In this document: piece by piece, positions 1 through 64,000 of the stretch
How the letters are laid out: the number at the start of each line of letters is the position of its first letter
Position numbering within the stretch: position 1 is the first letter of the stretch
Source: Parcubacteria group bacterium
GTDB lineage: Bacteria; Patescibacteriota; Minisyncoccia; Minisyncoccales; UBA10102
Reading direction: 5' to 3'
Assembly (NCBI GenBank): GCA_016203945.1
Contig: JACQLT010000002.1
Location: 797 to 64,796 of the forward strand
DNA: 64,000 bases
Program-made: the position numbers and the translations under genes
The notes under the pieces: generated by a model
Told to the model about the DNA's origin: nothing
The model's database searches: none
The model's input: only the letters and a program-made list of their open reading frames with translations

Positions 1-41
1 TGGATGCGACTTGTACTCAACCCTTACATATGGGTGATGCC

Positions 42-70
42 ATCGTAGCCGAACAGAACATGTCTGTCAA
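42..70 (-). promoter_or_regulatory. sigma-70-type promoter TTGACA-N17-TACGAT firing toward coordinate 1
   Basis: rc of 65-70 = TTGACA and rc of 42-47 = TACGAT with a 17-nt spacer. No ORF follows (ATG then TAA), so the target is probably an RNA or a long leader that leaves the window. Confidence 0.35.
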
Positions 71-106
71 CCCCGTTTTATCCCGCACAAATTTACTTTA
101 TGTATG

Positions 107-177
107 AGCCGCCTGTCAGAATCGAACTGACGTCTGTGCTTTACAAAAGCACTGCTTTACCACTAAGCTAAGGCGGC
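107..177 (-). tRNA. tRNA-Thr (anticodon UGU)
   Basis: rc reads GCCGCCT-TA-GCTT..AAGC-A-GTGCT-TTTGTAA-AGCAC-..-GTCAG-TTCGATT-CTGAC-AGGCGGC-T. Full cloverleaf, TGT in a 7-nt anticodon loop, GTTCGAtT T-loop. Confidence 0.88.
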
Positions 178-190
178 AAAGATGGACGCT

Positions 191-574
191 TTACTTCTCT
201 TCTTTCTTCTTTTTTCTTAATCGGCCCCAGTAATCTTCAGAAAAGCTCTTTGGCTTCTGGGGAACCTTTTTCCCGTTCTTCTCTTGCGTGCGGGTACGCA
301 AGCGCTCCAGCCATGTGCCCACGACGCGTTCTGAACGCAGCATGAAAATTCTGGTTTTGGAAAGGATGCGGTGCAGCAGCTTTTCTGGATGGTTGTTCTG
401 GGCAACCGAAGAACGCTGTAAAGAAACAAACCACGCTTTCATAACGTCTTTCCAGGTAACATTATCCTGGTGAGCTACGACCTCCTTCAGTTGGGGAAGC
501 TTCTTTGTCACGATGTATATGATCCCCCCAAAACTGCAGAGCCATACGACGAAGACGGTTAGAAAAAAAATCAT
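191..574 (-). CDS. hypothetical membrane-anchored protein with Lys-rich C-terminal tail
   Basis: ORF track 191..610. Start moved to ATG 574 (MIFFLTV...), 4 nt after the tsf stop. One N-terminal TM helix; no recognisable family. Confidence 0.55.
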   Translation of the reverse strand: MIFFLTVFVVWLCSFGGIIYIVTKKLPQLKEVVAHQDNVTWKDVMKAWFVSLQRSSVAQNNHPEKLLHRILSKTRIFMLRSERVVGTWLERLRTRTQEKNGKKVPQKPKSFSEDYWGRLRKKKKEEK

Positions 575-578
575 TTGA

Positions 579-1028
579 TTAGAGTTCAAATCGTATGAAT
601 CGTTCCACAACGATATTTTCTCCGAGCTTCGCTATCATCTCCTCTACAAGATTGCGTATGGTTTTGGAGGCGTCCCGCACGTATTGCTGGTCCAAAAGAG
701 AAGGAACGTCTGCAGGATCCATGGAAACAACCTGGAGCGCGAGCTCGTGGCAAAGATTCTTAAAGTCAGCTGACCTGCTCACGAAATCGGTCTCGCAGCG
801 CACCTGCACCATCGCCGCTACCTTGCCGGTGGCGTGTGCGTAGACCCCCACCAAGCCCTCTTTCGCTTCTCGCTTCTGCTTGCGCTCGGCCACTTCCTTG
901 CCCCATGCTCGAAGCAATCCCTTGGCTTTCGCCATGTCCCCCGATGCCTGTTCAAGGGCCTTTTTGCATTCGCCGACAGAGATGCCGGTTTCTTCCCTTA
1001 GTTGTTTGATAAGATCAATGGATACCAT
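579..1028 (-). CDS. tsf: translation elongation factor Ts (short form)
   Basis: N-terminal UBA-like IDLIKQLREETGISVGECKKALEQASGDMAKAKGLL and core VQVRCETDFVSRS. Start is ATG 1028 or 1037; both overlap the rpsB stop. Classic rpsB-tsf order. Confidence 0.88.
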   Translation of the reverse strand: MVSIDLIKQLREETGISVGECKKALEQASGDMAKAKGLLRAWGKEVAERKQKREAKEGLVGVYAHATGKVAAMVQVRCETDFVSRSADFKNLCHELALQVVSMDPADVPSLLDQQYVRDASKTIRNLVEEMIAKLGENIVVERFIRFEL

Positions 1029-1722
1029 AAAGAGCATCTTGAATTTTGGAAAGAATGTATCGCACGGAACTCGGGGCGTCGTTGTTCGCGGGAATCGGAT
1101 AGTCCACAAACTTGGGGTCGTTGTTGGTATCCGCTATGGCAACTACGGGAACGCTAAGCTTCTTTGCCTCGAGCACCGCAATTTCGTTCTCGTCCAGATC
1201 GCACACAAACACCGCAGCTGGAGCTCCGACAAGCTGCTTGATGCCTCCGAACTTCTCTTCAAGAGAGTTCATGCGCTTTAACAGTTCGGCCTGTTCTTTC
1301 TTGGTGTACTTCTGCCAGTCTCCCCGTTCCCTGGCAATACCCAGATCTTTCAACTCATCCAAGCGCTTTTGGGTCATGGTAAAGTTCGTGAGCGTGCCTC
1401 CGATCCACCGCTCAGCCACAAAGGGCAAGCCCAGCGCAAGAGCGGTTTCCTTCACGATTCCCCGGATAGATGTCTTCGTCCCCACCATGAGGATAATCTT
1501 GCCTTCCTCGCGAAGCTTCCTGAGAAACGCAATCGCCTCGTCAAGCTTGAGCTGCGTAAACTTCACGTCTATGATATGGATGGCGTTTCTCATCCCGGAA
1601 ATATAGGGCCGCATATTGGGATGGGTTTTTGAGGTTTTGTGACCGAAATGCAAACCCGCCCGTATCATTTCTTGCGAAACAGGATCAACAGGAGCTTGAG
1701 ATTTCATTTCTAGGGCTTCCAT
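1015..1722 (-). CDS. rpsB: 30S ribosomal protein S2
   Basis: GLHFGHKTSKTHPNMRPYISGMRNAIHIIDV and VVAIADTNNDP are S2 signatures. Full-length ORF. Confidence 0.95.
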   Translation of the reverse strand: MEALEMKSQAPVDPVSQEMIRAGLHFGHKTSKTHPNMRPYISGMRNAIHIIDVKFTQLKLDEAIAFLRKLREEGKIILMVGTKTSIRGIVKETALALGLPFVAERWIGGTLTNFTMTQKRLDELKDLGIARERGDWQKYTKKEQAELLKRMNSLEEKFGGIKQLVGAPAAVFVCDLDENEIAVLEAKKLSVPVVAIADTNNDPKFVDYPIPANNDAPSSVRYILSKIQDALYGIH

Positions 1723-1731
1723 GTCCTTCTC

Positions 1732-1760
1732 TCTGTACCATAGTTGATTTTAGAAGGCAA
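1732..1760 (-). promoter_or_regulatory. candidate rpsB promoter TTGCCT-N17-TACAGA, 9 nt from the ATG
   Basis: rc of 1755-1760 = TTGCCT and rc of 1732-1737 = TACAGA. The start codon at 1722 lies 9 nt downstream. Hexamers are weaker than the other promoters here. Confidence 0.3.
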
Positions 1761-1772
1761 GCGTGATATCAT
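1744..1772 (+). promoter_or_regulatory. candidate rpmE promoter TTGATT-N17-(TGa)TATCAT, 9 nt from the GTG start
   Basis: 1744-1749 TTGATT, 1767-1772 TATCAT preceded by TG (extended -10). Overlaps the divergent rpsB promoter back to back. Confidence 0.4.
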
Positions 1773-1781
1773 GCATCTACC

Positions 1782-1994
1782 GTGAAAAAAGAAGGGCATC
1801 CGACATACTATCCCAAAGCAAAGATCACGTGCTCCTGCGGCAACGTATTTGAGCTTGGGTCCACGCAAGAAACCCTTGAGATTGAAACGTGTTCTGCTTG
1901 CCATCCGTTCTTTACCGGACAAGAGAGGTCTGGGGAACGCGTCGGCCAGATCCAAAAGTTCAAGAAACGCCTTGCGGCAAAGCGTCCCCGGTAA
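1782..1994 (+). CDS. rpmE: 50S ribosomal protein L31 (zinc-binding type)
   Basis: [24 protein letters not shown]...[11 protein letters not shown] is the L31 signature with two Cys pairs. GTG start. Confidence 0.92.
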
Positions 1995-3022
1995 TGGACC
2001 TGAACAGTATCAGAGAAGAATATCGAGGAGTCCTCAAGGAACTCAGCAACCCTGACATCGTTTCAGATCGCCAGAAGTTTCAGGAGCTTGCCCGCAGCAA
2101 GGCCCGCTTGGAAAAGATCATCAGGAAGACGGACGAGATTGAGACCGTCGCACAACGCATTGAGGAAAACCAGCAGATCTTGGCCTCCCGCGAAGATGGA
2201 GATCTCTCGGCGCTGGCTGAGCAAGAGCTCCAGGGCCTTGTGAAGCAACATACGGAACTCCAGAAAGAACTGGAGGATTTGTCGCATGAGAAAGAAGAGC
2301 GCGGAGCCCTGATCATGGAGATACGCCCCGGTACCGGAGGCGAAGAAGCCGCATTGTTCGCGGCCAGCCTGCTCCGCATGTACACCAGGTTCTCAGAACG
2401 CAGGCACTGGAAATACAAGCAGCTGAGCATAAACGAAACGGAGCTCGGCGGCGTAAAAGAAGCGGCCCTGGAAATTGAAGGGGAAGGGGCCTTTGCTGTG
2501 CTCCGTCACGAAGCAGGGGTGCACCGCGTCCAGAGGATTCCCGCAACCGAAAAGGCAGGAAGGGTGCATACCTCGACAGCTTCGGTCGCAATACTGCCAA
2601 AACCGGAAGCAGGAGAACTGATCCTTCGTCCGGACGACTTAGAGGTTGATTTTTACCGGTCTTCGGGAGCCGGAGGCCAGAACGTGAACAAGCGCGAAAC
2701 CGCAGTGCGTCTCACGCACAAGCCAACGGGCATCGTGGTCACCTCGCAAACCGCCCGCACGCAACCGGAAAACAAGGAATACGCGCTTTCTCTACTGGCC
2801 GCCCGCGTCCTGAAAAAACAACAAGAAGAAAAAACCGGCAATATCGCCGAAGCGAGGCGAGGGCAAATCGGCAAGGCAATGAGGGCTGAAAAAATCAGAA
2901 CGTACAACTTTCCTCAGGATCGGCTCACTGACCACAGAATCAAAAAAACCTGGCACAATCTGGAACAGATCATGGCAGGCGACCTCGACCCAATCTTCGA
3001 ATCCTTTTCTTCTTCATCATAA
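1994..3022 (+). CDS. prfA: peptide chain release factor 1
   Basis: RF1 tripeptide PAT ([14 protein letters not shown]) and GGQ ([15 protein letters not shown]). ATG 1994 overlaps the rpmE TAA (TAATG). The upstream extension in the ORF track is rejected. Confidence 0.95.
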
Positions 3023-3046
3023 TTATAAGAGGGCGAGCGCTTTCTT

Positions 3047-4417
3047 CTATTGTAGGGCGAGATCTTTACCAGCTCCTGCGGCAAGAGCTTTGATATCGTC
3101 TTCGTATCCTTTGGCAATCGCCATCACCGAGTCGCCGTAAAAACGGTACCGCGTATTCGTGCTGCCCGAGAAATAGATCATGGCGGCCCGCCACTCAGCC
3201 GTATACGTCTGTTTCGCGGCGCCAGAATCAACCAGTAACACGGCAGCTGCCATGAAGGCGTCTTTAATATTCCAAGGGTCTCCCGGGCGCCCGAGGATAT
3301 CTTTCAATTTCTTTTCATATAACGCCCATGTTGAAGGGATGAACTGGGCAGGACCCATAGCTCCCCCATATCCTCCGACCGACGGAATCGGGCAGGAAAC
3401 TGGGGTCTTAGAAGCATCCCTTCCCAGTTCTCCTGTGATGCGCAAGAAGGGTTGCACATCACGCGAGGGCTTCATGACGTTCCGTATTGCAGCTCCCGTG
3501 CGGATGCTTATTCCCCCGCCAGTCGCTGCATCTGTCATGTAGCACTGACCCACATTCTTTCCCAAATTAGATTCCTGGGTGAGGACGGCTAGCAAGAGAG
3601 CAGCCCTGATCCCGGTTCTCGCAGAAACCTCCTGGGCAATGGCCAGCGCCTCTCCGAACGTGGGGGCATCTGGCACACCGACAATATCAAAAATCCGGTT
3701 TCTGATTTCCTGCGCACGCAGCCGAGTGTTTGCAAGCTGCTTTTGATATTCAGCCTCCTTTCCCTGTGTCTGTTGGAGCAGACGCTCCTGCTCTGCCTTT
3801 GCCGCCTGGGTCTGCTGGCGCTGCAGGATCTGGATCTTCACGAAGTTCTCTTCTTCTTGCTTGTCCGTCTCTAATGAAACCTTCTGGTCCTGGAGATAGA
3901 CGTTCAAGTCCTGAATATCTAAGAGCAACGCCCGGTTTCTTGCGTTGAGAGAATCAAGCGCCACGAGATTCTCAAAGAATTCCGAAAGGTCGGATCCCGT
4001 AAGGAGAATTTCCAGCGCGGTTTTCTGATCTTCTTCGTAGATGCGCTGAAGAATATCTCCCAGCTGAGCTTTCTTGTCTTCAATATCCCGCCCGGTCTTA
4101 TCTATAGAGGACGAGGTGTCCGCAATCTGCACCTTCAGATCTGAAATGAGTCTGTTCGACTGGGTAATCTGCAGGTTGAGCTTTGCGATCTGGTTTTTGA
4201 CAATAGTAATCTGATTCTGCAAAGTCTTTTTTTCCTGCTGGGTCTTCGTAATATCCTGCTCGTATTGCTGAATCTGCTGCTCCAATTGCTGAAGCTCCAG
4301 CTCCAACTGGCTCCGTTCTTCCTGGGGGGTGAGAGCAAACACGCCGCCAAGCGGCAAAAGAAAAACAAGCATCAAGGTCGTTGCCGCGGCTTTTTTCGGA
4401 AACCTCAAAATGCTCAT
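3047..4417 (-). CDS. secreted coiled-coil protein with C-terminal MltB-like lytic transglycosylase domain
   Basis: Signal/TM (LMLVFLLPLGGVFA), then ~220 aa of Q/E/K-rich heptad-like sequence. C-terminal AVLTQESNLG (catalytic Glu context) and GGAMGPAQFIPSTW resemble the SLT_2/MltB family. Confidence 0.7.
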   Translation of the reverse strand: MSILRFPKKAAATTLMLVFLLPLGGVFALTPQEERSQLELELQQLEQQIQQYEQDITKTQQEKKTLQNQITIVKNQIAKLNLQITQSNRLISDLKVQIADTSSSIDKTGRDIEDKKAQLGDILQRIYEEDQKTALEILLTGSDLSEFFENLVALDSLNARNRALLLDIQDLNVYLQDQKVSLETDKQEEENFVKIQILQRQQTQAAKAEQERLLQQTQGKEAEYQKQLANTRLRAQEIRNRIFDIVGVPDAPTFGEALAIAQEVSARTGIRAALLLAVLTQESNLGKNVGQCYMTDAATGGGISIRTGAAIRNVMKPSRDVQPFLRITGELGRDASKTPVSCPIPSVGGYGGAMGPAQFIPSTWALYEKKLKDILGRPGDPWNIKDAFMAAAVLLVDSGAAKQTYTAEWRAAMIYFSGSTNTRYRFYGDSVMAIAKGYEDDIKALAAGAGKDLALQ

Positions 4418-5082
4418 TCCTGAGTTGGCGTTGATTCGGCTGACTCTTCTTCTGGTTCCTCTTTCTTTTCTTTCTCTATCTTTGCCACCTCTTCCACGCG
4501 TTCCTCCACCGGAGTGGCTAACTCTTTCTCAACATCGGTCACGGGAACCACCTGAGCCACGACGTCTTCAAGGGTATGCTCTATGGTCACGCCCTCTGGT
4601 ATTCGTATGTCTTTTACGAAAATGCGGTCTTCAAAGGTAGCCAAACTCTCCACGTTGCAGATAAGCTCATGGGGAAGATTCTGGGGAAGCGCGGAAACCG
4701 AAATCTCCTGGATATGCCTAATAAGCGTGCCGCCCAGTTCCTTTACCGCAGGAGCTTCTCCTTGGACCGTGATGGGCAGATCAACCTTCACCTTCTTGTC
4801 CAACGGAGGCTCGTAGAAATCAATATGAATGACGGTACCCTGCAAAGGATCACGCTGCACGTCGTGGATGAGCACAGGCACCTTCCGATCCCCAACCTCC
4901 AGGCTCAACAGCGTGCTCTCCCCTGCTTCCTTGAAGGCTTTCTCAAACTCCCTCTGTTCCACGGAAATCATCTGGCTCTTGCTTTTGGGTCCATACAAAA
5001 CAGCAGGGATCTTTCCTGCTCCCCGTAATGCGTTCGTTTTTCTGCCTTGTTCCTGGCGTAGACTCGCCTGAATGCTGGTCAT
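4414..5082 (-). CDS. rplY: 50S ribosomal protein L25 / general stress protein Ctc form
   Basis: RGAGKIPAVLYGPKSKSQMISV N-terminus, two-domain length, acidic C-terminal tail. Confidence 0.9.
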   Translation of the reverse strand: MTSIQASLRQEQGRKTNALRGAGKIPAVLYGPKSKSQMISVEQREFEKAFKEAGESTLLSLEVGDRKVPVLIHDVQRDPLQGTVIHIDFYEPPLDKKVKVDLPITVQGEAPAVKELGGTLIRHIQEISVSALPQNLPHELICNVESLATFEDRIFVKDIRIPEGVTIEHTLEDVVAQVVPVTDVEKELATPVEERVEEVAKIEKEKKEEPEEESAESTPTQE

Positions 5083-5088
5083 ACCTTC

Positions 5089-5117
5089 ACCCTATCAGAG
5101 GCTCCGAACAAAATCAA
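5089..5117 (-). promoter_or_regulatory. candidate rplY promoter TTGATT-N17-TAGGGT, 6 nt from the ATG
   Basis: rc of 5112-5117 = TTGATT and rc of 5089-5094 = TAGGGT. ATG at 5082. Confidence 0.35.
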
Positions 5118-5151
5118 CCCCGTAATTCACTACGGAGTCAATCCCTATACA

Positions 5152-5625
5152 TCATTTTTGAGATGAACGCACGAGTTTGTCTGCTTCTTTCGCAGACCGG
5201 AATTCTTTTACCTTCACCCATTTGTTGGGCTCCAAGCGCTTGTATATCTCAAAAAACTCTTTGATTTCTTTCCTCATAAAGTCCGGAAGGTCGCTCACCT
5301 CTTTTATGTGCTGCCACCTGGGATCAAGCTTTGCCTGAGGAACCGCCACCACCTTGTGATCCACGCCGGATTCGTCCTCCATCTCAAGATAGCCGATGAC
5401 CTCGGCCTCAACAATGCATCCCGAAAACGTAGGAAATGAGACGAGGAGCACGGCATCCAGAGGATCCCCGTCTTCCCCTTTTGTGCCTTCAATGAACCCG
5501 TATTCAAAGGGAAAAGCAACGGGCCCGTGCAGCGCCCGGTCCAGCTTTATTTGGCCTGTGCTTTCGTCCCGCTCGTACTTATTATGAGATCCTTTGGGAA
5601 TCTCGACAAAAATCTTGACCGTCAT
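5152..5625 (-). CDS. ppa: inorganic pyrophosphatase (family I)
   Basis: VEIPKGSHNKYE, YGFIEGTKGEDGDPLDAVLL, DHKVVAV. Start ATG 5625 overlaps the gap TGA (ATGA). Confidence 0.92.
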   Translation of the reverse strand: MTVKIFVEIPKGSHNKYERDESTGQIKLDRALHGPVAFPFEYGFIEGTKGEDGDPLDAVLLVSFPTFSGCIVEAEVIGYLEMEDESGVDHKVVAVPQAKLDPRWQHIKEVSDLPDFMRKEIKEFFEIYKRLEPNKWVKVKEFRSAKEADKLVRSSQK

Positions 5626-6653
5626 ATGGTAGCTGCCATTTGCTGCACGTGCTTCACGAGCGTCGCAACGTACCCCCATTCGTTATCGTACCATGAAAGC
5701 ACTTTCACAAGATCTCCGCCAACGACCCTGGTGCTCTCCAGGTCAACGATTGCCCCATACGGCTCTCCGACAATGTCAGAAGAGACAAGCGGATCGTTCG
5801 TTACCTTTAGAATACCCTGCCACCTGGGTTCTTGCGAGGCTTGGGTCAGTGTGTCGTTGATTTCTTCTGGCGATGTCTTCCGTTTTGCCAGAAACGTGAT
5901 GTCTGCGATGGAACCCGTGAGCGTAGGGACGCGAAGGGCTATGCCGTCAAACTTTCCCGCAAGCTGAGGAATGGCCCGGATGACGGAAATCGCGGCTCCC
6001 GTGGACGAAGGAACGATATTAAATGCTCCGGCCCTCCCCCGTCTGAAATCCTTGCCGCGCGTGGGGCCGTCCACCAAGTTCTGCGTTGCGGTATACCCGT
6101 GCACCGTGTTCAAGGATGCCTTCAGAATGCCCGGATTTTCACTTAATATTTGCACGACAGGGGCTGCAGCGTTTGTCGTACAAGAACCGTTGGAGGAAAT
6201 GAGACAGGTCTTGAGATGCTCCTCGTTCACTCCCATGAGAATGGTTTTGAATTCGTCTCGATCCTCATCTTTTGCAGGAGCCGTAATGACAACGCGCCTT
6301 GCCCCTGCCTTCAGGTGTACTTGAGCTTTCTCATACGACTCAAATACGCCGGTCGCTTCCACGACAATATCAATACTCATCTTCTTCCAGGGCAGGGCCG
6401 AGGAGTCTTTGACCTGCGAAAACGCAATGCGCTTGCCCTCGCAAACAAGCACGCCTCCGTCTGCCGTCTTTTCTACAACCTCTACGTTTGCCGCCAGCTT
6501 TCCGTATACAGAATCATACCTGAGCAGATAGGCAAGGTTCTCAATGTCGCCCAGGTCATTGATGGCAACCACCTGAATATCCTTTGCCTTGATTGCCTGC
6601 CTAAAAAATAGGCGCCCTATCCTCCCGAACCCGTTGATTGCGACTGTCTTCAT
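5622..6653 (-). CDS. gap: glyceraldehyde-3-phosphate dehydrogenase
   Basis: INGFGRIGR, catalytic SCTTNAAAP, WYDNEWGY. Confidence 0.96.
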   Translation of the reverse strand: MKTVAINGFGRIGRLFFRQAIKAKDIQVVAINDLGDIENLAYLLRYDSVYGKLAANVEVVEKTADGGVLVCEGKRIAFSQVKDSSALPWKKMSIDIVVEATGVFESYEKAQVHLKAGARRVVITAPAKDEDRDEFKTILMGVNEEHLKTCLISSNGSCTTNAAAPVVQILSENPGILKASLNTVHGYTATQNLVDGPTRGKDFRRGRAGAFNIVPSSTGAAISVIRAIPQLAGKFDGIALRVPTLTGSIADITFLAKRKTSPEEINDTLTQASQEPRWQGILKVTNDPLVSSDIVGEPYGAIVDLESTRVVGGDLVKVLSWYDNEWGYVATLVKHVQQMAATI

Positions 6654-6656
6654 GAA

Positions 6657-7520
6657 TTATCCAATCACCTCGGAAATCGCATCAATGACATCCATTGCGG
6701 TAAGAGATTCCTTGAGTTTAGCTCCCGCGAGCTCCCCTGCTTTTCCGTTGATGTAGGCTCCGGCAGCTGCGGCCAGCATCGGGGAGATTTCGCGGGAAAG
6801 CAAAGCTCCTATGATCCCGCTCAGCGTGTCTCCCAAGCCGCCTCCCGACATATACGGAGAACCCGTTTCGTTGGTGATGACTTCCTTGCCGTCTGAGGCG
6901 ATATCTATGGCGGCCTTTAAAAGAATGGTTGTCTGCAGCCGGGCCGCTTCCTGCTGCACCACCTTTATGCGTTCCTCGTGAGGAAGCTCGCGCACCTCTT
7001 TTCCGGTCAGCAAAGCGAATTCAAATGTGTTTGGGGTGACGACAAAAGGCTTTCCTGCCAACACCCCAGGGTTTTTTGCCAAGGCGTGAATGCCGTCGGC
7101 ATCAATGACAGCAGGAATATCCGTTGCCGCGAGATAGTCTGCAATCGTCTGAAGCGTCTCTTCGGTCCTTCCCATGCCGCCTCCAATAAGAACCGCGACA
7201 TTTCCGCGAGCTACCGCTTTGGCGCTAGCCGTCATTTCAAGCAAGAGAGGCAAATCTTGTTTTGAAACACGGGTGTTTGCAATGGGGTATGCCGCGAGCA
7301 GCGGAGAAAAGGAAGCGATGATGTCAGCCGCTCGCTTGGGAGCGATGAGACGCGCCATGTCCAGACCCGCCCGATGTGCGGCGAGCGCAGAGAGCGCAGG
7401 AGATCCGGAGTAAAAGTCGGATCCTCCAATGATGATCAACAGGCCGTAGTCGTACTTCCGGACCTCGGAAGGACGGGGGGGATACACATTCTGAATGATG
7501 TCCTTGGTTGTCTTGATCAT
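6657..7520 (-). CDS. nnrD: ADP-dependent NAD(P)H-hydrate dehydratase (YjeF C-terminal / carbohydrate-kinase fold)
   Basis: IGGSDFYSGSPALSALAA, LIGGGMGRTEET, GGGLGDTLSGIIGALL. Confidence 0.8.
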   Translation of the reverse strand: MIKTTKDIIQNVYPPRPSEVRKYDYGLLIIIGGSDFYSGSPALSALAAHRAGLDMARLIAPKRAADIIASFSPLLAAYPIANTRVSKQDLPLLLEMTASAKAVARGNVAVLIGGGMGRTEETLQTIADYLAATDIPAVIDADGIHALAKNPGVLAGKPFVVTPNTFEFALLTGKEVRELPHEERIKVVQQEAARLQTTILLKAAIDIASDGKEVITNETGSPYMSGGGLGDTLSGIIGALLSREISPMLAAAAGAYINGKAGELAGAKLKESLTAMDVIDAISEVIG

Positions 7521-8392
7521 ACAAGTTTTTCCTCTTTAAGAAATGTGGTCATCGCTGTTCCAAACTCGGGATGCTTGAGAGAAAGATAGAGGTTGGAACG
7601 AAGCCACCCTATCTTGTCTCCGCATTCCAGCCATCTTCCCTCTACTTCGTATCCATATACTATCTTACCATCTCTCAGCATCTGAGACAAAGCTTTGGCC
7701 AGCATGATCTCCCCCTTTTTGTTGGGGCTCGCTTTCTTCAGATACGAAAATACCTCCGGCGTGAGAACGGCTCTTCCCAGAAATACGAGGTTGGAAGGGG
7801 CGGAGCCGGGAGTTGGTTTCTCCACGAATTCTTTGAGCTTGTAGAACCGTTTGGCTATCTTTTCCACCTTAGCTACCCCATACGCAGATACCCGGTCCTC
7901 AGGAAGCTCATAGAGCGCGAGAACGGGTTTCTGGGCGGTCTTAAATACTCCCAGCAGCTGCTGGGCGCAAGGAACCCTTGCATCAACCACGTCGTCTGGA
8001 AACATGATAAGGCAGGGCTCTTCTCCCACAAGCTTTTTTGCCTGAAGAATCGCATGGCCATCCCCCAGAGCATGATCTGACACGAATGAGAATGTCATCC
8101 CCTCGCAAAGTTCCTCAATGCGCTTGAGAAGCTTAAGCAAATGTTCTTGCTTGCGCTCTTCCAGGGTTTTTTCCAGTTTTAGAGATCTCTTGAAATAGTC
8201 CTCAATGAATTTCCTGTTTGAGTTGACGACAAAAATGATCTCCGTAATACCCGAGGCCTTTGCCTCTTCCACCGCATATTGGATAAGGGGTTTATCCACG
8301 AGCGGCAGGAGCTCCTTGGGAATGACTTTGGAAATGGGCAAGTATCTGGTACCAAGGCCCGCAATGGGCACGATTGCTTTTGCTACCTCCAT
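7517..8392 (-). CDS. galU: UTP--glucose-1-phosphate uridylyltransferase
   Basis: AIVPIAGLGTRYLPISKVIPKELLPLVDKPLIQY, plus a VEKP motif region. Confidence 0.92.
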   Translation of the reverse strand: MEVAKAIVPIAGLGTRYLPISKVIPKELLPLVDKPLIQYAVEEAKASGITEIIFVVNSNRKFIEDYFKRSLKLEKTLEERKQEHLLKLLKRIEELCEGMTFSFVSDHALGDGHAILQAKKLVGEEPCLIMFPDDVVDARVPCAQQLLGVFKTAQKPVLALYELPEDRVSAYGVAKVEKIAKRFYKLKEFVEKPTPGSAPSNLVFLGRAVLTPEVFSYLKKASPNKKGEIMLAKALSQMLRDGKIVYGYEVEGRWLECGDKIGWLRSNLYLSLKHPEFGTAMTTFLKEEKLV

Positions 8393-8402
8393 CTTTCTTC
8401 GG

Positions 8403-9833
8403 TTACCGTTTAACTTTCACCCGCAAAAAAGCGGGGACATCCCATTTCTTCTCCTCTTCCTGGATCTCCTGAAGCTTCCCGTCCAGCTCCTGCTTGAGAT
8501 CTAGGGCGTTCTTTCTGGTTCTCTCTATTATTTCTTCCGTTTTCTCCTGTTGCCCGGCCAGGAGAATCTTTTTCACGCGCCTTGTTTTCTTTTGGACCAT
8601 ACGCGGTTTTTTCCGGGGCTCTACCGACTGCCTGCCGGCCCGCTTCGCCGAAACTTTAGCGAGGCGAGTAGGCATGGTTTTTTTCTCAGGTTCTCGGCTT
8701 ACTCTGAGTTTGTCGAAGGGCTGTTTTCCTGCCTTGCCGGCAGGCAGGCCTTCCACGCACCCCACGGCAAACAGCATAATCCTTAACTTGTCCCTGAACT
8801 CGGGGCGGAGTGTAATGCCCAGAATGATGCGGGCTTTTGGATTCAGGGAGAAAATTCCCCTGCTCACGTCAGCCACCTCATGCATCTTGACGTTCTTATC
8901 TGCTACCAGGTGAAAGAGAATACGGTCCGCTCCCTCCACCCCGTACTCGTGAAGAGAGTTCGCGAACAGTGCGTTCAGCGCCCCCTTTGCGCGCTCGGGT
9001 CCTGCAGAAACCGCAGCCGCAGCATACGCAAGGCGGCCCCTTCCCTCAAGGACCGACCGCACGTCTGCAAAATCAATATTGATAAGACCAGGACTATGCA
9101 GGGCGTCAATGAGCCCCCCCAAAGAATCGGCAAGGTTCCTGTTGAGCTGCGAAAGGGCTTGCGGAAACGGAGTGACCTTCTCTATGGTCTTAAAAATCTG
9201 CTCGTTCGGGATAACGGTGTAGGCGTTCACGAGCGGGCGGAGCTTCTCTAGCGACAAATTCGCGATGTCTTTGCGCTTCTTTCCCTCGAACTCAAAGGGT
9301 AGGGTAAAAATGCCAAGCACCAGGTTTTTCGCTTCCCGGGCTGCTTCTGCGAACACGGGAACCGCCCCGGATCCCGTTCCTCCTCCCAGAGAAGCTATGA
9401 GAATGGAGATGTCCTGCCCTTCAAAAAGTTTCTTGATGCGGTCTTTCTCAGATCGCGCCGCCTGCTCTCCAAGACCCGCATCCATGCCGCAGCCCAGGCC
9501 TCGCGTGAGCTTCTGGCCGAAAGGAAATACGCGGACTTTCCCGGAAACTTTCTTTAAGTCCTGCATGTCGGTGTTGGCCGCGAAAAAATCAGCCCTCGGG
9601 ACGCGAGACGCGATCTCCTCGACGATATTGCTTCCGCCTCCTCCGACGCCAACCACCCGGATTTTGGTCCGAGGGATATCAAACGAAGCGTCTGATTTTT
9701 TCTGCGTCCGCTTTGCCGAAGCTCCAGCGAGGCGAGCCGATTTTCTGGTCTTCTTTGCAGATCTGCGCTTTGCCTGCCTCGCCGTAGCTCGGCGAAAGCG
9801 GGTGGCCTTCTTGTTCCTACGGGCCTTTGACAT
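8403..9833 (-). CDS. ftsZ: cell division GTPase FtsZ with long basic N- and C-terminal extensions
   Basis: VVGVGGGGSNIV and GGGTGSGAVPV tubulin signatures; terminal WDVPAFLR matches the conserved FtsZ C-terminal peptide. ATG 9833 is preferred over TTG 9842 because of the promoter geometry. Confidence 0.9.
   Translation of the reverse strand: MSKARRNKKATRFRRATARQAKRRSAKKTRKSARLAGASAKRTQKKSDASFDIPRTKIRVVGVGGGGSNIVEEIASRVPRADFFAANTDMQDLKKVSGKVRVFPFGQKLTRGLGCGMDAGLGEQAARSEKDRIKKLFEGQDISILIASLGGGTGSGAVPVFAEAAREAKNLVLGIFTLPFEFEGKKRKDIANLSLEKLRPLVNAYTVIPNEQIFKTIEKVTPFPQALSQLNRNLADSLGGLIDALHSPGLINIDFADVRSVLEGRGRLAYAAAAVSAGPERAKGALNALFANSLHEYGVEGADRILFHLVADKNVKMHEVADVSRGIFSLNPKARIILGITLRPEFRDKLRIMLFAVGCVEGLPAGKAGKQPFDKLRVSREPEKKTMPTRLAKVSAKRAGRQSVEPRKKPRMVQKKTRRVKKILLAGQQEKTEEIIERTRKNALDLKQELDGKLQEIQEEEKKWDVPAFLRVKVKR
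8643..8668. repeat. GC-rich repeat copy (core CCGAAaCTTTAGCGAGG) in frame in the ftsZ C-terminal linker
   Basis: cttcgccgaaactttagcgaggcgag is 22/26 identical to 9711-9736. Translated as RLAKVSAKR. Confidence 0.7.
9711..9736. repeat. GC-rich repeat copy (core CCGAAGCTCCAGCGAGG) in frame in the ftsZ N-terminal extension
   Basis: ctttgccgaagctccagcgaggcgag, translated as ARLAGASAKR. Confidence 0.7.
9774..9798. repeat. diverged inverted copy of the same repeat in the ftsZ N-terminal extension
   Basis: rc = ctttcgccgagctacggcgaggcag, which resembles ctttgccgaagctccagcgaggcgag. Forms an inverted pair with 9711-9736. Confidence 0.5.
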
Positions 9834-9841
9834 ATTCTTCA

Positions 9842-9870
9842 AGTGTAGGGACCGGGTTGTTCTTTGTCAA
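9842..9870 (-). promoter_or_regulatory. ftsZ promoter TTGACA-N17-TACACT, 8 nt from ATG 9833
   Basis: rc of 9865-9870 = TTGACA and rc of 9842-9847 = TACACT. Only TGAAGAAT separates the -10 from the ATG. Confidence 0.55.
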
Positions 9871-10041
9871 ACCTCGTAGTAGAAATTTGATAATGCCCCA
9901 GATGATTTCTGGATCTGTTCTATGTAAACACGTTGTTCTCTTGCATTGACGCTTGTTTATCATATTGATCCGTACGGACATTAGATAGAAATTATTTTCA
10001 AATTTTCACTACGGGGTTGTACCCCCAGGCGCGTTTCCACG

Positions 10042-10074
10042 CAAAACAAAACCCCGCACGCAAGGCGTACGGGG
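10042..10074 (-). terminator. rho-independent terminator after the zinc-ribbon micro-ORF
   Basis: Minus strand: CCCCGTACGC-CTT-GCGTGCGGGG followed by TTTTGTTTTG. Confidence 0.7.
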
Positions 10075-10102
10075 AATTGGATGCTACCTATCTTAAGAGA
10101 TC

Positions 10103-10228
10103 TCAGCGAGCCGGACGCTTTGACTTGTAGCACTCTTTGCAGAATATCGGGCGACCTTCGGCTGGCTGAAAAGGCAACTCGGTAATTTTTGTCCCGCACT
10201 CAGAGCACTGCCAGTCTCCCTGGATCAT
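10103..10228 (-). CDS. stand-alone CxxC-x18-CxxC zinc-ribbon micro-protein (41 aa; 52 aa if GTG 10261)
   Basis: Below the 60-aa cut-off of the ORF track. Hand translation: MIQGDWQCSECGTKITELPFQPAEGRPIFCKECYKSKRPAR. GAGG lies upstream of the ATG. Own promoter and terminator. Confidence 0.65.
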   Translation of the reverse strand: MIQGDWQCSECGTKITELPFQPAEGRPIFCKECYKSKRPAR

Positions 10229-10316
10229 CGGCCTCGCAAAGGGTTTGTTGTTTTCTTCCACTGAATTGAAAAGTCAAATGGATATGTGATGTACCTCGAC
10301 GCGTACAGACAATCAT

Positions 10317-10345
10317 AGTATGGTATCCGTCTGCGCGAATGTCAA
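10317..10345 (-). promoter_or_regulatory. promoter TTGACA-N17-CATACT for the zinc-ribbon micro-ORF
   Basis: rc of 10340-10345 = TTGACA and rc of 10317-10322 = CATACT. Confidence 0.45.
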
Positions 10346-10354
10346 GTAAAGAGC

Positions 10355-10831
10355 TTATTGCACCCAGAGCAGTTCCACTTCAAACACGAGCGTTGAATTG
10401 GCGGGGATGCTGCCCACTGCGCGATCTCCGTAGGCTAATGCGGGAGAAATAGTGAGCTTTCGCTTCCCTCCCACTTTCATTCCCGGTATCCCCTGCTCCC
10501 ATCCTTCAATGACGCTCCTCTGCCCGATGGTGAAAGAGAAGGGCTCTCCGCGGTCGAGCGAACTGTCAAACTTCTTCCCGTCCGCCAAGGTTCCCGTGTA
10601 ATGCACGGATACCGTGCTCCCGGTTTTTGCTTCCGTTCCCGTCCCCACTACGATTTCCTCAATCCTCAATCCGTTTGGCTGTTCCATAGTTGGTGGTATA
10701 AATTGATCTTCTTGTGTCTGGAGGTTCAACAACCCCTTATTCTCCGAAGAGAAGCTGTCCGAGAACACGAAGTAGAGAATCCCTCCCGCGATGATAACGA
10801 CTCCGATACTCAACAAATGAGATAGTTTCAT
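10355..10831 (-). CDS. membrane-anchored FKBP-type peptidyl-prolyl cis-trans isomerase
   Basis: N-terminal TM, then VSVHYTGTLADGKKFDSS and GWEQGIPGMKVGGKRKLTISPALAYG. Confidence 0.92.
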   Translation of the reverse strand: MKLSHLLSIGVVIIAGGILYFVFSDSFSSENKGLLNLQTQEDQFIPPTMEQPNGLRIEEIVVGTGTEAKTGSTVSVHYTGTLADGKKFDSSLDRGEPFSFTIGQRSVIEGWEQGIPGMKVGGKRKLTISPALAYGDRAVGSIPANSTLVFEVELLWVQ

Positions 10832-10835
10832 ATTG

Positions 10836-12077
10836 CTATCTATACGAACGATGGCTTCTATCCTGATAGCCGCTTCTTCTTCGGCTCCACGGCCGCTGCT
10901 GAGACCTATACTGCGGCCTGGGAGCTACAAACTGGACCCGCGGAAGCTCGGGAAGCCTAGATATTGGCAGAGGTTTTCGGATGAGGCGCTCAATCGCACG
11001 CACCTCGTGCTGTTCCTGGGGCATGGCAAAGGTAATGGCATGGCCCTGTGCTCCTGCGCGCGCAGTCCTGCCGATGCGATGGACGTAGTCGTCTGACGTG
11101 GAAGGCAAGTCATAGTTAATCACCAGTTCAATGCCCACAACGTCAATGCCGCGGGAAGCGATGTCTGTTGCGACGAGCACGCGGTATCTTCCCGACTTGA
11201 ATCCTTCAAGGGCCTGCCTGCGCTGGCCCAGTGTCCTGTTTGAATGGATCTCTGCTGCCGCAACGCCGAGATTCTTAATGTGCCGCAAGATCTTGGTGGC
11301 CCCGTGTTTCGTCCTTGAGAACACCAGGGTCGGACCTTGATATGTCTCAAGCAGCTTTCCCAAAAGCGCTATCTTTTGTTCCCTGGGAACGATGAAAAGC
11401 TCTTGAGTGACGCCTTCTACGGTGGTGCCGCTGGGAGCCATTTCCACCCGCACCGGAAGCTTCATGGAAGCCGCGGCTATCTTCATGATCTCAGGCGGCA
11501 TGGTGGCTGAAAACAGCATGGTCTGGCGCTCTTTGGGAAGGCGCTCTAAAATCTTCCTGATCTGGGGAAGGAATCCCATGTCAAGCATGCGGTCGGCCTC
11601 GTCCAGCACGACGATACCCACTTCGTCCAGGCGAATGGTCCGCTGTTCTAAATGATCGATGAGTCTGCCCGGGGTCGCAATGATGATATGGGGCCTTTTG
11701 GAAAGGGCATGGATCTGGGGGCCTATGGAAAGCCCGCCTATAAGGACGGCGGTCCTCAATCCCAACACGCGGCTCATCTTCTGTATCTCTTCGTCAACCT
11801 GAAGGGCAAGTTCTCTGGTGGGGACGACGATAAGACCGCGCTTGCGTATCTGCTCCAAGCGCTGAAGCATGGGGATGCCAAAGGCAAGGGTCTTGCCGGT
11901 TCCCGTCTGCGCGATGCCCACCATGTCTTTCCCCTGAATTGCAATGGGAATTGCCTGGGATTGAATAGGCGTGGGTTCTGTAAACTTAAGACGCCGGAGT
12001 ATTTCTAAAATAGCCGGGGCAATGCCCAAGCCGTAAAAACTTGAGTTCGCCGCATGATATTGAACGCGGTTTTGCAT
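10836..12077 (-). CDS. DEAD-box ATP-dependent RNA helicase
   Basis: AQTGTGKT, VVLDEADRM, FSATMP, HRIGRTARAG; basic C-terminal tail. Confidence 0.93.
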   Translation of the reverse strand: MQNRVQYHAANSSFYGLGIAPAILEILRRLKFTEPTPIQSQAIPIAIQGKDMVGIAQTGTGKTLAFGIPMLQRLEQIRKRGLIVVPTRELALQVDEEIQKMSRVLGLRTAVLIGGLSIGPQIHALSKRPHIIIATPGRLIDHLEQRTIRLDEVGIVVLDEADRMLDMGFLPQIRKILERLPKERQTMLFSATMPPEIMKIAAASMKLPVRVEMAPSGTTVEGVTQELFIVPREQKIALLGKLLETYQGPTLVFSRTKHGATKILRHIKNLGVAAAEIHSNRTLGQRRQALEGFKSGRYRVLVATDIASRGIDVVGIELVINYDLPSTSDDYVHRIGRTARAGAQGHAITFAMPQEQHEVRAIERLIRKPLPISRLPELPRVQFVAPRPQYRSQQRPWSRRRSGYQDRSHRSYR

Positions 12078-12085
12078 GCGCCTGC

Positions 12086-12114
12086 AATATATCGCAAAAC
12101 AGAGAAACTATCAA
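12086..12114 (-). promoter_or_regulatory. promoter TTGATA-N17-TATATT, 8 nt from the helicase ATG
   Basis: rc of 12109-12114 = TTGATA and rc of 12086-12091 = TATATT. GCAGGCGC, then ATG at 12077. Confidence 0.5.
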
Positions 12115-12142
12115 GCTCGATAAATTTTATCCGGAAATAGAA

Positions 12143-12481
12143 TTATAACCCGGAGAGGTCGCTTTCTATCGCTTCGAGTTCGGCATCAAGTCCCGAAAGA
12201 TCGGTTTCGTTGAGATCGGCCTTAATGGCATCAAGCTCGTCGGAAGTTCGCACGCTTTGCAAATCTTTTGCGGTTGCGTCTTCCCCAGAAGGAATGGCGA
12301 GTCCTTCGGCTTGAAGCGCCTGCTGTTCTTCTTGAGTCAACTCAATCGGAGTTAAATCCTGCTCAATCGTAATGGACTCCTTCTGATACGAAGGGCCACG
12401 GTTCAAGAAAAATAATATTCCTCCCGCAACAACAACGAGGATAATGATTACACTGATAAGTTTGTTTTTGCTTATGGTCAT
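12143..12481 (-). CDS. hypothetical TM-anchored acidic protein
   Basis: N-terminal TM (LISVIIILVVVAGGILFF) and a D/E-rich ectodomain. ATG follows the upstream stop by 2 nt. Confidence 0.5.
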   Translation of the reverse strand: MTISKNKLISVIIILVVVAGGILFFLNRGPSYQKESITIEQDLTPIELTQEEQQALQAEGLAIPSGEDATAKDLQSVRTSDELDAIKADLNETDLSGLDAELEAIESDLSGL

Positions 12482-12483
12482 GA

Positions 12484-13899
12484 TTATATACTGGTATTTG
12501 ATCTGGAACTGTTGTAATCGTCGGCTGCTTGTGCATGCACCTCAATAATTATGGCGCGGAGGTTTTCTATGTCTGTTTTAAGCTCCGCGGCTATGGCGCG
12601 GGCTTCTTCCGCAACTCCTCCTACATTTTCGCCCAAAAGCAGCGATTCATATTTCGCCTTAAGCTCTTCCATCTTTGCCTCGTTTTCAACGCTCATACTT
12701 TTAGCTTTCTCAATAAGCGGGGCTGTTGATGATGTATCAATCCCTTGCGCTTCAAGTTTTAGAATCCGCAATTCCAGCCGGCCTAAAATATGGTCAAACC
12801 GGGCCATTGCCGAGCGGTAACGATTGAGCATGCGCAATCCTTTGCCGTGGGCAACGGCAATGCGCGCCGTTTTTCCGTGATCCACATGGCCTATTGTTGT
12901 TTCAACATTTTCTCGGAAATTATCGCGAAGCGCTTTTGCGGCTTCATGAACTGCGGGCTCACGAACCTTCTGTACGGCCGGCAGTAATAAAGCGGATCGT
13001 TGTAGATCTGATAGCGCCGAATCGGTCTGATGTAAGAGCGCCCGCTCCAGTCCCAACACATCCGCAATCAAACCCTTGTCTTCCACAGCCGCAAGCAACT
13101 CAATGTCGCCCTCAACAATCTTTTTTACGGTCAGAAGCGACTGGATTGCCTCTTCTTTTCTGCCGTCTTTGATCGCCTTCTCTGCCTCAGTCGTCACGTC
13201 CGCCCTGCTCTTTGCATGGTCCCCAACCGTTATGCATACCTTTGTATCACAACCCTTGAGCCGTTCCTGTATCTTCCCAATGGTATTCTGCATCAACTCA
13301 ATCTTTTTACCAGGGATTCCTTGAATTTTAATATATGATTTAGATTGCGGGGTATCTCCTGCGCTAGGAGCAGAAACTTTACGTTGGTTTCCATCTGTAT
13401 CCTCAATCTGTGTTTCTCCTGCAGGTGCCGATTTAGTGTTGGATTTGGACTCGTTGTAGTTCTTTCCCGCGGCTGGAGCAGGAACCGCCCCTGAAGTAAA
13501 TTCTTTTTCGGGAGAATCAGCTCTGCGATCGGGAAAGCCGTGTGCGTTACCGTCTCCTGCAGATTCTTTTGTAGCAGAATCAGCTCCGGCGCCAAGCTCA
13601 TCAAGTTTTGTTAAAACTTCCTGGATGCCAGGGTCGCTTACACCAAATCTAACTAGCATCGCCCTGAGGTCAACCGTGCTAATGCCTCGAGCAAGAGCAT
13701 CCGTCACCTCATTGATCTCCGCGCCGCCAATGCCGTAGCGCAAAAGAATATCTCCAACGTGTTTGTTTGCTATTGGTATGTTTACTACTGATATTGAGGT
13801 ATTTGACCTCGAGCTGTTGTAATCGTCGGCAGAAAATACAGCCGCAGCAGAGAGTACCGCTGCCCCCACGATGAATATTGTGATTATTTTTATACGCAT
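12484..13899 (-). CDS. hypothetical secreted protein with identical 13-aa terminal peptides
   Basis: Signal peptide MRIKIITIFIVGAAVLSAAAVFS. ADDYNSSRSNTSI follows it directly and recurs as the last 13 residues. Helical C-terminal half; no family recognised. Confidence 0.6.
   Translation of the reverse strand: MRIKIITIFIVGAAVLSAAAVFSADDYNSSRSNTSISVVNIPIANKHVGDILLRYGIGGAEINEVTDALARGISTVDLRAMLVRFGVSDPGIQEVLTKLDELGAGADSATKESAGDGNAHGFPDRRADSPEKEFTSGAVPAPAAGKNYNESKSNTKSAPAGETQIEDTDGNQRKVSAPSAGDTPQSKSYIKIQGIPGKKIELMQNTIGKIQERLKGCDTKVCITVGDHAKSRADVTTEAEKAIKDGRKEEAIQSLLTVKKIVEGDIELLAAVEDKGLIADVLGLERALLHQTDSALSDLQRSALLLPAVQKVREPAVHEAAKALRDNFRENVETTIGHVDHGKTARIAVAHGKGLRMLNRYRSAMARFDHILGRLELRILKLEAQGIDTSSTAPLIEKAKSMSVENEAKMEELKAKYESLLLGENVGGVAEEARAIAAELKTDIENLRAIIIEVHAQAADDYNSSRSNTSI
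12487..12525 (-). repeat. C-terminal ADDYNSSRSNTSI coding copy
   Basis: GCC GAC GAT TAC AAC AGT TCC AGA TCA AAT ACC AGT ATA. Confidence 0.85.
13792..13830 (-). repeat. N-terminal (post-signal) ADDYNSSRSNTSI coding copy
   Basis: GCC GAC GAT TAC AAC AGC TCG AGG TCA AAT ACC TCA ATA. Same peptide; differs from 12487-12525 only at synonymous sites. Confidence 0.85.
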
Positions 13900-13921
13900 A
13901 AATTTGTATGCTGATATTTCA

Positions 13922-13949
13922 ACTTTACCTTATCTGGTGATAGCGTCAA
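13922..13949 (-). promoter_or_regulatory. candidate promoter TTGACG-N16-TAAAGT upstream of the 471-aa gene
   Basis: rc of 13944-13949 = TTGACG and rc of 13922-13927 = TAAAGT. 22-nt leader without an obvious SD. Confidence 0.35.
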
Positions 13950-13996
13950 GAGGAAAAAAACGGCTGTGCGTGTCTGACTTGCACAGCTATGCAGGG

Positions 13997-14029
13997 GTCT
14001 CGGTCACCTGACTTAGCATATGACGGCTG
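13997..14029. repeat. 33-bp direct repeat, distal copy
   Basis: gtctcggtcacctgacttagcatatgacggctg, identical to 15049-15081. Confidence 0.9.
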
Positions 14030-14121
14030 TGTACCTTGGCCTAGAACCAAGGGGTTAAGAGGGATTTCATGGATTTCTAGGGATGTCTCATTGACCCGTC
14101 TCGGTCACACGATCAAATGGA

Positions 14122-14283
14122 CTAAGTAAATAAAAGTTTGAATATCTCAAATATGATCCAGGTAGTAATAAAGCCAATGCCGTACAAAAGCAAAAAACTT
14201 AGAAACGAACGTTTTTTATTGATACCAAAACTAACAACAAGTACTTCTACAGCAGCAAGTATTGCAATAAAATCGAAATTCAT
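14122..14283 (-). CDS. hypothetical 53-aa two-TM micro-protein
   Basis: Not in the ORF track (<60 aa). MNFDFIAILAAVEVLVVSFGINKKRSFLSFLLLYGIGFITTWIIFEIFKLLFT. ATG lies 1 nt after the upstream TAA. Confidence 0.35.
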   Translation of the reverse strand: MNFDFIAILAAVEVLVVSFGINKKRSFLSFLLLYGIGFITTWIIFEIFKLLFT

Positions 14284-14284
14284 A

Positions 14285-14458
14285 TTATTTTTCTAATCCT
14301 TTTTCGTGTAAACAATTCTCATGGAGAACTCCAGCGAATTCTTTTTTAGCACACTCTTTTCTGATTTGCGTCGGCCGCCACTCATACCAATAAAAAACAA
14401 ACTCTAAAACTATAAGCAGTATTAAGACGATGTATTTATATTGTTTTATTTTTCCCAC
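14285..14458 (-). CDS. possible 57-aa single-TM micro-protein (GTG start)
   Basis: VGKIKQYKYIVLILLIVLEFVFYWYEWRPTQIRKECAKKEFAGVLHENCLHEKGLEK. The only possible start is a GTG, with no SD. Confidence 0.2.
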   Translation of the reverse strand: MGKIKQYKYIVLILLIVLEFVFYWYEWRPTQIRKECAKKEFAGVLHENCLHEKGLEK

Positions 14459-14530
14459 ATACTTAGTTGAAGTCTATTTTAATGCAAGAGTATCTTAATC
14501 TATTCGTCTCGGTCGAGATTCTATCCAAAA

Positions 14531-15043
14531 TTATGGTGTTAATCGAAGCACTTTCTCAATAATGGGAAAAGCGAGAAAAAGAACCCATAATGATAAAATA
14601 ATATTTCCAGCCAGATATGCCGGTCCAGCTAAATGCGAGTTGAAATATGGGATAAAAGGAATAGCAATTAGCGCCAAAGCCACATTAGATAAGCAAACAA
14701 CTGCGAACGTCTTTAAATCAATTGTAAGTTCTCGCATGGAAGCTTCTATTTTTGTTATATCTTCGGCAATAACCCCTATAGGGACACTCATCCTATCTCG
14801 CTTCGTCTGATCTCGTTGCAATTTGAATACGGCAAGCATCCCCAAGAAAGCTACCAACGCAACAAATCCTTGGACTATGGTGCTGAACGAATAGTAGTAA
14901 ACATACGAACCTCCTTGTCCAAAGAGAGCCGTAAGGTCAAAAAGACCCTTCAGCAAATACGTAACTAGCCCACTCAAAAGAAACGGCATTATAATATGAC
15001 CGACTCTATATTTCCGCATAATTTTCTTTAATTTATTAGTCAT
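14531..15043 (-). CDS. hypothetical 4-TM membrane protein
   Basis: 170-aa ORF in the AT-rich islet with four hydrophobic helices. No family recognised. Confidence 0.55.
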   Translation of the reverse strand: MTNKLKKIMRKYRVGHIIMPFLLSGLVTYLLKGLFDLTALFGQGGSYVYYYSFSTIVQGFVALVAFLGMLAVFKLQRDQTKRDRMSVPIGVIAEDITKIEASMRELTIDLKTFAVVCLSNVALALIAIPFIPYFNSHLAGPAYLAGNIILSLWVLFLAFPIIEKVLRLTP

Positions 15044-15048
15044 AACGC

Positions 15049-15081
15049 GTCTCGGTCACCTGACTTAGCATATGACGGCTG
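15049..15081. repeat. 33-bp direct repeat, tRNA-proximal copy
   Basis: Identical to 13997-14029. Its last 3 nt are the 3' end of tRNA-Gln. Confidence 0.9.
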
Positions 15082-15149
15082 CGGGACCAGGATTCGAACC
15101 TAGATTAACGGATTCAGAGTCCGCTGTCCTACCATTAGACGATCCCGCA
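15079..15149 (-). tRNA. tRNA-Gln (anticodon CUG)
   Basis: rc: TGCGGGA-TC-GTCT..GGAC-A-GCGGA-CTCTGAA-TCCGT-TAAT-CTAGG-TTCGAAT-CCTGG-TCCCGCA-G. The U1-A72 pair is typical of bacterial tRNA-Gln. Confidence 0.88.
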
Positions 15150-15389
15150 ATGTTTCATTTTCGCTTTTAATGCGCGCTTCCCTTTTGCTGTTTTATAAAA
15201 TCGCTCGATTCTAAATGCCTCATATTTATCTTCGTATTGTTCAGAATAGATTAATTTTATTGGCAACCTATTCTTTGTAGAACGAACTCTTCCTGACTGA
15301 TGAATTGCGATTCGCTTGTTTAAATCTTCGGTGCATCCGATGTACAGATTACCATCTCTCTCGCTTCTCAAAATATACACCGTATGCAT
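15135..15389 (-). CDS. GIY-YIG (URI-domain) nuclease, 84 aa
   Basis: VYILRSERDGNLYIGCTEDLNKRIAIH..., with downstream R and E residues of the GIY-YIG fold. The last five codons plus stop (TGC GGG ATC GTC TAA) are nt 1-15 of tRNA-Gln. Confidence 0.85.
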   Translation of the reverse strand: MHTVYILRSERDGNLYIGCTEDLNKRIAIHQSGRVRSTKNRLPIKLIYSEQYEDKYEAFRIERFYKTAKGKRALKAKMKHCGIV

Positions 15390-15396
15390 ACTATAT

Positions 15397-15461
15397 GTCC
15401 TACCATTAGCCTCGCCCGTAGGCCAGTAGCCTTCGGGCTACGGCCGAGGGACGATCCCGCA
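15397..15461 (-). pseudogene. orphan tRNA-Gln 5' fragment interrupted by a 41-nt GC-rich hairpin
   Basis: TGCGGGATCGT + CCCTCGGCCGTAGCCCGAAGGCTACTGGCCTACGGGCGAGG + CTAATGGTAGGAC. No anticodon or T arm follows. Confidence 0.6.
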
Positions 15462-15482
15462 AAGTAGTGGACTGCGGTGCGA

Positions 15483-16394
15483 TTATACCTCCAAATACCG
15501 CCTCATTGCAATGGCGGCAGACAAGACGCCAAGGCCAATGCCGAGCACAAGCTGGAGGAGGAGGATGAGGAAGATGTTGGATAGGAAATAGCCTGCCAGG
15601 TTGAATCCCGGAAGCAGACGTTCCACGAATCCGCTGATGAGGAATACCGGAACCATGAACAGCAGGGTGGTGACAATGCTTGCGATGACGCCTATCATGG
15701 CTCCCTGCATGAAGAAGGGCCCCCGGATGAAGGCGTTTGAAGCTCCCACCAGGCGCATCACCTCAATCTCTTTTCTCGCGTGGTATATGGCAAGGCGGGT
15801 AGTATTGAATGCCACGAGCACTACCGCAATGCCGAACAGGAGCACCACGAGGAATCCGATCGTCTGAATGCCCGTTGTCAGGGCCCCTATCTTTTCAATC
15901 GTGGGCCGGCGGTCCTGATAGTCAATCTTCTCAATGATGGAAGCGGAATCCCCTCTCTGCAGCGCGTCCACCACCTTCGCGTAGTCCCCCTGCTCCCAGG
16001 TGCGGATGTTCAAAGAAGCAAGCAAAGGGTTCCTTCCCACTTCCTGGAGAGAAGACAGAATGACGGGATCGTTCTGATTCGCTTCGGTGAACTTCTTGAG
16101 CGCGTCCTCCTGGGAGACGTACTTTACGTCCCTAATCTCTGGAAGCTGGAGGAGCTGGGTCTGCACATCCAGAATGTTTTGCTCTGGAGTTTCCTTGAGA
16201 AAGTACGCGCTCACGTCAACGCGGCTCTCTAAAGCAAGCACCAGGAATGACGTGGCTCCCCGCACCAGGAACAGCGTTGTCGCCCCGGAAAGCGTGAGCA
16301 CCATAATGAACAGCAGGGCCATGGAAGAGCCCTTGTCCCTCAAAAAGCTCTGGTATCCGTACCTGGCGATGCGTTTTAATGAGACGAAAAACAT
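15483..16394 (-). CDS. ftsX: cell division permease FtsX
   Basis: TM1, extracellular domain, then three C-terminal TM helices. ATG 16394 (MFFVSLKRIARYGYQ) lies 4 nt after the ftsE stop. Confidence 0.85.
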   Translation of the reverse strand: MFFVSLKRIARYGYQSFLRDKGSSMALLFIMVLTLSGATTLFLVRGATSFLVLALESRVDVSAYFLKETPEQNILDVQTQLLQLPEIRDVKYVSQEDALKKFTEANQNDPVILSSLQEVGRNPLLASLNIRTWEQGDYAKVVDALQRGDSASIIEKIDYQDRRPTIEKIGALTTGIQTIGFLVVLLFGIAVVLVAFNTTRLAIYHARKEIEVMRLVGASNAFIRGPFFMQGAMIGVIASIVTTLLFMVPVFLISGFVERLLPGFNLAGYFLSNIFLILLLQLVLGIGLGVLSAAIAMRRYLEV

Positions 16395-16398
16395 ATGA

Positions 16399-17082
16399 TT
16401 AGATGACGAATCTTCCTTTTTGCTCGTCTCGTATGAGACGGCCCTGATCAAGCGTGAGTACGCGTTTTCCCAGACGGTTAATCACTTCTTTGTTGTGGGT
16501 GGCAAGAATGATAGTGGTTCCGAGCTCGTTAATCTTCAGCAGCAGATGAATGATGTCTCTCGTATGGTACGGGTCCAAGTTGCCGGTGGGCTCGTCTGCG
16601 ACGATAACGCCGGGGCGGTGAATAAGGGCACGCGCTATGGCGACGCGCTGTTTCTCTCCTCCGGAAAGCTGGTCCGGGAAATGGTCGGATCTGTCGCTCA
16701 GTCCCACGATGCGTAGCACCTCGGTAACGTCTCTCGCAATCTCCTCTTCTTCAGCTCCCATAACCTCCATGACGTAAGCGATGTTCTCGTAGGCGGTCTT
16801 GTGGGGCAGCAGGCGGTAATCCTGGAACACCATACCGATCTTCCTTCTGAAATCAGGTAGGCGGGAAGGGCGTATTCCTCCTATATTCCCTCCATCCACG
16901 AGGACGCGCCCCGAGCTTGGCTTCTCTTCCGCAAGCAGGAGCTTGAGCAAGGTCGTCTTTCCCGCTCCCGATTTTCCGACGACGGAGACGAACTCTCCTT
17001 GATCAATGGAAAAGGAGATATCTTCCAGCGCGACTGATCCTGGCGGATACACCTTGCTGACTCGTTCAAAAACAATGTTCAT
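16399..17082 (-). CDS. ftsE: cell division ATP-binding protein FtsE
   Basis: GKSGAGKTT, LSGGEKQRVAIARAL, VIVADEPTGNLD. Confidence 0.92.
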   Translation of the reverse strand: MNIVFERVSKVYPPGSVALEDISFSIDQGEFVSVVGKSGAGKTTLLKLLLAEEKPSSGRVLVDGGNIGGIRPSRLPDFRRKIGMVFQDYRLLPHKTAYENIAYVMEVMGAEEEEIARDVTEVLRIVGLSDRSDHFPDQLSGGEKQRVAIARALIHRPGVIVADEPTGNLDPYHTRDIIHLLLKINELGTTIILATHNKEVINRLGKRVLTLDQGRLIRDEQKGRFVI

Positions 17083-17087
17083 CGGTT

Positions 17088-18180
17088 CTAGTATAGCAGA
17101 CGGAGCTCGGCTTCGATAAACTCGTCCAGGTCGCCATCCAGCACAGCTTGCGTGTCTGAAGTTTCAATGCCGGTCCTCATGTCTTTTATCATCTGATAGG
17201 GATGCAGTACGTATGACCTGATCTGGCTCCCCCATTCAATGCTGGATTTCTGGCCCCTGAGCTTTGCCAGTTCCCCCTGTCGCTCCTGCTCTTTGAGCGC
17301 ATACAGCTTTCCCATAAGCTGCTCCATCGCTTTCTGCCGGTTCTCCTGCTGGGTTCTTTGCGTTTGAGAGCCCACAATAATGCCGGTTGCAAGATGCGTA
17401 ATACGTATTGCGGTTTCCCGCTTGTTTACGTTCTGGCCTCCGGGGCCAGAGGCCCGGAACACATCCACACGGATTTCTTCTGGCTTAACCCGAATTTCTT
17501 CTTCTGCGGATTCTGTAATGCGCGGAATCACTTCTACTGCGGCAAACGAAGTGTGGCGGAGTTGTTGGGCCGAAAACGGAGATATGCGCACCAACCGGTG
17601 CACTCCGCTCTCGCGCTTCAGTTGCCCAAACACATACTGCCCTTTGATTTCAAGCGAAACCTGCTTGGTGCCGATCCTGCCTTCTGGTCCCGGATCTCCA
17701 AATGATTGGCTCAGGATCTGCGTATTCCATCGTTTTTTCTGGCAGTAGCGCTCGTACATGCGCAACATCATGGTTGCCCAGTCTTGAGCCTCCTGTCCTC
17801 CGGCTCCCGCGGTAATGGTGAGAATTGCGTCGTTCCGATCATATGTTCCCGACAAGAATATTTTGCGTTCTTCTTGCGCGATACTTTGCTCAAGCGGTGC
17901 AAGCTGACCGGCCATCTCGCCGTCTCCCGCAAGCTCCAAGAACTCACGGATTTCCTGAACCTGTTTCTTGAGCCGCTCTATGCTTTGACTGGCTTCTCTG
18001 AGCTGATCGAGCTCTTTGCTCAGCTGCACCGCGCGCTCTTTGTCCTGCCAGAAATTCGGAGACTCAACAAGCGTTTCCAATTCTTTAATCCGCTTCTCCT
18101 TCTTTCCAACGTCAAAGACGGTCCGCCAGCTGGCGGATCTTATCTTCCAACTCGTTCAAATGCTCCAACGTTCCTTTCAT
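17088..18180 (-). CDS. prfB: peptide chain release factor 2 (requires a programmed +1 frameshift at 18111-18117)
   Basis: SPF (RISPFSAQ) and GGQ (SGPGGQNVNK). Frame 0 reads MKGTLEHLNELEDKIRQLADRL then TGA. The +1 frame continues DVGKKEKRIKELETLVES..., joining the 330-aa ORF. Confidence 0.92.
18111..18117 (-). promoter_or_regulatory. RF2 autoregulatory +1 frameshift site CTT TGA C
   Basis: rc of 18111-18117 = CTTTGAC, the canonical prfB shift heptamer. Confidence 0.85.
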
Positions 18181-18203
18181 GCGTCCATCATACCCGAATA
18201 GTG

Positions 18204-18247
18204 AAAAAAATCAATAAAAAGAGAGCCAGCAATGGCATTGCCGGCTC
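18204..18247 (-). terminator. rho-independent terminator after the 64-aa ORF
   Basis: GAGCCGGCAATG-C-CATTGCTGGCTC followed by TCTTTTTATTGATTTTTTT. Confidence 0.7.
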
Positions 18248-18255
18248 ATGTGCGA

Positions 18256-18450
18256 TCAGAAAGAACGAGGTTGTTCCTCCATCCCTCGAACCCCTAGGGG
18301 GAGAAGGCGATTCCCCATATCCCGAAAATCCGTCCCTGGAGCTGTTTCCACTAATTTTGGCGAGGGAAGGTATATATGCTTATGTGTCCTCCCCGGCCAA
18401 TCTGAACAGTTACATCTCCTCTCCACTCTGATGGGCTTTTCTTTTGGCAT
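18256..18450 (-). CDS. hypothetical 64-aa basic protein
   Basis: MPKEKPIRVERRCNCSDWPGRTHKHIYLPSPKLVE... Strong SD GGGGAGGAG 5 nt upstream of ATG 18450. Own promoter and terminator. Confidence 0.55.
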   Translation of the reverse strand: MPKEKPIRVERRCNCSDWPGRTHKHIYLPSPKLVETAPGTDFRDMGNRLLPLGVRGMEEQPRSF

Positions 18451-18495
18451 CGAGCTCCTCCCCTTTGTATGCTGTGCCAAGACCTACCTTACAAT

Positions 18496-18524
18496 AATTT
18501 ATACGCTCAAGAAATATATGTCAA
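18496..18524 (-). promoter_or_regulatory. promoter TTGACA-N17-TAAATT for the 64-aa ORF
   Basis: rc of 18519-18524 = TTGACA and rc of 18496-18501 = TAAATT. Confidence 0.5.
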
Positions 18525-18549
18525 GCCGATTCCATTTTTATCCCATTAG

Positions 18550-18621
18550 AGCCGATGGTCGGATTCGAACCGACGACCTACTCTTTACGAAAGAGTTGCT
18601 CTACCACTGAGCTACATCGGC
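18550..18621 (-). tRNA. tRNA-Thr (anticodon CGU)
   Basis: GCCGATG-TA-GCTC-AGTGGTA-GAGC-A-ACTCT-TTCGTAA-AGAGT-AGGTC-GTCGG-TTCGAAT-CCGAC-CATCGGC-T. Confidence 0.9.
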
Positions 18622-18627
18622 ATCATG

Positions 18628-18698
18628 AGCGAGAGACGGGAATCGAACCCGCGTATCTTGCTTGGGAAGCAAGCGTACTGCCATTGTACTACTCTCGC
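18628..18698 (-). tRNA. tRNA-Gly (anticodon CCC)
   Basis: GCGAGAG-TA-GTAC-AATGGCA-GTAC-G-CTTGC-TTCCCAA-GCAAG-ATAC-GCGGG-TTCGATT-CCCGT-CTCTCGC-T. Confidence 0.9.
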
Positions 18699-19084
18699 GA
18701 GAACCACGTCCTGGGATCCCACCACACCTTAGAGGGCTTGCCTTGCGCTTCCGGCTTTGGCTCTTCTGGCACCACGGTGATGACCTGCTCTCCCGGCTTC
18801 TGGTACAATCCTTTTTCCCGAAGAATCTTCTCTTGATATTCCGGCTGCTGCCCTTGTGTAATATTCGTCTCAAGTTCCGCTTTCTGCGCCTCTAGAGCTT
18901 CTTTCTGCGATCTCAGCTCCTCTGTCTTTGACCGCAACTCCTGCGTCTTCCGGTAGAGCTGTATGTTGTTCACCAGCAGTACCCCTCCTATTCCAGCTAC
19001 CAAGAACAAGAATAGCCCCGCAAGAAAGAGATTCTGGAATCTTGAAGAGCGCGGATGGAACGATTGTTTCCGCTTGGCTTTCAC
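18689..19084 (-). CDS. septum formation initiator (FtsB/DivIC-like)
   Basis: Basic N-terminus, one TM, a coiled coil, and EKILREKGLYQKPGEQVI resembling the DivIC/FtsB C-terminal motif. The 3' end overlaps tRNA-Gly by 10 nt. Confidence 0.65.
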   Translation of the reverse strand: MKAKRKQSFHPRSSRFQNLFLAGLFLFLVAGIGGVLLVNNIQLYRKTQELRSKTEELRSQKEALEAQKAELETNITQGQQPEYQEKILREKGLYQKPGEQVITVVPEEPKPEAQGKPSKVWWDPRTWFSRE

Positions 19085-19096
19085 CAGGCCATCCTA

Positions 19097-20917
19097 CTAC
19101 TCATTTCTGAAAATTTCAAGAAACACTCGGGCGGGAATCCGGATGCGGGCCTTTCCCGCAAGCTCCTTCTTCCCTTCCTTTTGGCGTTCCAAAAGTTTCC
19201 GTTTTCTTGTCACGTCTCCCCCATATAGGGGGGCGGTCACGTCCCGACGCTGAGCTCCAATGGTTTCGCGGGCGATGATCTTTCCGCCCAGGGCTGCTTG
19301 CAAGGGCACTACGAACAGCTGCTTTGGCAAAAGCTTCTTGAGCTTTGCGACCAATACTTTCCCTTCCTGGTACGCCCTGCCCACGGGAACTATCTGGCTG
19401 AGCTCTTCTCGCTTGACCCCTGCCACCAGCACGTCAAGCTTTACGAGATCAGCCGGCTGCATGCCTATAATCTCATACTCTAAGGAAGCCAAGCCCGAAC
19501 TCGCGCTCTTGAGACGGTCGTGCAGGTTCTGGATCAATTCCCTCAAGGGAAACTCATACACCAGAACCGTGGTCTGGTCTCCAAGATATCTCATCTCTAC
19601 CTGTTTCCCTTCTGCGGCTTCCAGCACCTGAAGCGTGCCGGAAAAAGCAGCAGGAGGAGCCAATACCTCAACCCTCGCCCAGGGTTCTTTGATCTGCTGT
19701 ATCTGGCTGGGATCTAACCAATCGCCAGCAGACTTTACCAGGAGCTCCCTGCCCCTGGTGTCCGTAATCTGGTACTCAACTGAAGGGCGGGAAAGCACGA
19801 GCTCTAATCCGAACTCGCGTTTCAAGCGCTCAGCTATGATCTCAGAATGGAGGACTCCGAGAAATCCGCAGCGGAATCCCCTGCCCAAGGCATCTCGGAA
19901 CTCCTGCTCAAAGGTAAACGAGGGATCTTGCAAATGGAGCTTGCGGAATCCTTCGCGCAAGACGTCAAAATCGTTGGGGTCTTCGGGATAGAAGCTCACG
20001 AATACCACGGGTTTTGGAATTTTGAATCCCGGAAGCGCTTGCGCATAACTTTGAGTTTTTGCATGTGAGCCTTCTGTTATGGTGTCTCCGATACGTACCT
20101 TGTCCGATTCTTTCACGCCAGTTGCGATATATCCAATTTCTCCCGTATGCAGAACGGGGATGGGTTCCCGGCCCGGGATGAAATATCCGACTTCTTTGGC
20201 GAATGCCGGAGTTTTAGAGCCCAGTAAAAACAGCTTATCTGTCTGCTTCACCTCTCCCTCCATCACCCGCACGTGCGCCACGACTCCCAGGTGCGCGTCG
20301 TGGAGCGAGTCAAAGATGAGCGCCCGCAAAGGAACCTCAGCACTGCCTTGCGGAGAAGGAACCCGCTCCACCACCGCTCCCAGTAACTCCTCCACGTTCA
20401 GGCCCTGTTTGGCTGAGATTCTGAAGATCTCCTCCTTCTGAATCTGAAGCATCTCTGCTAGCTCTTGCGCAACTTCCTCGGTCCGTGCCGAAGGCAGGTC
20501 TATTTTATTCACCGCGGGAATGATTGCCAAACCCTGCTGCTTTGCCAATCTCAGGTTGGCCAATGTCTGCGCCTGCACCCCTTTGGCCGCGTCCACCAGA
20601 AGTATGGCTCCTTCCACGGCAGCCAGGGACCTAGAAACTTCATATGAGAAATCTACGTGGCCAGGAGTATCAATGAGGTTGAGTATATACTCAACTGATT
20701 TATGCCGATAAAGCATCCTTACGGGCTGCATCTTGATGGTAATCCCCTTTTCGCGCTCCAAAGGCATCAAATCCAAAAACTGCTCTTGCATCTTGCGCTT
20801 TTCTATGGTGCCGGTGATGTCCAGCAGCCGGTCAGCTAACGTGGATTTTCCATGGTCTACATGGGCAATGATGACAAAATTGCGAATGTGCTCTTGTCTT
20901 AAAGATCTTTCAGACAT
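19097..20917 (-). CDS. lepA: translation elongation factor 4 (LepA)
   Basis: IIAHVDHGKSTLADRL, DTPGHVDF, NKID, and the LepA C-terminal domain. ATG 20917 lies just after the murJ stop. Confidence 0.95.
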   Translation of the reverse strand: MSERSLRQEHIRNFVIIAHVDHGKSTLADRLLDITGTIEKRKMQEQFLDLMPLEREKGITIKMQPVRMLYRHKSVEYILNLIDTPGHVDFSYEVSRSLAAVEGAILLVDAAKGVQAQTLANLRLAKQQGLAIIPAVNKIDLPSARTEEVAQELAEMLQIQKEEIFRISAKQGLNVEELLGAVVERVPSPQGSAEVPLRALIFDSLHDAHLGVVAHVRVMEGEVKQTDKLFLLGSKTPAFAKEVGYFIPGREPIPVLHTGEIGYIATGVKESDKVRIGDTITEGSHAKTQSYAQALPGFKIPKPVVFVSFYPEDPNDFDVLREGFRKLHLQDPSFTFEQEFRDALGRGFRCGFLGVLHSEIIAERLKREFGLELVLSRPSVEYQITDTRGRELLVKSAGDWLDPSQIQQIKEPWARVEVLAPPAAFSGTLQVLEAAEGKQVEMRYLGDQTTVLVYEFPLRELIQNLHDRLKSASSGLASLEYEIIGMQPADLVKLDVLVAGVKREELSQIVPVGRAYQEGKVLVAKLKKLLPKQLFVVPLQAALGGKIIARETIGAQRRDVTAPLYGGDVTRKRKLLERQKEGKKELAGKARIRIPARVFLEIFRNE

Positions 20918-20921
20918 GGAG

Positions 20922-22313
20922 TTATGGCTGCAGCGCAGCAAGCTTCTTTCTCAAGAACAATGCGAGCGTGCCGCACTGAAAGAGGCCTGAAAGGAACAGC
21001 GCGAATGGAAACGCGAGCACCCGCGCGTCAGCGCCCTGTTCAAGCGAAAGAAAAGAACTCATCTGAGAAGGAATTCCGGAAGTTTGAATGATTGAAATCA
21101 AAGAAACCGCAAAGAATATGTTGAGCGCGACTGAAGACAAACCGATGATGGTTGGGGTCTTGGTGTCCTGCATGGCAAAAAACGCTCTCGCCAAAAGCGG
21201 AATGAGAGCTTGGAATACGACGCCCAGCGCAAACACGCCGAGGAGAGCCGCGGTAAGATTGACTTCTGTCTCGCCGAAGTTTCCCATGCTGTAGGCGAAC
21301 CGCACGGCCTCTTTACGAAACAAGAACAGCATACCCGCCAAAGGAAGAACCAAATATACCACATGCTTGAATGCGGAAATAAACGCTCGGCTCATCTCCT
21401 GAGTTTTTTTCTCCGCGAAGGCTCGCGACAACGCGGGAAACGCAGCTATGGCAAAAGGCACGCCGATGAGATTTACCGGAAATGACTGAAGATCATTCGC
21501 AAAAGTAAACACCGTGATGCTTCCTGCGGAAAGCAGGGAGGCCAGCGCGGTCATTGCAATGACGTTGAACTGGTATCCCATGGCTCCCGGGATGCGGGGA
21601 AGCGCAAGGCGCAGGACGCGGGCGATCGCAGGGTCTTTGGGCCGGAACCTGAATTTCCAGACGAATCCGGAGGCAAAAAAAGAAGGGAGTTGGATGAGAA
21701 GATAGAGCGTAGCTCCCGCCACCACGCCAATGCCAACTCCCAGCACTCCGATGGAAGGGGCTAAGAACAGGATGCCGGCAATAATGCCCAAGTTATACAG
21801 CACGGGAGCCAAGGCGTATGCGATAAAGCGGTTGTGATACTGCAGTACTCCAGAAAGCAAAGATGAAATTCCAAACAGCACCGGGCTCAAGAACAGCAGG
21901 CGCGTTAAGGTAATTGCAGATGCCTTTTGTTCGGGGCTGAATCCAGGAGCAATGAGTTCCATGAGCAAGGGGGCCATAATCGCAAGAAGAACACAGGCGG
22001 CTCCCAACACGACAAGCAGTACGTGGAGCAGATTGTTCACAAACTCCCATGCTTCTTCTTTTCTTCGCGCGGCATACTCTGCAAAAAGCGGCAGGAATGC
22101 CACGGTGATTCCTCCCATAATGACGATGCCGTAGATGAAGTCCGGAATCCGGAATGCTGCCAGATACACGTCGGTTTCCCCTCCTGCTCCGAACTGGCTT
22201 CCGAGCAAACGGTTGCGCACGAGCCCGAGAAACGCGCTTATCAATGAAGAAGCCGTCAGCACAAAGGCCGAAGTCCGCACATCCAGCGTTTTCAGATTCA
22301 AGAGATTTATCAT
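20922..22313 (-). CDS. murJ: lipid II flippase MurJ (MviN family)
   Basis: About 14 predicted TM helices, LGLVRNRLLGSQFGAGGETDVYLAAFRIPDF. Start moved to ATG 22313 because the longer ORF runs into the rnpB terminator. Confidence 0.85.
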   Translation of the reverse strand: MINLLNLKTLDVRTSAFVLTASSLISAFLGLVRNRLLGSQFGAGGETDVYLAAFRIPDFIYGIVIMGGITVAFLPLFAEYAARRKEEAWEFVNNLLHVLLVVLGAACVLLAIMAPLLMELIAPGFSPEQKASAITLTRLLFLSPVLFGISSLLSGVLQYHNRFIAYALAPVLYNLGIIAGILFLAPSIGVLGVGIGVVAGATLYLLIQLPSFFASGFVWKFRFRPKDPAIARVLRLALPRIPGAMGYQFNVIAMTALASLLSAGSITVFTFANDLQSFPVNLIGVPFAIAAFPALSRAFAEKKTQEMSRAFISAFKHVVYLVLPLAGMLFLFRKEAVRFAYSMGNFGETEVNLTAALLGVFALGVVFQALIPLLARAFFAMQDTKTPTIIGLSSVALNIFFAVSLISIIQTSGIPSQMSSFLSLEQGADARVLAFPFALFLSGLFQCGTLALFLRKKLAALQP

Positions 22314-22344
22314 CTTTCTCACTATATCATAAAGAGGAAACGAA

Positions 22345-22370
22345 CCCCCCACCATTATTTTGGTGGGGGG
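22345..22370 (-). terminator. hairpin terminator after rnpB
   Basis: CCCCCCACC-AAAATAAT-GGTGGGGGG followed by TTCGTTTCCTCTTT. Confidence 0.55.
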
Positions 22371-22371
22371 A

Positions 22372-22760
22372 ACGACGAGTTGCCAGTAAGCCGAATTCTG
22401 TTCCGCCAACTGGCGGATGGCAATCATCTATCTGGGCCGACTGTTGCCAGCGGGCTCAAGCAAGCTACCTTTGCACAGAAGCTCTACAGGTAAGCAAAAC
22501 TTCTGGTTTGCTCTTGCACTCAGGTAAGGATTTAGCCGTTTCACTCCCAAAATTGCTTTTGGGACTCGCCCCGTCATGCTTGCCCCGTCGAATGACGGAG
22601 CGACGGGGCGGTCTTCAGCTTTCGCTTCAGACCGTCTCTGCTCGCACCTCTCGGATTGCTCCGGACGGGCGTTACCCGCTACCTGTGATCTCGTAAAGAG
22701 AACTGAGTGTTCGGACTTTCCTCCCCGCAGAATCTGCGGAGTGATTGCCTCGGCAACTCG
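22372..22760 (-). ncRNA. rnpB: RNase P RNA (bacterial type A)
   Basis: rc contains GGGGAGGAAAGTCCGAACAC (CR-I), GGTAACGCCCG, GGGAGTGAAACGG, GCTTGCTTGAGCC, CAGATAGATGATTGCC and ACAGAATTCGGCTTAC (CR-V). P1 pairs CGAGTTGCC with GGCAACTCG. Confidence 0.9.
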
Positions 22761-22764
22761 TGAT

Positions 22765-23223
22765 TCAGAGCATAGTACGCAAACCTTTGTTTGTCAAGGC
22801 CTCATCCAATGCCTCGTTGACCATAGCGTCAGCCACCTTGTTCTGTTCTCTGGGCACCGCTTCAAAAGAGACGCTCTTGAAGTCCAGTTTGAGATTCCAG
22901 AGCTGAAGAAAAAACTGCTGCGTGGTTGGATGCTCCACCTTATACCTCCCCGTCATCTGTTTGACCATGAGTTCTGAGTCAGCGCGCACGAGCACATCCG
23001 CCTTCTTTGTTTTTCCTTTTCCAATGAGAGCTTTCAGTTTCTTGAGGGCTGAGATTGCCGCTCTGTACTCTGCTTCGTTATTCGTCGTTGTTCCCAAAAA
23101 CTCTCCTTGCTTCTTTATCAGGCGCCCTTGCGTATCATAGATGGCAAATCCCAAGGCAGCCGGGCCCGGGTTTCCCCGCGCTCCCCCGTCCGTATACAGG
23201 ACAAACGAATTATATTCGGACAT
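22765..23223 (-). CDS. rnhA: ribonuclease HI
   Basis: LYTDGGARGNPGPAALG, TNNEAEYRA, D/E catalytic pattern. Confidence 0.88.
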   Translation of the reverse strand: MSEYNSFVLYTDGGARGNPGPAALGFAIYDTQGRLIKKQGEFLGTTTNNEAEYRAAISALKKLKALIGKGKTKKADVLVRADSELMVKQMTGRYKVEHPTTQQFFLQLWNLKLDFKSVSFEAVPREQNKVADAMVNEALDEALTNKGLRTML

Positions 23224-24370
23224 GGGTTTTAAAATAGTCGGCTAAACACGCGTTAAATTTTTCCAGGTTCTCGTTTTTCAGCCTAAAGCCCGATGCCGGA
23301 GAATGCCCTCCGTACCGCTCCAGCAAATCTTTGCATTGCTCCATGGCCTGCACCGTGTTGAATCCGGAAGAGGCCCGTGCGCTTCCCAGACTCCCTTCTT
23401 TACGCTTCTTGAACAGGAATACGGGTTTTGCTTCTTGGTTTGTAATAATAGAAGCAACGCTCCCCAGCAATTCGTAGTCAAACGATTCGTCTCCTTCAAA
23501 TACGAGAGGTTCCTCTTTTTTTAAGGCGATGCGTTTTCTCACCTCCTGGGCCAATTGGCGCACGCGTTCTCTTCTGATCTTGGTCTTCTGCGAAAAATCC
23601 TCCACCATCGCTCGCGCCTCGTCCATGGATTGCGTCGTGAGCAGGCGGAACCCGCCAGGATATCCATCTGCCATGTCGCGAACGTTCAGCAGACCTACCA
23701 TCTGCTCCATGGCAACCTGCCTACTTTCCCGCACCAGTTCCTCTTCACGTTCTAGGAACGCCCGAATGCCGGGTCTCCAGGATTCAAAGAAGGCATCCAT
23801 GCCCTGCTCTATGATCAAAAGATTGTCCTGCTGCCGGGGCATCATGTCAGCTACCGTACCCAATGCGGCGAGTTCAAGAAAACTCCTTTCAAGAGCGGGA
23901 GATAGTTTAGACCCGAGCATTGCTTTTGCGGTCAGGAACGCGAGTCCGCACGCGGCAAACCCTTTGAAGGGATACTCGTCTCCCGGCTGCTTGGGGTCCA
24001 CGACGATATCAGCTACAGGCACCCTTCCCAAGATCTCGTGATGATCAATGATGATCACTTCAAAGCCGAGCTTTTTTGCCTCTTTTACTTCTTCAAAGTT
24101 TCCGATGCCAAGATCTGCAACAATCAAGAGGGCGGGAGCCAAGTGCTTGAGCTCGGCTAATGCTTTCGGGGTAAGACCGTATCCATCGTGTTCCCGGTTG
24201 GGAAACGTCGTAGCGGCAACCGTTCCTCCGAGACTCTTGATCGCCTCTCCGAGAATAATGAGCGAAGAGATGCCGTCTAAGTCAGCGTCCCCGTACAGGA
24301 TGATGCGCTCTAATCTGACTGCCGCCTGCCTTATTCTTGCTGCAGCTTTTGTGAGATTCTTAATTTCCAT
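23210..24370 (-). CDS. DHH/DHHA1 phosphoesterase (RecJ-core / NrnA-like)
   Basis: GDADLDGISS, IIIDHH, GGHSPASGF. ATG 24370 (MEIKNLTK) is preferred over the longer ORF. Confidence 0.75.
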   Translation of the reverse strand: MEIKNLTKAAARIRQAAVRLERIILYGDADLDGISSLIILGEAIKSLGGTVAATTFPNREHDGYGLTPKALAELKHLAPALLIVADLGIGNFEEVKEAKKLGFEVIIIDHHEILGRVPVADIVVDPKQPGDEYPFKGFAACGLAFLTAKAMLGSKLSPALERSFLELAALGTVADMMPRQQDNLLIIEQGMDAFFESWRPGIRAFLEREEELVRESRQVAMEQMVGLLNVRDMADGYPGGFRLLTTQSMDEARAMVEDFSQKTKIRRERVRQLAQEVRKRIALKKEEPLVFEGDESFDYELLGSVASIITNQEAKPVFLFKKRKEGSLGSARASSGFNTVQAMEQCKDLLERYGGHSPASGFRLKNENLEKFNACLADYFKTHVRI

Positions 24371-25424
24371 CGTAATATCCCAATGCCGCCAATCCCGGAA
24401 GCCGATCTCCCGCAAGAAACGCGAGCAACGCCCCCCCTCCGGTTGAGACATGACTGAACTTATCCTGCAATCCCTGCTTTCGCAAAAACGCGTTTAGATT
24501 TCCTCCGCCGGCAACCGAATACGCATGGCTCGCAATGACGGCCTGAGCCAGGGCGAGAGATCCTTTCTTATATTCCTCCTCTTCCACCCTCCCCACGGGA
24601 CCCGACCAAAATACGGTTTTTGCGTCCTTTAGCATCTCGCAAAACAGCGCGATGGTGCCAGGTCCGATATCAAAATTCAGTCCGTTGCCCGGATTCCCGT
24701 CAACTGGTTTCACAACCTTCTGCATATTCTTAAACCGTATGTTCTTTAACTCAAGCTCTCTGGCGATGAGATTGCTCACCAGAAGCGCGTCCGCGGCCTC
24801 GGAAATCGTATCCAGAAAATCCGCCTTGGTCTCCACCTTTGTGCCCCCGACGATGACGACCATGGGCTTTGCGGGGTTCTTGAGCAAGGGTTCTAGGGCC
24901 CGTACCTCTTCAAGAAGCGCCAGCCCAGCGAACGAAGGAATCAAAGAGGGCAGCTGGTCTATTGATGCATGGGCCCGATGGCTCGCGGAAAACGCTTCGT
25001 TGACGTATTGGTCTCCCAGACGAGCCAACTGTTTGGCGAACTCGGGGCTGTTCTTTTCTTCTCCTTCATGGAAACGCAGGTTTTCAAGCAAGAGCACGTC
25101 TCCCGGCTTTATCGCCAGGATTGCGTTCTCCACATCCTTGCCGACGCAGTCATCCGCCTTGTTCACAGGGATGCCGAGAAGCGAAGCCAGCTGAGAGCGT
25201 ACCGAGTTGAGCCGAAATCGCTCCACTACCTTGCCTGCGGGCCTATCCAAATGGCTTATGAGAATGACCTTTGCCCCCTCTTGCACCAGGTATCGTATGG
25301 TTCTGAGCGCGGAAACAATGCGCAAATCGTCCAGAATATTGCCCTGCTCATCTAAAGGAACGTTGAAGTCGCATCGAACAAGCACCCGTGTATTAAGGAC
25401 CTGGGCCTGCTGGATGCTCTTCAT
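24360..25424 (-). CDS. pgk: phosphoglycerate kinase (short form)
   Basis: RCDFNVPLDEQG, ISHLDRP, VVIVGGTKVETK, STGGGALLAFL. Confidence 0.92.
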   Translation of the reverse strand: MKSIQQAQVLNTRVLVRCDFNVPLDEQGNILDDLRIVSALRTIRYLVQEGAKVILISHLDRPAGKVVERFRLNSVRSQLASLLGIPVNKADDCVGKDVENAILAIKPGDVLLLENLRFHEGEEKNSPEFAKQLARLGDQYVNEAFSASHRAHASIDQLPSLIPSFAGLALLEEVRALEPLLKNPAKPMVVIVGGTKVETKADFLDTISEAADALLVSNLIARELELKNIRFKNMQKVVKPVDGNPGNGLNFDIGPGTIALFCEMLKDAKTVFWSGPVGRVEEEEYKKGSLALAQAVIASHAYSVAGGGNLNAFLRKQGLQDKFSHVSTGGGALLAFLAGDRLPGLAALGYYDGN

Positions 25425-27091
25425 TGAGAATCAAATGAAACGGTCTGTCCGGGCTCCAGGTTCCCCTGTTCGCCCCCCCCGGAAGGAGCTTTCTGTTCAA
25501 GGGCAGAAAACAGGGCTTTTCGCACTGCGTCCCGGTCTATATCTTTATGAGGCCTGTTCGTTTCCCGGTTTTGCCTTGAAGGATGAAACAAGACGGGCTC
25601 GATAGAATGCGCCTGATTGAAAGAAGGGGGGCGCCGCTGCTGTAGTTTTTTCCGGCAGGACTTGCAGTAGGTCGGGCGCTTGCCGTCCGGCTGGAACACA
25701 ACTTTCGTGTCCCTGCCGCAGATGCTGCACCTGGCGTCATATAAAGCCTGAGGCTGTTCTTGGGGCGCAAAAGGAGCAGTGCGCAGCTGAGAAGAAGGGG
25801 CTGTTGATTGAATCCCCACCCAGTCTGCGATGCTTTCCTCCACTCTGGCTACCTGAGTGCCGTACGTTTGTCTGGAAGCTGCGATGATTTCTTGTTCGTG
25901 CGAATCTGCGGGGCGCGCCTGGGGAGCGAGCGTACTCGCCGAAAAAGGCTTTCCCGCGATGCCGTCTATCATGAGTTTTACGTACGCGTGATATTTCGTA
26001 AGATTCACAAAATCCTGCAGGAGAAAGTCCGGGGAGAACTCTTTTTCAAGCACTTCCGCGTCCTCGGCTCCCACGCGGAATGTCACGATGGTTCCCATGT
26101 TTCCGAATACGGCGTCGCGCACCTGCGCCTGGTCCCCCGTTCCCAGCTGGGCTATATACTGATGACTCAGGATAAGGGCCAAGCGGTATTTTCTGGCCTC
26201 TGAAAGAATGTTTACGAAGCTCTCTGTGGCGAAGTTCTGAAACTCGTCAATGTACAAGAAGAAATCTTTGCGACTCTGTTCTGGAATATCCACGCGAGAC
26301 ATGGCAGCCAGCTGGAGCTTGGTGATGAGCAGGGCTCCCAAGAGTCTGGAGTTATCCTCCCCGATCCTCCCTTTCGCGAGATTCGCGATAAGAATTTTCT
26401 GCCCGTCCATGATTTCGCGCATGTTGATGGTGGAGTGGGTCTGACCAATGATGTTGCGCACAAGCGGGTTGGCGATGAACTGACCAACCTTGTTTTGAAT
26501 TGCGGCCGTTGCCTCTACCTCATAGCGCTGCGTGTACCTTGCGTATTCCTGCGTCCAAAACGCCTTTACCACGGGGTCCCCGATGTTGTTCACCACCCGT
26601 TTTCGGTATTCAACGTCAGCCAGCATGCGGTTTACTCCCAACAGCGTGGAACCCGGAGATTCCAGAAGCGCCAAAATCGCGTTGTTGAGAATATACTCCA
26701 TGCGGGCAGACCACACGTCAGGCCAGATCTTCTTGAACACAGACATGAGGCCGGAAGCCACCAAGTGCCGGAACTCGGGGCCCACGTCTTCCATGACGTT
26801 AAAGGCAATGGGATACGCCATGTCGGCCGGATTAAAATACACTACGTCCTGCACGCGCTCTTTCGGCACGAAATGAAGAATCTCTTCTGCGGCCTCTCCG
26901 TGCGGGTCAACGAATCCGACTCCCTCGCTCCCCACGATGTCCTGAATGATCATCTGCTCTAACATAGAGGTCTTGCCCATGCCGGTCTTGCCAAGCACAT
27001 AGAAATGGCGGCGCCTGTCGTCGCGCTTGATGCCGAATTTCTGCCGCCGATTGCGAAAAGTTGTCTCTCCGAAAAAATTAATGTCTATCAT
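25421..27091 (-). CDS. FtsK/HerA-superfamily, VirD4/TraD-like P-loop ATPase with C-terminal CxxC-x17-CxxC zinc ribbon
   Basis: YVLGKTGMGKTS (Walker A), FFLYIDEFQNF (Walker B), ARKYRLALILSHQ, then CSICGRDTKVVFQPDGKRPTYCKSC at 25655-25729. Confidence 0.75.
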   Translation of the reverse strand: MIDINFFGETTFRNRRQKFGIKRDDRRRHFYVLGKTGMGKTSMLEQMIIQDIVGSEGVGFVDPHGEAAEEILHFVPKERVQDVVYFNPADMAYPIAFNVMEDVGPEFRHLVASGLMSVFKKIWPDVWSARMEYILNNAILALLESPGSTLLGVNRMLADVEYRKRVVNNIGDPVVKAFWTQEYARYTQRYEVEATAAIQNKVGQFIANPLVRNIIGQTHSTINMREIMDGQKILIANLAKGRIGEDNSRLLGALLITKLQLAAMSRVDIPEQSRKDFFLYIDEFQNFATESFVNILSEARKYRLALILSHQYIAQLGTGDQAQVRDAVFGNMGTIVTFRVGAEDAEVLEKEFSPDFLLQDFVNLTKYHAYVKLMIDGIAGKPFSASTLAPQARPADSHEQEIIAASRQTYGTQVARVEESIADWVGIQSTAPSSQLRTAPFAPQEQPQALYDARCSICGRDTKVVFQPDGKRPTYCKSCRKKLQQRRPPSFNQAHSIEPVLFHPSRQNRETNRPHKDIDRDAVRKALFSALEQKAPSGGGEQGNLEPGQTVSFDSQ

Positions 27092-27101
27092 ATATATGAA
27101 C

Positions 27102-28373
27102 CTACTCTTGGGGAATGTTTGGGACGGCCTGCCCCTTCTTGGTTTCCACCCGCTGCACAGCTTGGGTGGTGACGGTCATCTCCGACGGGATATGGAAAAT
27201 CGTAGCCATCTCTTCGGTATTGAGCAAATACATGCCGCGTACGGCATCCGGGAAAAACGGAGGGAGGCGCTTCGTAAAGTTTCGAAAAAGGCGGCGTTTG
27301 CGCGTAAACACCCGTCTCCTATCCAAAAACCAAAGAGGAATGGTGTGTACCTTGGTTATGGTGTCCCGCAATGGACGCATATTGTTCAGGTTCCACGTGC
27401 TCAGCTGGCTGAAAAAGCTCATCACGACGGCTTTTGCCGGACTGAAGTAGTTCTCGCGCTTTGCTACGTACATAAAACGCATGGATGTCAAAAACCCGTA
27501 CTTGCCGATCTTCTCTTCAATGGCGGTGACAATGACCTTCTCCCCTGGCGTCAGCTTCATTTCCGGAGGAATGATTTCCTGGGCTTTCGGGGCTTCCGGC
27601 AGCTGGCCGGTGATCAAAAGATTGCTAGACGACTGAAGCTGACCCCTCAGAGAGGTGTCGGCTGCCTTGGGCCTGCGCACGAGCACGTCTACGATCTTTT
27701 TCCCGACCCCGTTATACTGATACTCAACTTGCGTAATCGGACGAAGCAAGAACTGAAGCCACAGCTGCTCTCCGGGTCCCAACGTCGTCAATCCTTCCAA
27801 GAGCAGAGCCAAAGGGTCCATGCGTTTCTCCTCTGGCGTCATCATGCTTTCTTCAAAAAATTTGGCGTAGGTCTTGATGGGATACACGTCTGGCTTCTCT
27901 AACATGTAATTCGTGCCCCAAAGATCCCAATCCTTGTTTGGGATATCCTGGGGAACGTTTTTCGTATAGTCCTCAACTTCGCTGAGCTCCGCATCCTGGT
28001 ATTGCGAGTAAATGGCAGACTCAATGAGCTTGCGGGAAGCCCGGGGAAAACGCATATAGAAATGGATTGATCCTTCAATGGAAACGATTTCCAGAGAAAT
28101 CCTGAGAAGATATTTTCCTTCAAACCACTTCTCCCTTGGATTGGCGGGGTCATACATCTGCCAAAATCCCATGAATACGTTCTCCATGGTTTGAATGGGC
28201 CGGAGCACTTGCCGAGGAAACATCAGCTCCAACATCATGTACGGGTTGTACGTGTCAAACACCTCCATGCGCCACCACAGCCACAAGAAGCGTGCCGGGG
28301 GAAACAGGACAAAAGGAAAAAAGAGCCACCACCAGGCGTCTAGAAATTCCCAGAGTAAGTTAAGCAAAGACAT
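27102..28373 (-). CDS. hypothetical membrane-anchored protein (partner of the ATPase)
   Basis: ATG 28373 (MSLLNLLWEFLDAWWWLFFPFVLFPP...) lies 5 nt after the upstream stop. N-terminal Trp/Phe-rich hairpin and a large soluble domain with no family recognised. Confidence 0.6.
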   Translation of the reverse strand: MSLLNLLWEFLDAWWWLFFPFVLFPPARFLWLWWRMEVFDTYNPYMMLELMFPRQVLRPIQTMENVFMGFWQMYDPANPREKWFEGKYLLRISLEIVSIEGSIHFYMRFPRASRKLIESAIYSQYQDAELSEVEDYTKNVPQDIPNKDWDLWGTNYMLEKPDVYPIKTYAKFFEESMMTPEEKRMDPLALLLEGLTTLGPGEQLWLQFLLRPITQVEYQYNGVGKKIVDVLVRRPKAADTSLRGQLQSSSNLLITGQLPEAPKAQEIIPPEMKLTPGEKVIVTAIEEKIGKYGFLTSMRFMYVAKRENYFSPAKAVVMSFFSQLSTWNLNNMRPLRDTITKVHTIPLWFLDRRRVFTRKRRLFRNFTKRLPPFFPDAVRGMYLLNTEEMATIFHIPSEMTVTTQAVQRVETKKGQAVPNIPQE

Positions 28374-28378
28374 ATATG

Positions 28379-29395
28379 CTATCTGCGATAGGAATATCTT
28401 TCCTGCTCGTCTTTGGCAAAGAGAGAGCGGTCCTGAAGGTTCAAGAGCACCGTGCTCGTCTTCACCTGGCGCAAGCGAAGCACCTCTTGTATGATAGCAT
28501 CTTTTTTCATTGGCTGCTGCTTCTCCTTGAGTATGCCCACGATAACATCCTTGACGGTGCCCGGCGCAACCCCCCACTCTGCGAGTGCGTATGTTCCCCT
28601 TCCGACGAGCACAAATCTCTTATCTTTAATGAGCTCGTTGTGCACGGTCTGCACGAGCGTGGAAACCTGTCTCTTCTGAAGTCCGAGCGCGTCAATGAGC
28701 TGGGCGACTTCGCGGAAATGGAGGGGATGACGCTTGTGCTTGAGAACGATATATGCGCGATCTCTCACTCCCCGGGGTTTTACCTCGGGCCATTCCACAA
28801 GTCCCCATTTTCCTTCAAAGGTCTGCTCAATATCTTTGGCAACTTCCAAATGCGACGCCAATATGCGATCCTCCAGGGAACGCGCAAGCTCGTTGAACTG
28901 AATGGGTTTCCCCTGCGACTCCAACCGCTGTCTGAGCTTTTGGAGAATCCCAGGAAGGATTTTGCCCAGGTCTCTTCTCTTGGTCCAGAACGAATAGAAA
29001 TTGTCGCTCTCCTTCTCTCGCACGAGATCCTGGGCGAAGGTCAAAAGAAAAGCAACTGAATTCTCAAGAGACGAGACCCGATCGGTCAGTTCCTGCAGCA
29101 GCAGGTCTTCCCGCCTGAATCCTCCTGCCTTTGCCAGCAAGGATGAGGTGAGCTCAAAGAGCTTTGAGGTCGCATGCTCTTTTTTCTCTTGATTCAAGAG
29201 TTCCTGGATTTGCTTCAATCCCCCGGCCTCAATCTGGCGGATCCGTTCGCGCGTGACGCCAAAGCTCTGTCCTATCGCTTCAAGGGTTTGCGGCCCCTCT
29301 TCCTGAAGCCCAAACCTCCGAGACAGCACATCCCTGGTTCTTTCTTCTACAGAAGCTAGAAGTGCTAATGAAAGCTTTTGATAGTCGATTGCCAT
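28379..29395 (-). CDS. DNA-binding protein: sigma-70 region-4-like HTH plus HARE-HTH-like winged helices
   Basis: RDVLSRRFGLQEEGPQTLEAIGQSFGVTRERIRQIE (region 4.2-like) and HNELIKDKRFVLVGRGTYALAEWG (HARE-HTH-like). Confidence 0.7.
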   Translation of the reverse strand: MAIDYQKLSLALLASVEERTRDVLSRRFGLQEEGPQTLEAIGQSFGVTRERIRQIEAGGLKQIQELLNQEKKEHATSKLFELTSSLLAKAGGFRREDLLLQELTDRVSSLENSVAFLLTFAQDLVREKESDNFYSFWTKRRDLGKILPGILQKLRQRLESQGKPIQFNELARSLEDRILASHLEVAKDIEQTFEGKWGLVEWPEVKPRGVRDRAYIVLKHKRHPLHFREVAQLIDALGLQKRQVSTLVQTVHNELIKDKRFVLVGRGTYALAEWGVAPGTVKDVIVGILKEKQQPMKKDAIIQEVLRLRQVKTSTVLLNLQDRSLFAKDEQERYSYRR

Positions 29396-29402
29396 ATCTT
29401 CT

Positions 29403-29431
29403 ATTGAACCAGATATTTGACATTAGGTCAA
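29403..29431 (-). promoter_or_regulatory. promoter TTGACC-N17-TTCAAT, 7 nt from ATG 29395
   Basis: rc of 29426-29431 = TTGACC and rc of 29403-29408 = TTCAAT. Overlaps the secF stop codon. Confidence 0.4.
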
Positions 29432-30312
29432 GTCCTGTTTCTCTTATGCCAGAACAAGAGCAAGGGAGGAGCAAGGAGAATGGAAGAGTACGTGCCAGCG
29501 ATAACCCCCGCAATGAGCACGAGCGCAAAGGGCTTGAGCGTTGCTCCTCCCCAGACATACAGCGCGACGAGCACTAAGAGCACTGTGAACGAAGTACTCA
29601 GAGACCTGCCGAAGGTCTGCCGGACAGAGATACCAATGGTATCTTCCAGCGTGGCTCCCGTACGCTTTCTCAGGTTTTCCCTGACCCTGTCAAACACCAC
29701 GATGGTATCGTTGATGGAGTATCCGAGGACGGTCAAGAGCCCGACTATCACGGGAATCCCAACCTGCAGATCCTGAAATCTGCCAAGCACAGCGAACACT
29801 CCCAGGGGCACCACCAGGTCATGCATCGTCACGATCAGCGCAGCCAAGCTGTATTCCCAGGAATGCACCTTTCCCCCATGCTGGCGAAACGCCAAGGCGA
29901 TGTAGAGAACGATGATGAATGAGGAGAGCGCTGCCATGAACAGCGTGCTTTCTCTCAGCTCCTTTCCCACCACAGGTCCTATGGATTCAAAACGCAGTTC
30001 TTTGACATCAGCTCCCAGGAGCGATAGGACGAGCTGATGCTGATGCTCTGGAATATCCTTCATTTTTATGATGAGGTTCCGTTCTCCAGCTGGCTGCAAA
30101 GACTCAAGGCCGATATCAAGACCAGAAAGCCTCTGCATGACTTCTTCGTTGGAAGGACGCATCCCCTGATATTCCACTTCCATGATGCTCCCTCCCGCAA
30201 AATCAATGCCGGGACGCAATCCAAATACCAGCAAGACGCCCAAGCTCGCTAAAACCATAAGCAGACAGAAGATGAGAAAGAATGGGGCTAATCTGGAAAA
30301 CGTCATATTCAT
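29428..30312 (-). CDS. secF: protein translocase subunit SecF
   Basis: 6-TM SecF topology, GIDFAGGS, INDTIVVFDRVREN. Confidence 0.9.
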   Translation of the reverse strand: MNMTFSRLAPFFLIFCLLMVLASLGVLLVFGLRPGIDFAGGSIMEVEYQGMRPSNEEVMQRLSGLDIGLESLQPAGERNLIIKMKDIPEHQHQLVLSLLGADVKELRFESIGPVVGKELRESTLFMAALSSFIIVLYIALAFRQHGGKVHSWEYSLAALIVTMHDLVVPLGVFAVLGRFQDLQVGIPVIVGLLTVLGYSINDTIVVFDRVRENLRKRTGATLEDTIGISVRQTFGRSLSTSFTVLLVLVALYVWGGATLKPFALVLIAGVIAGTYSSILLAPPLLLFWHKRNRT

Positions 30313-31562
30313 ATCTTTGCAATTCGTTCAAGCTTCGTGCCAGCCATAAGGCGCAGCAATACCCGGGTCACCATCATGGCTGAAATCATGCTCACGATAA
30401 TACCTATGGACAGAGCCACGGCAAATCCCTTCACAAAAGAAGAGCCGAATTGGAAAAGAATAAAGGCAACGAGCAGCGTGGTGCCGTTTCCGTCCCGAAT
30501 AGACGGCCACGCCCGAGAAAACCCTTCTTCCAGAGCAATAATGAAGCTCTTCTGGGACTTTAACTCTTCTCGCATGCGGGCGAATACCAGAATGTTTGCG
30601 TCAACCGCCATGCCAATGGAAAGGATGAATCCCCCGATGCCAGCCAAGGTAAGGGTAATGGGGATGAGCTTGAACACCGCAAGTACGAGAGCCACGTACC
30701 ACAGCAGAGCCAGAACCGAGGCGAGCCCGGGGAGTCGATAGAAGACAAGCATAAAAAGAATCACGAGTCCAAATCCTGCGATGCCCGCGCGCATCGACCG
30801 CTCCAGAGAAACCGCCCCCAATGTGGGACCCACTGACTGCTGGGAAATGAGAGATATGGGAACCGGCAGAGCCCCCGCATTCAATTCACGCACGAGCTGC
30901 CTTGCTTCCTGGGGGGTGAATGATCCTGAAATCTGCGCGTTGCCGCTGGAGATTGTTTCTTGCACTATTGGAGCCTGAAGTATCTGGTAATCCAGGAAAA
31001 TCGCGAGGGGCTTCCCTACGTTCCTGCTGGTGACCTGTTCAAAAAGCTTCGCTCCCTCATCATTGAACTCCAACTGAATGAGAGGGGTATTCGTGATCGA
31101 GTCAAAACCGACTTGCGCCTTCTTGAGATACTTGCCGGTGAGCTGGGTGTCTTGGAAGGGATCTTCGTTCTGTTCCGCCAACTGTTGATAGTTCTCTTTA
31201 GTCTCACGAAACTGAAGAAACGGCGTTTGGCCGATAATCTGGATGGCCTGGTTGGGGTCCTGGATGCCCGCGAGTTCCACAAGAAGGCGGCCCGCTTCTC
31301 CTCTTCCTTCGGTCTGCACAATTGGTTCTGTCACCCCGAACAGATTCACCCTGCGCTCAATCACATCCCTGAGGCCAGCCATGACCTCGTCATAATCCTG
31401 GGAAGGAATCTTAGAAAGATCCGCTTGGTATACAAGAGAAACCCCTCCCTGAAGGTCAAGGCCGAAGCGGAACGGAAATTGTGAGCTCCAATCTACGAAA
31501 ACAGCTACTCCTCCGACGAAAAGAATGACGAGAAGCGCGATAAAAATGCGAGTTCTTCCCAT
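30309..31562 (-). CDS. secD: protein translocase subunit SecD
   Basis: GLDLQGGVSLVYQ, periplasmic domain, LAGIGGFILSIGMAVDANILVFARMREE. 4-nt overlap with secF. Confidence 0.9.
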   Translation of the reverse strand: MGRTRIFIALLVILFVGGVAVFVDWSSQFPFRFGLDLQGGVSLVYQADLSKIPSQDYDEVMAGLRDVIERRVNLFGVTEPIVQTEGRGEAGRLLVELAGIQDPNQAIQIIGQTPFLQFRETKENYQQLAEQNEDPFQDTQLTGKYLKKAQVGFDSITNTPLIQLEFNDEGAKLFEQVTSRNVGKPLAIFLDYQILQAPIVQETISSGNAQISGSFTPQEARQLVRELNAGALPVPISLISQQSVGPTLGAVSLERSMRAGIAGFGLVILFMLVFYRLPGLASVLALLWYVALVLAVFKLIPITLTLAGIGGFILSIGMAVDANILVFARMREELKSQKSFIIALEEGFSRAWPSIRDGNGTTLLVAFILFQFGSSFVKGFAVALSIGIIVSMISAMMVTRVLLRLMAGTKLERIAKI

Positions 31563-31576
31563 AGAAAATTATCCTA

Positions 31577-32050
31577 TCACCATTTCTTCGCTTTTTGCAA
31601 GCTCGCCTTGCTACGAGACAGGTAGCTGCGCAGCAGCCAAGAGCTGGACTGGATCTTTCCACCCCTCCCTATGCCAAATACCATAGCGCACCTAATCTCT
31701 CTGCACACCGTGACCTCGGGCACGTTGTGTTTTTTCCTATCCCCTCCGTTAGCAAAAATATCGGGACGAATCTTCCGAAGCTCCTTTGATACGCTCATGT
31801 CCTGTACGTTCTTTGTGTGAGAGGTAAGGACAACGCGATCCACCGGCCTCAGGGCTTCAATGACTTCTTTGCGTTCTTTTTCTGGCATGAATACGTACCC
31901 CTTTTTCTTGCGCAGCCAGTTGTCGTTATTCAAAATCACCACGAGTTCGTTTCCCAGAGTGCGAGCTTCCTTAAACAGACGGATGTGCCCGATGTGAACG
32001 GGATCAAACCCTCCGGATACCGCGACAACGAGTTTTCGCTTTTTTGCCAT
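31577..32050 (-). CDS. cytidylyltransferase-family nucleotidyltransferase (HxGH type)
   Basis: VVAVSGGFDPVHIGHIRLFKEA. Size and pattern match the RfaE-domain-II/TagD/RibL-like enzymes; substrate unknown. Confidence 0.65.
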   Translation of the reverse strand: MAKKRKLVVAVSGGFDPVHIGHIRLFKEARTLGNELVVILNNDNWLRKKKGYVFMPEKERKEVIEALRPVDRVVLTSHTKNVQDMSVSKELRKIRPDIFANGGDRKKHNVPEVTVCREIRCAMVFGIGRGGKIQSSSWLLRSYLSRSKASLQKAKKW

Positions 32051-32068
32051 TGAGATATTCTATCCTGC

Positions 32069-32386
32069 CTACGCTTCTTTCTCAAGCATTGCCTGGATGC
32101 GCCGCACCTCTGCCTCCACGAGCCCTCCTTCATACTCTCCACTGTGAGCCGATACCCCGCTGTAGCTTGGCTGCCGCTGGTCAATGTGCAGATTACAGGA
32201 AGCCGTGCGCTCCTGCTGCTTCATGCCGCAATACATATGGAATCTGGGGTATCGAGACCTTCCGCCCCCAAGGTAACGGGAAAATCTCCATTCTCCGGTT
32301 TTCTCGTCGGTGCCCTCCGGCGCATATCCTGCTCTCCGCATCAGCAGCGGAAAATTCTCTTTGGGAAATTTTGCCTCAAATCTCAT
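32069..32386 (-). CDS. hypothetical protein
   Basis: 105-aa ORF overlapping its upstream neighbour by 11 nt. No motif recognised. Confidence 0.45.
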   Translation of the reverse strand: MRFEAKFPKENFPLLMRRAGYAPEGTDEKTGEWRFSRYLGGGRSRYPRFHMYCGMKQQERTASCNLHIDQRQPSYSGVSAHSGEYEGGLVEAEVRRIQAMLEKEA

Positions 32387-32603
32387 GTTTTTTCATCCGG
32401 TAACCGTCTTTCTTCACGCGTATCCGTATCCAAATTGATTGAACTATCATTTTCGCGATTGCCTCCAACCCTCCGATTTGAAGAGACAACTTAATATCCC
32501 CTGAAACGATATATACCACGAGAACGGTGATGAATGTGGCGATTATGCGCCATTCTGCGGCAAGAAAAAAATCTTCGGCAAACTTTTTGAATATCGAGCG
32601 CAT
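32376..32603 (-). CDS. small 2-TM membrane protein (DUF2061-like)
   Basis: EWRIIATFITVLVVYIVSGDIKLSLQIGGLEAIAKMIVQSIW resembles the DUF2061 pattern. Confidence 0.5.
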   Translation of the reverse strand: MRSIFKKFAEDFFLAAEWRIIATFITVLVVYIVSGDIKLSLQIGGLEAIAKMIVQSIWIRIRVKKDGYRMKKHEI

Positions 32604-32623
32604 CGTATTGTAAAAAAATACGT

Positions 32624-33091
32624 TTATTGTATATGTTCGACTTCTTTTAATTGATGCTCAAGGATCGTATCTGAACCATCAAACACGAATATCCCATGAA
32701 ACTTCTTGCCTTGCAAGAACAACGGAAACCAGTGTTCGTCATCCGGCCACATATCTTGAAAAGGAATTTCGTTTACCGAAAACCATTGCGGCTTCATCTC
32801 CTCCGTTTCCTGCGGTTCTCCGGTAAAACGAATTACTCTGAATATGTGCACCTCAAGAATTTCAGGATTTCCCTGAAATTCAAATTCAAGAATCCCCTGT
32901 TTTTCCATCTCTTCTGCGACAACACCCGCTTCTTCCCGGAGCTCTCGCATTGCGGCCGTTTCCATGCTCTCTCCCTCTTGAATTTTTCCTCCAAATCCAT
33001 TCCATCTCCCCTGCCCGAATCCCCTCTTCTTCATCCCCAAAAGCACGCTCCCGTCTTTCTGAATCATGCACAGCGTCAGCACTTTTTTCAT
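32624..33091 (-). CDS. NUDIX hydrolase (MutT-like)
   Basis: Nudix box GGKIQEGESMETAAMRELREEAGV. Confidence 0.88.
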   Translation of the reverse strand: MKKVLTLCMIQKDGSVLLGMKKRGFGQGRWNGFGGKIQEGESMETAAMRELREEAGVVAEEMEKQGILEFEFQGNPEILEVHIFRVIRFTGEPQETEEMKPQWFSVNEIPFQDMWPDDEHWFPLFLQGKKFHGIFVFDGSDTILEHQLKEVEHIQ

Positions 33092-33109
33092 TCTCTTACC
33101 CTATCACGC

Positions 33110-33142
33110 AAGAGAAGAAAAGAAAAAGAGCTTTGAAGCTCT
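33110..33142 (-). terminator. rho-independent terminator after the GNAT gene
   Basis: AGAGCT-TCAA-AGCTCT followed by TTTTTCTTTTCTTCTCTT. Confidence 0.55.
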
Positions 33143-33143
33143 C

Positions 33144-33629
33144 TCAATTCAGTTTTAGCTGCATATAGAGATCAGTCTCGTATGACAAAGAAAGATGGGT
33201 GATGGGAACAAAGCCATGCTTTTTAAATATCCGGTGGGCTTCGATTGATTCACGCTTCGTACTCAGCCAAACGGTTTCGAACGAATGAGTTTTTGCATAC
33301 CCCAATGCAGTCTTGAGCAGTTTTGAACCAATACCCATGCCGCGCTTCTCTGGTGAAATATACCAGCGCCGCAGAAGGACGCGCTTTCTATCGAGCACCT
33401 GAATTCCTACGGTTCCAACAATGACTTCTCCCTCTCGTGCCAACCAAAACTCTCCGCCGTTTTGCTGATACGTCCTGCTGATAGAAAAAATATCTACTCC
33501 TGCGCCGTCGCGCCGGAGCGGTCTGCCGAGATCTGTCCAAACCGTCTCAATAAATTCGGCGGTCTGCTTTTGCAGCTCCGGACGAAATGCCTCTATATGA
33601 AATGTTCTTTTCTGCGCAATAGAGCTCAC
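33144..33629 (-). CDS. GNAT-family N-acetyltransferase
   Basis: ISPEKRGMGIGSKLLKTAL (acetyl-CoA binding R/Q-x-x-G-x-G). Confidence 0.8.
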   Translation of the reverse strand: MSSIAQKRTFHIEAFRPELQKQTAEFIETVWTDLGRPLRRDGAGVDIFSISRTYQQNGGEFWLAREGEVIVGTVGIQVLDRKRVLLRRWYISPEKRGMGIGSKLLKTALGYAKTHSFETVWLSTKRESIEAHRIFKKHGFVPITHLSLSYETDLYMQLKLN

Positions 33630-33635
33630 GGTAGA

Positions 33636-34883
33636 TCAAACGACTGCCGGAACAAGCAGAGGTTCAGGAACTTTTACTTCAACCAGAGGAAGAGGCTCTT
33701 TGTTTATGTGCACGACTTTAGGCGGACGGAATCCGTTGAAATAGGTTGCGGAAGCAAATGTATACGCCCCGATATTTTCCGTGTAGAGAAGATCGTCCAG
33801 CTCCAAATCCTCGGGCAACTCATCCATTAATGAAATGGTGTCAAAGGCGTCGCATGTGGGGCCGAAGGTAGAAACAATTTTTTTCTCTCCCTCTTTAAAG
33901 GCGTGGAGCGGATAGCGCTGATGATCGTACACCTGCCCGGAAAACGTGTGGTACACGCCGTCATCCAAGTAGTAGCATGTTTTTTCGTCGCGCACGGATT
34001 TGCCGATGATCTTGACTACCAATATGCAGGAGGTGGCCACTAAGAATCGGCCGGGTTCTGCGATGACTTTTACATTATCTGAGCCGAACAAACGCTTGAT
34101 CTCAGAATTTAGCTTTCTGGCCAAGAAAGTAAACGATTTCACTTCGGAGGTATACCTCACCGGAAATCCCCCTCCTATATCCAAAATCTTCAGCTTGCTT
34201 CCGTCTTTCTGGTTAAATCCAATATCCAGACCGCGCAACTTTGCTTCTTTGAACACCGCAGAAGTAAGATTGAGCGCCTGCACGTAGTTCTCAAAATTAT
34301 TGCATTGGCTGCCCACGTGAAAGCTGATTCCTCCCACCTCAAGGCCCATGTTGACTGCTTCTGCCATGAGGTCTACGGCTTCTGCGGAATCTGCGCCAAA
34401 TTTGGAAGAAAGCTCCACCATAGAACCGGTATTGGGCACCCGAAGCCGCAAGATCAAACCCATCTTGGGAGCAAATTTCTTTATCTTTTTCAATTCTTCA
34501 ATATTGTCAAACGTGGTCATTATTCTGCTCAGCTTGGCCAGGTCTGGAGCCGGCTTGATGGTATTGGCGTAGATCATTTTATCCCAAATAAACTCCTGCC
34601 TTTTCTTTTCGGACAAATGCTTGATATTCTTATGGACCATTCTGAATTCCTGGATAGAGGCGACGTCAAAACCAGACCCCATGTCGTATAGAGTTTTTAG
34701 AATTTCGGGGTGCGAGTTGGATTTAATGGCGAAATACGCCTGCACGTCAGGCAATTTTTCAGTGAATTCACGGTAGTTCTGCCTGATGGCTTCGTGGTCA
34801 ATAACAAACAGAGGCGTGCCGTGCTTGGCTGCAATTTTTTGCAAAGCCTCTTTTTGCTCTCTTTTCACTGTAGTGTCTTGCAA
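33636..34883 (-). CDS. PLP-dependent ornithine/lysine/arginine decarboxylase (group IV, alanine-racemase fold)
   Basis: YFAIKSNSHPEILKTL (PLP-Lys), ILDIGGGFPV, FGPTCDAFD. Confidence 0.85.
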   Translation of the reverse strand: MQDTTVKREQKEALQKIAAKHGTPLFVIDHEAIRQNYREFTEKLPDVQAYFAIKSNSHPEILKTLYDMGSGFDVASIQEFRMVHKNIKHLSEKKRQEFIWDKMIYANTIKPAPDLAKLSRIMTTFDNIEELKKIKKFAPKMGLILRLRVPNTGSMVELSSKFGADSAEAVDLMAEAVNMGLEVGGISFHVGSQCNNFENYVQALNLTSAVFKEAKLRGLDIGFNQKDGSKLKILDIGGGFPVRYTSEVKSFTFLARKLNSEIKRLFGSDNVKVIAEPGRFLVATSCILVVKIIGKSVRDEKTCYYLDDGVYHTFSGQVYDHQRYPLHAFKEGEKKIVSTFGPTCDAFDTISLMDELPEDLELDDLLYTENIGAYTFASATYFNGFRPPKVVHINKEPLPLVEVKVPEPLLVPAVV

Positions 34884-34893
34884 ATAATAATAC

Positions 34894-36342
34894 TCAGGGC
34901 AGGAACACGAAATTATGAAACTGCCATGGATCGGAATCCGAAACGCTTGCCGGATTGCCTTGAAAATATGTGGTGCGATTTTTTAATGGAGTCCAGTCGG
35001 AAGGAGTAGAGATGAATTCGCCCAGATATGGTTTGGCGATATCCAGCACAAAGTCATGCGGCAGGTCATCTGGCAAATTGATGCCTTTGTTCGGATTCTC
35101 AAGCATCCAAAGCACCGCGGCAATGACTCCGGCCGCCACTTGAAGCGTAGTGGCATTTTGGTTCGGGATCAGACGCCTGGTCTCTTCAATAGAGAGATTG
35201 CTTCCGGTCCACCACGAGCCATATGCATGCCCCATAAGAAGGGCTCCCAGGATATCGGCTCCCGTAGTGATCTCGTTCGACATGATGCGCTGCTTTGCAG
35301 GCAACACGTAGTTCAGACCGCGCAATTCGTGCAACGAAGAAAGTGTCTCGTGGCACGGCATATAGGCATAGTGCACGGTCGGACGATGAACTACTTGGCC
35401 GTTTTCCCAAACAGTAAGCCGATCAGAAATACCGAATGCCTCTCCGTGCCGAATCACCATGCCGACGATTTCCTCGTCTGGAATCCACGACCTCACCCAG
35501 GTATTCATCCCCATCTGGTTCAGGAAAATCTGATTTTTCGGGCCATATTCGGGAACAACCGCATGCGCGGGAATTTTCTTTTCGTGCGTGCCCCAGCCCA
35601 TTTCAGAGGGCGCACTTCCCTCTTCACGCAATCCCTCAATGCTCCACGTGCCGACAAATTCGTTGACCTCTTTGGGCTGGTTTGTGATCTGCGTGTCGCG
35701 CTCTGAGCAATGAATCACCTTGACTCCAAGCTTTTGGGCGAGCTTCGCAAAGTTGCGGTCTTTCACGTACCGATTAATTTCTTCCTGGTCTGCTTGCGAA
35801 ACTTTTTTGTCTGCAATAAGCCTGTTGCCAATATCCACCAAGCCCTGCTTGGTAAAGTGAGAAATGAGCCCCGGATTTGCCCCGTGGTCCACGACAGCGG
35901 TAGTCGAGTTTTTCCAATCCTTGCCAAGCTCAGCCAATTGCATCTGCAGGAAATACAGTGATTTTTGAAGCGGAGTTTCCGTCTGAATCCCGGTGTAGGG
36001 ATCCCATGTCTCCACCGAAGTGTTGACATACAATACATTGTGGTTATGACACCACGTCAGAATGTCCACACAGCCGATATTCCAAGCCAAATCAATGATC
36101 AACCCTCCATCATCCACATTCTCAGAGAGAATTTTGTCAAGGTTCTCTTTGACGATCTTTTTCTTTACATATTTCACTCCCAGGTCCGTATATTTTTTCA
36201 ACGCTTCGGATTTGTCGTCAAAATCAATGACGGTCACGTTTGAAAACGGCGCATCTATCTTTTCAAACAAAAGCGGAATCGTACACTGAGAGACGGACCC
36301 GTATCCGATAACAAGAATTTTATGGCCAAATTTCTTTTTCAC
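34894..36342 (-). CDS. hss: homospermidine synthase
   Basis: ILVIGYGSVSQCTIPLL, HGANPGLISHF, FVGTWSIEG, SIEETRRLIPNQNATTLQVAAG and DPWQFHNF parallel the bacterial HSS sequence as I recall it (from memory, no alignment run). GTG start. Confidence 0.88.
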   Translation of the reverse strand: MKKKFGHKILVIGYGSVSQCTIPLLFEKIDAPFSNVTVIDFDDKSEALKKYTDLGVKYVKKKIVKENLDKILSENVDDGGLIIDLAWNIGCVDILTWCHNHNVLYVNTSVETWDPYTGIQTETPLQKSLYFLQMQLAELGKDWKNSTTAVVDHGANPGLISHFTKQGLVDIGNRLIADKKVSQADQEEINRYVKDRNFAKLAQKLGVKVIHCSERDTQITNQPKEVNEFVGTWSIEGLREEGSAPSEMGWGTHEKKIPAHAVVPEYGPKNQIFLNQMGMNTWVRSWIPDEEIVGMVIRHGEAFGISDRLTVWENGQVVHRPTVHYAYMPCHETLSSLHELRGLNYVLPAKQRIMSNEITTGADILGALLMGHAYGSWWTGSNLSIEETRRLIPNQNATTLQVAAGVIAAVLWMLENPNKGINLPDDLPHDFVLDIAKPYLGEFISTPSDWTPLKNRTTYFQGNPASVSDSDPWQFHNFVFLP

Positions 36343-36395
36343 TTTTTGTATTATCTTTTCGAAGATTTTTTTATGAAAAATTCTTCGATTACATC

Positions 36396-36423
36396 ATCGT
36401 ACAACAGCCAAGAGTGTTGTCAA
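36396..36423 (-). promoter_or_regulatory. promoter TTGACA-N16-TACGAT upstream of hss
   Basis: rc of 36418-36423 = TTGACA and rc of 36396-36401 = TACGAT. The 53-nt leader contains an AT-rich imperfect palindrome (36361-36388). Confidence 0.45.
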
Positions 36424-36433
36424 GAGTTTTTTG

Positions 36434-36466
36434 GCAAAAAATAAAAAACGGGCAGCTTGGTGCCCG
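36434..36466 (-). terminator. rho-independent terminator after the secA/DUF3850 unit
   Basis: CGGGCACC-AA-GCTGCCCG followed by TTTTTTATTTTTTG. Confidence 0.7.
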
Positions 36467-36497
36467 ATATCTTTTGAAAATTTTGCTCTCGCAGTGA

Positions 36498-36764
36498 TTA
36501 TTCCAGAGAAATAATCTGGATTCCCTTTTCTTTTATTTCACTTTCTGGCCAAAATAGCTTATCAATTTTAAATTTCGCAACATAGTTTACTTTCTTCTCA
36601 GTCTTTCTGCCTGTATATGCTTTCGTCTTCTGGTCCCACTCTTCCAATACGAGCATATCGCCTTCTGCAACGTCAAAATCATCCAGCCGCAGCTCAAACT
36701 TCTTTTTCCCGGAAGCAACTGCTTCAAAATACTCCGGCCAGATTTTCTTCTTGATGATTGCCAT
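36498..36764 (-). CDS. ASCH/DUF3850-like small protein
   Basis: MAIIKKKIWPEYFEAVASGKKKFELRLDDFDVAEGDMLVLEE. ATG 36764 lies just after the secA stop. Confidence 0.6.
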   Translation of the reverse strand: MAIIKKKIWPEYFEAVASGKKKFELRLDDFDVAEGDMLVLEEWDQKTKAYTGRKTEKKVNYVAKFKIDKLFWPESEIKEKGIQIISLE

Positions 36765-36765
36765 G

Positions 36766-39234
36766 CTATTGTCCGTGGCAACGTTTATATTTTTTGCCAG
36801 AACCACAGGGACACGGATCATTCCTTCCCACTTTTGGCATAGACTGTACGGGCTTGCCCTCCGAAGCCCCGAGCGAAGTCGAGGGGACAGAGGTGGAAGC
36901 CAACTTCATATTCATGATGGTTTCTGCGATCAAAGCGTCTATGATCTGCAAAAGACCCTGAAACATCTTGTGCCCCTCGTTCTTGTATTCCACCAAAGGG
37001 TCCTGCTGGCCGTACGCGCGCAATCGCACAGAATCCCGCAGCTGCTCCATGTTCTCCAAGTGTTCCACCCACGAGGAATCAATGACGCGCAGAGGAATGA
37101 TCCTCTCTGCCTGGCGCATGTTCTCCTCACCAACCTCCTGTTCTTTCTTCTCATACTCTTCTTGCGTGTGTCCTGCCTTTTGCGTAATAGCCATGATCTT
37201 GGACCTCAGCTGCGCGGGGTCCTGCTGCTCCAGCATCTCGTTCCTCTTGCGATACATTGTCTCTCGATGCCGGTTCAGTACGTCGTCATACTCAAGCAAA
37301 TGCTTCCTGGCGTCAAAGTTGAATCCTTCCACCTTGCCCTGGGCAGACTCAATGGCCTTGGAAACCATAGCGTGCTGAATGGGCTCGCCTTCCGGCAAGT
37401 GGAATTTTTCCATGATGCCTTTTAGCTTGTCCCCTCCGAATATTCTCATGAGGTCGTCCTCCAGGGATACAAAAAACTGGGAAGAGCCCGGATCTCCCTG
37501 CCTTCCAGACCTGCCGCGCAGCTGGTTGTCAATACGGCGGGCCTCGTGGCGTTCGGTACCGATAACATAAAGACCGCCCAGGCTTCGACACTGCTCAGCC
37601 TCTTTAAGAACCTGCGGGTTCCCTCCGAGAACGATATCCACGCCCCGGCCCGCCATGTTGGTCGCTATGGTCACGGCCCCCTTTCTTCCTGCCTGCGCGA
37701 TGATGGCTCCCTCTCGCTCGTGGTTCTTCGCGTTCAGCACCTCGTGGGGAACGCCGTCCCGCGACAGCAGCTGCGAAAGACGCTCGTTCCTCTGGATGGA
37801 AGCCGTGCCAACGAGCATGGGCTGCCCTTTGAGGTGTCGTTCTTTCACTTCCCGCACAACGGCATTGAACTTTTCTTCTTCTGTTTTATACACCAGGTCC
37901 CGAAGATCCTGGCGGACTAAAGGCTTGTTCGTTGGAATCGAAAGCACGTCAATGTTATATACCTTGTGAAACTCCTCAGCTGAAGTGAGAGCCGTGCCGG
38001 TCATGCCGGCCAACTTCTTATACATGCGGAAATAGTTCTGGAACGTGATAGAGGCCAGCGTCAAGGATTCCGGCTGCACGAATACATTCTCTTTTGCCTC
38101 AAGCGCCTGGTGCAAGCCTCCTGAATATCTGCGGCCCGGAAGCAAACGGCCCGTGAACTCGTCCACGATGACGAGCTGCCCGTCTTTCACCACGTAGTCG
38201 CGGTCCCGCTGAAACATCGCCTCTGCTCGCAGGGCTTGCTCTAAATGATGCAGATACTTGATCCCTTTTTCCTGATAGATATCTCCTGCTCCGATGAGTT
38301 CTTGAACATGGTCAATCCCGTGTTCGGTCAGCGTGACCGCTTTTCTTTTTTCGTCTATTTCATAATCGGTTTCGGCTTTGAGTTTTGGAATCAATCTCGC
38401 AAAATCTTTGTACCAGGAAGAGCTTTGCGTATCGGGGGCTGAAATAATAAGCGGGGTACGCGCTTCGTCAATAAGAATAGAGTCGACTTCGTCTACGATG
38501 GCAAAGTTATGCCCCCGCTGCACCATATGCGCCAAGTCGTAGACCATGTTGTCTTTGAGATAATCGAATCCGAATTCATTGTTTGTGCCATATGTAATAT
38601 CCGCAGCGTATGCGTCTTTTCGTGAAACCGGCCTTAAAAACTTTTCCACTATCTTGAATCCTCCCACGGCATCCCTCTCCTTATCGATAGGCTCGCCCTC
38701 CGAAGCTTTAGCGAAGGAGGGGTCATATATATATGAGGTGTCGTGCACGATACATCCCACCGACAGCCCCAGCGCGTGGTAGATCTGACCCATCCAGGCG
38801 GCGTCCCGGCGCGCAAGATAGTCGTTCACCGTCACCACGTGCACTCCCTTGCCCTCCAGTGCATTCAGGGCAGTTGCCAGGGTTGCGACAAGCGTCTTTC
38901 CTTCTCCGGTCTTCATTTCCGCGATCTTTCCCCGATGCAAAGCAATGCCGCCCATAAGCTGCACGTCAAAATGGCGCTGACTCAAAGTGCGCAAGGCAGC
39001 TTCTCTCACAAGCGCAAAGCACTCCGGCAGCACGTCGTTGAGCGTTTCACCTGCCTCGCCGGTAGGCGGGCCCTTTTGGACCCGCTCGCGCAGCTGGCTG
39101 AAACGTTCTGCGAGCTGTGCCAAGGAAAGATCCTTGAGCGCAGTTTCCTCTCCATTAATCTCCTCGACCAAAGGACGCATGCTCGCAACAACGCGCTCAT
39201 CCGCATCTCCTAAGATTTTGCCGAGTATGCTCAT
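36766..39234 (-). CDS. secA: preprotein translocase ATPase SecA
   Basis: [42 protein letters not shown]-terminal zinc finger [14 protein letters not shown]. Confidence 0.96.
36853..36886. repeat. GC-rich repeat copy in frame near the secA C-terminus
   Basis: cttgccctccgaagccccgagcgaagtcgagggg, translated as [22 protein letters not shown] arms flank the CCGAAGC..AGCGAAG core. Confidence 0.65.
38692..38722. repeat. GC-rich repeat copy in frame inside secA
   Basis: ctcgccctccgaagctttagcgaaggagggg, translated as [11 protein letters not shown]. Confidence 0.65.
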
Positions 39235-39279
39235 CTCGTTATAAAGCCTCTCTATTATTCATTACTTTCGTTATTTTGT

Positions 39280-39313
39280 AAATGAAAAGGGGCGAGAACT
39301 GTGTCCTCACCCC
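39280..39313 (-). terminator. rho-independent terminator after the GNAT gene
   Basis: GGGGTGAG-GACACAGTT-CTCGCCCC followed by TTTTCATTT. Confidence 0.6.
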
Positions 39314-39333
39314 TTGGTGTCCGCCAAAGCGGC

Positions 39334-39855
39334 TTATTCCCCGAGAACGGTTTCCGGCCGAGCCCAGAACCATGCCTGGTCCTTCTCCTCTCCATCGTAC
39401 TCCCAGACGTCCGGGATGACGACGGTCTTGAATGGCTTAAAGACCTTCTCGTAGAAGCCCTTGCTGCCGGCCGAGCTGACGACGAAGACCGTCGCAATCT
39501 CGAACCCCTCAAAGATGACATCTCCTTCCACGAACTGCCGCAGAGTCTCTCTGACGAGGCGCCTGCCGATGCCGCTCTGCTGCAGGTCCTCGCGGACTGC
39601 GATGAAGTCGAGCTCCAGGCTGACGCGTTCGTCGGAGGCGTCAGAGACGCCCCAGACGATCGCCCCGACCAGTTTCCTGCCGTGGAAGGCGGCAAACACC
39701 TGGCACCAGGGATGATCCTGGAGATAGTCGTTCATCCACCGATGGTGGACGCCCCGCCGATTTTCCTCTTCGTAGATCTCCGCAGCCAGAAGGTGCGAGA
39801 CCTTTCTGATCAGCCGTTGATCTTGCGGATTGATCCGTCGAATCTGGACTTCCAC
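39334..39855 (-). CDS. GNAT-family acetyltransferase
   Basis: FIAVREDLQQSGIGRRLVRETL. GTG start with AGAAGGA SD 9 nt upstream. Higher GC than its neighbours. Confidence 0.7.
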   Translation of the reverse strand: MEVQIRRINPQDQRLIRKVSHLLAAEIYEEENRRGVHHRWMNDYLQDHPWCQVFAAFHGRKLVGAIVWGVSDASDERVSLELDFIAVREDLQQSGIGRRLVRETLRQFVEGDVIFEGFEIATVFVVSSAGSKGFYEKVFKPFKTVVIPDVWEYDGEEKDQAWFWARPETVLGE

Positions 39856-39989
39856 CTGAAATTTCCTTCTTTCACTAAATTGCCGTGTGTACCAAAAAAG
39901 ATAGTAGCATGTTATAAAAAGTCAAGTTGTGAATAACTTGGCTCGGCCAAGGATAGGTCGAGGATAAAGCGAAAAGAAAATGCCCCGCG

Positions 39990-40460
39990 TCAGGCGACGG
40001 GGGCGGGTTCGAAAACGGGCTCAAGGAAGGGCGGCGTAGCCTCTTCCCTAAGCCGGAATGTCTCAGAGTTGTTGTTTGCGTGCGTTGTGTACAAGCGAAC
40101 AAACAACCCGTGGACTTTCTCCAGCTCGACCGAGCAGAAAGCCTCACACACCGGGCATTCGAACTGCAGAGGCAAACACCTCTCCGGAATCTCGGACCCG
40201 TGTTTGATGAGAATCTCCGAGCAGCACCGCTTCAGAACCGGGGGCGTTGTTGATCCCTCAGGCTTGAGGAACGGGTAGCCCTTCAGGGAATCGACCGTCC
40301 AAACGATGGATGAGGCAAGGTTAGTGTACCTGTTCCGCTTTTCCTTGCGCCACGGATGACTGTTGGGAAGACACACGAACTCCTTTCCGTCTTCGTAGAA
40401 TTTTCCCCATTGGAGAATCCAATTCTCGCAACAGTTAAGAAGAATCGTTCTGCCAATCAT
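39990..40460 (-). CDS. hypothetical Cys-rich protein
   Basis: 156 aa with 11 Cys, including CPVCEAFC. Canonical promoter and AAAGGAG SD 8 nt from the ATG. No family recognised. Confidence 0.6.
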   Translation of the reverse strand: MIGRTILLNCCENWILQWGKFYEDGKEFVCLPNSHPWRKEKRNRYTNLASSIVWTVDSLKGYPFLKPEGSTTPPVLKRCCSEILIKHGSEIPERCLPLQFECPVCEAFCSVELEKVHGLFVRLYTTHANNNSETFRLREEATPPFLEPVFEPAPVA

Positions 40461-40499
40461 GTCGAAACTCCTTTCGAAACTTCCGAAATGGCTATTGAC

Positions 40500-40528
40500 A
40501 TCCTAATCTATGCACATATGCTTGTCAA
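40500..40528 (-). promoter_or_regulatory. promoter TTGACA-N17-TAGGAT for the Cys-rich ORF
   Basis: rc of 40523-40528 = TTGACA and rc of 40500-40505 = TAGGAT. Confidence 0.5.
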
Positions 40529-40546
40529 TAAAAAGGACCGAGAGAA

Positions 40547-41503
40547 TTATCGCACGAATTGGATTTCTTCCTCTAGCCGCGCGCCGAATTTCTTTTTTGC
40601 TTGCTTTTTTACTTTTTCAGCAAGTTTTTTTACATCTTCTGCTTTTCCGTTTCCCAAATTCACCATGTAATTCGGGTGTTTTGTTGAAACTTGAATGTCC
40701 CCCACGCGCAGGCCCTTCAATCCGGCCTCTGCAATGATAGCTGCCGTAGGGATGACGGGAAAGGGATCGATCTTGATGACGCTGGCGAAGTGCTTCTGCC
40801 AACGAGTCGACATTTTTTTGACATCGCAGTTCTTAAACACGCTTCCCGCATTAGGATACTCAAGAGGGTGACGCTCTCTGCGATATCTCATATGGCTCTT
40901 CGCAATCCTGGAAAGCTCTTTTGCGTTCCCCTTTTTCAGACGGAGGCGAGCCGCAAACACGACGTACTTCTTTTCCTTGAATAGCGAGGATCGATAGGAA
41001 AACTTGCACTGCGCCTTTGAAAACGTGCGCACACGACCCTTCTCGTTAATCGCTTTGACGGAGACGACCGCATCTTTGATTTCTCCTCCGAAAGCTCCAG
41101 CGTTCCCTCGTACGGCTCCTCCCAGGGTACCTGGAAGTCCTCCCGCCCATTCCAATCCTGCCAACCCGCGCTTTGCGGTTTCTCTCACAAGTAAATCCAT
41201 AGAAACTCCGGCGCCTGCAACAACGCGCGTGCCTGTAATTGTATAGTTCTTTATATTTATAAAAATGACGAGGCCTTTGAACCCCTTGTCTGCTATCACC
41301 ACGTTGCTGCCTCCTGCCAAAACGAAAAATGGAGTTCTGCGGGACTTCGCCGCCCGCAGCGCACGGATGACGGCAGACGGGGTACGCGCAATAAAAAAAT
41401 ATCTCGCGAGGCCTCCTATGCGAAATGTCGTATACGGTGCTAACAATACTCCTTCCCGAGCTTGAGGAAGGAGCTGCTGTATCGATTTCTTCGATGTATT
41501 CAT
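40547..41503 (-). CDS. murB: UDP-N-acetylenolpyruvoylglucosamine reductase
   Basis: LAPYTTFRIGG, VLAGGSNVV, GAGVSMDLL, NAGSVFKN. ATG 41503 (MNTSKKS) is preferred. Confidence 0.9.
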   Translation of the reverse strand: MNTSKKSIQQLLPQAREGVLLAPYTTFRIGGLARYFFIARTPSAVIRALRAAKSRRTPFFVLAGGSNVVIADKGFKGLVIFINIKNYTITGTRVVAGAGVSMDLLVRETAKRGLAGLEWAGGLPGTLGGAVRGNAGAFGGEIKDAVVSVKAINEKGRVRTFSKAQCKFSYRSSLFKEKKYVVFAARLRLKKGNAKELSRIAKSHMRYRRERHPLEYPNAGSVFKNCDVKKMSTRWQKHFASVIKIDPFPVIPTAAIIAEAGLKGLRVGDIQVSTKHPNYMVNLGNGKAEDVKKLAEKVKKQAKKKFGARLEEEIQFVR

Positions 41504-41607
41504 AATATCCGCTATGGGCCGGAGGAGTAAACTCCAATACAAAGTCTTTTGTGAGTGCTGCCTCCGACCCGGCTTTATTTTTACACGGGGGCATAAAAAA
41601 AGCAAAA

Positions 41608-41742
41608 GGCCTCGCTGGAGGTTGAAGCAAACTGCTTTGCTTCAACGGGCGTTTTAGCGAAGCTTTAGCGAGCGTTAAAAAACGCCCAGTGCCCCCGAGA
41701 GCGGGTGTCTTAAAAAGTAACAGATCCCGCTCGAGGGGGATC
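41608..41742 (-). repeat. cluster of three strong hairpins containing two more copies of the GC-rich repeat core
   Basis: 41621-41646 has an 11-bp perfect stem. 41647-41687 is GGGCGTTTT...AAAACGCCC enclosing agcgaagctttagcgagcg. 41723-41742 is GATCCC..GGGATC. 41608-41621 has rc CCTCCAGCGAGGCC. Confidence 0.6.
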
Positions 41743-41805
41743 TATCACCGACTTTGTGGAAGCTCCCTTGCGGGAACACTCACGTCCTTATCTTATCATG
41801 TCGCC

Positions 41806-43524
41806 CTATTTTGTCAACCCCGAAAGCTGATTAAGTTTCGCTCTCGTGGCGGGCCCCACGTACCCGGTCCCCTGCGTAAGACCGAGGGGGGCGAGCACTT
41901 CTGTGCGGTGTTTCTCCTGGAAGCGGACAACCGCCGCCAAGGTGAGCTGGCCGAAGTTTCCGGTAATAAAGCCTTCGGGGTATACGTCGTCCTGTTTAAG
42001 CTGCTGCTGCAGGCAACGCACCTCGTCGCTGTTTCGCATGCCAAAGAAGAGGTTGCTCTGCAACGCCTGGCAGGAAACCTGTGCCGATCCGGATTGCAGG
42101 GTAGCTAACTGGCTTCGCAAACGGGCAATCTGGCTAAGCAGCGCCTCAATCTGCGCGCTAATCCCGGCGCCGGAATCCTGGGATGCTCCCGAGGTTATCG
42201 AGATTCTCCAGGAAAAGAAATATGAAGAAGCGCTTGAACCAAAACCGGCATTCCTCCCCTCTATGAAGGGCATGAGGATGAGAGCTGTGACGTCGTCTCC
42301 GAACCGCGGGATACTGATACTGCCGTGCTGAGCCGAGTCAATCGCCATAATCCTCAGCTCATATCCTCCGGATGCTTTTTCTAAAAGATACGGGACCCTG
42401 AAACGGACCTGCCCGTTGCCGTCAAACACGAACTCCATCTGCCCTTTCGGACCTCCGCTCACCTTATACCAATTCCCGGCCCATTCTTTTGTCTGACTGC
42501 TGAACGAAAGCTCGCTTGTCCCGAATGCGGGAAGAAAACTCGTATAGGGAGCCACGCGCAGTTGCCGCAGGGCTTGGGCCGTCAAACAAAACTGTTTTCC
42601 GTACGAACAATCATTCAAAAACAGCGCAACCACCCAGTTCTGAAAAACATCGGCAAACGTATCCTTGAATCCGTTCTTTACAAGCGCTTCGTTAAAGGCG
42701 TCAACGCCTTTCTTGTTGGAAAACACTATGTCTTGAGGGACTTTTATACCGTATTGTTCGCGCACATACTCAAAGAACATGCTAACGACCCCGTAGTCAA
42801 CGGAAGTGTTGCGCCATTCCACGAGAGAATCTCTTGGGTTCGTTATAAAGTCGCGCACCCGTTTTGCAAGGTATTCTTGCTCTTCTTCGTCTCTGTTTTT
42901 TGTCATCAAGGGGGCAAGCTCTGCAAACGCTTCCTGTATCCATACGTCGTCATCCACGCCTCTCAGAATGTCTTTCTGATTCAGATAAATGAGATGCATG
43001 TACTCGTGGGCGAGATAGCTTACGGCAAAGGATGAGGTGACGTATGTCCCGTTCAGGTATACCATCTCCCGCTCGTTTGACCTTGGGGCTTGCAGACGGG
43101 AAAATCCGTCTGCGGTATTCACATATCCCCGCACGTCTTCTCGCATCGGATGTATGAGCACGGTAATGTGGACGTCCCGGTCAATGCCAGGCGTATTCTC
43201 ATATCCAAACAGCCCAGTCAGGGAAGGGTACACGTCCCGCTCAAAGACCACGGCAATCTGAGACAAAGATGCCAGCACGGCATTCGCTTCCTGCGCTCCG
43301 AGCCCGTTCCACCAGTCATTCTCAATGTAGAAGTAGAGCTGCGGACTCATCTTCCTCAGAGTAGCTGTAACCTCGCTTCTCTTTGAAACGTCGTACGTGG
43401 TGTCAACGGAAAACACGCGCTGCTGATCTACCACGTCGGCTGAAACCAAAAGAGGCTGCCCGATAACAAAAATTACAGAGATAAAAAAGATTATGCGAAA
43501 AACCAGCCTCATCGTTTCTTCCAT
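41806..43524 (-). CDS. secreted putative zinc metalloprotease with C-terminal peptidoglycan-binding domain
   Basis: Signal peptide, HExxH (YLAHEYMHLIY), and a C-terminal PG_binding_1-like region VRCLQQQLKQDDVYPEGFITGNFGQLTLAAVVRFQ. Confidence 0.6.
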   Translation of the reverse strand: MEETMRLVFRIIFFISVIFVIGQPLLVSADVVDQQRVFSVDTTYDVSKRSEVTATLRKMSPQLYFYIENDWWNGLGAQEANAVLASLSQIAVVFERDVYPSLTGLFGYENTPGIDRDVHITVLIHPMREDVRGYVNTADGFSRLQAPRSNEREMVYLNGTYVTSSFAVSYLAHEYMHLIYLNQKDILRGVDDDVWIQEAFAELAPLMTKNRDEEEQEYLAKRVRDFITNPRDSLVEWRNTSVDYGVVSMFFEYVREQYGIKVPQDIVFSNKKGVDAFNEALVKNGFKDTFADVFQNWVVALFLNDCSYGKQFCLTAQALRQLRVAPYTSFLPAFGTSELSFSSQTKEWAGNWYKVSGGPKGQMEFVFDGNGQVRFRVPYLLEKASGGYELRIMAIDSAQHGSISIPRFGDDVTALILMPFIEGRNAGFGSSASSYFFSWRISITSGASQDSGAGISAQIEALLSQIARLRSQLATLQSGSAQVSCQALQSNLFFGMRNSDEVRCLQQQLKQDDVYPEGFITGNFGQLTLAAVVRFQEKHRTEVLAPLGLTQGTGYVGPATRAKLNQLSGLTK

Positions 43525-43551
43525 CGTACCAAAAGAAAGCCGAAACGCAAC

Positions 43552-45381
43552 TTACCTGTATGAAGGAACAAGGCGGTGCAGCGTATCAACTAAAGATTGC
43601 GATTCAGCTCCTGCCAGGCCTTCTTGCAGATGCCCTAGCCCCTTTTCCAGCAACGCGGCATCCAGGGGCGGAAGCTTCGCTATGAAAATCTTCTGATGCT
43701 GGGTTGCGCTCGTCCCCTCTTCCGCGCTCAGCATTTCTTCAAAAAGCTTTTCTCCGGGTCTCATGCCGGTAAATATGAACTGAATGTCGCGATCCGCTTC
43801 CAAACCCGAAAGACGAACCATTTCCCGGGCTAAATCCACAATCTTCACGGGGCTGCCCATATCAAGCACGAATATCTCTCCCCCTTTTCCCATGGCTGAA
43901 GCCTGCATCACGAGCAGACAGGCTTCGGGATTGGTCATGAAATAGCGTTTCATTTCAGGATCGGTAATCTTTACAGGCCCTCCTCTTTTAATCTGTTCCC
44001 GGAAAAGCGCCACAACATTCCCCCTGCTGTCCAATACGTTCCCAAAACGCACCGCAACAAAACGGGTGCCGCCCTTTCCGGAAAGCTCCTGACAAATCAT
44101 CTCTCCCACGCGCTTGGTAGCGCCCATGACCGAAGTCGGGTTAACCGCCTTATCGGTGGAAATATATACGAAACATTCAGTCCCGAGTCTTCCGGCAATT
44201 TCTGCAACGATTCTCGTACCTAATATATTCGTTCGCACGGCTTCTGCGGGATCGGCCTCCATTAATGGTACATGCTTGTAGGCCGCGGCATGAAACACAA
44301 TATGTGGCTGCCATTGCTTGAATACGCGCTCTATTTTCTGCTCATCGGTAATATTGCCCACGCATGAAATAATGCGTACGTGAGAAAACCGCTCATTGAG
44401 CTCTTGGGCGAGCATGAATATCCCGCTTTCATCTTGATCAAGGAGCACAATGACTGAGGGCGCGAATGTTGAAACCTGACGGGCAAGTTCAGAACCAATA
44501 GAGCCTGCGGCTCCGGTAATGAGTACAATTTTTTCACGGAGAAACCGGGAAAGCGCGTCTGTATCCAAAGATACCACTTCTCTTCCGAGAAGATCCTGTA
44601 CCTGCACGTCCCGCACGTCTGCAAAAGAGACCTTTCCGTCAAGGATCTCTCCCAGAGAAGGCAACACTTTCATGGTCTCAATCTGGGCTTGGCGTCCAAG
44701 CTCCACCGCTCGCTTTATGGCAGAGGAAGGGGCCGAGGGCATCGCAATGATCATCTCCTGGATTCCGTACTGTTTTGCGACAGCAGGGATATCAGGTACC
44801 GTTCCCGCAACGCGTACGCCGTGGATGCTCAACCCTTGTTTTCTCTTGTCGTCATCCACAAAACACGAAGGTGTGTATTTTTTCTGGCCGGTCTGCATGC
44901 TTCGCAGCAGCTGTTCTCCCGCATCGCCTGCTCCGACGATAAGGACACGGACACCTCCTGCGTTTTGCAGGGAGATATGCTGGGCAATGCGTTTTGCCAT
45001 GCGTATGGCTCCCGTGAAAAAGAACGTCAGTACGTATCCGACGAGCAATGTAGACCTGGGAAGTTCTGCAAACGCCCTCACGCCCTGGACGCTCACGACA
45101 ATGGTGGTGATCAACAGGAACCCGCCGGTCACGGCATACCAAAGCACAAGCACATCTCTCGTGCTCACGTGACGCCAGGAGAAAGAATACAGGCGGGCCC
45201 AAAGGAAAACAGGGAGAATCGCGGCCCAACCCAGCACGATCATGACGGGCAATGTTAGATAAAGATGTACAGCCGGAATCATTCCGTCAAAACGCAGAAA
45301 GAACGCAAGGAAAAATGCGAGCGCTATAAACAGCGCATCACCGAATAGAAACAACAGGGTTCTTGAAATCCTCTGAGTCAT
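43552..45381 (-). CDS. membrane-anchored polysaccharide biosynthesis protein (CapD/WbpM/PglF-type UDP-HexNAc 4,6-dehydratase)
   Basis: Four N-terminal TM helices, VLIVGAGDAGEQL and VLITGAAGSIGSEL Rossmann motifs. Confidence 0.85.
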   Translation of the reverse strand: MTQRISRTLLFLFGDALFIALAFFLAFFLRFDGMIPAVHLYLTLPVMIVLGWAAILPVFLWARLYSFSWRHVSTRDVLVLWYAVTGGFLLITTIVVSVQGVRAFAELPRSTLLVGYVLTFFFTGAIRMAKRIAQHISLQNAGGVRVLIVGAGDAGEQLLRSMQTGQKKYTPSCFVDDDKRKQGLSIHGVRVAGTVPDIPAVAKQYGIQEMIIAMPSAPSSAIKRAVELGRQAQIETMKVLPSLGEILDGKVSFADVRDVQVQDLLGREVVSLDTDALSRFLREKIVLITGAAGSIGSELARQVSTFAPSVIVLLDQDESGIFMLAQELNERFSHVRIISCVGNITDEQKIERVFKQWQPHIVFHAAAYKHVPLMEADPAEAVRTNILGTRIVAEIAGRLGTECFVYISTDKAVNPTSVMGATKRVGEMICQELSGKGGTRFVAVRFGNVLDSRGNVVALFREQIKRGGPVKITDPEMKRYFMTNPEACLLVMQASAMGKGGEIFVLDMGSPVKIVDLAREMVRLSGLEADRDIQFIFTGMRPGEKLFEEMLSAEEGTSATQHQKIFIAKLPPLDAALLEKGLGHLQEGLAGAESQSLVDTLHRLVPSYR

Positions 45382-46511
45382 GACAGTAGATCCATGCTCT
45401 CTTGAAGAGCTTTGATTACCCTATGTTGCTGCTGGGGCTGAAGCACCGAAGAAAACGGCAACGCAATCGTCCTGTCGCCAACCCACTCCGTATGCGGGAA
45501 CTTTCCGAGCTTGGACCCGAATGCCTGACGATAGAACGGCTGCAGATGAATGGGCTCAAAGTATGTGCTGCACTGCACCCCTCTTTTTGCCATGAGTTTC
45601 ACAATCCTATCCCGATGAGATTTCGTAAAAGGAGGGGTGAGCATGAGCACGTATACGAACCAGCTTCGTTTCGCGCCGGGCCTGGAAACCGGAAGGATGA
45701 CCCGCTTCTCTTGCGAGAGCAGACGAGAGTACAACGAGGCGGCTCTTGCTCGTTTTTGCAACATCCCTGGCAGGCGCTTGAGCTGCGCCAACCCCAGGGC
45801 GGCCTGCATCTCTGTCATCCGGTAGTTGTATCCCAATCTCACGTGCCCCAGCCAAGTATTCTTTCCCTGCTTTCTTCCTTGATTCGTCATGCTCCGACAG
45901 AGATCCGCAATCCTCTTATCGTCAGTCAGCACCATCCCTCCTTCTCCGGTGGTCATCTGCTTGTTCGGATAGAAAGAGAATATGGCGGCATCTCCAAATC
46001 CTCCGCACTTCTTGCCTTTGTATATGGCCCCAATGGCTTCTGCAGAATCCTCAATAACCTTCAACCGGTATTTCCTTGCGATGCGCAAAATCTCATCCCA
46101 CGCGGCTGGTTCGCCGAACACGTCTACCGCCAAAATCGCTTTCGTCCGCCCTGGGCGAATCACCTTCTCTATCTTTGCAGGATCAATATTAAATATGTCT
46201 TTTTCAATGTCCACGAATACGGGCGATGCCCCCACGTACAGGATACAGTTGGAAGAAGCGATGAAAGAAAACGAGGGCACGATCACCTCGTCCCCTTTGC
46301 CGATCCCCAATGCAGACAAGGCAAGATGCAGCGCCGAGGTTCCGGAGTTCACGGCAACGGCATACTTCCTGCCAGCCAGCCGCGCCATGCCCTTTTCAAA
46401 TGTCGATATCTGGGGACCCGAACCCATGGAAGTCAGAATGGGCGTTTTCAATACATTCTGCACCGCCGTGCGTTCGGCTTCTGTAATGTCTGGGGAAGAA
46501 AGGGGAATCAT
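45378..46511 (-). CDS. DegT/DnrJ/EryC1/StrS-family sugar aminotransferase (PglE-like)
   Basis: AVNSGTSALHLAL and SFYPNKQMTTGEGG (PLP-Lys region). 4-nt overlap with the dehydratase gene. Confidence 0.88.
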   Translation of the reverse strand: MIPLSSPDITEAERTAVQNVLKTPILTSMGSGPQISTFEKGMARLAGRKYAVAVNSGTSALHLALSALGIGKGDEVIVPSFSFIASSNCILYVGASPVFVDIEKDIFNIDPAKIEKVIRPGRTKAILAVDVFGEPAAWDEILRIARKYRLKVIEDSAEAIGAIYKGKKCGGFGDAAIFSFYPNKQMTTGEGGMVLTDDKRIADLCRSMTNQGRKQGKNTWLGHVRLGYNYRMTEMQAALGLAQLKRLPGMLQKRARAASLYSRLLSQEKRVILPVSRPGAKRSWFVYVLMLTPPFTKSHRDRIVKLMAKRGVQCSTYFEPIHLQPFYRQAFGSKLGKFPHTEWVGDRTIALPFSSVLQPQQQHRVIKALQESMDLLS

Positions 46512-46528
46512 GAATGGCTTGTAGCTTC

Positions 46529-46930
46529 TTAGCTTTTTAGCTTTTTGATGACTCGAGCGGGAATTCCAAATGCGACCGCGTTGGCAGGAATATCCTTATT
46601 GACAAAACTGAATGCTCCCACAATGGCTCCTTTGCCTATCGTAACTCCTGGCATGATGAGCGAATGAGATCCGATGCTGCAGTTTTTTTTCAGCACCACT
46701 TTTCCTTCTTTTTGGTCAATCGTAGATACGGAATAAATGGAACAATGGGATCCTATTTGGGCCTCGTCCTCAATAACCACCCCGTATTTTGCATTGATAT
46801 AGGTAAAGGCACCGATATCGGTTTTCTTCCCAAGCTTCAAGTTCTTGGCGTGCTGGACCAGCCAGTGATATTTTGTCGGTCTTCCCTCCCGTATGGTCGG
46901 ATATTTCCAGCGAACAAATCGGTCATTCAT
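46529..46930 (-). CDS. hexapeptide-repeat acetyltransferase (PglD/WbbJ-like)
   Basis: Left-handed beta-helix repeats IGSHCSIYSV / IGSHSLIMPGVTIGKGAIVGAFSFV. Confidence 0.8.
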   Translation of the reverse strand: MNDRFVRWKYPTIREGRPTKYHWLVQHAKNLKLGKKTDIGAFTYINAKYGVVIEDEAQIGSHCSIYSVSTIDQKEGKVVLKKNCSIGSHSLIMPGVTIGKGAIVGAFSFVNKDIPANAVAFGIPARVIKKLKS

Positions 46931-46935
46931 GGCGT

Positions 46936-47550
46936 TTATTTATAGTCTTCAACAACCCCTTTCGCCCCGTATTGGCCTTTTCCCAATAGCACGATTATAG
47001 CCGTATAGAAGAGAATTTTCAAGTCAAGAAAAATGGACCAGTGCTCAATGTACCATACGTCCCACCGAATGCGCTCTTTCCAGGAAAGCGTGTTCCATCC
47101 TTTCAGCATCGCCATATTCGCTATTCCGGGTTTTACCAAAAGACGCTTTCGTTCTGATGCGGAATATTGGGCCGCCTGATGCGGAAGGGCGGGCCGCGGC
47201 CCGACAAATGACATCTCCCCTTTCAAAATATGGAAGAGTTGAGGAAGCTCGTCAATGCCGAATCTCCGGAGTATCCGCCCGACCCAGGTGATGCGAAAAT
47301 CATTTTGCTCCACCTCAATCCCCCTTCCCATATTCACCGCGTTCTCTACCATCGTCCGGAACTTCAGCATTCTAAACACCTTCCCGTCTTTCCCCACCCG
47401 TTCTTGGATGAAAAATATAGGGCCTCTGGAGTCTATCCTGATGAGAATTGCGATAATAAAAAAAGGGATCGCAAGCACGACGAATATCGCTAATGCCGCG
47501 AGAAGATCAAATACTCTCTTGAGAAATCTCTGAAATCCCATCATATGCAT
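46936..47550 (-). CDS. polyprenyl-phosphate sugar-1-phosphate transferase (bacterial sugar transferase, PglC/WbaP-C type)
   Basis: FFIQERVGKDGKVFRMLKFRTM and GIDELPQLFHILKGEMSFVGPRP. Confidence 0.88.
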   Translation of the reverse strand: MHMMGFQRFLKRVFDLLAALAIFVVLAIPFFIIAILIRIDSRGPIFFIQERVGKDGKVFRMLKFRTMVENAVNMGRGIEVEQNDFRITWVGRILRRFGIDELPQLFHILKGEMSFVGPRPALPHQAAQYSASERKRLLVKPGIANMAMLKGWNTLSWKERIRWDVWYIEHWSIFLDLKILFYTAIIVLLGKGQYGAKGVVEDYK

Positions 47551-47556
47551 ATCCTA

Positions 47557-49584
47557 TCACGGATTCTGCCCGAGAGAAGATATGCGAAGTTTCGCTTTCA
47601 GAAGCTGCTCGTACTCTTTCCGAAGTAGTTCGAATACCGCATCCTGATCATATTCCCGCTCCACCTTTTTTCTCCCCTCCTCCCCCATTACTTTGGCTTC
47701 TTCCGGATGAGAAAGAATATGCTCAATCGCCTCCGCCAGCTTTGCTGGATTACTGGAAGGAACCAGGAATCCCGTCTTTTTGTCATCCACCCCCTCCCTG
47801 CATCCTCGAATATCAGAAGCCACAACAGGTCTCTTCATCGCAGAGGCCTCTAAAATGGAGAGCCCCAGTCCTTCCCTGTACGAAGGCAGGACGAAGACAT
47901 CCATAACGGAATACAGCTCGATGACGTCTATGCGCTCTCCAAGAAACAGCACCTTGTCCCGGATGCCGTATGTATCAACAATGTTTTTATCCAGCGCATC
48001 TCTTTTTTCTGGCTCCTCCGGTCCTATGATAAGCAGTACTGTATTCGGAAATCGTTTTAGGATTTGGACAAACGCGGCAAAAAGAGGAATAAATCCCTTT
48101 TCTCTCACCAAGCGAGCCACAATTCCAACAACCTTCGTATTGAGAGGAACGCCTATTTCCCGCTTCTTTTGCGCGATGAACTCTTTTGAAAATCGACTCG
48201 GATCAAATTTTCGAAGGTTAATGCCTCCTCCGACATATATTACTTTTCCAGAGGGGTAAATCCCATGACCAGTTAAAAATGCGACATCTTCCTTGTTTAC
48301 CGAAAATGCCTTATGGACGATTTTTGCGATAATCCTCTCTATGGGAATAAAGATGAATTTCTTTTGCCAGGAAGAATCTTTCTGAAAATAGAGCCCGTGA
48401 ATGGTCGTGATGCGAACTGGAACTCTTGCGAAGAATGCCGCGAGCTGTCCCAAGAAACTTGCCTTGGGCGTATGAGTGTGCACAATATCAAATCGCTCTT
48501 TTTTGAAAAACCAATAAAGTCTAAATAATGCCGCAAGGTCTGCAATTGGGGTAAAGAGCCGCCTTGTAATCATAGTGGTCTGCACCTTTATTCCGGTATT
48601 TCTGATTTCTGGCACCCATTTCCCATCCGAAGATGCCGCATGCACCTCGTATTTCTCTTTCTGAAGGTAGCGCATAAAATCCAGGAGAAGAAACCGCAGA
48701 GAAATATCTGCGGACGCCACCTGGCATATTTTAAACATACGATCCTGTTCTTTGTGGGAACGAGCTCCCCTTAATTGATACCCCATCCCTTTTATCCCTC
48801 GCCTCAAAGAAGCAGGGACAAGATAGCTCACATATCCTCTTGCAATGCCAAGAGAGGCCCGCAAGCTCTTTGGGTAAAACCCCTCTCTAAGAGCTTTCTG
48901 TCTTGCCTTGAGCGCAAAGAGCGCCTGTTCTCTGTTTCTGGTCCGCGTGATGGAATCAGGGGCAAATCGGTAGGTGGTCAAATATGCAGAGAGATTCGCA
49001 GTGTCGTAGAATTTTGCAATGCGGAAATAAAGCTCGTAATCTTGAGTGTATTTCCAGCGCTCATCGTACCAGCCAACCTTGTCGAGGGCCTCTTTTCTCA
49101 TCATGATGGCCGAGTGTACGAATGGGTTAGTGAAAATAAGCGCTCTTTTGAGGGCGGCGCTATCTGTGGGAAGTTTCTTTTTGTTCGCTATGGTTCCCTC
49201 CTTGTCCATCTCATACGCCCAGGTGCCCAGAAGGGCGCAGGAAGGATTGGCTTCAAGAAACTCCACTTGAAGCTGAATCCTTTCCTTGTGTGCGATGGCT
49301 TTGTCGTCTACACGAGCAATATACTTTCCCTTCGCTTCCCTCAAGGCCTTGTTGAGAGATTTGGTAAGGCCAAGGTTTGTTTGATTGCTCAGGAGCCGGA
49401 TCCTTGCGTCTCGAACGGCGTATTCTTTGAGTATGTGAGAAGTTTCATCCGAAGAAGCATCATCTACGATAAGAAGTTCCAGATTTTTGTAGCTTTGAGA
49501 AAGAATGCTTTCTACGGACTCTTTGAGAAGCGAAGCGCGGTTGCGAGTAGCCATGACTACGGAAACAAGAGGTCTGTTTTTCAT
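47557..49584 (-). CDS. bifunctional glycosyltransferase, GT2 (N-terminal) + GT4 (C-terminal)
   Basis: VSVVMATRNRASLL..LELLIVDDASSDET (GT2). REGLGLSILEASAMKRPVVASDIRGCREGV (GT4 E-x7-E region). Confidence 0.85.
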   Translation of the reverse strand: MKNRPLVSVVMATRNRASLLKESVESILSQSYKNLELLIVDDASSDETSHILKEYAVRDARIRLLSNQTNLGLTKSLNKALREAKGKYIARVDDKAIAHKERIQLQVEFLEANPSCALLGTWAYEMDKEGTIANKKKLPTDSAALKRALIFTNPFVHSAIMMRKEALDKVGWYDERWKYTQDYELYFRIAKFYDTANLSAYLTTYRFAPDSITRTRNREQALFALKARQKALREGFYPKSLRASLGIARGYVSYLVPASLRRGIKGMGYQLRGARSHKEQDRMFKICQVASADISLRFLLLDFMRYLQKEKYEVHAASSDGKWVPEIRNTGIKVQTTMITRRLFTPIADLAALFRLYWFFKKERFDIVHTHTPKASFLGQLAAFFARVPVRITTIHGLYFQKDSSWQKKFIFIPIERIIAKIVHKAFSVNKEDVAFLTGHGIYPSGKVIYVGGGINLRKFDPSRFSKEFIAQKKREIGVPLNTKVVGIVARLVREKGFIPLFAAFVQILKRFPNTVLLIIGPEEPEKRDALDKNIVDTYGIRDKVLFLGERIDVIELYSVMDVFVLPSYREGLGLSILEASAMKRPVVASDIRGCREGVDDKKTGFLVPSSNPAKLAEAIEHILSHPEEAKVMGEEGRKKVEREYDQDAVFELLRKEYEQLLKAKLRISSLGQNP

Positions 49585-50327
49585 ATGCGCTTTCTGAGAA
49601 AAAACTTACGAAAAAAAAATTTAATGTCGTACCAGAGAAAAAAGGGGATCAAGGCAAGCCCTTTGATCTTTGCTTTTTGTTTTGCTTTCTTCAGATCTTC
49701 TCCGCCAAGCACCAGGGAAAGCGCTTTTGCAAGTTGCGCAGGGGCTGGTTGAAGTTCCAAAAATGCGATGAGTTTTCTCATGGTGCCTTGGGTATTCTCG
49801 AGCATTTCTTCATAGGAAATTTCAAGCGTCCGGAGATCAGGGTTTCTTTCAAAAAATTCTTTAATGCGCTCTTCGTACACACGAGTAATTCGTAAGGCTT
49901 CATCTCTCCGCATCCCTGACCTCTTCTGTAAGGACTCGGCAATCTGGTTGGGATTTCTCTTGCAATGAATAAAATAAGGATTTCTCAAGAAGGGAAAGTA
50001 GAGAGATATGGTGAGGCTCGTACGAGGATCTTTCCAGCCCCAAAGATCTCGCTCTGATCTTGCAATAAGATTTTTTATTCTTGGAGCAAAACGATCTCTA
50101 ATCGCTTCAAGCTCGGAAAGAGAAGGGGGGTGAGCCGCGTCTCCATTCGCTGCGAGCAGGAGGGTATCATTCAGCTCTACAAATTCCGCATTCTCAAAAT
50201 GGCCGAGGGGATTTGAGGATGTCGCTCCAATCAGCTTCTTTCCCAGATGCACCCCCAAGACATTCAAGATGCTTGCTGTCAAAGAGGTGCCGGATCGATG
50301 CATGCCAATCACGACTATGGTTTTCAT
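49581..50327 (-). CDS. PAPS-dependent sulfotransferase family protein
   Basis: VVIGMHRSGTSLTASIL matches the 5'-phosphosulfate-binding loop of sulfotransferases. 4-nt overlap with the GT gene. Confidence 0.7.
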   Translation of the reverse strand: MKTIVVIGMHRSGTSLTASILNVLGVHLGKKLIGATSSNPLGHFENAEFVELNDTLLLAANGDAAHPPSLSELEAIRDRFAPRIKNLIARSERDLWGWKDPRTSLTISLYFPFLRNPYFIHCKRNPNQIAESLQKRSGMRRDEALRITRVYEERIKEFFERNPDLRTLEISYEEMLENTQGTMRKLIAFLELQPAPAQLAKALSLVLGGEDLKKAKQKAKIKGLALIPFFLWYDIKFFFRKFFLRKRI

Positions 50328-50339
50328 GAATGAGAAGAA

Positions 50340-50873
50340 TCACCGAATATATCCATGTCCTTTCAGATAATCAAGAATCTTTTGCTTGTTTTCTTCGATG
50401 CTCGCAGTATCCGTATGAAGTTCTATGTTCGGGTTTTCTGGAAATTCGTATGGATCGGAAACTCCGGTAAAATTGGGGATCTCTCCTCTCTCTGCTTTTT
50501 TATACAACCCTTTTTTATCTCTCTGTTTACAAACCTCCAAAGAGCAACTGCAGAATACTTCAATAAAGTTTTGAACCTCCTTCCGCACCCCTTCCCTCTG
50601 CGCCCGATACGGAGAGATAAAAGAAGCTATCACTCCGACACCATTTCGACTCAGCAACGCGGCAAGAAATCCAACCCGTCTGATATGTTCGTCGCGATCC
50701 TCCTTTGTAAAACCGAGGTCTTTCCAGAGGTGCTTGCGCACAAGGTCTCCGTCCAAGCGTTCTGCAAGATACCCTCTTTGCTTGAGCTCTTCCTCTACTC
50801 GGTCTCCCAGAGTTGTTTTTCCAGAACCTGAGAGGCCGGTAAGCCAAAGTACAAATCCTTTTTGCATGTGCAT
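50340..50873 (-). CDS. cysC: adenylyl-sulfate (APS) kinase
   Basis: WLTGLSGSGKTTLG, LDGDLVRKHL, VIASFISPY. ATG 50873 lies just after the upstream stop. Confidence 0.9.
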   Translation of the reverse strand: MHMQKGFVLWLTGLSGSGKTTLGDRVEEELKQRGYLAERLDGDLVRKHLWKDLGFTKEDRDEHIRRVGFLAALLSRNGVGVIASFISPYRAQREGVRKEVQNFIEVFCSCSLEVCKQRDKKGLYKKAERGEIPNFTGVSDPYEFPENPNIELHTDTASIEENKQKILDYLKGHGYIR

Positions 50874-50877
50874 GTTC

Positions 50878-51714
50878 TTACTCTTCTCTCGTGGAAAGTT
50901 TTTCTGGATCTTCAATGCCCTGAAGTTTCATCAACTCTGCGTTCAGGGATTCTCCGGCTTCGTGTAATCTGAGCTCTAAACCTTTTTCTCTTGCAAAATG
51001 AATGAAAGCCCGCATATCTTTTGGAAAACATTTCCCTCCGTAGCCCCGATATCCGCTATGGCGCACATCAAGATGACTCTGCCCAATGCGAGGATCAGCT
51101 CCTGCACATTCTCTGACCGCTTCATAGTCAATGCCGAGCTGCTCGCAGAGGTCTGAAAGTTGGTTTGCAAAAATCACTTTGAGGGCCAAAAATGTATTGC
51201 CAAAATATTTCACCATTTCTGCTTCCTCTGCCTTGATTATTCTTGCAAGTGGCGCGCGAGGAAGCATCTCTAAAATCTGCTGGGCCGCTCCTTGGCTTTT
51301 CTCTGTATATCCAACAATCTGTCGCAACGGATGCAGCATATCTTCCAGCGCTCTACTCTCTTGGAGGAACTCGGGGTTGTAGAGAAACGTATGGTGAGGA
51401 TATGCCTCTTGCAGCCTGGCGGTGGTGCCAGGCAGCATAGTTGATTTGAGTACGACCACTTTTTGCCCTCCTATGTTGCGGCATGCCTCCTCTACAAAAG
51501 ATAGGTCTACTTTTCCTTCTTTGGTGGAAGGGGTGGGCACACAGACAAACATTACGTCTGCCTTGTTTAGTTCTTCAAGAGAACCCATTCGCTTTGGGGG
51601 ATCATACAGCAAAGGAGTCATGCCCTCCCCTTGAAAATAGTCGGCAAGCGCCCTTCCCACGGTTCCCACGCCAATAATTCCTATGCTCACACCGTTGTTT
51701 TTCTTATGGGGCAT
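50878..51714 (-). CDS. UDP-glucose/GDP-mannose dehydrogenase-family protein lacking the C-terminal domain
   Basis: IGIIGVGTVGRAL, NPEFLQESRALEDMLHP, catalytic-Cys context GYGGKCFPKD. Only 278 aa. Confidence 0.7.
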   Translation of the reverse strand: MPHKKNNGVSIGIIGVGTVGRALADYFQGEGMTPLLYDPPKRMGSLEELNKADVMFVCVPTPSTKEGKVDLSFVEEACRNIGGQKVVVLKSTMLPGTTARLQEAYPHHTFLYNPEFLQESRALEDMLHPLRQIVGYTEKSQGAAQQILEMLPRAPLARIIKAEEAEMVKYFGNTFLALKVIFANQLSDLCEQLGIDYEAVRECAGADPRIGQSHLDVRHSGYRGYGGKCFPKDMRAFIHFAREKGLELRLHEAGESLNAELMKLQGIEDPEKLSTREE

Positions 51715-52624
51715 AGTGCTTCAAAAACCATTTTTTTGTTCTCTCCACCCCCTCTGCAAAAGAAACTTTCGGCTCCCATGCGAGATACGCTTTTGCGAGT
51801 TTCAAATCCGCCCTCGTGTGTTCTACGTCTCCTGCTCTTTTGGGCAGATACATCTTGGGGCCTCCCAGCAAATTCACGAGCTCATTCACAGAATGAGAAT
51901 CGGCCGCGCCGACATTCACTATCTCCCCTCCCTTCAAGGTCTTCGCTGTCATTGCTTTGATGGTTGCCTCTACAACATCATCCACATAGCAAAAAGCCCT
52001 CGTCTGTGTCCCGTCTCCGAAAACGCTAAGAGGCTTTCCTTCCCTGCGCATCCTGAGAAATTTTCCAATCACCAAGCTGTAGTCAGAATCAAAATCAATG
52101 CGGGGGCCGTACACGTTGAAATACCGGAGAGAAATCACCGGCAGTCCATACAGAGAAGAAAACATCTTTGCCCACTGCTCTCCTACCCATTTCTGAAGGC
52201 CGTATGGACTCACGGGATGAGGCATCATGTTTTCTCTCAGAGGAAGGGTTTTCTGGTCTCCATACACGGAAGAGGAAGAGGCAAAAACAATCCGCTTGAC
52301 TTTCGCATCAAGCGCTGCTTTGAAAACACAGAGTGTGCCTGCAATATTTACCTCAGAAGTGCCGATGGGATCCGCGACAGAAAGCGGAACCCGAGGAAGA
52401 GCGGCTAGATGAAAGATACCTGATGGTTTTTCCTTTCGGAACACCCGGGATACAAAAGCGAGATTTCTGATATCGCCCCGCACAAAGACCGCTTGTTTGT
52501 TGACATTTTTTTTTCTGCCGGTAGAGAGATTATCCAGAACCACCACCCGGTGCTTCTTTTGAATAAGGCGGTCGGTCAAATGAGAGCCGATAAATCCTGC
52601 TCCGCCCGTCACAAGTACTTTCAT
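51704..52624 (-). CDS. NAD-dependent sugar epimerase/dehydratase (SDR)
   Basis: VLVTGGAGFIGSHL, SPYGLQK (YxxxK). Confidence 0.88.
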   Translation of the reverse strand: MKVLVTGGAGFIGSHLTDRLIQKKHRVVVLDNLSTGRKKNVNKQAVFVRGDIRNLAFVSRVFRKEKPSGIFHLAALPRVPLSVADPIGTSEVNIAGTLCVFKAALDAKVKRIVFASSSSVYGDQKTLPLRENMMPHPVSPYGLQKWVGEQWAKMFSSLYGLPVISLRYFNVYGPRIDFDSDYSLVIGKFLRMRREGKPLSVFGDGTQTRAFCYVDDVVEATIKAMTAKTLKGGEIVNVGAADSHSVNELVNLLGGPKMYLPKRAGDVEHTRADLKLAKAYLAWEPKVSFAEGVERTKKWFLKHYAP

Positions 52625-52632
52625 ACCCGTCT

Positions 52633-52661
52633 ATAATGGAGCAGGAACGTAAAAAAGTCAA
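52633..52661 (-). promoter_or_regulatory. internal promoter TTGACT-N17-CATTAT, 8 nt from ATG 52624
   Basis: rc of 52656-52661 = TTGACT and rc of 52633-52638 = CATTAT. Confidence 0.4.
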
Positions 52662-52673
52662 CCGCTCTTTCCT

Positions 52674-54104
52674 TTAAAATGAGGTGCCAGAAGGCCAATA
52701 GCGATCTTCTAGAAAGCCAAAGTTCGTACTAAAGTACAGGTCAAAGAGGAAGCGGAAGGTGTTCACCGCGCTCCAGGATTCTGGAGGGACTTCGCTTTTT
52801 CCAGGAAGCAGGAATGCTGAAAAGTTCCTCAGTTGGAGCTTTGCACGTTCCTCGTCATTCTCCACCCACTCTTTGGGCAGATGCACCCCGTGATCTGATT
52901 GAATAACGACTATGGGAGGCGTGGAACCCGCAGCCGCAAGAATGGTATCCACCGCTTCCTTGAACTTCTTGTCGGCAAACTTGAGCTGCCCCAAGTAGAG
53001 CTCCATGTCGCGGGGAGTATCCTTCTGCCCCGGATTGTTGCCAATGTACTCTCCGTTCTCTCCGAACACATAGGGTATGTGAGGAATGAGGATGTGGACA
53101 ATGACAAACTTGGGGCCAGGGAGTTTTGTTGCTTTCTCAATGTCGGAAAATGCGTTCAGCACTTTGGTCCGGGGATTCATAAGGGGCCCCAATGCGGTCA
53201 TGCTTTGTACGATGCGATGGAAATCGCTGCTGGTGAAGCGCACGTCGGCCTCTTCTCCTGTTATTACAGAGGAGCCAGAACCTACAAATACGAATTTGTA
53301 CCCTCGCTCTTTCAAAAAACTTGCCGCCTTGTTCTGTTCGGCGAGTTGCCTTGTGTAGGAAAGGTCGCTGGAAGAGAGATACTCCATGTTGAAGGTAGAG
53401 GGTAGGGAGAATCTCGTGGAAGGATAGTTGCTCAAACTATTCTCCACAATATGGAATCCTCTGCTCTCAAGCTCTTCACGGAAAGCGCTATCGTCATATC
53501 CGAAGAACTCAGAGAGTATCTCGGAGTTCGCGCGGCCGTCAGGAATGAGGTAGTAAATGTCGGGAAGAGCTGCCTCGGCGCTCAAAGGCGCGGACGGCAG
53601 AGTTTGCGAGGAAATATCTTGACGGTAAGTAAACTCATACGCAACCAGGTTCCCGATCGGAAGAAGCAAGAGCAGAATAAGCGCAAACGAAAGAGGTTTT
53701 GAAATAGGGCGCAAGGTAGCTCGCCATTTCAAGGAAACAAGAAGCAAAACTCCCCACAAGAACGCCCAGAGAACTATAAGGGTTCTATTTCGCGAAAACT
53801 CTCGCAAAAATGCGCCCTCCTTGGCAAACAAGCCAAAAAGAGATTCATAAAAAAATCCATAGTACCAAAAAGCGCATATAAACAAAGAGGCAAGAAGAGA
53901 GGCGCTACATATCTCTCTTTTCAATATATGCGCAAAAAAGAAAAATGCGATAAGCGCGCTTGCGCCGGCAGCAAGCAGAGGAAACCAAAGCTCTCCGTAC
54001 AAAAGTTCCTGGCGATTGTGGCTAAAAAGAAAGAGGACCGGAAAAAGGGCCAGAGCAAGTGGCGGAAAGAGCGCTGAGAGGATAGAACGGAACTTTATAT
54101 TCAT
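52674..54104 (-). CDS. polytopic membrane protein with C-terminal alkaline-phosphatase-superfamily (sulfatase/LtaS-like) domain
   Basis: Multi-TM N-terminal half. C-terminal PDIYYLIPDG..., FVIVHILIPHIPY, VVIQSDHG. Confidence 0.7.
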   Translation of the reverse strand: MNIKFRSILSALFPPLALALFPVLFLFSHNRQELLYGELWFPLLAAGASALIAFFFFAHILKREICSASLLASLFICAFWYYGFFYESLFGLFAKEGAFLREFSRNRTLIVLWAFLWGVLLLVSLKWRATLRPISKPLSFALILLLLLPIGNLVAYEFTYRQDISSQTLPSAPLSAEAALPDIYYLIPDGRANSEILSEFFGYDDSAFREELESRGFHIVENSLSNYPSTRFSLPSTFNMEYLSSSDLSYTRQLAEQNKAASFLKERGYKFVFVGSGSSVITGEEADVRFTSSDFHRIVQSMTALGPLMNPRTKVLNAFSDIEKATKLPGPKFVIVHILIPHIPYVFGENGEYIGNNPGQKDTPRDMELYLGQLKFADKKFKEAVDTILAAAGSTPPIVVIQSDHGVHLPKEWVENDEERAKLQLRNFSAFLLPGKSEVPPESWSAVNTFRFLFDLYFSTNFGFLEDRYWPSGTSF

Positions 54105-55480
54105 ATTTTTTTCATAAGATAGAGGATGCGGTGGGAATCAATAACCTGCTCTTGGCGAATGATGCGAAAGAATTGTGAAAATGCTTCTTCAAAATGCTCC
54201 TTGGTATAAGAAGGAAAGATATCATCCCTTGAGCGAAGCAGGAACTGCGCGTTTGAATCTTCCTTTGGCACAAACTCAATGACCAAGGCGGAACAAATGC
54301 GAGAGAGAAACTTTGCAATTTCCCCAAAGGGAACATTGTTGGAAATGGCAAGATGGTGCAAAAGGGCCAAGGCAAACACCATATCGGCAGGGCCGCGCTC
54401 TGCCAAAGACATCCGTTCTTCTCCTGCCCAGCCCAGAGACGAGCTTGGGTTGGTAAAATCCATAAGCAGAGGCAAAAGATTCGTCTCTTTGCGCATTTTC
54501 ACCTCATGCCAATTCTTCTCAACGGTTTCGTGGTCAATATCAAAGGCAACGGTGGAGACCCCGTTTCCAGACGCAATTCTGCTGAACACCCCGGTATTTG
54601 CCCCCAGATCCCAGACCGTCTTTGGAGAAATTTCCTCCACTACCGCTTTTATAAAGTCCTTCTTTGCCTGAAATGCCTGACTAGAATAGTTTGTTTCTCC
54701 GTAGTATTCCCCCCATTCGCTCCTTTTGCTGCTCAACTTCAAGCCCTCCACTGCGTCTTTCAAGCTTTCTAAAAACGCGGCGAGCTGAGCTTTGGAAAGC
54801 CGAGGAGTTTTTTTCTTCTCTGCTCCCTTTTCGTATCGTTTTTGAAAAGCGGCATGAATGCGAAGATGCGAAAGAAGAGAGGGTTTAAAATTGCTGGAAA
54901 ACGGCAAAAGGGAACTGGCCAGGTCCAAGGGAATGCCGTCAATAAAAACTCTCATGAGCTGACTTAATCTCACGTCTCTCTCGCTCATCAGGGCCAAGGG
55001 GGCCAAAAAATGACGGCAGAACTGGCCGTAGGCAACCCACGGTGTTCCCTCCTTATGGAAGTCAAAGGAAAGGGTGTCTATGAACATCGCCTTTCCCTTG
55101 AAAAACTGAATGTTGTAGCAGCTCGCGTCTTTGAGCGTCATGCCAAACCGCAATGCAATCTTCTGCACGGCCAGCGTGGCAAGGGCAGCTGCCTTGAGCT
55201 GGCTGAAACACCATTCGTAAGGATACGAGATGAACGGAATAACCCGCGGCTTGAGAATCTTATACGCTCCTTGCATGCGTTGCAGCGCTTCTCTCAATTC
55301 TTCATGGGGCAAGAGAAGGTTTTTTCCGACCAGAGCCTCGTACAAACCAGAGCTCATAAGATGATCGTACTGCGCTTTATAGGCAGGAGCTACCATGCGA
55401 TAGGGCTCTCCCTTTTCATAAAAAAGAAAGCCGCTGGGATCTCGAAAGCTTCCTTTATCTCTCGAGTTGATCGTTGTCAT
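54101..55480 (-). CDS. two-domain class I SAM-dependent methyltransferase
   Basis: C-terminal VWDLGANTGVFSRIAS (motif I) and LALLHHL. The N-terminal ~270 aa belong to an unassigned domain (GSFRDPSGFLF). ATG 55480 is preferred. Confidence 0.7.
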   Translation of the reverse strand: MTTINSRDKGSFRDPSGFLFYEKGEPYRMVAPAYKAQYDHLMSSGLYEALVGKNLLLPHEELREALQRMQGAYKILKPRVIPFISYPYEWCFSQLKAAALATLAVQKIALRFGMTLKDASCYNIQFFKGKAMFIDTLSFDFHKEGTPWVAYGQFCRHFLAPLALMSERDVRLSQLMRVFIDGIPLDLASSLLPFSSNFKPSLLSHLRIHAAFQKRYEKGAEKKKTPRLSKAQLAAFLESLKDAVEGLKLSSKRSEWGEYYGETNYSSQAFQAKKDFIKAVVEEISPKTVWDLGANTGVFSRIASGNGVSTVAFDIDHETVEKNWHEVKMRKETNLLPLLMDFTNPSSSLGWAGEERMSLAERGPADMVFALALLHHLAISNNVPFGEIAKFLSRICSALVIEFVPKEDSNAQFLLRSRDDIFPSYTKEHFEEAFSQFFRIIRQEQVIDSHRILYLMKKI

Positions 55481-55706
55481 CGCGCTTTCTCCTAAACATT
55501 CCGAAAATCTTTCTCCAATAGATTTTGAGCATATAGAGAGCGCCCGCAAACGTCGCTATGACAACCTGCACCACCATGCTCCCCGTCCCAGGATCAAGAT
55601 ATGCCTCGGCCCAGGCAGGCAAAAGGATGAGGGTGAGGAGGAACGAAAGGAAAGAAAATATACGCATAGAATACATCATAGTATCACTCTTTTGAAATAG
55701 GGGCAA
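55455..55706 (-). CDS. small membrane protein with YLDPGTGS motif
   Basis: Two hydrophobic helices and a basic tail. Start uncertain (several Met in the first 14 codons). Confidence 0.45.
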   Translation of the reverse strand: MPLFQKSDTMMYSMRIFSFLSFLLTLILLPAWAEAYLDPGTGSMVVQVVIATFAGALYMLKIYWRKIFGMFRRKRDDNDQLER

Positions 55707-55709
55707 CTG

Positions 55710-57097
55710 TTATTGGGTGGACAATTGATCTTCAAGAAAAGGATAGCACTGATCTTCAAGAAATCCAAAGTTGGTGTCAAAGTAGAGGTCAAAGAGAAAA
55801 CGGAAGGTGTTCACCGCGCTCATGTCAGAGGGAAGAGCAGCATCTTTTCCGGGAAGATAGTATGCCCCAAAGTTTCGTAATTTTCTCCGTGCGCAACCTT
55901 CCCGGATCTTGAACCCTTCCACATACGTTGTTCCATGATCTGACTGGATAATCACCACCGGGGGTGCTGAACCTGAGGCCGCAAATATTTTTTCTACCGC
56001 CTCCATGAGCTTTTTATTCGTAAACTTGAGTTGCTCAAGATATGACGAATCAATAGCTTCTCCGTTCTCGCCAAAAATAAATGGCGCGTGAGGAACTAAA
56101 ATATGCGCCATCACGAACTTTGGACCCTCAATCTTTGCCGCCTTTTCTATGTCGGAAAACGCACCCAGTATTCTGCCCCGGTGATCAATAACATGGCCAA
56201 GTACGGTTATGCTCTGCACGATGCGGTAGAAATCATTATTCGTGAAGTTAATGTCTGCCTCCTCTCCTGTCATCATACTGGAACCCGACCCTATAAATAT
56301 GAACTTGTACCCTTGTTCTTTGAGAAACCTTATAACCTTGTTATTTTCGGCAAGCTCTCTCGTATTTTCAAAATCGCTGGAAGAAAGATACTCCATGTTG
56401 AGAGTAGAAGACAAGGAAAGGTGTGTAGCGGTGTAGTTGCTCCTACTGTTTGTAACCACTTGAAAGCCGCGAGAACGCAGATACCCAAGAAATTCCGCGT
56501 TGTCATATTCAAGAAATCGCTTGAGAGCTTCGGAATTTGCATAAGCATCGGGAACGATGTAGTAAATGTCGGGCAGCGCCCCCCCTCAGAGGACGAGGAG
56601 AGAAGCGTATGTTCCGGAGATATCCGGCGGTGAGTAAGTTCATACGCCGCTAAGTTTCCAATCTGCAGAAGTAAAAGAACTCCAAGGGTGAAAGATAGGG
56701 GTTTTAGAATTTTATGCCAATGGGTTTTTAATCTGACAGCGACAAGAAATATAGCTCCCCATACAAAACCCCAGACCAATAGAGATGTTCTTTGACGCGG
56801 AAAATCCCGCCAGAAAACTCCTTCGACGTCAAATAACCCGGAAAGTCTTACGTAAAAAAATCCATAGTACCAAAAAGCGCACATGAGGAGAGAGGCAACA
56901 AGAGATGCGAAAAACACATCTCTGGTAAAAATCCTCGCCAGGAAAAATACGGCAAGGGCGCCAGCTGCACTCAAAAAGAGGGGAAGCCAGAGCTCTTGGC
57001 GCAAAAGCTCCTGGCGATTGTGGCTGAAAAGAAAAAGAACTGGGAATACGGATATGGCAAGACAGGGGAAGAAAGCTATAAGCGTCTGTTTCTTCAT
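55710..57097 (-). pseudogene. frameshifted paralogue of the 52674-54104 membrane transferase
   Basis: ORFs 56330..57097 and 55710..56459 align to the N- and C-terminal halves of the 476-aa protein. The frames meet at a G7 run (C7 on plus, 56579-56585). Confidence 0.8.
56579..56585 (-). repeat. homopolymeric G7 tract at the frameshift point
   Basis: TCT GAG GGG GGG CGC as sequenced. G8 (or G5) would read ...SEGGALPDIYYIVPD, matching ...AEAALPDIYYLIPD of the paralogue. Confidence 0.85.
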
Positions 57098-58419
57098 GTT
57101 TTTCCTATGGTATCGCGAACCCTCAGCGCGAGTAAAGAAAGAAGCGCAAGGAACGCGGGGATGCGAATACGCATATACACTCCAAAATTGCTTACGATGA
57201 ACAACGAAAGAAGCCCGAGGAGGCCGATCCCGAAGAGCACCACCGGAAGCATCATTCTCCAGCGCTTATGAGAAACAACAACGCCCTTGGCAATGAAGAA
57301 AAAGAGGGCATACCACCACATCGTTTCTCCAAGAGTCAGCCAATGACGAGGATACTGGAACTGCCACGGGAAGGGCCCGAAGGAAACAACAAGAAACGAG
57401 CGTATGGAGTTGAAAAGAAAGCTCAAGGGATTTTCGGTCCCGGCTTGTACCACCACCGTAGAACCGCGACCCCTGGGCAGCTCCTGGGGCTGGGAAGGGG
57501 GCCGTTCAGGCTCTGAAGAGCCTTCAGGCTCGATGAGTTGAGGCTGTTGAGGTTGAGATATACTTGGCGCATAGGCTACCTCCCGATACAAGCGAATGAC
57601 GCTGGGCCTGAGGAAGTGAGCAGCGGTGGAAAGTCCGTAGTACCCATGCCCGGACAATTGGGGCAAAAATCCCAGCAAGGGCACAATGACAAGGGCGCAT
57701 ACTGCCTTGCGCTTCCTTGGCATGCGCAGAAGAAAGGCAAATGAAATGAGAAAGACCAAGAGCGCGACAAATCCGATATAAAAGCGAAAGTGAATAAGGA
57801 GGGCCAACACGCCGTACAGCGCAAAAAATGTCTTCCAAGAGAAACGTCCAAGAAATCGCAGGGTGAGCCAGAGGGAAAAAAGCGCAAGAAACGCAACAAG
57901 GCTCTCCCGCAAGAGCAAGCTTCCAAAATACAGCAGGCTGGGATAGAGCGCCGCAGCAACCCCTGCCCCCATTGCGAGAGTAGGAGAAGCTCCCAACTCC
58001 TTTGCGATGAGATATACAAGGATCACCGCGAGAACGGCAAACCATACGCTAAGCATAATACCAATAAGTTCTTCTCCTATCGTGAGCGCATAGGCAGCTC
58101 CCAGTACTGCGGGATACCAATGAGGAGCGCCTGTCTGCTTCACATGCCCTTGTATGGCAGAGAAAGAAAAGTTCCCTTCCCGAAAATCCTGTGCGATCGC
58201 AACGGCTGTATCGTGATAAATAGGGCTGTCTCCTCTTCCTCCTCCGAAGGGATAGAACTGGGTATAGAAAATCACAAAGGCTGCTGCAGCATGCAGGGTT
58301 AAAGCAAAGAAAAAGAGAAGGAGAACCTGTTTGGACGCAATCTTTGTTCTTTTGAGTACGAGCAGGGTGCCTGCCGTCAGAAGCGCAAGAAAAGCGATGC
58401 TCACCAAAAATGTCGCCAT
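57094..58419 (-). CDS. polytopic membrane protein, GT-C-like glycosyltransferase or glycan polymerase candidate
   Basis: At least 10 TM helices, GGRGDSPIYHDTA in the first loop, and a P/Q/E-rich loop (SQPQQPQLIEPEGSSEPERPPSQPQ). Family not firmly recognised. Confidence 0.55.
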   Translation of the reverse strand: MATFLVSIAFLALLTAGTLLVLKRTKIASKQVLLLFFFALTLHAAAAFVIFYTQFYPFGGGRGDSPIYHDTAVAIAQDFREGNFSFSAIQGHVKQTGAPHWYPAVLGAAYALTIGEELIGIMLSVWFAVLAVILVYLIAKELGASPTLAMGAGVAAALYPSLLYFGSLLLRESLVAFLALFSLWLTLRFLGRFSWKTFFALYGVLALLIHFRFYIGFVALLVFLISFAFLLRMPRKRKAVCALVIVPLLGFLPQLSGHGYYGLSTAAHFLRPSVIRLYREVAYAPSISQPQQPQLIEPEGSSEPERPPSQPQELPRGRGSTVVVQAGTENPLSFLFNSIRSFLVVSFGPFPWQFQYPRHWLTLGETMWWYALFFFIAKGVVVSHKRWRMMLPVVLFGIGLLGLLSLFIVSNFGVYMRIRIPAFLALLSLLALRVRDTIGKT

Positions 58420-58429
58420 AAAGATGCTG

Positions 58430-59428
58430 TTATTTGCTGATCACTTCTTGAATAACCGCCTGCCACTCACGCTGCAACTTCCCTAAAGAAAACTGGCGGA
58501 CAAACTTGTATCCTCTTTCCCCCTGCGCTTTCTTTGCTTCGGGATGAGAAAGAAGATATTCAACCTTTTGCTTCAATGCTCCGAAATCGTCGCATATCGT
58601 CTGGCCCGAGCTCTCAAGGAGCTCCTGCATTGCGGCAATAGACGTGCCGATCACCGGCGTCTTAAATAACATCGCCTCGCAAGCCGTCATATCCCAGCCC
58701 GTGCGAAAGCGGGTCATGAATACCGCAACATCCGTTGCCTTGAGAAGGCAGAGAAAATTTCTTCTTGTGAGATTCAAATTGCGGGCCGGGATCTTTACTA
58801 ATTCTTCCCCTGAAGTAACGAGGTAGACATCCAAATCTTTCAAGGCCTCGTACGCCTCCACCACTCCTTTCTCCCGCTCGCAGTTGCCCAGGTACACAAT
58901 GGGCTTCCCTTCCAGCTGGAACTCTTTTTTGAATCTCTCCACTTCTTCATCAGATACGCGGTATTCTTCTACGGGAAAGCAGTTGTAAATCTTATATACC
59001 CTGGCAAAACCCCGCTCCCGAAAATGCCGTTCCCAATACCGAGAAATGACCACGACCGCATCTGCTCCGCGGAGATTAGAGTAGATATATCCTTCCAGCA
59101 AACGGTACATTGTGCGCGCCCACCACGGCCATACCGAAGGATCAATATGATGGATGAGAAAAATATTTTTCTTTCTCGTCCACAAGGGAACAATGCCTGC
59201 CATGATAAAGTCGCGAATCCACACATCTCTTGGTTTCTTGAACCAAAGAGAAATCAATCCCAGAGCCCATAAGACGGGCTTGAGAGCCTTTACATCAATG
59301 CTGTGAAAGGAGACGTCTTGCAATTCCACCTCAAAAAAGGGGGAGAGTTTCTCTCTGACCCACGCTCCGTATTGAAATCCTCCTGAACGCTTGCGAGAAA
59401 GCGTTATCCAGGCAAGGCGCGGCTTCAT
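58430..59428 (-). CDS. glycosyltransferase (GT-B fold, GT4-like)
   Basis: C-terminal TACEAMLFKTPVIGTSIAAMQELL. Weak N-terminal similarity. Confidence 0.6.
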   Translation of the reverse strand: MKPRLAWITLSRKRSGGFQYGAWVREKLSPFFEVELQDVSFHSIDVKALKPVLWALGLISLWFKKPRDVWIRDFIMAGIVPLWTRKKNIFLIHHIDPSVWPWWARTMYRLLEGYIYSNLRGADAVVVISRYWERHFRERGFARVYKIYNCFPVEEYRVSDEEVERFKKEFQLEGKPIVYLGNCEREKGVVEAYEALKDLDVYLVTSGEELVKIPARNLNLTRRNFLCLLKATDVAVFMTRFRTGWDMTACEAMLFKTPVIGTSIAAMQELLESSGQTICDDFGALKQKVEYLLSHPEAKKAQGERGYKFVRQFSLGKLQREWQAVIQEVISK

Positions 59429-60384
59429 TGGAGTAAATAATCAACTACTTTTTTTATCCCCTCTTCTAAGGAAACTTTTGCCTGATAGTGCTCTTTCATT
59501 CTTGTAATGTCCGCAAAACGGGATTTCACTCCTTCGGGTTTGTCTTCAAGATTCTTGATTGCAGGACTATATCCCGCGTATCTTGCAGCAAGTTCTGCCA
59601 CGTCTCTGAATGTGTTGGAAACACCCCTTCCCAAGTTCATCGTCTCGTATCCCCGCAATTTCGGAAGGTAGGAAATAATGGCTTCCACGATATCGTCAAC
59701 ATAGATAAAATCGCGCGTCTGTTTTCCGCTTCCCCATATAACCAGAGGGTCTTCTTTGTTCGCCGCGCGAGCACAAATGGCAGGCACAGGATAGCTTGGG
59801 TCCTGATCTTCCCCGTATCCCGAGAAGGGACGAGGGCAGAATACGTTCAAATCGTAGTGCTTCGCAAAGGTAGAGGCGAGAAATTCACCGCTCAATTTAC
59901 TCCAGCCGTATACGAGATCTGGCATTCCGAATCTGGAGCAAAGAGCTTGAAGATCGACAAGGTCCTCTTTCAAGGCAATACCCTTTTCTTCGCCGTCTTG
60001 AAGATCAATGGGATATATGGCGGGAGAACTCATATAGACAATTTGCTTTGGCTTGTGCTGGGTAGCCCATCTGAAAAACAAAGCGTCTAATTCCAAAGAG
60101 TGGGCGTTCAGCGCCGGTTTCCCTTCCATTACCGCCCTTCCTCCCACTACTGCCGCAAGATGTATGACAAGATCATACTGCTGCTTCTCATTTTTTAGAT
60201 AATCTCTTATGTCTGCCTGCACAAAATGAACGGGGGCTTTCAGGTGCAAAGGCCACTGGTCGGGATGCAGCCCTGTGCTCAGGTCGTCCACCAAGACAAT
60301 ATCGCAGCTGCGTTCTGCAAGATATCGCGCAAAGTGCCTGCCCAAAAATCCGCATCCGCCCGTAATAAGCACTCGCTGTTTCAT
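59425..60384 (-). CDS. NAD-dependent sugar epimerase/dehydratase (SDR)
   Basis: VLITGGCGFLGRHFARYL, YGWSKLSGE (YxxxK). ATG 60384 is preferred. Confidence 0.85.
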   Translation of the reverse strand: MKQRVLITGGCGFLGRHFARYLAERSCDIVLVDDLSTGLHPDQWPLHLKAPVHFVQADIRDYLKNEKQQYDLVIHLAAVVGGRAVMEGKPALNAHSLELDALFFRWATQHKPKQIVYMSSPAIYPIDLQDGEEKGIALKEDLVDLQALCSRFGMPDLVYGWSKLSGEFLASTFAKHYDLNVFCPRPFSGYGEDQDPSYPVPAICARAANKEDPLVIWGSGKQTRDFIYVDDIVEAIISYLPKLRGYETMNLGRGVSNTFRDVAELAARYAGYSPAIKNLEDKPEGVKSRFADITRMKEHYQAKVSLEEGIKKVVDYLLQ

Positions 60385-60398
60385 AGAGATGTATTTTA

Positions 60399-61535
60399 CT
60401 ATAGGAAGTCCCACTGAGCAAGAACTTTTTTAATATCAAAATCAAAAGCCCTTTGCCGCGCTTTTCTTGAAAGCTCTGCCAATTGGACCGAATCCGTCAA
60501 AAGGTCAGCAATGGCTTTTGCAAGCAGCTCTTCATCTGTCGCTTGAACCAGCAAACCATATTCTCCCGCCTCAATTCCTGTTGCCTGTTTTGTTATCGGA
60601 GTGGAGGGGGCCAAGATCTCACGTGGTCCCGATTTGCAGTCAAACGAGACGATAGGAAGTCCACACGCCAAGGCCTCAAGAAGGACGTCGGGCAGGCCCT
60701 CCCAAAGAGACGAGAGCGCAAACACCTTTGCCCGTGCAAGAAATCGAAATGGATTCTCTTGCCATCCGAGAAAGTGAACCGAATCCTGTATACCCAACTC
60801 GTGCGAAAGCTCCTGCAAAGAATCCTTCAGAGAACCTTCTCCCAGAAGCACCAACTGAGCTTGCGGAATCTTTTTTTTCACTTGTGTAAAAGCTCTCAGA
60901 AGTTTTCCGTGTGCTTTCTGCTTTTCCAAGCGGCCCATGGCAATAATCACGGGGGAGGCAAAGAGCGATTCGTATTCCGGGCCAAGGGGCTCTTGCGCTA
61001 AGGCCTGGAGTTTTGCCACGTTCACCGGATTGTAAATCACTCTGATCTTTTCTGCAGGAATGCGGAAGTTCTTCTCAAGATCCAGCGCAATGGCTTTAGA
61101 AACCGCTACAAGGAGGTGCGCCTTTTTGAAAAAGAAACGCACAAAGAGTTTGAATGGAAGTTGTCTCCATCCTTTCCTGCTTCCTGAAATGTGCATGTCC
61201 ACGCGAACTACCGAACGAGGGTGCGCGAGAATGCTTATGGCATTTGCCGAAGCTCCCGCCGACACCACGCAATCCGGCTTCTCTTGAGCAAGCACCTTGA
61301 GGAATCTCAGCCAGCGCACAAAAAACCGAAAGAAGCGCGAGAAGAGGTTTTTGGAGATCGGAGAATCCAAGCTGATAAGCTTCCCTCGATAGGGATAGGA
61401 TATCTTTTTCTCAAACACCACAATGACAGGTTCCATAGACTCCGGGAGCGCGAGCGAAACCTCGGAAATAACGCGTTCGGCTCCCCCCCGAAAGAGCGTG
61501 GGGATCAAAAAAAGGATTTTTTTCTTTTGCGGCAT
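60399..61535 (-). CDS. glycosyltransferase family 4
   Basis: LIPTLFRGGAERV, WEGLPDVLLEALACGLPIVSFD. Confidence 0.88.
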   Translation of the reverse strand: MPQKKKILFLIPTLFRGGAERVISEVSLALPESMEPVIVVFEKKISYPYRGKLISLDSPISKNLFSRFFRFFVRWLRFLKVLAQEKPDCVVSAGASANAISILAHPRSVVRVDMHISGSRKGWRQLPFKLFVRFFFKKAHLLVAVSKAIALDLEKNFRIPAEKIRVIYNPVNVAKLQALAQEPLGPEYESLFASPVIIAMGRLEKQKAHGKLLRAFTQVKKKIPQAQLVLLGEGSLKDSLQELSHELGIQDSVHFLGWQENPFRFLARAKVFALSSLWEGLPDVLLEALACGLPIVSFDCKSGPREILAPSTPITKQATGIEAGEYGLLVQATDEELLAKAIADLLTDSVQLAELSRKARQRAFDFDIKKVLAQWDFL

Positions 61536-62794
61536 AGGTCTTTCAACGTAGAGAAGGTGCGTTCCGAACTCTTCCCGTCTTGATAGGTATACGTAAGCTC
61601 TCGCACCTTTTTTCGAAAAAGAGCATACTCGTCTTTTCCCTCCCGGATATCCTTGAGCGCGTCAAGAAGCTCTGGAAGGGTTTTTGCTTTGGGACCCGGA
61701 GTAATTTCCTCGTAGGGAAAATACAACTCTCGATCTTTCGTCACATACTTTTCATAGTCAAATGGAAAGAATATGATGGGGCGATCAAGTAAAAGAAATT
61801 CAAAATAAATGCCAGAGTAATCAGTCACCAATATATCTATGGAAGAAAGCAGGGGGTCCGCGTCAGATTCCGGATTCACGAATATGATATTTTTGTATTC
61901 TCTACCCCCCCTGGCATTGACCGTGGCCTGTGCCTGCGCCAAAGGATGAAGTTTTAAAAAGAAAAAAAGATTCTCTTGTGCAAGAAATTCGTCCAAGCGA
62001 AGTAGGACATCTGGCTTTTCAAAGAATGAATCCCCTCCCGTATCCCGCCACGTGGGAGCGTACAAAATCGTCCTTGGCAAAGATGATTCTTTTTTGAGTT
62101 GTTGCAGCTTAACAAGAACTTCTGGATCTGCCCCCACATCAGCTCCCGGAATATCCTTAAAATAAATATCGTTCTTTGGAAATCCCGTCACAAACACCCT
62201 TTCCTTGGTAATGCCAAAAGCGCTTGTAAAAATTTTTTGGAAGACCGGCGAGGTTGCCACCATGTAATCTGGCTTGCGGAATCTCCAGGGAAGAAGAACA
62301 TGGTAGAGAACACTGGACAGGCCGCGGGAACGCCAGAGTTTCATTTCTGCAGAATTGCCCTTAGTTACGTCCTGCTCAATTTTTTTTAATGGAATGCCGT
62401 GCCACAAGAGTATTTCTTTAGCTCCTCCAGAAAGCCAAAAAGAAACGGTTTCAATTGAGGCGTCCACTATGAAGTATCCCGCTCGAAGACAACTCCAAAC
62501 GCCGCGAAAAGACCAAAAAAAGACAGTGGGGTATCCTTTTGCTTGAAGCTCCCGCATAAGTGTTCTGTCTCTCGAAATCCAGAGAGGCTGTACTTCTTTC
62601 AAGTTTTTATTTCCAAGACAGAGAAAAAGATACTTACTGCTCCACGTGAACTTTCTTGGAATGCCAAAAACCCATAAGGTGCTTTTTCGCGGAAAGAAAT
62701 GAGAGAGGCCATACACCAAAAACAAAAAGGGGTGTGTCAACAAATGCGCTCCGTATCTTTTGATTTTCGTGAAGTAAACCGTATTCATGCGCAA
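61505..62794 (-). CDS. CDP-alditol (glycerol/ribitol) phosphotransferase, TagB/TagF family
   Basis: ILYAPTWRDTGG, FFLKLHPL, ILVTDYSGIYFEFLLLDRPIIFFPFDYEKY. Confidence 0.8.
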   Translation of the reverse strand: MRMNTVYFTKIKRYGAHLLTHPFLFLVYGLSHFFPRKSTLWVFGIPRKFTWSSKYLFLCLGNKNLKEVQPLWISRDRTLMRELQAKGYPTVFFWSFRGVWSCLRAGYFIVDASIETVSFWLSGGAKEILLWHGIPLKKIEQDVTKGNSAEMKLWRSRGLSSVLYHVLLPWRFRKPDYMVATSPVFQKIFTSAFGITKERVFVTGFPKNDIYFKDIPGADVGADPEVLVKLQQLKKESSLPRTILYAPTWRDTGGDSFFEKPDVLLRLDEFLAQENLFFFLKLHPLAQAQATVNARGGREYKNIIFVNPESDADPLLSSIDILVTDYSGIYFEFLLLDRPIIFFPFDYEKYVTKDRELYFPYEEITPGPKAKTLPELLDALKDIREGKDEYALFRKKVRELTYTYQDGKSSERTFSTLKDLCRKRKKSFF

Positions 62795-62803
62795 TATCCT
62801 GCA

Positions 62804-63523
62804 TTATAGGGCTTTCCTCCTGAGAATTTCAGCTCCTTTTTGCAGATCGTCAAAATCGTCTACCTCCATACAAAGCTCGTTCTTCTGGAAGTACACGGGG
62901 GACAGAGGGAATTGCGGAGACATCTCGTTGAATGCATGCTCTGCGTATTCCTTGGTCCTCCCCTCTTTCACAAACTGGCCAATCGCCTCCATCCACGATA
63001 CAAAGTCTTCCTGTCGCAGTTTATAAAGAGGAGCCAAAAAACGGAGGCCATCTCCTGTAAGCCTCACATCAATCTCTGTAATGAGCCCGTCTTTGATCCT
63101 CGCGTTGAAGTCCTTTGCAGAAACCTCGGTCTTGTGCACAAGAACCCCAGAGACCTTCTGGTCTAACAACCTTCCAAGCAGATGGGGCTCAAAAAGCACA
63201 TCGCTGTGGAACAGAAGAATATCGTCTCCCGCCATAGCATCCCTGGCAAGCCACATTGAGTAAATATAGTTTGTATTTTCATAGTCAGGGTTCCTCACAT
63301 ACGCCGGGGATAGAGAAGGGTAGTTGGCGGCCATAAACTTCTTCAACATATCTTCCAGGTGTCCTGTAGTGAATACAATATCTGTAATGTGATATTCCAA
63401 GAGCGTATCCACGATGCGACTCAAAAGCTCCTTTCCGCATACCCGAACAAGGGTCTTGGGGTTCTCATCGGTAAAGGGACGGAGACGACTTCCAACGCCA
63501 GAAGCAAGGATCACTGCTTTCAT
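62804..63523 (-). CDS. sugar/alcohol-phosphate nucleotidyltransferase (LicC/GlmU-N-like)
   Basis: MKAVILASGVGSRLRPFTDENPKTLV (G-x-G-x-R-x-x-P signature). Confidence 0.8.
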   Translation of the reverse strand: MKAVILASGVGSRLRPFTDENPKTLVRVCGKELLSRIVDTLLEYHITDIVFTTGHLEDMLKKFMAANYPSLSPAYVRNPDYENTNYIYSMWLARDAMAGDDILLFHSDVLFEPHLLGRLLDQKVSGVLVHKTEVSAKDFNARIKDGLITEIDVRLTGDGLRFLAPLYKLRQEDFVSWMEAIGQFVKEGRTKEYAEHAFNEMSPQFPLSPVYFQKNELCMEVDDFDDLQKGAEILRRKAL

Positions 63524-64000
63524 GTGATTTCCTTCAGAATGAGGCGGAGGGCTTCTATGGTAAGGATGCGGGGATTGTTTTTTACACGCTCGGGGTTGAA
63601 CCCGTTCTCCACAATGAGATTTACGTCTTCTTCTGCACGAACGCCGAGCCGAGAGAGTCGGCGTTCTAAATGAATCTCGTCCATAAGCTGCTCAAGTTTC
63701 TCCTTCGCTTCCCTGCCATCCCTTGCGCCAAACAAGTTCACTAATTCAGCCATGGCTTTCTTAACATATACCACTCCCCTGCTGTCGTTGAGGCTTTGTT
63801 CATCAGCCTCGCTGTTGAAAAGAATCATGCTCGGCAATGTAAGAGCGACTGCGTGCCCGTGCGGAACTCCAAAATACGAAGTAAGGGGATACGAAATCGC
63901 ATGGCACGCCGTGGTAAAAGAGATGTTGATTGCTTTGCCGGCCAAGTGCGCGCCTTTGCTCATTGCACCTCGTGCTTCAGGGGTCGGGGTATTCACCGCA
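63520..64000 (-). CDS. iron-containing (group III) alcohol dehydrogenase family protein, 3' part only
   Basis: FTTACHAISYPLTSYFGVPHGHAVALTLP is the metal-binding His region of Fe-ADHs. The ORF continues beyond the window end. Confidence 0.7.
   Translation of the reverse strand, partial: AVNTPTPEARGAMSKGAHLAGKAINISFTTACHAISYPLTSYFGVPHGHAVALTLPSMILFNSEADEQSLNDSRGVVYVKKAMAELVNLFGARDGREAKEKLEQLMDEIHLERRLSRLGVRAEEDVNLIVENGFNPERVKNNPRILTIEALRLILKEIT

Follow-up and report, generated by a model that had tools for sequence, protein, structure and literature searches.

A pan-bacterial 30-nt hairpin in secA, tied to tRNA genes and a GIY-YIG nuclease gene, with plausibly related insertions in ftsZ

The repeated hairpin in secA of the window (the whole 64-kb stretch of DNA that was analysed) is pan-bacterial, not private to one genome: it is a tagged 30-nt unit, linked both to tRNA genes and to a small GIY-YIG nuclease gene. 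Codon alignments show the ftsZ and secA segments to be discrete insertions relative to close relatives. With a probability of roughly 60%, these repeats are very small DNA elements (21-30 nt) able to form hairpins, which spread through genomes and, where a protein has permissive loops and tails, can be accommodated and translated in frame. An earlier note on this DNA had proposed miniature palindromic elements in non-coding DNA and in permissive loops or tails of essential proteins, which the FtsZ and SecA alignments and the enrichment of the core support. Its repeat observation is confirmed in part: most copies stand, and three claims (a copy at 41608-41621, PFDKLRVSREP as an element, one single family) do not, or not fully.

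Copy density in the 64-kb window is low, with a single canonical copy and a few that have diverged. The features are as follows.

38692..38721, + strand: canonical 30-nt hairpin unit CTCG-CCCTC-CGAAGCTTTAGCGAAG-GAGGG within secA, antisense to the gene; 10-residue translation.
36853..36885, + strand: diverged 33-nt copy CTTG-CCCTC-CGAAGC-CCCGA-GCGAAG-TC-GAGGG in the secA C-terminal linker; 11-residue translation.
9705..9734, + strand: ftsZ 'ins2', 30-nt insertion in the N-terminal tail, core variant CGAAGCTCCAGCGAGG; antisense translation RLAGASAKRT.
9774..9803, - strand: ftsZ 'ins1', 30-nt insertion in the N-terminal tail; translation TRFRRATARQ.
8628..8678, + strand: 51-nt insertion in the ftsZ C-terminal linker, translation TMPTRLAKVSAKRAGRQ; the copy CGAAACTTTAGCGAGG lies inside, at 8640-8668.
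8730..8750, unstranded: 21-nt near-palindrome of CCTGCCTTGCCGGCAGGCAGG type in ftsZ, translation GLPAGKA; second small palindrome family.
39049..39069, unstranded: 21-nt insertion near the secA N terminus, ending ...GGCGAGGCAGG, translation PPTGEAG; second palindrome family.
41647..41687, + strand: intergenic hairpin, stem GGGCGTTTT/AAAACGCCC, loop with core variant AGCGAAGCTTTAGCGAGCG, among ~120 nt of extra hairpins.
15410..15449, - strand: 40-nt hairpin within a duplicated tRNA-Gln 5' fragment, which it splits; the GIY-YIG gene follows after 20 nt; non-canonical.
15180..15389, - strand: stand-alone gene for a small GIY-YIG nuclease, flanked by the tRNA-Gln fragment and intact tRNA-Gln.

The core pattern of the earlier note, CCGAAGC-N3/4-AGCGARG, has three exact matches in the window (9716, 36861 and 38700, all on the + strand) and none in 100 shuffles. 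As claimed there, the core is read in a single codon phase in all four coding copies, C-CGA-AGC-TTT-AGC-GAA-GG, and TAA is present in one antisense phase of the TTTAG variant.

In order, the secA-type unit has the 5' tag (C)YTG, then an arm of 5 nt, then the core CG(A/T)AGC-YTTR-GCGAAG, then a second 5-nt arm complementary to the first; at 30 nt, it keeps the reading frame. The 16 bases of the core are nearly fixed; the arms vary and covary. Folded as RNA, a check suggested at the outset, the canonical hairpin is predicted to consist of a stem, a 3x3 GAA/GAA internal loop, a 2-bp GC stem (GC-GC) and a tetraloop (TTTA). A scan of species-representative genomes for the exact 16-mer core gives at least 120 loci in many phyla, with 122 hairpins among the matches listed, nearly all of which have complementary arms; being limited to the exact core, the collection scans carry an ascertainment bias, and most sequences are metagenome assemblies. 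The core is also present in many phage-like contigs. Its enrichment over chance is seen in the window and also in public collections, where complementary arms nearly always border it.

Among the matches listed, arm positions 1-5 are 80-88% Watson-Crick and complementarity ends there; the 5' flank reads T/T/G at 47/43/68%, and TG reaches 93% in nuclease-linked copies. Cells changed on both sides of the arms number 196 vs 64 ± 7 in shuffles, and pairing is 90% vs 25-50% with the partner slid. A CTTG-loop variant has paired arms and the same tag in 47/100 contexts. The 30-nt length is supported by three polymorphic or derived 30-nt indels, and by three nested copies, each of which adds exactly 30 nt to the outer tetraloop. 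We found no account of this hairpin family in the literature.

Both secA copies are flanked by CCCTC/GAGGG arms, as first reported. A covariance model, R1, built from hairpins pre-filtered for at least 4/5 paired arm positions and biased in ascertainment to that extent, scores 38692..38721 at 47.9 bits (E=6e-12), with an exact core, and 36853..36885 at 16.2 bits (E=0.024), with tag and arms as in the canonical copy. Subtraction of the 30 nt at 38692..38721 leaves Y-D-P-I-D-K-E-R-D, whose YDP is invariant in 21 SecA sequences. We can only infer a clean insertion here, since the empty site is absent from all close relatives. At the 36853..36885 site, L001 and L002 have a decayed homologous stretch and L003 a shorter linker. 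The codon alignments of ftsZ and secA cover relatives that are 74-99% identical. Presence/absence of an element in SecA, which the earlier note had proposed to look for, is found between L001 and L002: the two contigs are 99.45% identical over 12.6 kb, and their sole real indel is a 30-nt hairpin unit in secA, present in one of them. It sits in the conserved DEAD-motor region and R1 gives it 23.8 bits (E=1.6e-4).

Four discrete in-frame insertions are present in the ftsZ tails, two of 30 nt each in the N tail and one each of 21 and 51 nt in the C tail, and the sequence on either side is conserved. Orthologous FtsZ at 74-87% amino-acid identity lacks these exact segments and keeps the codons on both sides, in agreement with the element reading. 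The 51-nt insertion is missing from L004, L005, L006, L395 and L396; ins1 and ins2 are missing from L004 and L006, where the codons flanking ins2 are conserved. The identity of 22/26 reported between 8643-8668 and 9711-9736 is reproduced (25/29 for 8640-8668 and 9708-9736). So is the inverted copy: 9770-9806, once reverse-complemented, can be aligned to 9705-9740 (23 matches, 2 mismatches, 2 one-base gaps), and ins1 is inverted relative to ins2, 39 nt apart.

Directly 3' of ins1 lies GCAAAGCGC, which also follows 21-nt insertions in L005 and L395; a site preference 5' of G(C/T)(A/G)AAGCGC is possible. The ftsZ-tail elements, with the stem CGCYTYGC/GCRARGCG and in 21- and 30-nt forms, may be a diverged or sister subfamily. 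The 21-nt segment GCCCGCCTTGC[T/G]GCGAGGCAG, 20/21 identical, is found in the C tail of L005 FtsZ and in the N tail of L395 FtsZ. The same 21-mer at different FtsZ positions in two lineages points to a DNA element, not to a conserved peptide. With R1, the C-tail copy of ftsZ reaches 12.3 bits (E=0.35) and the N-tail copies go undetected, ins2 having no match at E<=10. That the ftsZ and secA copies form one family, as initially claimed, agrees with 13-14 common positions out of 16 in the core and not with R1; given the spread of its scores between the two genes, it is only plausible that the ftsZ copies are a diverged subfamily of the secA-type hairpin. PFDKLRVSREP, read earlier as the translation of a GC-rich palindrome in ftsZ, falls in a variable region, and its status as an element was not upheld.

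It is scarcely credible that there is no element at all, and that low-complexity basic/Ala-rich coding sequence, slippage and duplication in disordered tails or loops, or metagenome assembly artefacts account for the repeats. The FtsZ tails are rich in K, R and A and differ in length, an ordinary coding stretch of L003 secA (ERFAALRE) fits the loose core pattern by chance, loose patterns give counts close to chance expectation (8 vs 3.7, 4 vs 3.9), and L395 has an assembly gap at one such site. However, the DNA is conserved while its peptides vary by orientation (RSFSEGG, EALAK, SLKLR and FAKAS from one core), and the arms are complementary at ~85% of positions vs 25% by chance. Units also occur in non-coding DNA and beside tRNAs, different genes carry them in independent assemblies, and so do isolate and complete genomes (Bradyrhizobium, Mesorhizobium, Geomonas, Pseudobdellovibrio NZ_CP176530.1). 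The conserved DNA, the paired covarying arms and the 30-nt SecA indel largely refute this explanation.

A second small palindrome family accompanies the first. The peptide GLPAGKAG is encoded, as noticed earlier, by a 21-nt near-palindrome (8730..8750), an indel vs L004 and L006 that is 17/21 identical to the secA N-terminal 21-mer. Palindromes related to it lie in an intergenic region of L006 and at 3385-3396 of L001/L002. The 39049..39069 insertion is present in the window, L001 and L002, and not in L003 or 17 more distant aligned SecA. The intergenic copy at 41647-41687 is indeed a hairpin with a 9-bp stem containing CGAAGCTTTAGCGAGC, of which R1 matches the apical 10 nt and nothing else; the spacer that separates murB from the upstream gene carries the ~120-nt hairpin cluster, which the homologous L002 spacer lacks. 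The supposed copy at 41608-41621 turns out to be part of a terminator-like stem conserved in L002. The tRNA-Gln 5' fragment is split by a hairpin as stated, of 40 nt (15410-15449), into parts at 15450-15460 and 15396-15409, with intact tRNA-Gln at 15077-15149; R1 does not detect this hairpin. In a relative, a LAGLIDADG gene occupies the spot of the window's GIY-YIG gene.

The settings of the secA-type unit are intergenic, nested in the loops of other copies, at tRNA/tmRNA gene ends and within housekeeping genes in both orientations. About 25% of evaluable matches listed are located 50 aa or deeper within long ORFs, with a sense:antisense ratio of 11:11. Coding hosts include IleRS, LigA, Tgt and SecA, and the Tgt copy falls within an 18-aa insertion relative to solved Tgt. 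Among the matches listed, 24 of the 122 hairpins are within 100 nt of a tRNA/tmRNA gene vs 3.0 expected (~8-fold enriched); 18 of these 24 are on the tRNA 3' side and often overlap the CCA end.

The link between hairpin and GIY-YIG gene is reciprocal. The gene encodes a stand-alone ~80-aa nuclease of UPF0213/YhbQ type, SLX1-like, and the hairpin is usually 4-30 nt upstream on the same strand. Searched by tblastn, 12 of 120 hairpin-selected loci among the matches listed give 14 matches, plus one in the window; about 90% of these listed loci have no nuclease gene within 8 kb. In the reverse direction, 80 nuclease-selected metagenome loci were used, all of one subfamily (at least 64% identity) and biased in ascertainment to that extent: a hairpin is found 0-300 nt upstream in 60 of 74 (81%), 98 of 105 hairpin matches fall within the upstream 11% of the DNA, and a tRNA/tmRNA lies 94-330 nt upstream in 36 of 48. 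The typical layout is a tRNA, then one or more hairpins, then the nuclease gene. The window's own GIY-YIG gene (Pfam PF01541, E=9e-15) is 38% identical to the linked family by tblastn (E=7e-13).

It is unlikely, if conceivable, that the hairpin is instead a functional RNA or DNA signal under selection (a terminator/attenuator, a device for tRNA 3'-end protection or processing, or a translational operator of GIY-YIG), scattered and intragenic copies being occasional by-products. The core would then be the binding site of a conserved host factor or of a self-regulating nuclease. The bias to the tRNA 3' side suits such a role, as does the hairpin's place 4-25 nt before the nuclease start codon, with a 3' arm that is often GGAGG-like; covariation means that arm pairing is selected, and the RNA fold is stable (-14 to -17 kcal/mol, z = -3 to -4). 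But G-T mismatches in the arms are not in excess over A-C (34 vs 29), which gives no sign of selection on one transcribed strand; T runs follow 8 and 3 of 77 non-coding copies, one figure per strand; orientation within genes is even; and an Rfam search matches no family. A signal role also leaves unexplained why copies nest in each other's loops and why, of two strains 99.4% identical, one has a fresh 30-nt insertion in its SecA motor.

For mobile hairpin elements, we infer a mechanism. The nuclease-linked hairpins would be 'home' copies and the scattered solo hairpins non-autonomous derivatives, by analogy with REPs and RAYT transposases. The nuclease, being structure-specific, may recognise the conserved internal loop of an extruded or single-stranded hairpin and nick there, after which repair or replication would copy the 30-nt unit to new sites. 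Since this length keeps the frame and four of the six frames should be free of stop codons, some insertions in surface loops would survive. The linked hairpin could also be the gene's regulatory or terminator element, not a substrate. In the window, the mobile-element reading is opposed by the low identity of the GIY-YIG gene to the linked family and by the non-canonical adjoining hairpin. As arms differ between copies, and some overlap tRNA acceptor ends, selection in situ for the ability to form a hairpin fits at least as well as simple copy-and-paste.

REPs are GC-rich hairpins of 20-40 nt with a tetranucleotide tag at one end, single, in inverted pairs or in clusters (Di Nocera et al. 2013, PMC3733652). 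They lie mostly after genes, are sometimes translated inside them (uvrA and other repair genes), and are linked to a dedicated nuclease/transposase gene flanked by its own repeats; RPE-4 and RPE-6 are treated as CGTC REPs (PMC3733652). Our family resembles REP/REPINs in all these respects: small tagged hairpins, clusters, intragenic translated copies and a linked gene. An ordinary REP/REPIN moved by a RAYT-type (HUH, Y1) transposase elsewhere, with GIY-YIG incidental at tRNA-flanking hot spots, is nonetheless improbable. Size, inverted pairs and after-gene location do fit published REPs, and the complex loop, with unpaired trinucleotides, GC pairs and a loop of 2-4 nt, is similar to that of GTAG-3 REPs (PMC3733652). 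However, the tag here is neither GTAG nor CGTC but (C)YTG; the core is conserved and the stem variable, the reverse of REP families; and one core spans many phyla, roughly 1-Mb CPR genomes included, whereas REPs are genus-specific. The protein families that recur near the hairpins include GIY-YIG (81% in the reverse association) and no Y1 transposase, and the association with tRNA/tmRNA ends is strong.

Other systems compare with the mobile hairpins proposed here. The Rickettsia palindromic elements that Ogata et al. are said to have described in 2000 are reportedly ~100-150 bp long and found in Rickettsia only; ours measure 21-30 nt, and their family is pan-bacterial. Fungal mitochondrial GC clusters (yeast var1) and double-hairpin elements (Allomyces DHEs) are tiny GC-rich hairpins in intergenic, tRNA-flanking, in-frame coding or rRNA sites. 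Sponge mitochondria have repetitive hairpin elements as well, according to an excerpt of PMC2800124. As far as that excerpt goes, these mitochondrial elements are likewise tiny GC-rich invaders near tRNAs and in genes, but organellar and unrelated in sequence. We know of no GIY-YIG gene linked to them. Phage T4 SegB, as excerpted in PMC2330249, is a free-standing GIY-YIG homing endonuclease in a tRNA gene region. The likeness, on that excerpt, is a selfish-cassette GIY-YIG gene among tRNA genes, the window gene lying within a duplicated tRNA-Gln 5' part; Seg enzymes there have ~200+ aa, a DNA-binding domain and long asymmetric sites, in contrast to a ~80-aa catalytic domain and a conserved hairpin. 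Structure-specific GIY-YIG nucleases of the SLX1/ANKLE1 type cut branched and cruciform DNA, in the excerpts of PMC8287910 and PMC10287932. Those excerpts present eukaryotic repair enzymes with partner subunits, unlike the linked nuclease. To our knowledge, they have no link to repeated hairpins. SLX1 is still the nearest solved relative of the linked nuclease after the UPF0213 proteins (1zg2, 1ywl), and its activity, as excerpted, is what the mobilisation model would need.

The window comes from a Parcubacteria-group MAG near Wildermuthbacteria (locus tags HY458_*; contig of 248,619 bp). An earlier note, made from the sequence alone, had claimed that a GC-rich repeat is inserted in frame into its ftsZ and secA genes. 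The repeat sequences are present and correctly located: the strict core CCGAAGC-N3/4-AGCGARG occurs three times in the window but never in 100 shuffles, two of the ftsZ copies match at 22 of 26 positions, a third aligns in inverted orientation, and the codon phase relative to the core is identical in all four coding copies. One supposed copy, at 41608-41621, had to be dropped: it is a conserved terminator stem. Looser core patterns in the window, with one mismatch allowed, have counts near chance, and ordinary coding DNA can match them by chance, as does the stretch encoding ERFAALRE in secA of the relative L003; core similarity alone is thus weak evidence for diverged copies. K-mer over-representation in the window does not single out the core, as its copies there are too few. 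Rfam, at gathering score, reports nothing in the window except tRNAs and RNase P; at a permissive threshold, the canonical copy yields only a chance miRNA match (E=5.6).

For FtsZ and SecA, we aligned the genes of close relatives by codons. The genes and inserted units of the window are as follows.

Genes and inserted units in the window
8403-9833, minus strand: FtsZ gene, 476 aa counted from ATG
36766-39234, minus strand: SecA gene, 822 aa
38692-38721: canonical copy in secA, CTCG-CCCTC-core-GAGGG
9774-9803 and 9705-9734: two 30-nt units in the ftsZ N-tail, mutually inverted, with 39 nt between them (codon alignment)
8730-8750: 21-nt near-palindrome, in-frame insertion in ftsZ (codon alignment)
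8628-8678: 51-nt segment, in-frame insertion in ftsZ (codon alignment)

In secA, an insertion is polymorphic between two relatives, L001 and L002. They are 99.45% identical across 12.6 kb, and the single real indel between them is a 30-nt insertion, (C)TTG-GCCGA-CGAAGCCTTGGCGAAG-GCGGC, which falls between VQRG and H, just ahead of the DEVD motif. A few clustered substitutions surround the site; no target-site duplication is visible, and the placement is ambiguous by 1 nt. Site 1 of SecA lies in a loop that varies across SecA proteins. Without 38692-38721, the window's protein would again read the invariant YDP and then IDKERD; as no close relative has the empty site, a clean insertion there can only be inferred. 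Family membership was tested with R1, a covariance model of the sequence and structure of the widespread hairpin family. Only secA copies reach significant scores: 47.9 bits for 38694-38723 and 16.2 bits (E=0.024) for 36855-36887 in the window, and 23.8 bits for the L001 insertion.

The FtsZ alignment bears out the claim for the second gene, with four discrete in-frame insertions in the window and codons conserved on either side; related units occupy other FtsZ positions in the relatives. Such GC-rich quasi-palindromes dominate an unbiased list of every indel of 4 aa or more that separates the window from six relatives. The 21-mer GCCCGCCTTGC(T/G)GCGAGGCAG is inserted in the FtsZ C tail of L005 and recurs in the N tail of L395 with 20 of 21 bases identical, and L396 ftsZ carries a 21-nt antisense form. 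Both 21-mers, as well as the window's 9774-9803 unit, lie directly 5' of G(C/T)(A/G)AAGCGC, and the 30-nt ftsZ forms equal the 21-nt forms with 9 nt added in the loop. With R1, 8642-8670 scores at E=0.35 and the N-tail copies are missed; given these marginal or absent scores, the ftsZ-type elements may be candidate members of the secA hairpin family. In the ftsZ C-tail of L395 (GCA_001823425.1 MHUL01000038.1), after ...CAGAAGAAA GCCCGCCTTCGCCGA, a run of N begins within what looks like a 30-nt insertion of the ftsZ type, which leaves the deposited FtsZ truncated; such elements seem to break short-read assemblies.

The window holds other repeats and hairpins. Short hairpins at 5177-5199 (minus) and 39733-39751, of the forms stem-CGAA-N-GAAG-stem and stem-CGA-N-stem, have weak family-model scores (E=0.03 and 0.4) and may be minimal or decayed relatives of the family, or chance. 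The spacer between the PG-binding-domain gene and murB contains a conserved promoter-like TTGACA...TGATAAGAT (window 41690-41810 minus; L001 3740-3780; L002 3905-3990; L003 4030-4130), then two hairpins, a small conserved one (GTTCCCGCAAGGGAGC) and one containing CTCGAGCG that all relatives share; together they may form a small RNA or a leader. Several direct repeats of 50-99 nt, 74-87% identical and at a constant spacing of ~3.0 kb, link 52703-54075 to 55751-57077 and indicate a tandem duplication of a ~3-kb gene block.

Beyond the window, we scanned IMG/VR for the exact core CGAAGCTTTAGCGARG: in many matches complementary arms directly flank the core and vary from locus to locus. A scan of species-representative genomes, again demanding the exact core, returned at least 120 loci, cultured isolates and complete genomes among them, from Patescibacteria, Bacteroidota, Alpha-, Gamma- and Deltaproteobacteria, Verrucomicrobia, Planctomycetes, Nitrospirae, Omnitrophota and Bdellovibrionota. 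Both collection scans matched the exact core only, and most of the data are metagenome assemblies. Between Bradyrhizobium, Akkermansia, Bacteroidota, Nitrospirae and many CPR lineages the core hardly differs, and phage-like contigs carry it too. A BLAST search of plasmids with the 30-nt consensus gave only weak, uninformative matches. In the full-text literature we found no description of the core (both strands, DNA or RNA), of the encoded peptides or of a GIY-YIG link with tRNA, hairpin or REP, which is not proof of novelty.

Among the 121 genome matches listed, the five arm positions adjoining the core show 80-88% Watson-Crick pairing, unfiltered, with no complementarity farther out; the 5' flank has the consensus T/T/G at -8 to -6. 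Covariation on 132 distinct hairpins far exceeds both controls; only hairpins with 4 or more of the 5 arm positions paired entered this set, a filter that inflates the share of paired positions and leaves the double-sided changes unaffected. On either strand the sequence is predicted to fold into a 6-bp stem (including the core's C:G pair) and a symmetric GAA/GAA internal loop, followed by two G-C pairs and a TTTA loop. The variant with a CTTG loop, found in L001, shows the same behaviour and has the same C(C/T)TG tag. Three lines of evidence set the unit at 30 nt: the polymorphic 30-nt indels, three nested copies in which the outer tetraloop is lengthened by an inner unit of exactly 30 nt, and a conserved 5' extension without a 3' counterpart. 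Clusters and inverted or tandem pairs occur at L174, L166, L093, L022, L079 and L123 and in the window's ftsZ; around the first copy, at distances of up to a few hundred nucleotides, there are clusters of further, non-ascertained ones. The idea that the target templates one arm, in the manner of palindromic P nucleotides, is rejected as a general rule, since the L001 insertion brings both arms and differing targets leave the sequence of the 21-nt element as it is.

About a quarter of the evaluable genome matches, among those listed, lie well inside long ORFs, in equal orientations. Four of four stop-free frames are used, and the host genes include those for IleRS, NAD-ligase, ATP-ligase, Tgt and a histidine kinase; the hairpin peptide of Tgt lies within an 18-aa insertion relative to solved structures. 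In Saccharibacteria (L192), the IleRS ORF with the hairpin peptide FAKASEG also has LRQAQGEKA near its N terminus (...SVALRQAQGEKAKFF...), which looks like a repeat-derived, GC-rich insertion of a different family.

Hairpins are strongly enriched at tRNA and tmRNA genes: among the matches listed, 24 of 122 lie within 100 nt of such a gene (3.0 expected), and 12 of them are no more than 5 nt away (1.2 expected). Most are on the 3' side, many overlap the CCA end, and copies in 16S-23S spacers are among them. In a Bacteroidetes MAG (L174, 7380-7625), the 3' half of tRNA-Arg is repeated as three tandem pseudo-copies beside the intact gene, each with a family hairpin of the variant CTTCGCC[G/A]AGGCT[A/T]CGG inserted in its T-loop. 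In a Hyphomicrobiales MAG (L139, 4916-5372), a canonical hairpin lies within an ARAGORN-called permuted (two-piece) tmRNA gene, probably in the intervening segment.

Unsupervised clustering of all ORFs near the hairpins yielded no Y1 transposase; it yielded a recurrent small protein, a bare GIY-YIG domain of about 80-100 aa that makes up the whole protein. Three members, including the one encoded at 15180-15389 in the window, match PF01541 with E=1e-14 to 1e-15, and the nearest solved structures to the nuclease profile are UPF0213 1zg2 (E=1.6e-16) and 1ywl, followed by SLX1. The gene is present in 12 of 120 hairpin-selected loci, among the matches listed, and once in the window. Usually the hairpin lies 4-30 nt upstream of it on the same strand; farther upstream comes a tRNA or tmRNA gene.

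The linkage is reciprocal. For the reverse test, 80 metagenome loci were picked by the protein alone, using three nuclease sequences drawn from an alignment of ten that was itself too diverse for this purpose. A hairpin lies at most 300 nt upstream of the nuclease gene in 60 of 74 loci, and 98 of 105 model matches fall in the upstream 11% of the sequence. A same-strand tRNA or tmRNA gene, most commonly tRNA-Gln, precedes the nuclease gene by 94-330 nt in 36 of 48. These nuclease-linked copies, which were not selected by core, keep the consensus TG-arm-CG(A/T)AGC-YTTR-GCGAAG-arm, with TG at 93%; the apical part is at times expanded to a longer stem.

In the window, the GIY-YIG gene sits between an intact tRNA-Gln (15077-15149) and a tRNA-Gln 5' fragment split by a 40-nt non-canonical hairpin. 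At the same place in L006, downstream of ftsX and directly upstream of tRNA-Gln (3532-3605), there is a LAGLIDADG_3 gene (2815-3522), and a family hairpin follows 26 nt past the tRNA. A tRNA-Gln D-arm fragment (CTAATGGTAG) precedes both nuclease genes. The ftsX/tRNA-Gln locus looks like a hot spot where different genes of homing-endonuclease type entered the 5' part of a tRNA gene. Also in the window, the region just 3' of tRNA-Gln is directly repeated (13997-14051 and 15049-15103, 82% identity); the repeat contains the last tRNA bases and a degenerate T-arm, encloses ~1 kb with an ORF at 14531-15043, and resembles an att-site duplication by an integrated element.

The main rival reads the hairpin as a regulatory, termination or processing signal for the tRNA transcripts and the nuclease gene. 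It is weakened on several counts. T runs are rare: TTTT follows 5-17 nt past the arm in 8 (purine strand) or 3 (other strand) of 77 non-coding copies, and an intrinsic terminator is mostly rejected. Arm mismatches, compared as G-T versus A-C for selection on the RNA strand, are strand-neutral. Copies inside genes are balanced in orientation, copies are nested in one another, and one is freshly inserted in SecA. Such a role may hold for the tRNA-adjacent copies.

We put at roughly one in three the chance that the 30-nt hairpin and the ~80-aa UPF0213-type GIY-YIG nuclease form an undescribed, cross-phylum selfish partnership, analogous to REP/RAYT and mechanistically unrelated to it. That the nuclease mobilises the hairpin we infer from this analogy and from the structure specificity of GIY-YIG enzymes of the SLX1 type. 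The enzyme, structure-specific itself, would sit in a cassette at the ends of tRNA genes, recognise its hairpin by the conserved GAA/GAA internal loop and drive genome-wide copying of frame-neutral 30-nt units; these would reach essential genes of reduced CPR genomes and create new protein loops.

Were the link causal, it would give the large, uncharacterised UPF0213/YhbQ family a function, and a second, mechanistically different nuclease-plus-hairpin system would stand beside REP/RAYT. Recurrent odd peptides in predicted proteomes (RSFSEGG, FAKASEG, SLKLRR, EALAKEG) would be explained, and a source found for lineage-specific insertions in essential CPR proteins (FtsZ, SecA, IleRS, LigA, Tgt). 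In practice, the units seem to break assemblies, as at the N gap of L395, and inflate apparent protein divergence in disordered tails.

In-frame entry of palindromic repeats into genes is known from a few lineages. Rickettsia palindromic elements (RPEs), of about 100-150 bp, enter genes in frame. The units described here share with them in-frame insertion in protein-coding genes and absence from orthologues, but not size, being 21, 30 or 33 nt. The 30-nt unit is much smaller than known in-frame palindromic repeats, and its length makes it inherently frame-preserving. MITEs have a target-site duplication and terminal inverted repeats that match a parent IS element; the arms here are inverted repeats, variable and 5 nt long, for which no parent IS element emerged. 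REP superfamilies carry a terminal GTAG or CGTC tag by a stem-loop whose stem has 6-13 bp, occur as singles, inverted dimers and clusters, are associated with a RAYT (Y1 HUH) transposase gene that REPs flank, and enter repair genes in frame (PMC3733652). The hairpin family is REP-like in its short GC-rich stem-loop and in its singles, inverted pairs and clusters, and lacks the GTAG/CGTC tag at either end: the architecture is similar, whereas the tag, the conservation pattern and the linked enzyme are different.

Follow-up and report, generated by a model that had tools for sequence, protein, structure and literature searches.

The window analyzed here, a 64,000-nucleotide stretch of DNA from a Parcubacteria group bacterium, carries on its minus strand a small gene for a zinc-finger protein (10103..10261), which was delimited from a list of open reading frames and from profile HMM scores. 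The reading frame comprises 52 codons from a GTG at 10261, ends with a TGA stop codon (10105..10103), and contains an internal ATG (10226..10228) with the sequence GAGG 3 nt upstream. Its Cys4 core, CSEC-x18-CKEC (10130..10207, minus strand), was located by a six-frame motif scan, and the four cysteines are invariant in two alignments of homologues (A3 and A5). The 41-aa sequence quoted in the first-pass annotation, which had also given the 52-aa alternative, is the product read from the internal ATG at 10228. A longer frame of 72 aa (9981..10199, minus strand) in the list of open reading frames is a different frame that runs across the terminator of the gene, as that annotation had pointed out. 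Its description of the gene as unannotated applies to the track of ORFs of at least 60 aa but not to GenBank, where the exact 41-aa product, read from the internal ATG, is entered under the tag HY458_00850 as a hypothetical protein (P0002 in our set, 100% identical); the contig belongs to a Parcubacteria group bacterium and is 248,619 bp long. Both this entry and deposited relatives with 87% and 76% identity to it carry the domain PF23477. A second, paralogous finger is present in the window in a TrwB/VirD4-like ATPase of 556 aa (25421..27091, minus strand; PF10412 and PF23477), the Cys4 core of which, CSIC-x17-CKSC, spans residues 455-479 (25655..25729, minus strand; six-frame motif scan).

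The small gene has its own promoter-like site and an intrinsic terminator, both identified from the DNA sequence. The sigma-70-like element TTGACA-17-CATACT was found by a consensus scan with 10/12 matches at 10345..10317 on the minus strand, as the first-pass annotation had noted it. Promoter-like matches occur at chance level in a 4-kb stretch (4 found against 2.7 ± 1.9 expected). In three relatives (L003, L004 and L005), TTGAC at -35 and [CG]ATAAT at -10 lie in the same position, the window having CATACT as its -10 element. The terminator (10042..10074, minus strand), which had likewise been described before and was recognized by its fold and conservation, consists of a 10-bp stem (10074..10052, with 8/10 G-C pairs), a 3-nt loop, and the sequence TTTTGTTTTG. 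Its hairpin has a folding energy of -26.1 kcal/mol (z = -5.0 relative to shuffled sequences), and the hairpin and T-run are retained in L003, L004 and L005 despite base changes in both stem and loop. In the more distant L001, another hairpin with its own T-run occupies this location. Upstream, the -35 element starts 10 nt after the stop codon of an FKBP gene with no terminator in between, and therefore read-through from the helicase-FKBP genes could occur. Fusion of the finger to DEAD-box helicases was considered and rejected; no finger is present in the helicase that lies two genes upstream (10836..12077).

In the leader, the first 24 nt past the -10 element (10313..10290, minus strand), ATTGTCTGTACGCGTCGAGGTACA, form a block that contains a TGTAC/GTACA inverted repeat and is almost invariant in four close relatives (alignment A7), whereas indels occur elsewhere in the leader. 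The fold of this block was not better than those of shuffled sequences (z = -0.97), and an Rfam search of 9850..10450 assigned no family to it, the single sub-threshold match lying on the terminator. On these two grounds, a reading of the region as an RNA element was rejected.

Neighbouring genes were compared by clustering the ORFs that lie up to 4 kb from each of 82 loci. No conserved operon partner was detected among these loci, the commonest neighbour clusters being present in at most 26/82. They include a cluster that resembles Tgt-like tRNA-ribosyltransferases, as judged by eye from its representative, and a secreted protein; both appear to be lineage-specific and hence give no functional lead, and an operon partner was dropped as a clue to function. 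A neighbour gene shared by 14 related loci (L066, 1818-4214, plus strand) codes for a 798-aa protein that by eye resembles an ATP-grasp enzyme broken up by an intein-like insert (CFSGDTEILTENGW ... FFCGNC). In the window itself, the FtsZ ORF (8403..9870, minus strand) has a Lys/Arg-rich N-terminal extension of about 55 residues when read from its TTG start. A promoter-like site (9870..9842) ends at this TTG, and the real FtsZ start is therefore probably further downstream. Two other minus-strand ORFs, 12484..13899 (471 aa) and 27102..28577 (491 aa, immediately upstream of the TrwB-like ATPase gene), gave no Pfam match at E ≤ 1e-5.

Coding evidence, distribution and start codon

The ORF behaves as a real gene by several criteria, and the conservation and substitution analysis, which had been named in advance as the way to refute it, revealed a conserved ORF with a coding-type pattern. 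Relative to L003 (the 87% relative), dN/dS is 0.13, and the differences fall preferentially on third codon positions (13/19 in this comparison and 26/44). Relative to L001 (the 76% relative), synonymous sites are saturated and pN is 0.18. Among close relatives, indels keep the frame inside the ORF and break it elsewhere. Of 1.84 billion cluster representatives searched with a profile, 4127 (at 50% identity) have the domain at E ≤ 0.001, a second database gave 5631 matches, and a scan of one genome per species confirmed loci in 236 species genomes. Of these loci, which were found with a narrow alignment, 80 were read in detail, and the match was always located inside a small ORF (80/80). Although the ORF is short and its GTG lacks a Shine-Dalgarno sequence, the possibility that it arose by chance in a non-coding intergenic spacer can practically be set aside in view of the HMM E-value of 4e-13, the low dN/dS with its third-position bias, the frame-preserving indels, and the retention of the ORF in every related genome read.

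Single-finger proteins account for 70/80 of the loci read (median 59.5 aa, range 52-90), and two-finger proteins for the other 10 (median 107.5 aa). Nearly all homologues belong to Patescibacteria (among them Saccharibacteria, Staskawicz-, Nealson-, Falkow-, Adler- and Wildermuthbacteria, and Paceibacterota), and no homologue at E ≤ 0.01 was found in the phage collection searched. The closest relatives come from an Adlerbacteria MAG (94% identity) and a groundwater Parcubacteria MAG (90%). Members of the lineage have one or two fingers, each preceded by the motif F-x-P-R-x-M, and a basic tail behind; their signature further includes M-x-Q-G-[ND]-W ahead of the first Cys and ITELPFEP past it. 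The stand-alone homologues have a median pI of 9.1 and a median C-terminal tail charge of +5. The window ORF is an orthologue of this small-protein lineage, which is widespread in Patescibacteria.

The GTG at 10261 is the favoured start codon, and we hold with reasonable confidence that translation begins there to give the 52-aa protein, because the F-x-P-R-x-M extension, which reads PFARPM in the window, is conserved upstream of the internal Met. This Met is found at position -7 from the first Cys in 68/70 single-finger homologues. In many two-finger proteins, the same motif, Met included, also stands ahead of the second finger, a position inside the polypeptide at which it cannot be a start and must be translated. 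In the three closest relatives (L003, L004 and L005; alignment A7), the GTG and the extension are both kept. L005 has a 6-nt in-frame insertion right behind the GTG, and directly upstream of the GTG the indels turn irregular. Among close relatives, the KPFARPM codons have undergone three synonymous changes and one replacement. Hence, the ATG at 10228 probably encodes an internal Met and not the start, and the GenBank model is probably 11 codons too short. On the other hand, no Shine-Dalgarno sequence was found before the GTG, and the GAGG before the ATG leaves some room for the 41-aa form.

At the other end of the gene (10088..10105, minus strand), the window has TGA where its three closest relatives have CCA or GGA. 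The relatives read on through GAT TTC TCG AGA TAG, so that five further codons (x-D-F-S-R) precede their TAG. In the window, the old tail codons are still in frame to the same TAG and have accumulated two replacements since. Because of the early TGA, the window protein would lack the conserved basic C-terminal tail. Its net charge is only +2.

Family membership and predicted fold

The search with a TIGR04272-type profile, which had been suggested as a check, placed both window fingers above the curated cut-offs. The small protein scored 48.8 bits with TIGR04272 (cut-off 36) and 48.8 bits with PF23477 (cut-off 27), and residues 450-481 of the ATPase scored 39.7 and 39.1 bits, respectively; the two fingers thus resemble each other as true homologues, both members of one catalogued family. 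The small protein accordingly belongs, by profile score, to TIGR04272/PF23477 (CxxC-x17-CxxC; zf_Tbcl_2). The first-pass annotation had derived the relationship from a shared pattern, C-x2-C...PF-x-P...RP-x-[YF]-C-x2-C. The homology that it implied stands, with minor departures: the ATPase has VVFQP in place of PF-x-P, and its Cys pairs are spaced x17 compared with x18 in the small protein. The six-frame scan for CxxC-x12-22-CxxC over the 64 kb returned three sites, the third of which (CxxC-x13-CxxC, 48068..48130, minus strand) is unrelated and lies within a GT2/GT4 glycosyltransferase (47557..49584).

Profiles of other small zinc-binding domains scored below their cut-offs with the small protein, including the zinc-ribbon profiles PF09723 (14.1 bits, cut-off 34.4) and TIGR02605 FmdB (13.8 bits, cut-off 31.3) and the LIM profile (17.9 bits, cut-off 22.9). 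The C4-type zinc finger of DksA/TraR likewise has the arrangement CxxC-x17-CxxC; neither window finger matched the DksA/TraR profiles of Pfam and NCBIfam at E ≤ 1. A search of the PDB with a 16-member profile gave a Haloferax-type CPxCG small zinc-finger protein (8q5b_A) at E = 1.3 and 12.4 bits, and no solved relative was identified in the PDB by sequence profile.

In the AlphaFold2 model of the small protein (built with 60 homologues; pLDDT 76.7), residues 13-18 and 25-29 form strands and residues 42-48 a helix. Cys19 and Cys22 are located at the turn of the hairpin, and Cys41 and Cys44 at the point where the helix begins, with a loop between the two pairs. The protein is thus predicted to adopt a treble-clef fold, with a knuckle on the β-hairpin and ligands at the helix N-terminus, and by analogy the four cysteines are predicted to hold one zinc ion. 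It had been called a zinc ribbon, a term that this model does not bear out: the second CxxC is placed at the N-terminus of a helix, in agreement with the Pfam label "probable treble clef zinc finger", which suits the predicted topology of both window fingers. A Foldseek search of the model against the PDB gave nothing below E = 1, and the best weak matches were LIM, PHD and ClpX zinc-binding domains.

Experimental information on proteins of this kind comes from Methanosarcina mazei, in which eight small CxxC-x17-CxxC paralogues (e.g., A00184 and A01980) were detected by mass spectrometry (PMC12704099). Two purified proteins contained bound zinc as determined by ICP-MS, and a link to transcription was suggested by the authors (PMC12704099). 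These results indicate that family members can be expressed on their own, free of a fusion partner, and that they bind metal. Our literature search on TIGR04272, PF23477, zf_Tbcl_2 and the Patescibacteria members found nothing else relevant, this study being the only experimental work that it returned.

Stand-alone and ATPase-tethered fingers

The ATPase matches PF10412 (TrwB_AAD_bind) with 40.3 bits (cut-off 20.5). Its AlphaFold2 model (pLDDT 80.7) starts directly with β-strands, and its best Foldseek matches were TrwB chains (1e9s, 1e9r, 1gki and 1gl6; E = 1.4e-8 and above), followed by Legionella T4CC, CagBeta and HerA. In the model, the finger is folded over residues 451-485 (pLDDT 85-91) between two linkers, 428-447 and 488-518, that are predicted to be disordered (pLDDT below 50), and it shows the same topology as the small protein (strands 451-454 and 461-464, helix 477-485). 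The finger had been described as the C-terminal module of the ATPase. It is in fact followed by about 70 residues, which in the orthologues include a conserved helix (520-532, RKEVD...L..AL) and a terminal PGET.xF motif with a disordered stretch between them (25421..25600, minus strand; residues ~498-556). The best 120 orthologues, with identities of 60-100%, each have a single PF23477 finger, in which the spacing is x17, and share the signature LYDA[RK]C..CGKDTKVVF.PDGKRP.YCK.CRKK. Some ATPase orthologues (P0149, P0157) have two fingers.

The small gene had been proposed to be a free-standing copy of the ATPase module. Its finger is 44% identical to the ATPase finger of the window and 35-50% identical to the fingers of 119 ATPase orthologues, compared with a mean of 64% to the stand-alone fingers of other genomes. 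The ATPase finger of the window, in turn, is 62-97% identical to those of the 119 orthologues. Furthermore, the spacing between the Cys pairs is x18 in 91/91 stand-alone fingers and x17 in 120/120 ATPase fingers. Based on sequence identity and Cys spacing, the two window fingers are old paralogues from two separately conserved lineages, with no recent duplication. Membership of both fingers in one Pfam/NCBIfam family and their presence in the same 64-kb window could be taken as signs that the small gene is a recent free-standing duplicate of the ATPase finger, but given the identities, the lineage-specific spacing, and the occurrence of both lineages across many Patescibacteria classes, we regard this as very improbable.

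The modular use of the domain, which had also been proposed, is borne out by the family as a whole: the finger occurs alone, in tandem arrays of two to six in multi-finger relatives, and tethered to the TrwB-like ATPase. The top 150 representatives of the family contained almost no further globular domain. Proteins of 190-250 aa form a class that recurs in other genomes (P0164, P0173, P0186, P0187 and P0204); they have two fingers connected by low-complexity linkers of the RGG, GGY or RDRS type, and then a short helix, LDxIxxxL, and a Lys/Ala-rich tail resembling histone H1.

Possible function and relation to known systems

Taking these data together, the explanation to which we incline, by a narrow measure of confidence, is that the small gene is a real member of the PF23477 family whose product would form a treble clef and likely serve as a nucleic-acid-binding module. 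The finger may work as an independent binding unit, with nucleic acid as its most likely ligand. When free, as a mildly basic protein, it could bind RNA or DNA directly, and in the ATPase, where it lies between disordered linkers, it may hold a substrate or partner close to the motor. Three observations point to nucleic acid: the fusion partner is TrwB/VirD4/HerA-like and belongs to a DNA-translocase superfamily; multi-finger relatives have RGG, GGY or RDRS linkers and Lys/Ala-rich tails; and the stand-alone homologues are basic in both overall pI and tail charge. Against this reading, the LIM, PHD and ClpX domains recovered as weak matches mostly bind proteins or peptides, and the window protein, with its charge of +2, lacks the conserved basic tail.

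The finger could instead be a protein-protein module, the free protein acting as an adaptor or competitor for the partner of the ATPase finger or for the ATPase itself, and thereby regulating the ATPase. To this we give perhaps one part of our belief in four. Apart from the weak likeness in fold and sequence to those peptide-binding domains, it accords with the almost complete conservation of the surface in the stand-alone finger (ITELPFEP, GxW), as would be expected for a fixed macromolecular partner, and with the wide occurrence of both stand-alone and finger-bearing ATPase lineages in Patescibacteria. On the other side, no neighbour of the small gene is conserved, the ATPase gene, 15 kb away in the window, is not linked to it, a shared partner is hard to reconcile with the different surface signatures of the two lineages (about 43% identity), and the RGG and Lys/Ala low-complexity regions of the relatives suggest nucleic acid.

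A role as a small Cys4 metal-handling or redox protein, one that stores or buffers zinc or carries iron in the manner of rubredoxin, appears improbable. The Cys4 site is the sole obvious functional feature, and weak rubredoxin-type matches were obtained (NF045720, E = 0.14; rubredoxins, E = 5-6), but all of them are far under the cut-offs, and the M. mazei proteins held zinc (PMC12704099). Strict conservation of the non-ligand surface and flexible fusion to an ATPase would also be unexpected for a metal buffer.

Returning to the nucleic-acid-binding module, a more far-reaching version is that the stand-alone finger is a core, highly expressed protein of Patescibacteria that binds a conserved nucleic acid or machine, e.g., the ribosome, RNA polymerase, or the DNA handled by the TrwB-like ATPase. 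We consider this rather unlikely. If it were true, a lineage-wide protein of 55-65 aa with 50-70% identity across classes would fill a gap in a basic process of these reduced bacteria, and the near-invariant 5' leader of its mRNA could be the protein's own regulatory target.

Much of this is already known: Pfam and NCBIfam both list the domain, GenBank contains the exact protein, and the free-standing form is a known architecture. The gene is ordinary in that its family is known and is common in Patescibacteria, whether as a lone finger, in tandem, or as part of the ATPase. Nevertheless, ORF filters set at 60 aa or more conceal a very widespread Patescibacteria gene family. It comprises thousands of clusters at 50% identity and is strongly conserved, and in one branch the finger is attached to a TrwB-like ATPase found across the lineage. 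As no function has been assigned to this large family, assaying a single peptide for binding would annotate thousands of genes.

Among known systems, zinc ribbons, FmdB, DksA/TraR, the Haloferax CPxCG proteins and LIM domains resemble the window fingers in that their 30-40 residues hold ligands arranged as CxxC...CxxC. In a classical zinc ribbon, both Cys pairs are on β-hairpin knuckles, whereas in the models of the window fingers the second pair is on a helix. The closest correspondence is to TIGR04272 (cxxc_cxxc_Mbark)/PF23477 itself, with which the window fingers have in common the four cysteines, F-x-P, and R-P before the third Cys; its nominal spacing is x17, in contrast to x18 in the stand-alone Patescibacteria lineage, in which the one extra residue is tolerated by the HMM. 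The M. mazei proteins are free-standing and small like the window protein but archaeal, and their homology to it is suggested by the shared domain name. TrwB (1e9s and 1gki) has the same fold as the modelled ATPase, with a TM-score of 0.61 on the target and an identity of only 13-15%. Compared with TrwB, the Patescibacteria ATPase possesses, in addition, a zinc finger on a tether and, at its C-terminal end, a conserved helix and terminal motif, and whereas TrwB/VirD4 proteins function in conjugation coupling, the ATPase neighbours examined encode phosphoglycerate kinase, a DHH-family protein and the product of a Pfam-less ORF.

Follow-up and report, generated by a model that had tools for sequence, protein, structure and literature searches.

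Within the analyzed window, a 64,000-nucleotide stretch of a contig from an uncultured Parcubacteria group bacterium, an open reading frame (ORF) at 12484..13899 on the minus strand encodes a protein of 471 amino acids. As the initial annotation had described and the ORF translation bore out, this protein carries the same 13-residue peptide at its mature N-terminus and at its extreme C-terminus, the latter copy being directly abutted by the TAA stop codon at 12484-12486 (Table 1). The N-terminal copy had been placed straight after a signal peptide; typical n-, h- and c-regions agree with this placement, with cleavage predicted between VFS and A, and the corresponding motif in orthologues is VFA followed by A or G. 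The start of a co-operonic partner gene lies 2 nt past the stop of the tagged gene. This two-gene cassette is compositionally atypical, with the tagged gene as its variable member and the small membrane protein as its highly conserved, constant member. Neither the window protein nor its partner gave a significant match to Pfam or NCBIfam, a PDB sequence search with the window protein returned 0 matches, and Foldseek against the PDB found nothing beyond generic four-helix bundles (E >0.06).

Table 1. Features of the tagged gene and its partner; positions refer to the window.
Feature	Residues (aa)	Position (nt)	Strand	Basis
Promoter-like site TTGACG, 16 nt, TAAAGT, upstream of ATG		13922..13949	-	Consensus scan, 9/12 matches; weak evidence
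Predicted Sec-type signal peptide MRIKIITIFIVGAAVLSAAAVFS	1-23	13831..13899	-	Basic n-region, 17-aa hydrophobic core, cleavage site inferred
N-terminal tag ADDYNSSRSNTSI	24-36	13792..13830	-	Translation; model pLDDT <50
N-domain, small helical	38-109	13573..13788	-	AlphaFold, pLDDT 91-97
Degenerate third copy NYNESKSNTKS	147-157	13429..13461	-	Translation, peptide scan, AlphaFold; inside disordered linker
SYIKIQGIPGKKIEL, remnant of second recurrent short motif 'M1'	188-202	13294..13338	-	Sequence comparison with homologues
Middle helical bundle	195-313	12961..13317	-	AlphaFold, pLDDT 89-96
C-terminal helical hairpins, most conserved part of the protein	316-458	12526..12954	-	Alignments, AlphaFold
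Loop TIGHVDHGKT	335-344	12868..12897	-	10-residue identity with EF-Tu G1 loop
C-terminal tag ADDYNSSRSNTSI, last 13 residues	459-471	12487..12525	-	Translation; pLDDT ~38-51
Co-operonic partner, 112 aa, one N-terminal transmembrane helix, acidic tail		12143..12481	-	ORF list, comparison of loci

The two DNA copies of the tag differ at 6 nucleotides in four codons (AGC/AGT, TCG/TCC, AGG/AGA and TCA/AGT for the N- and C-terminal copy, respectively), and all four changes are synonymous, as had been claimed; the TCA/AGT pair represents a three-base switch between the serine codon families. In simulations, the peptide survived six random substitutions in ~3e-5 of the trials. The DNA repeat comprises exactly the 40-nt tag, with 85% identity between the copies and no flanking homology in the window, and a longer repeat or a recent duplication was dropped as an explanation, because the repeat is the tag alone and has accumulated six differences. 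A degenerate DNA pattern for the motif matched only the two tags in the 64-kb window, compared to 0 matches expected in shuffled sequences, and a six-frame peptide scan confined the motif to the tagged ORF. The third copy reported earlier is also present; its span, given as 13429-13464, was one codon too long (true end 13461). It is kept as GKDYNESKSNTKS in the homologues P0003, P0004 and P0008.

Across orthologous loci (window, L002/L019, L006 and L018), both the N-type codons (AGC TCR AGG ... TCA) and the C-type codons (AGT TCC AGA ... AGY) are stable. Since each copy keeps its own signature, the copies are old, evolve independently under purifying selection and have not been homogenized by gene conversion. 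Furthermore, an identical 13-mer, AEDYNSSRSNTST, was detected in a Jorgensenbacteria locus of 44% GC (L001) and in a Gemmatimonadetes locus of 62% GC (L008), although 10 of its 13 codons differ between the two. The proposal that the peptide is selected, rather than being left by a recent DNA duplication, is thus strongly supported by the copy-specific codon sets, and purifying selection was shown to keep the peptide at both positions, at each independently. It might be argued that the C-terminal copy is kept through its overlap with translation-coupling signals of the downstream gene, the peptide being secondary, and the last 13 codons together with the junction ATATAATCATG, which itself is identical in 13 loci, are indeed almost identical at synonymous sites in these loci. 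However, the 3' end of the tagged gene and the partner gene are all ~85% identical at the DNA level, so that conservation is not specific for the tag, and the N-terminal copy encodes the same peptide with other codons and has no downstream gene. A nucleotide element is therefore already disfavoured by the N-copy data and is considered most improbable; the same copy also contradicts the idea that the conservation stems from ribosome binding or coupling.

The two end peptides are instances of a family-wide short linear motif, [DN][YF]NSSxSN[TKS]S. This motif is previously undescribed, no Pfam or NCBIfam family or literature describing it having been found, and it is found at the termini and between the domains of the members of a small, mobile protein family. 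Among 113 relatives, 61 carry the motif, with 82 strict instances in total. Of these, 47 are N-terminal (35 directly after the signal peptide and 12 after the M1 module) and 27 lie at most seven residues from the C-terminus. The remaining eight are internal: four occupy the segment equivalent to the disordered linker of the window protein, and four stand where the C-domain meets an extra module (as in P0013, P0020 and P0025). The objection that the motif could be a low-complexity feature without positional preference fails, because it was matched at 17 loci only in GTDB genomes and JGI metagenomes, and 74 of the 82 instances are located at termini; IMG/VR yielded 0 matches. Public data contain the exact motif very rarely, and, as far as these searches reach, it is almost confined to this Parcubacteria family, one exception being a Gemmatimonadetes beta-sandwich protein.

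Whether orthologues keep the tags, a question raised in the initial annotation, received a divided answer. The N-terminal motif is near-universal in relatives possessing the N-domain, usually located 10-15 residues upstream of it according to spacing statistics, and in P0060 and P0099, in which the N-domain lies at the C-terminal end, a motif variant still stands ahead of it. The double tag, in contrast, is not fixed: the C-terminal motif ends 26 of the 60 relatives having the C-domain, the rest carrying other short tags or none. Substitutes such as IKIQGIPGK, GIGEEGVN and RLEINLR were also found in linkers or at N-termini, and these alternative C-terminal tags look like a repertoire of displayed peptides.

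The window and the CPR loci among 20 fetched (~310 kb) contained no other tagged protein family, and the motif is therefore not regarded as a general sorting signal. With LPXTG/sortase, PEP-CTERM/exosortase and GlyGly-CTERM/rhombosortase, it shares the property of a short, lineage-restricted end motif of secreted proteins that is selected as a peptide. Unlike these signals, the tag is not followed by a transmembrane helix and basic tail, occurs also at the mature N-terminus and in linkers, has no sorting enzyme nearby, and is found in one protein family per genome as far as sampled. A sortase- or exosortase-type C-terminal signal was accordingly rejected, since a hydrophobic helix and basic tail are missing and the motif ends the protein; a sortase-like Pfam match was not obtained in the window. 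An EF-hand-like calcium loop (position 6 is not Gly and position 12 is not acidic) and a PDZ ligand (last residue often non-hydrophobic, N-terminal copy without a free carboxylate) were discarded as well.

In the AlphaFold model of the window protein, residues 11-36 and 468-471 have pLDDT values <50, and residues 461-470 reach ~51; both tags are predicted to be disordered and to dock neither to each other nor to any domain. The third copy is housed in a predicted disordered linker of 85 residues (aa 110-194). P0061 and P0062, the relatives with a beta-sandwich, have conserved the motif, which was modelled as strand 88-100 of a hairpin; for P0061, this assignment is based on a single one of five models (pLDDT 49-73). 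The solved folds nearest to this beta-sandwich are the B domains of UafA and SdrD as well as CnaB2, with weak similarity (Foldseek E 0.005-0.1). In the complete beta-sandwich protein, the sandwich core is flanked by the motif and a GDPVPGLD..IPGG module, and many CPR members retain only these two pieces.

This arrangement is one of the grounds for regarding the tags as an evolutionary scar, i.e., as functionless linker leftovers of module shuffling; a collapsed beta-sandwich or a tandem unit that was cut short could be their source. In this mosaic family, the modules have been reshuffled, and several kinds of C-terminal tags resemble the first residues of a missing module. For such leftovers, however, decay would be expected, yet many motif positions are invariant across relatives with 36-60% identity elsewhere; the exclusively synonymous differences between the copies and the cross-phylum identity of the peptide despite the exchanged codons speak against this explanation, too. 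A scar is therefore already disfavoured and very unlikely. The beta-sandwich also invites comparison with the strand tags of CnaB/SdrD-B domains (FbaB as parent of SpyTag/SpyCatcher; donor-strand exchange in pili): the motif is modelled as a strand of such a fold, and the CPR proteins carry this strand, often together with the domain's first strand, without the domain core. In contrast to these systems, no 'catcher' domain was found, and isopeptide chemistry is not indicated, because the first strands of P0061 and P0062 (GLDLSLQS and GVDVSIEQ) lack a Lys residue and a catalytic triad is not evident; a SpyTag-like bond was rejected for the former reason.

The segment SYIKIQGIPGKKIEL/M1 is the counterpart of the first strand of a tail-tube half-domain in homologues. 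At the place aligned with it, P0021, P0025 and P0038 matched PF06841 above the gathering score, covering only profile positions 4-66 of 134. An assignment as a phage tail tube or CIS inner tube protein (PF06841, TIGR02241) was rejected, since the window protein has no match and its homologues match a partial profile only. Likewise, a translational GTPase (EF-Tu/IF-2) was dismissed: the G1 loop TIGHVDHGKT stands alone in an inter-helix loop, and no GTPase was matched in the PDB or Pfam. Stand-alone and differently fused relatives of the middle bundle occur in other phyla (P0080, P0082, P0088-P0091, P0095 and P0101).

The family might represent a horizontally mobile 'display scaffold', in which helical bundles would show short peptides at loops, linkers and ends. 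The peptides would have been copied from hallmark parts of unrelated proteins, such as the EF-Tu P-loop, the first strand and half-domain of a phage-tail/Hcp-type tube, half of HU, an FG-GAP blade and two strands of a beta-sandwich, and the end tags would be molecular mimics or strand-complementing plugs directed against structures of the host, of phages or of the cell itself, acting at the surface of the epibiotic CPR cell. We consider this broader proposal unlikely.

The explanation favoured here, tentatively and with a probability of roughly 0.35, is that the peptide represents a docking tag recognized in trans. The family comprises Parcubacteria-restricted, Sec-secreted, mostly alpha-helical mosaic proteins bearing the motif at flexible ends and module junctions. 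The tag would be unstructured alone and would adopt an extended, beta-strand-like conformation upon binding its partner; in the only folded domain containing the motif, it was modelled as a strand. Either a protein domain or a glycan of the envelope may be the partner; sugar binding would fit the conserved aromatic residue together with Asn, Ser and Arg/Lys. With one copy per end, the helical scaffold may be fastened to the cell surface by both of its termini, or scaffolds may be joined to one another. In favour of docking are the exclusively synonymous differences between the copies, their stable codon signatures, the 13-mer shared across phyla, the positional bias, the near-invariant motif positions, the predicted disorder of the tags and their lack of docking in cis, the strand in the beta-sandwich relatives, the repertoire of alternative C-terminal tags, and the location of the motif ahead of the N-domain wherever the latter sits. 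Against it, AlphaFold gives no sign of the tag binding the protein's own domains, the strand assignment in P0061 comes from a single model, the subtype of a protein's N-tag does not vary together with that of its C-tag, and no other tagged family was found in the ~310 kb inspected. A search for the receptor found none, and the partner membrane protein is probably not the receptor, because its linkage to the gene does not depend on which C-terminal tag is present.

Targeting peptides of bacterial microcompartments and encapsulins are cytoplasmic, and those of microcompartments are amphipathic helices with known shell receptors. The proposed docking tag resembles microcompartment encapsulation and encapsulin cargo-loading peptides in being a peptide on a flexible linker at the N- or C-terminus with a receptor in trans, as proposed here, and differs from them in being extracellular and polar.

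The main rival explanation, possible though doubtful, assumes that the peptide is a glycosylation acceptor. The tandem sequon N-S-S and N-T-S is present in both terminal copies, its first part in the D/E-X-N-X-S/T context, and an envelope glycosyltransferase would modify and protect or anchor the exposed ends and linkers of the Sec-exported protein; in a variant of this proposal, a GT-C enzyme would O-glycosylate the Ser-rich stretch. D-Y-N-S-S fits the bacterial consensus, known from the D/E-X1-N-X2-S/T sequon of Campylobacter PglB, which also demands that the site be exposed and flexible and that the glycan carry an acetamido sugar at its reducing end (PMC8518210). The predicted disorder of the tags and Sec export are in line with this, the second Asn stands in N-x-S/T in 58 of the 82 instances, compared to 11.7% of Asn residues elsewhere in the family, and those instances seen with a broken first sequon (NSA, YGSS) retain the second. 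Furthermore, the window encodes a PglF/PglE/PglD/PglC-like block at 43552-47550 (Pfam Polysacc_synt_2, DegT, Hexapep and Bac_transf in a row), which points to an acetamido-sugar, lipid-linked glycan pathway at the level of family assignment only, as well as glycosyltransferases and, at 57094-58419, a membrane protein with weak similarity to GT-C enzymes of the PMT_2 type; in L018, too, the homologue has a PMT_2 gene in its vicinity.

On the other hand, the residue at position -2 of the first Asn is D in 50, E in 1, N in 30 and S in 1 of the 82 instances (in the window protein, Asp in the two end copies and Asn in the internal one), i.e., Asn takes the place of the acidic residue in 37% of cases, which canonical PglB rejects. 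At least six motif positions are near-invariant, exceeding the needs of any sequon: the aromatic residue at -1, Ser at x (75/82) and the Ser ahead of the second Asn are all superfluous for it. The restriction to one family and the 13-residue identity across phyla likewise exceed the usual specificity of acceptor sites, and neither an STT3/PglB nor a PglL-type enzyme was found among the ~40 window ORFs scanned. No literature on N-glycosylation in CPR bacteria was found, nor anything pertinent on CPR oligosaccharyltransferases, Parcubacteria surface proteins or DUF5667. Sulfation or another modification of the Tyr hydroxyl was dropped as a candidate despite a sulfotransferase and an APS kinase encoded at 49581-50915, because Tyr is replaced by Phe in seven of the 82 instances and by His in P0062.

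The invariant Asn residues and the presence of the motif at module junctions and in the long linker would also be consistent with processing or ligation sites, at which one protease or transpeptidase trims, excises or joins the protein via both ends. However, cutting at the outermost residues of the mature protein would remove almost nothing, and no protease or transpeptidase is conserved beside the gene in the four neighbourhoods compared. In cyclotide precursors, asparaginyl endopeptidases cut and join at Asn-directed sites flanking a domain, and the units of a polyprotein are separated by cleavage sites in a comparable manner. The window protein resembles cyclotide precursors in having an identical short Asn-containing sequence on both sides of a unit; it differs in that the unit is a multi-domain one of 420 residues, no such enzyme is encoded nearby, and many relatives are single-tagged. 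We know of no precedent for a cyclized, multi-domain helical protein of 448 residues, and processing or ligation is regarded as decidedly unlikely.

To our knowledge, almost nothing is known about cell-surface construction and host attachment in CPR/Patescibacteria. Should the peptide prove to be a docking tag or a site of dedicated modification, a new signal for surface assembly would be defined in a major uncultured lineage. As a sharply defined, selected peptide of 10-13 residues at accessible ends of a secreted protein, it is directly usable as a probe, either synthesized for pull-downs or as a target for glycoproteomics. The family as such, a mobile cassette of a variable mosaic protein and a very conserved membrane partner, is itself undescribed. 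The tagged gene is also carried by the complete genomes CP066690.1 and CP066691.1.

The secreted protein encoded by the minus-strand ORF comprises 471 residues; its N-terminus reads MRIKIITIFIVGAAVLSAAAVFS up to the putative signal-peptidase cleavage site and ADDYNSSRSNTSI thereafter, and its C-terminus ends in HAQAADDYNSSRSNTSI. The initial annotation had described one and the same 13-residue peptide at the mature N-terminus and the extreme C-terminus, which was confirmed; within the 64-kb window, the motif is confined to this ORF. The two copies differ by six bases in four codons, all of these differences being synonymous, as had been claimed. Among them, TCA versus AGT represents a switch between two serine codon families that is unreachable by single synonymous steps. 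Six random substitutions preserved the peptide in ~3e-5 of simulations, and the DNA similarity of the copies ends exactly at the tag edges. A proposed third, degenerate copy (NYNESKSNTKS) is present, but extends from 13429 to 13461 and not to 13464.

Comparison of the motif-coding DNA across 20 related loci revealed that the N copy is always encoded by AGC TCR AGG TCA AAT ACY TCA and the C copy by AGT TCC AGA TCA AAT ACC AGY (window and loci L002/L019, L006, and L018). Since each codon set is constant across loci, the copies must have split before the cassettes (tagged gene plus downstream membrane protein gene) separated; judged from their codons, they have escaped homogenisation since then, yet the same peptide was retained in both. 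Moreover, the 13-mer AEDYNSSRSNTST is identical in a Jorgensenbacteria locus of 44% GC (L001) and a Gemmatimonadetes metagenome-assembled genome (MAG) of 62% GC (L008), with 10 of 13 codons changed. Together with the stable separate codon sets, this argues for selection on the peptide and not for a recent DNA duplication, as initially proposed. A functionless recombination scar and an element acting at the nucleotide level are considered less likely explanations of the tag. In the Sungiibacteriota locus L006, N-tag and C-tag reside in two separate ORFs of ~205 and 209 aa, suggesting a frameshifted or split gene copy.

The protein is identical to the NCBI entry 'hypothetical protein HY458_00870 [Parcubacteria group bacterium]' and represents a previously undescribed family. 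A word-indexed search yielded 60 relatives, and only 76 clusters were matched when 1.84 billion representatives were searched exhaustively with HMMER; all named members belong to Parcubacteria-type CPR bacteria. The recommended motif search in related genomes detected 82 strict instances in 61 of 113 family sequences, mostly in terminal positions: 35 directly follow the signal peptide, 12 follow an alternative N-terminal module, M1 (GDPVPGLDITIEQIPGG), 27 lie at most seven residues from the C-terminus, and eight are internal (four in the counterpart of the disordered linker and four at the junction of the C-terminal helical domain with an extra module). The consensus is [AGT][KDE][DN][YF]NSS[RILK]SN[TKS]S[TIS], the position before the aromatic residue being Asp (50) or Asn (30) with hardly any exception. 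Within a protein, the subtype of the N-tag is independent of that of the C-tag, so the perfect identity of both ends in the window protein is a special case. Among proteins having the C-terminal domain, 26 of 60 terminate in the motif; alternative ends are IKIQGIPGK, GIGEEGVN, and RLEINLR, and the same peptides were seen in linkers or N-termini of relatives. The N-domain carries the motif 10–15 residues upstream wherever it is placed, even at the C-terminal end of a protein.

When A[DE]DYNSSRSNT was searched as an exact degenerate DNA pattern, nine loci matched in the GTDB species genomes (596 Gb), eight in the JGI metagenome collection, and none in IMG/VR. All matched loci represent this family, with the motif at the N- or C-terminus, except for L014 (a spurious short ORF) and L008. 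No paper containing the motif string was found in the literature searched.

The L008 protein (164 residues, secreted) and its relatives, only two among 5.8 billion clusters (P0061 and P0062, with ENYNSSRSNTS and EDHNSSRSNLS), provide the sole folded context of the motif. The L008 protein combines a GDPVPGLD..IPGG piece with YNSSRSN, a CarboxypepD_reg/SdrD-B-like beta-sandwich core lying between GDPVPGLDLSLQGIPGG and AEDYNSSRSNTSTSI; the closest solved folds are UafA, SdrD B domains, and CnaB2, which score weakly. In one AlphaFold model of modest confidence, the motif lies in a long strand (88–100) of a hairpin. In many CPR members, the first strand and that of the motif persist but the intervening core is absent, suggesting that they descend from such a domain and retained its functional peptide. 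The L008 gene adjoins a 689-aa ORF of unidentified function.

A structure prediction had been advised in the initial annotation to see whether the termini are adjacent. In the AlphaFold2 model of the window protein (60-sequence alignment; mean pLDDT 72), both tags are disordered (pLDDT below ~50) and dock neither to each other nor to a domain. A Foldseek search of the PDB returned generic helical bundles only, and PDB, Pfam, and NCBIfam sequence searches gave no significant match. Membership in tail-tube, CnaB-isopeptide, or GTPase families was considered and rejected. The best 60 of 86 PDB matches to the 30-residue segment around TIGHVDHGKT were all EF-Tu or IF-2 (E 0.01–0.5); homologues exchange this loop for an FG-GAP-like piece (P0012), KWSxDNGSVxY (P0013, P0041), or FLKIDTADGN (P0030). 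Partial domains above the Pfam gathering score occur in other relatives, namely the PF06841 tail-tube domain (P0021, P0025, and P0038; profile positions 4–66 of 134) and HU (P0023, P0046, P0049, and P0053; 3–61 of 90). P0060 embeds a DUF5667 piece, and in P0099 an Hcp-like peptide, YYLKIDGIDGK, recurs several times; of the embedded partial domains, the window protein retains just SYIKIQGIPGKKIEL. Other organisms encode the middle bundle as a secreted protein of its own, in some cases with a Tat-like signal and frequently ending in GVMPGDNV (P0080, P0082, P0088-P0091, P0095, P0101, and P0113); in P0101 and P0113, it is fused to tail-tube-like pieces (KKPGRTTY).

Coordinates of features in the window (nt), the window protein (aa), and related loci
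Feature	Position	Strand	Remark
Tagged gene	12484-13899	-	
Partner gene	12143-12481	-	
N copy of tag	13792-13830	-	13 residues
C copy of tag	12487-12525	-	13 residues
Degenerate copy	13429-13461	-	NYNESKSNTKS
N-domain	aa 38-109		small, helical; pLDDT >90
Linker	between N-domain and bundle		85 residues, disordered (AlphaFold2)
Helical bundle	aa 195-313		pLDDT >89
Helical hairpins	aa 316-465		AlphaFold2
TIGHVDHGKT	12868-12897 (aa 335-344)	-	inter-helix loop; 10-residue identity to EF-Tu G1/P-loop
Retained domain piece	13294-13338		SYIKIQGIPGKKIEL
24-nt direct repeat in linker	13500-13523, 13563-13586		ADSATKE/ADSPEKE; 83% identity
GIY-YIG-like ORF	15135-15389	-	84 aa
Coupling-protein-like ATPase	25421-27091	-	
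Glycan gene cluster	43552-63523	-	
Putatively split or frameshifted tagged gene, L006	5811-6741		
Beta-sandwich protein, L008	4060-4554	+	

The data show a selected, exposed peptide that is used at either end or at junctions, a pattern typical of short linear motifs recognised in trans. With a probability of roughly 0.35, the peptide may serve as a docking tag that would adopt an extended form once bound to its partner, either a protein or an envelope glycan. This reading is favored by the many invariant positions beyond any sequon, by the conserved aromatic position accepting Tyr, Phe, or His, and by the ability of the motif to form a strand in a folded domain. Its main rival, a glycosylation acceptor, is somewhat less likely. 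In its favor, D-Y-N-S-S matches the bacterial sequon D/E-X-N-X-S/T, which must sit in exposed flexible regions (PMC8518210), the second Asn lies within a sequon in 71% of instances (12% background), and the window encodes a PglF/E/D/C-like block along with other glycosyltransferases and a weakly matching GT-C protein. However, Asn takes the place of Asp in 37% of instances, this reading leaves several invariant positions unexplained, and the ~40 window ORFs scanned contained no oligosaccharyltransferase; PglB sequon tests gave a mixed result. The scan for other tagged proteins or enzymes covered ~310 kb of CPR DNA. A processing or ligation site is likewise less likely. The defining tests for sortase/exosortase-type signals failed: neither helix nor basic tail follows the motif, and, unlike these signals, the tag also occurs at the N-terminus. 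Its logic is closest to that of targeting peptides working at either terminus. In kind, the motif would rank among the conserved recognition motifs that mark the termini of secreted proteins; its protein family is undescribed.

The partner, located 2 nt downstream of the tagged gene, is a 112-residue protein with a single transmembrane helix and an acidic tail. An identical junction, ATATAATCATG, is shared by 13 loci, and the linkage is independent of the C-terminal tag type. Partner identity amounted to 81–83% in five other loci aligned, 68–90% over many Parcubacteria lineages, and 68% to 100% in the best 120 of 156 clusters, among which no distant relatives were listed. Between the window and L003, the tagged-gene 3' end plus partner share 85% DNA identity, in contrast to only 65% for the adjacent DEAD-box helicase, and cassette GC3 is 0.45–0.48 versus 0.60–0.71 in flanking housekeeping genes, suggesting that the cassette is either part of a horizontally moving islet (window 12143-15050, upstream stretch included) or unusually constrained. 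The 1.1 kb upstream of the cassette shows 37.7% GC and three small membrane ORFs; at the edge of this AT-rich stretch, an ORF resembles GIY-YIG nucleases by eye (YILRSERDGNLYIGCT...). The remaining cassette neighbors vary between genomes. The rest of the window encodes housekeeping functions (FtsZ, GAPDH, FKBP, FtsEX, RF1/RF2, LepA, MurJ, SecA, and SecDF), amid which lies an ATPase that resembles TrwB/type IV coupling proteins and carries a treble-clef zinc finger. The large glycan cluster includes a PglF/PglE/PglD/PglC-like block, a fused GT2-GT4 enzyme, UDP-glucose dehydrogenase, epimerases, sulfatase-like proteins, a weak PMT_2 GT-C protein, GT4 enzymes, a TagF-like glycerophosphotransferase, and a nucleotidyltransferase; a sulfotransferase adjoins an APS kinase therein, suggesting that a sulfated glycan is made.
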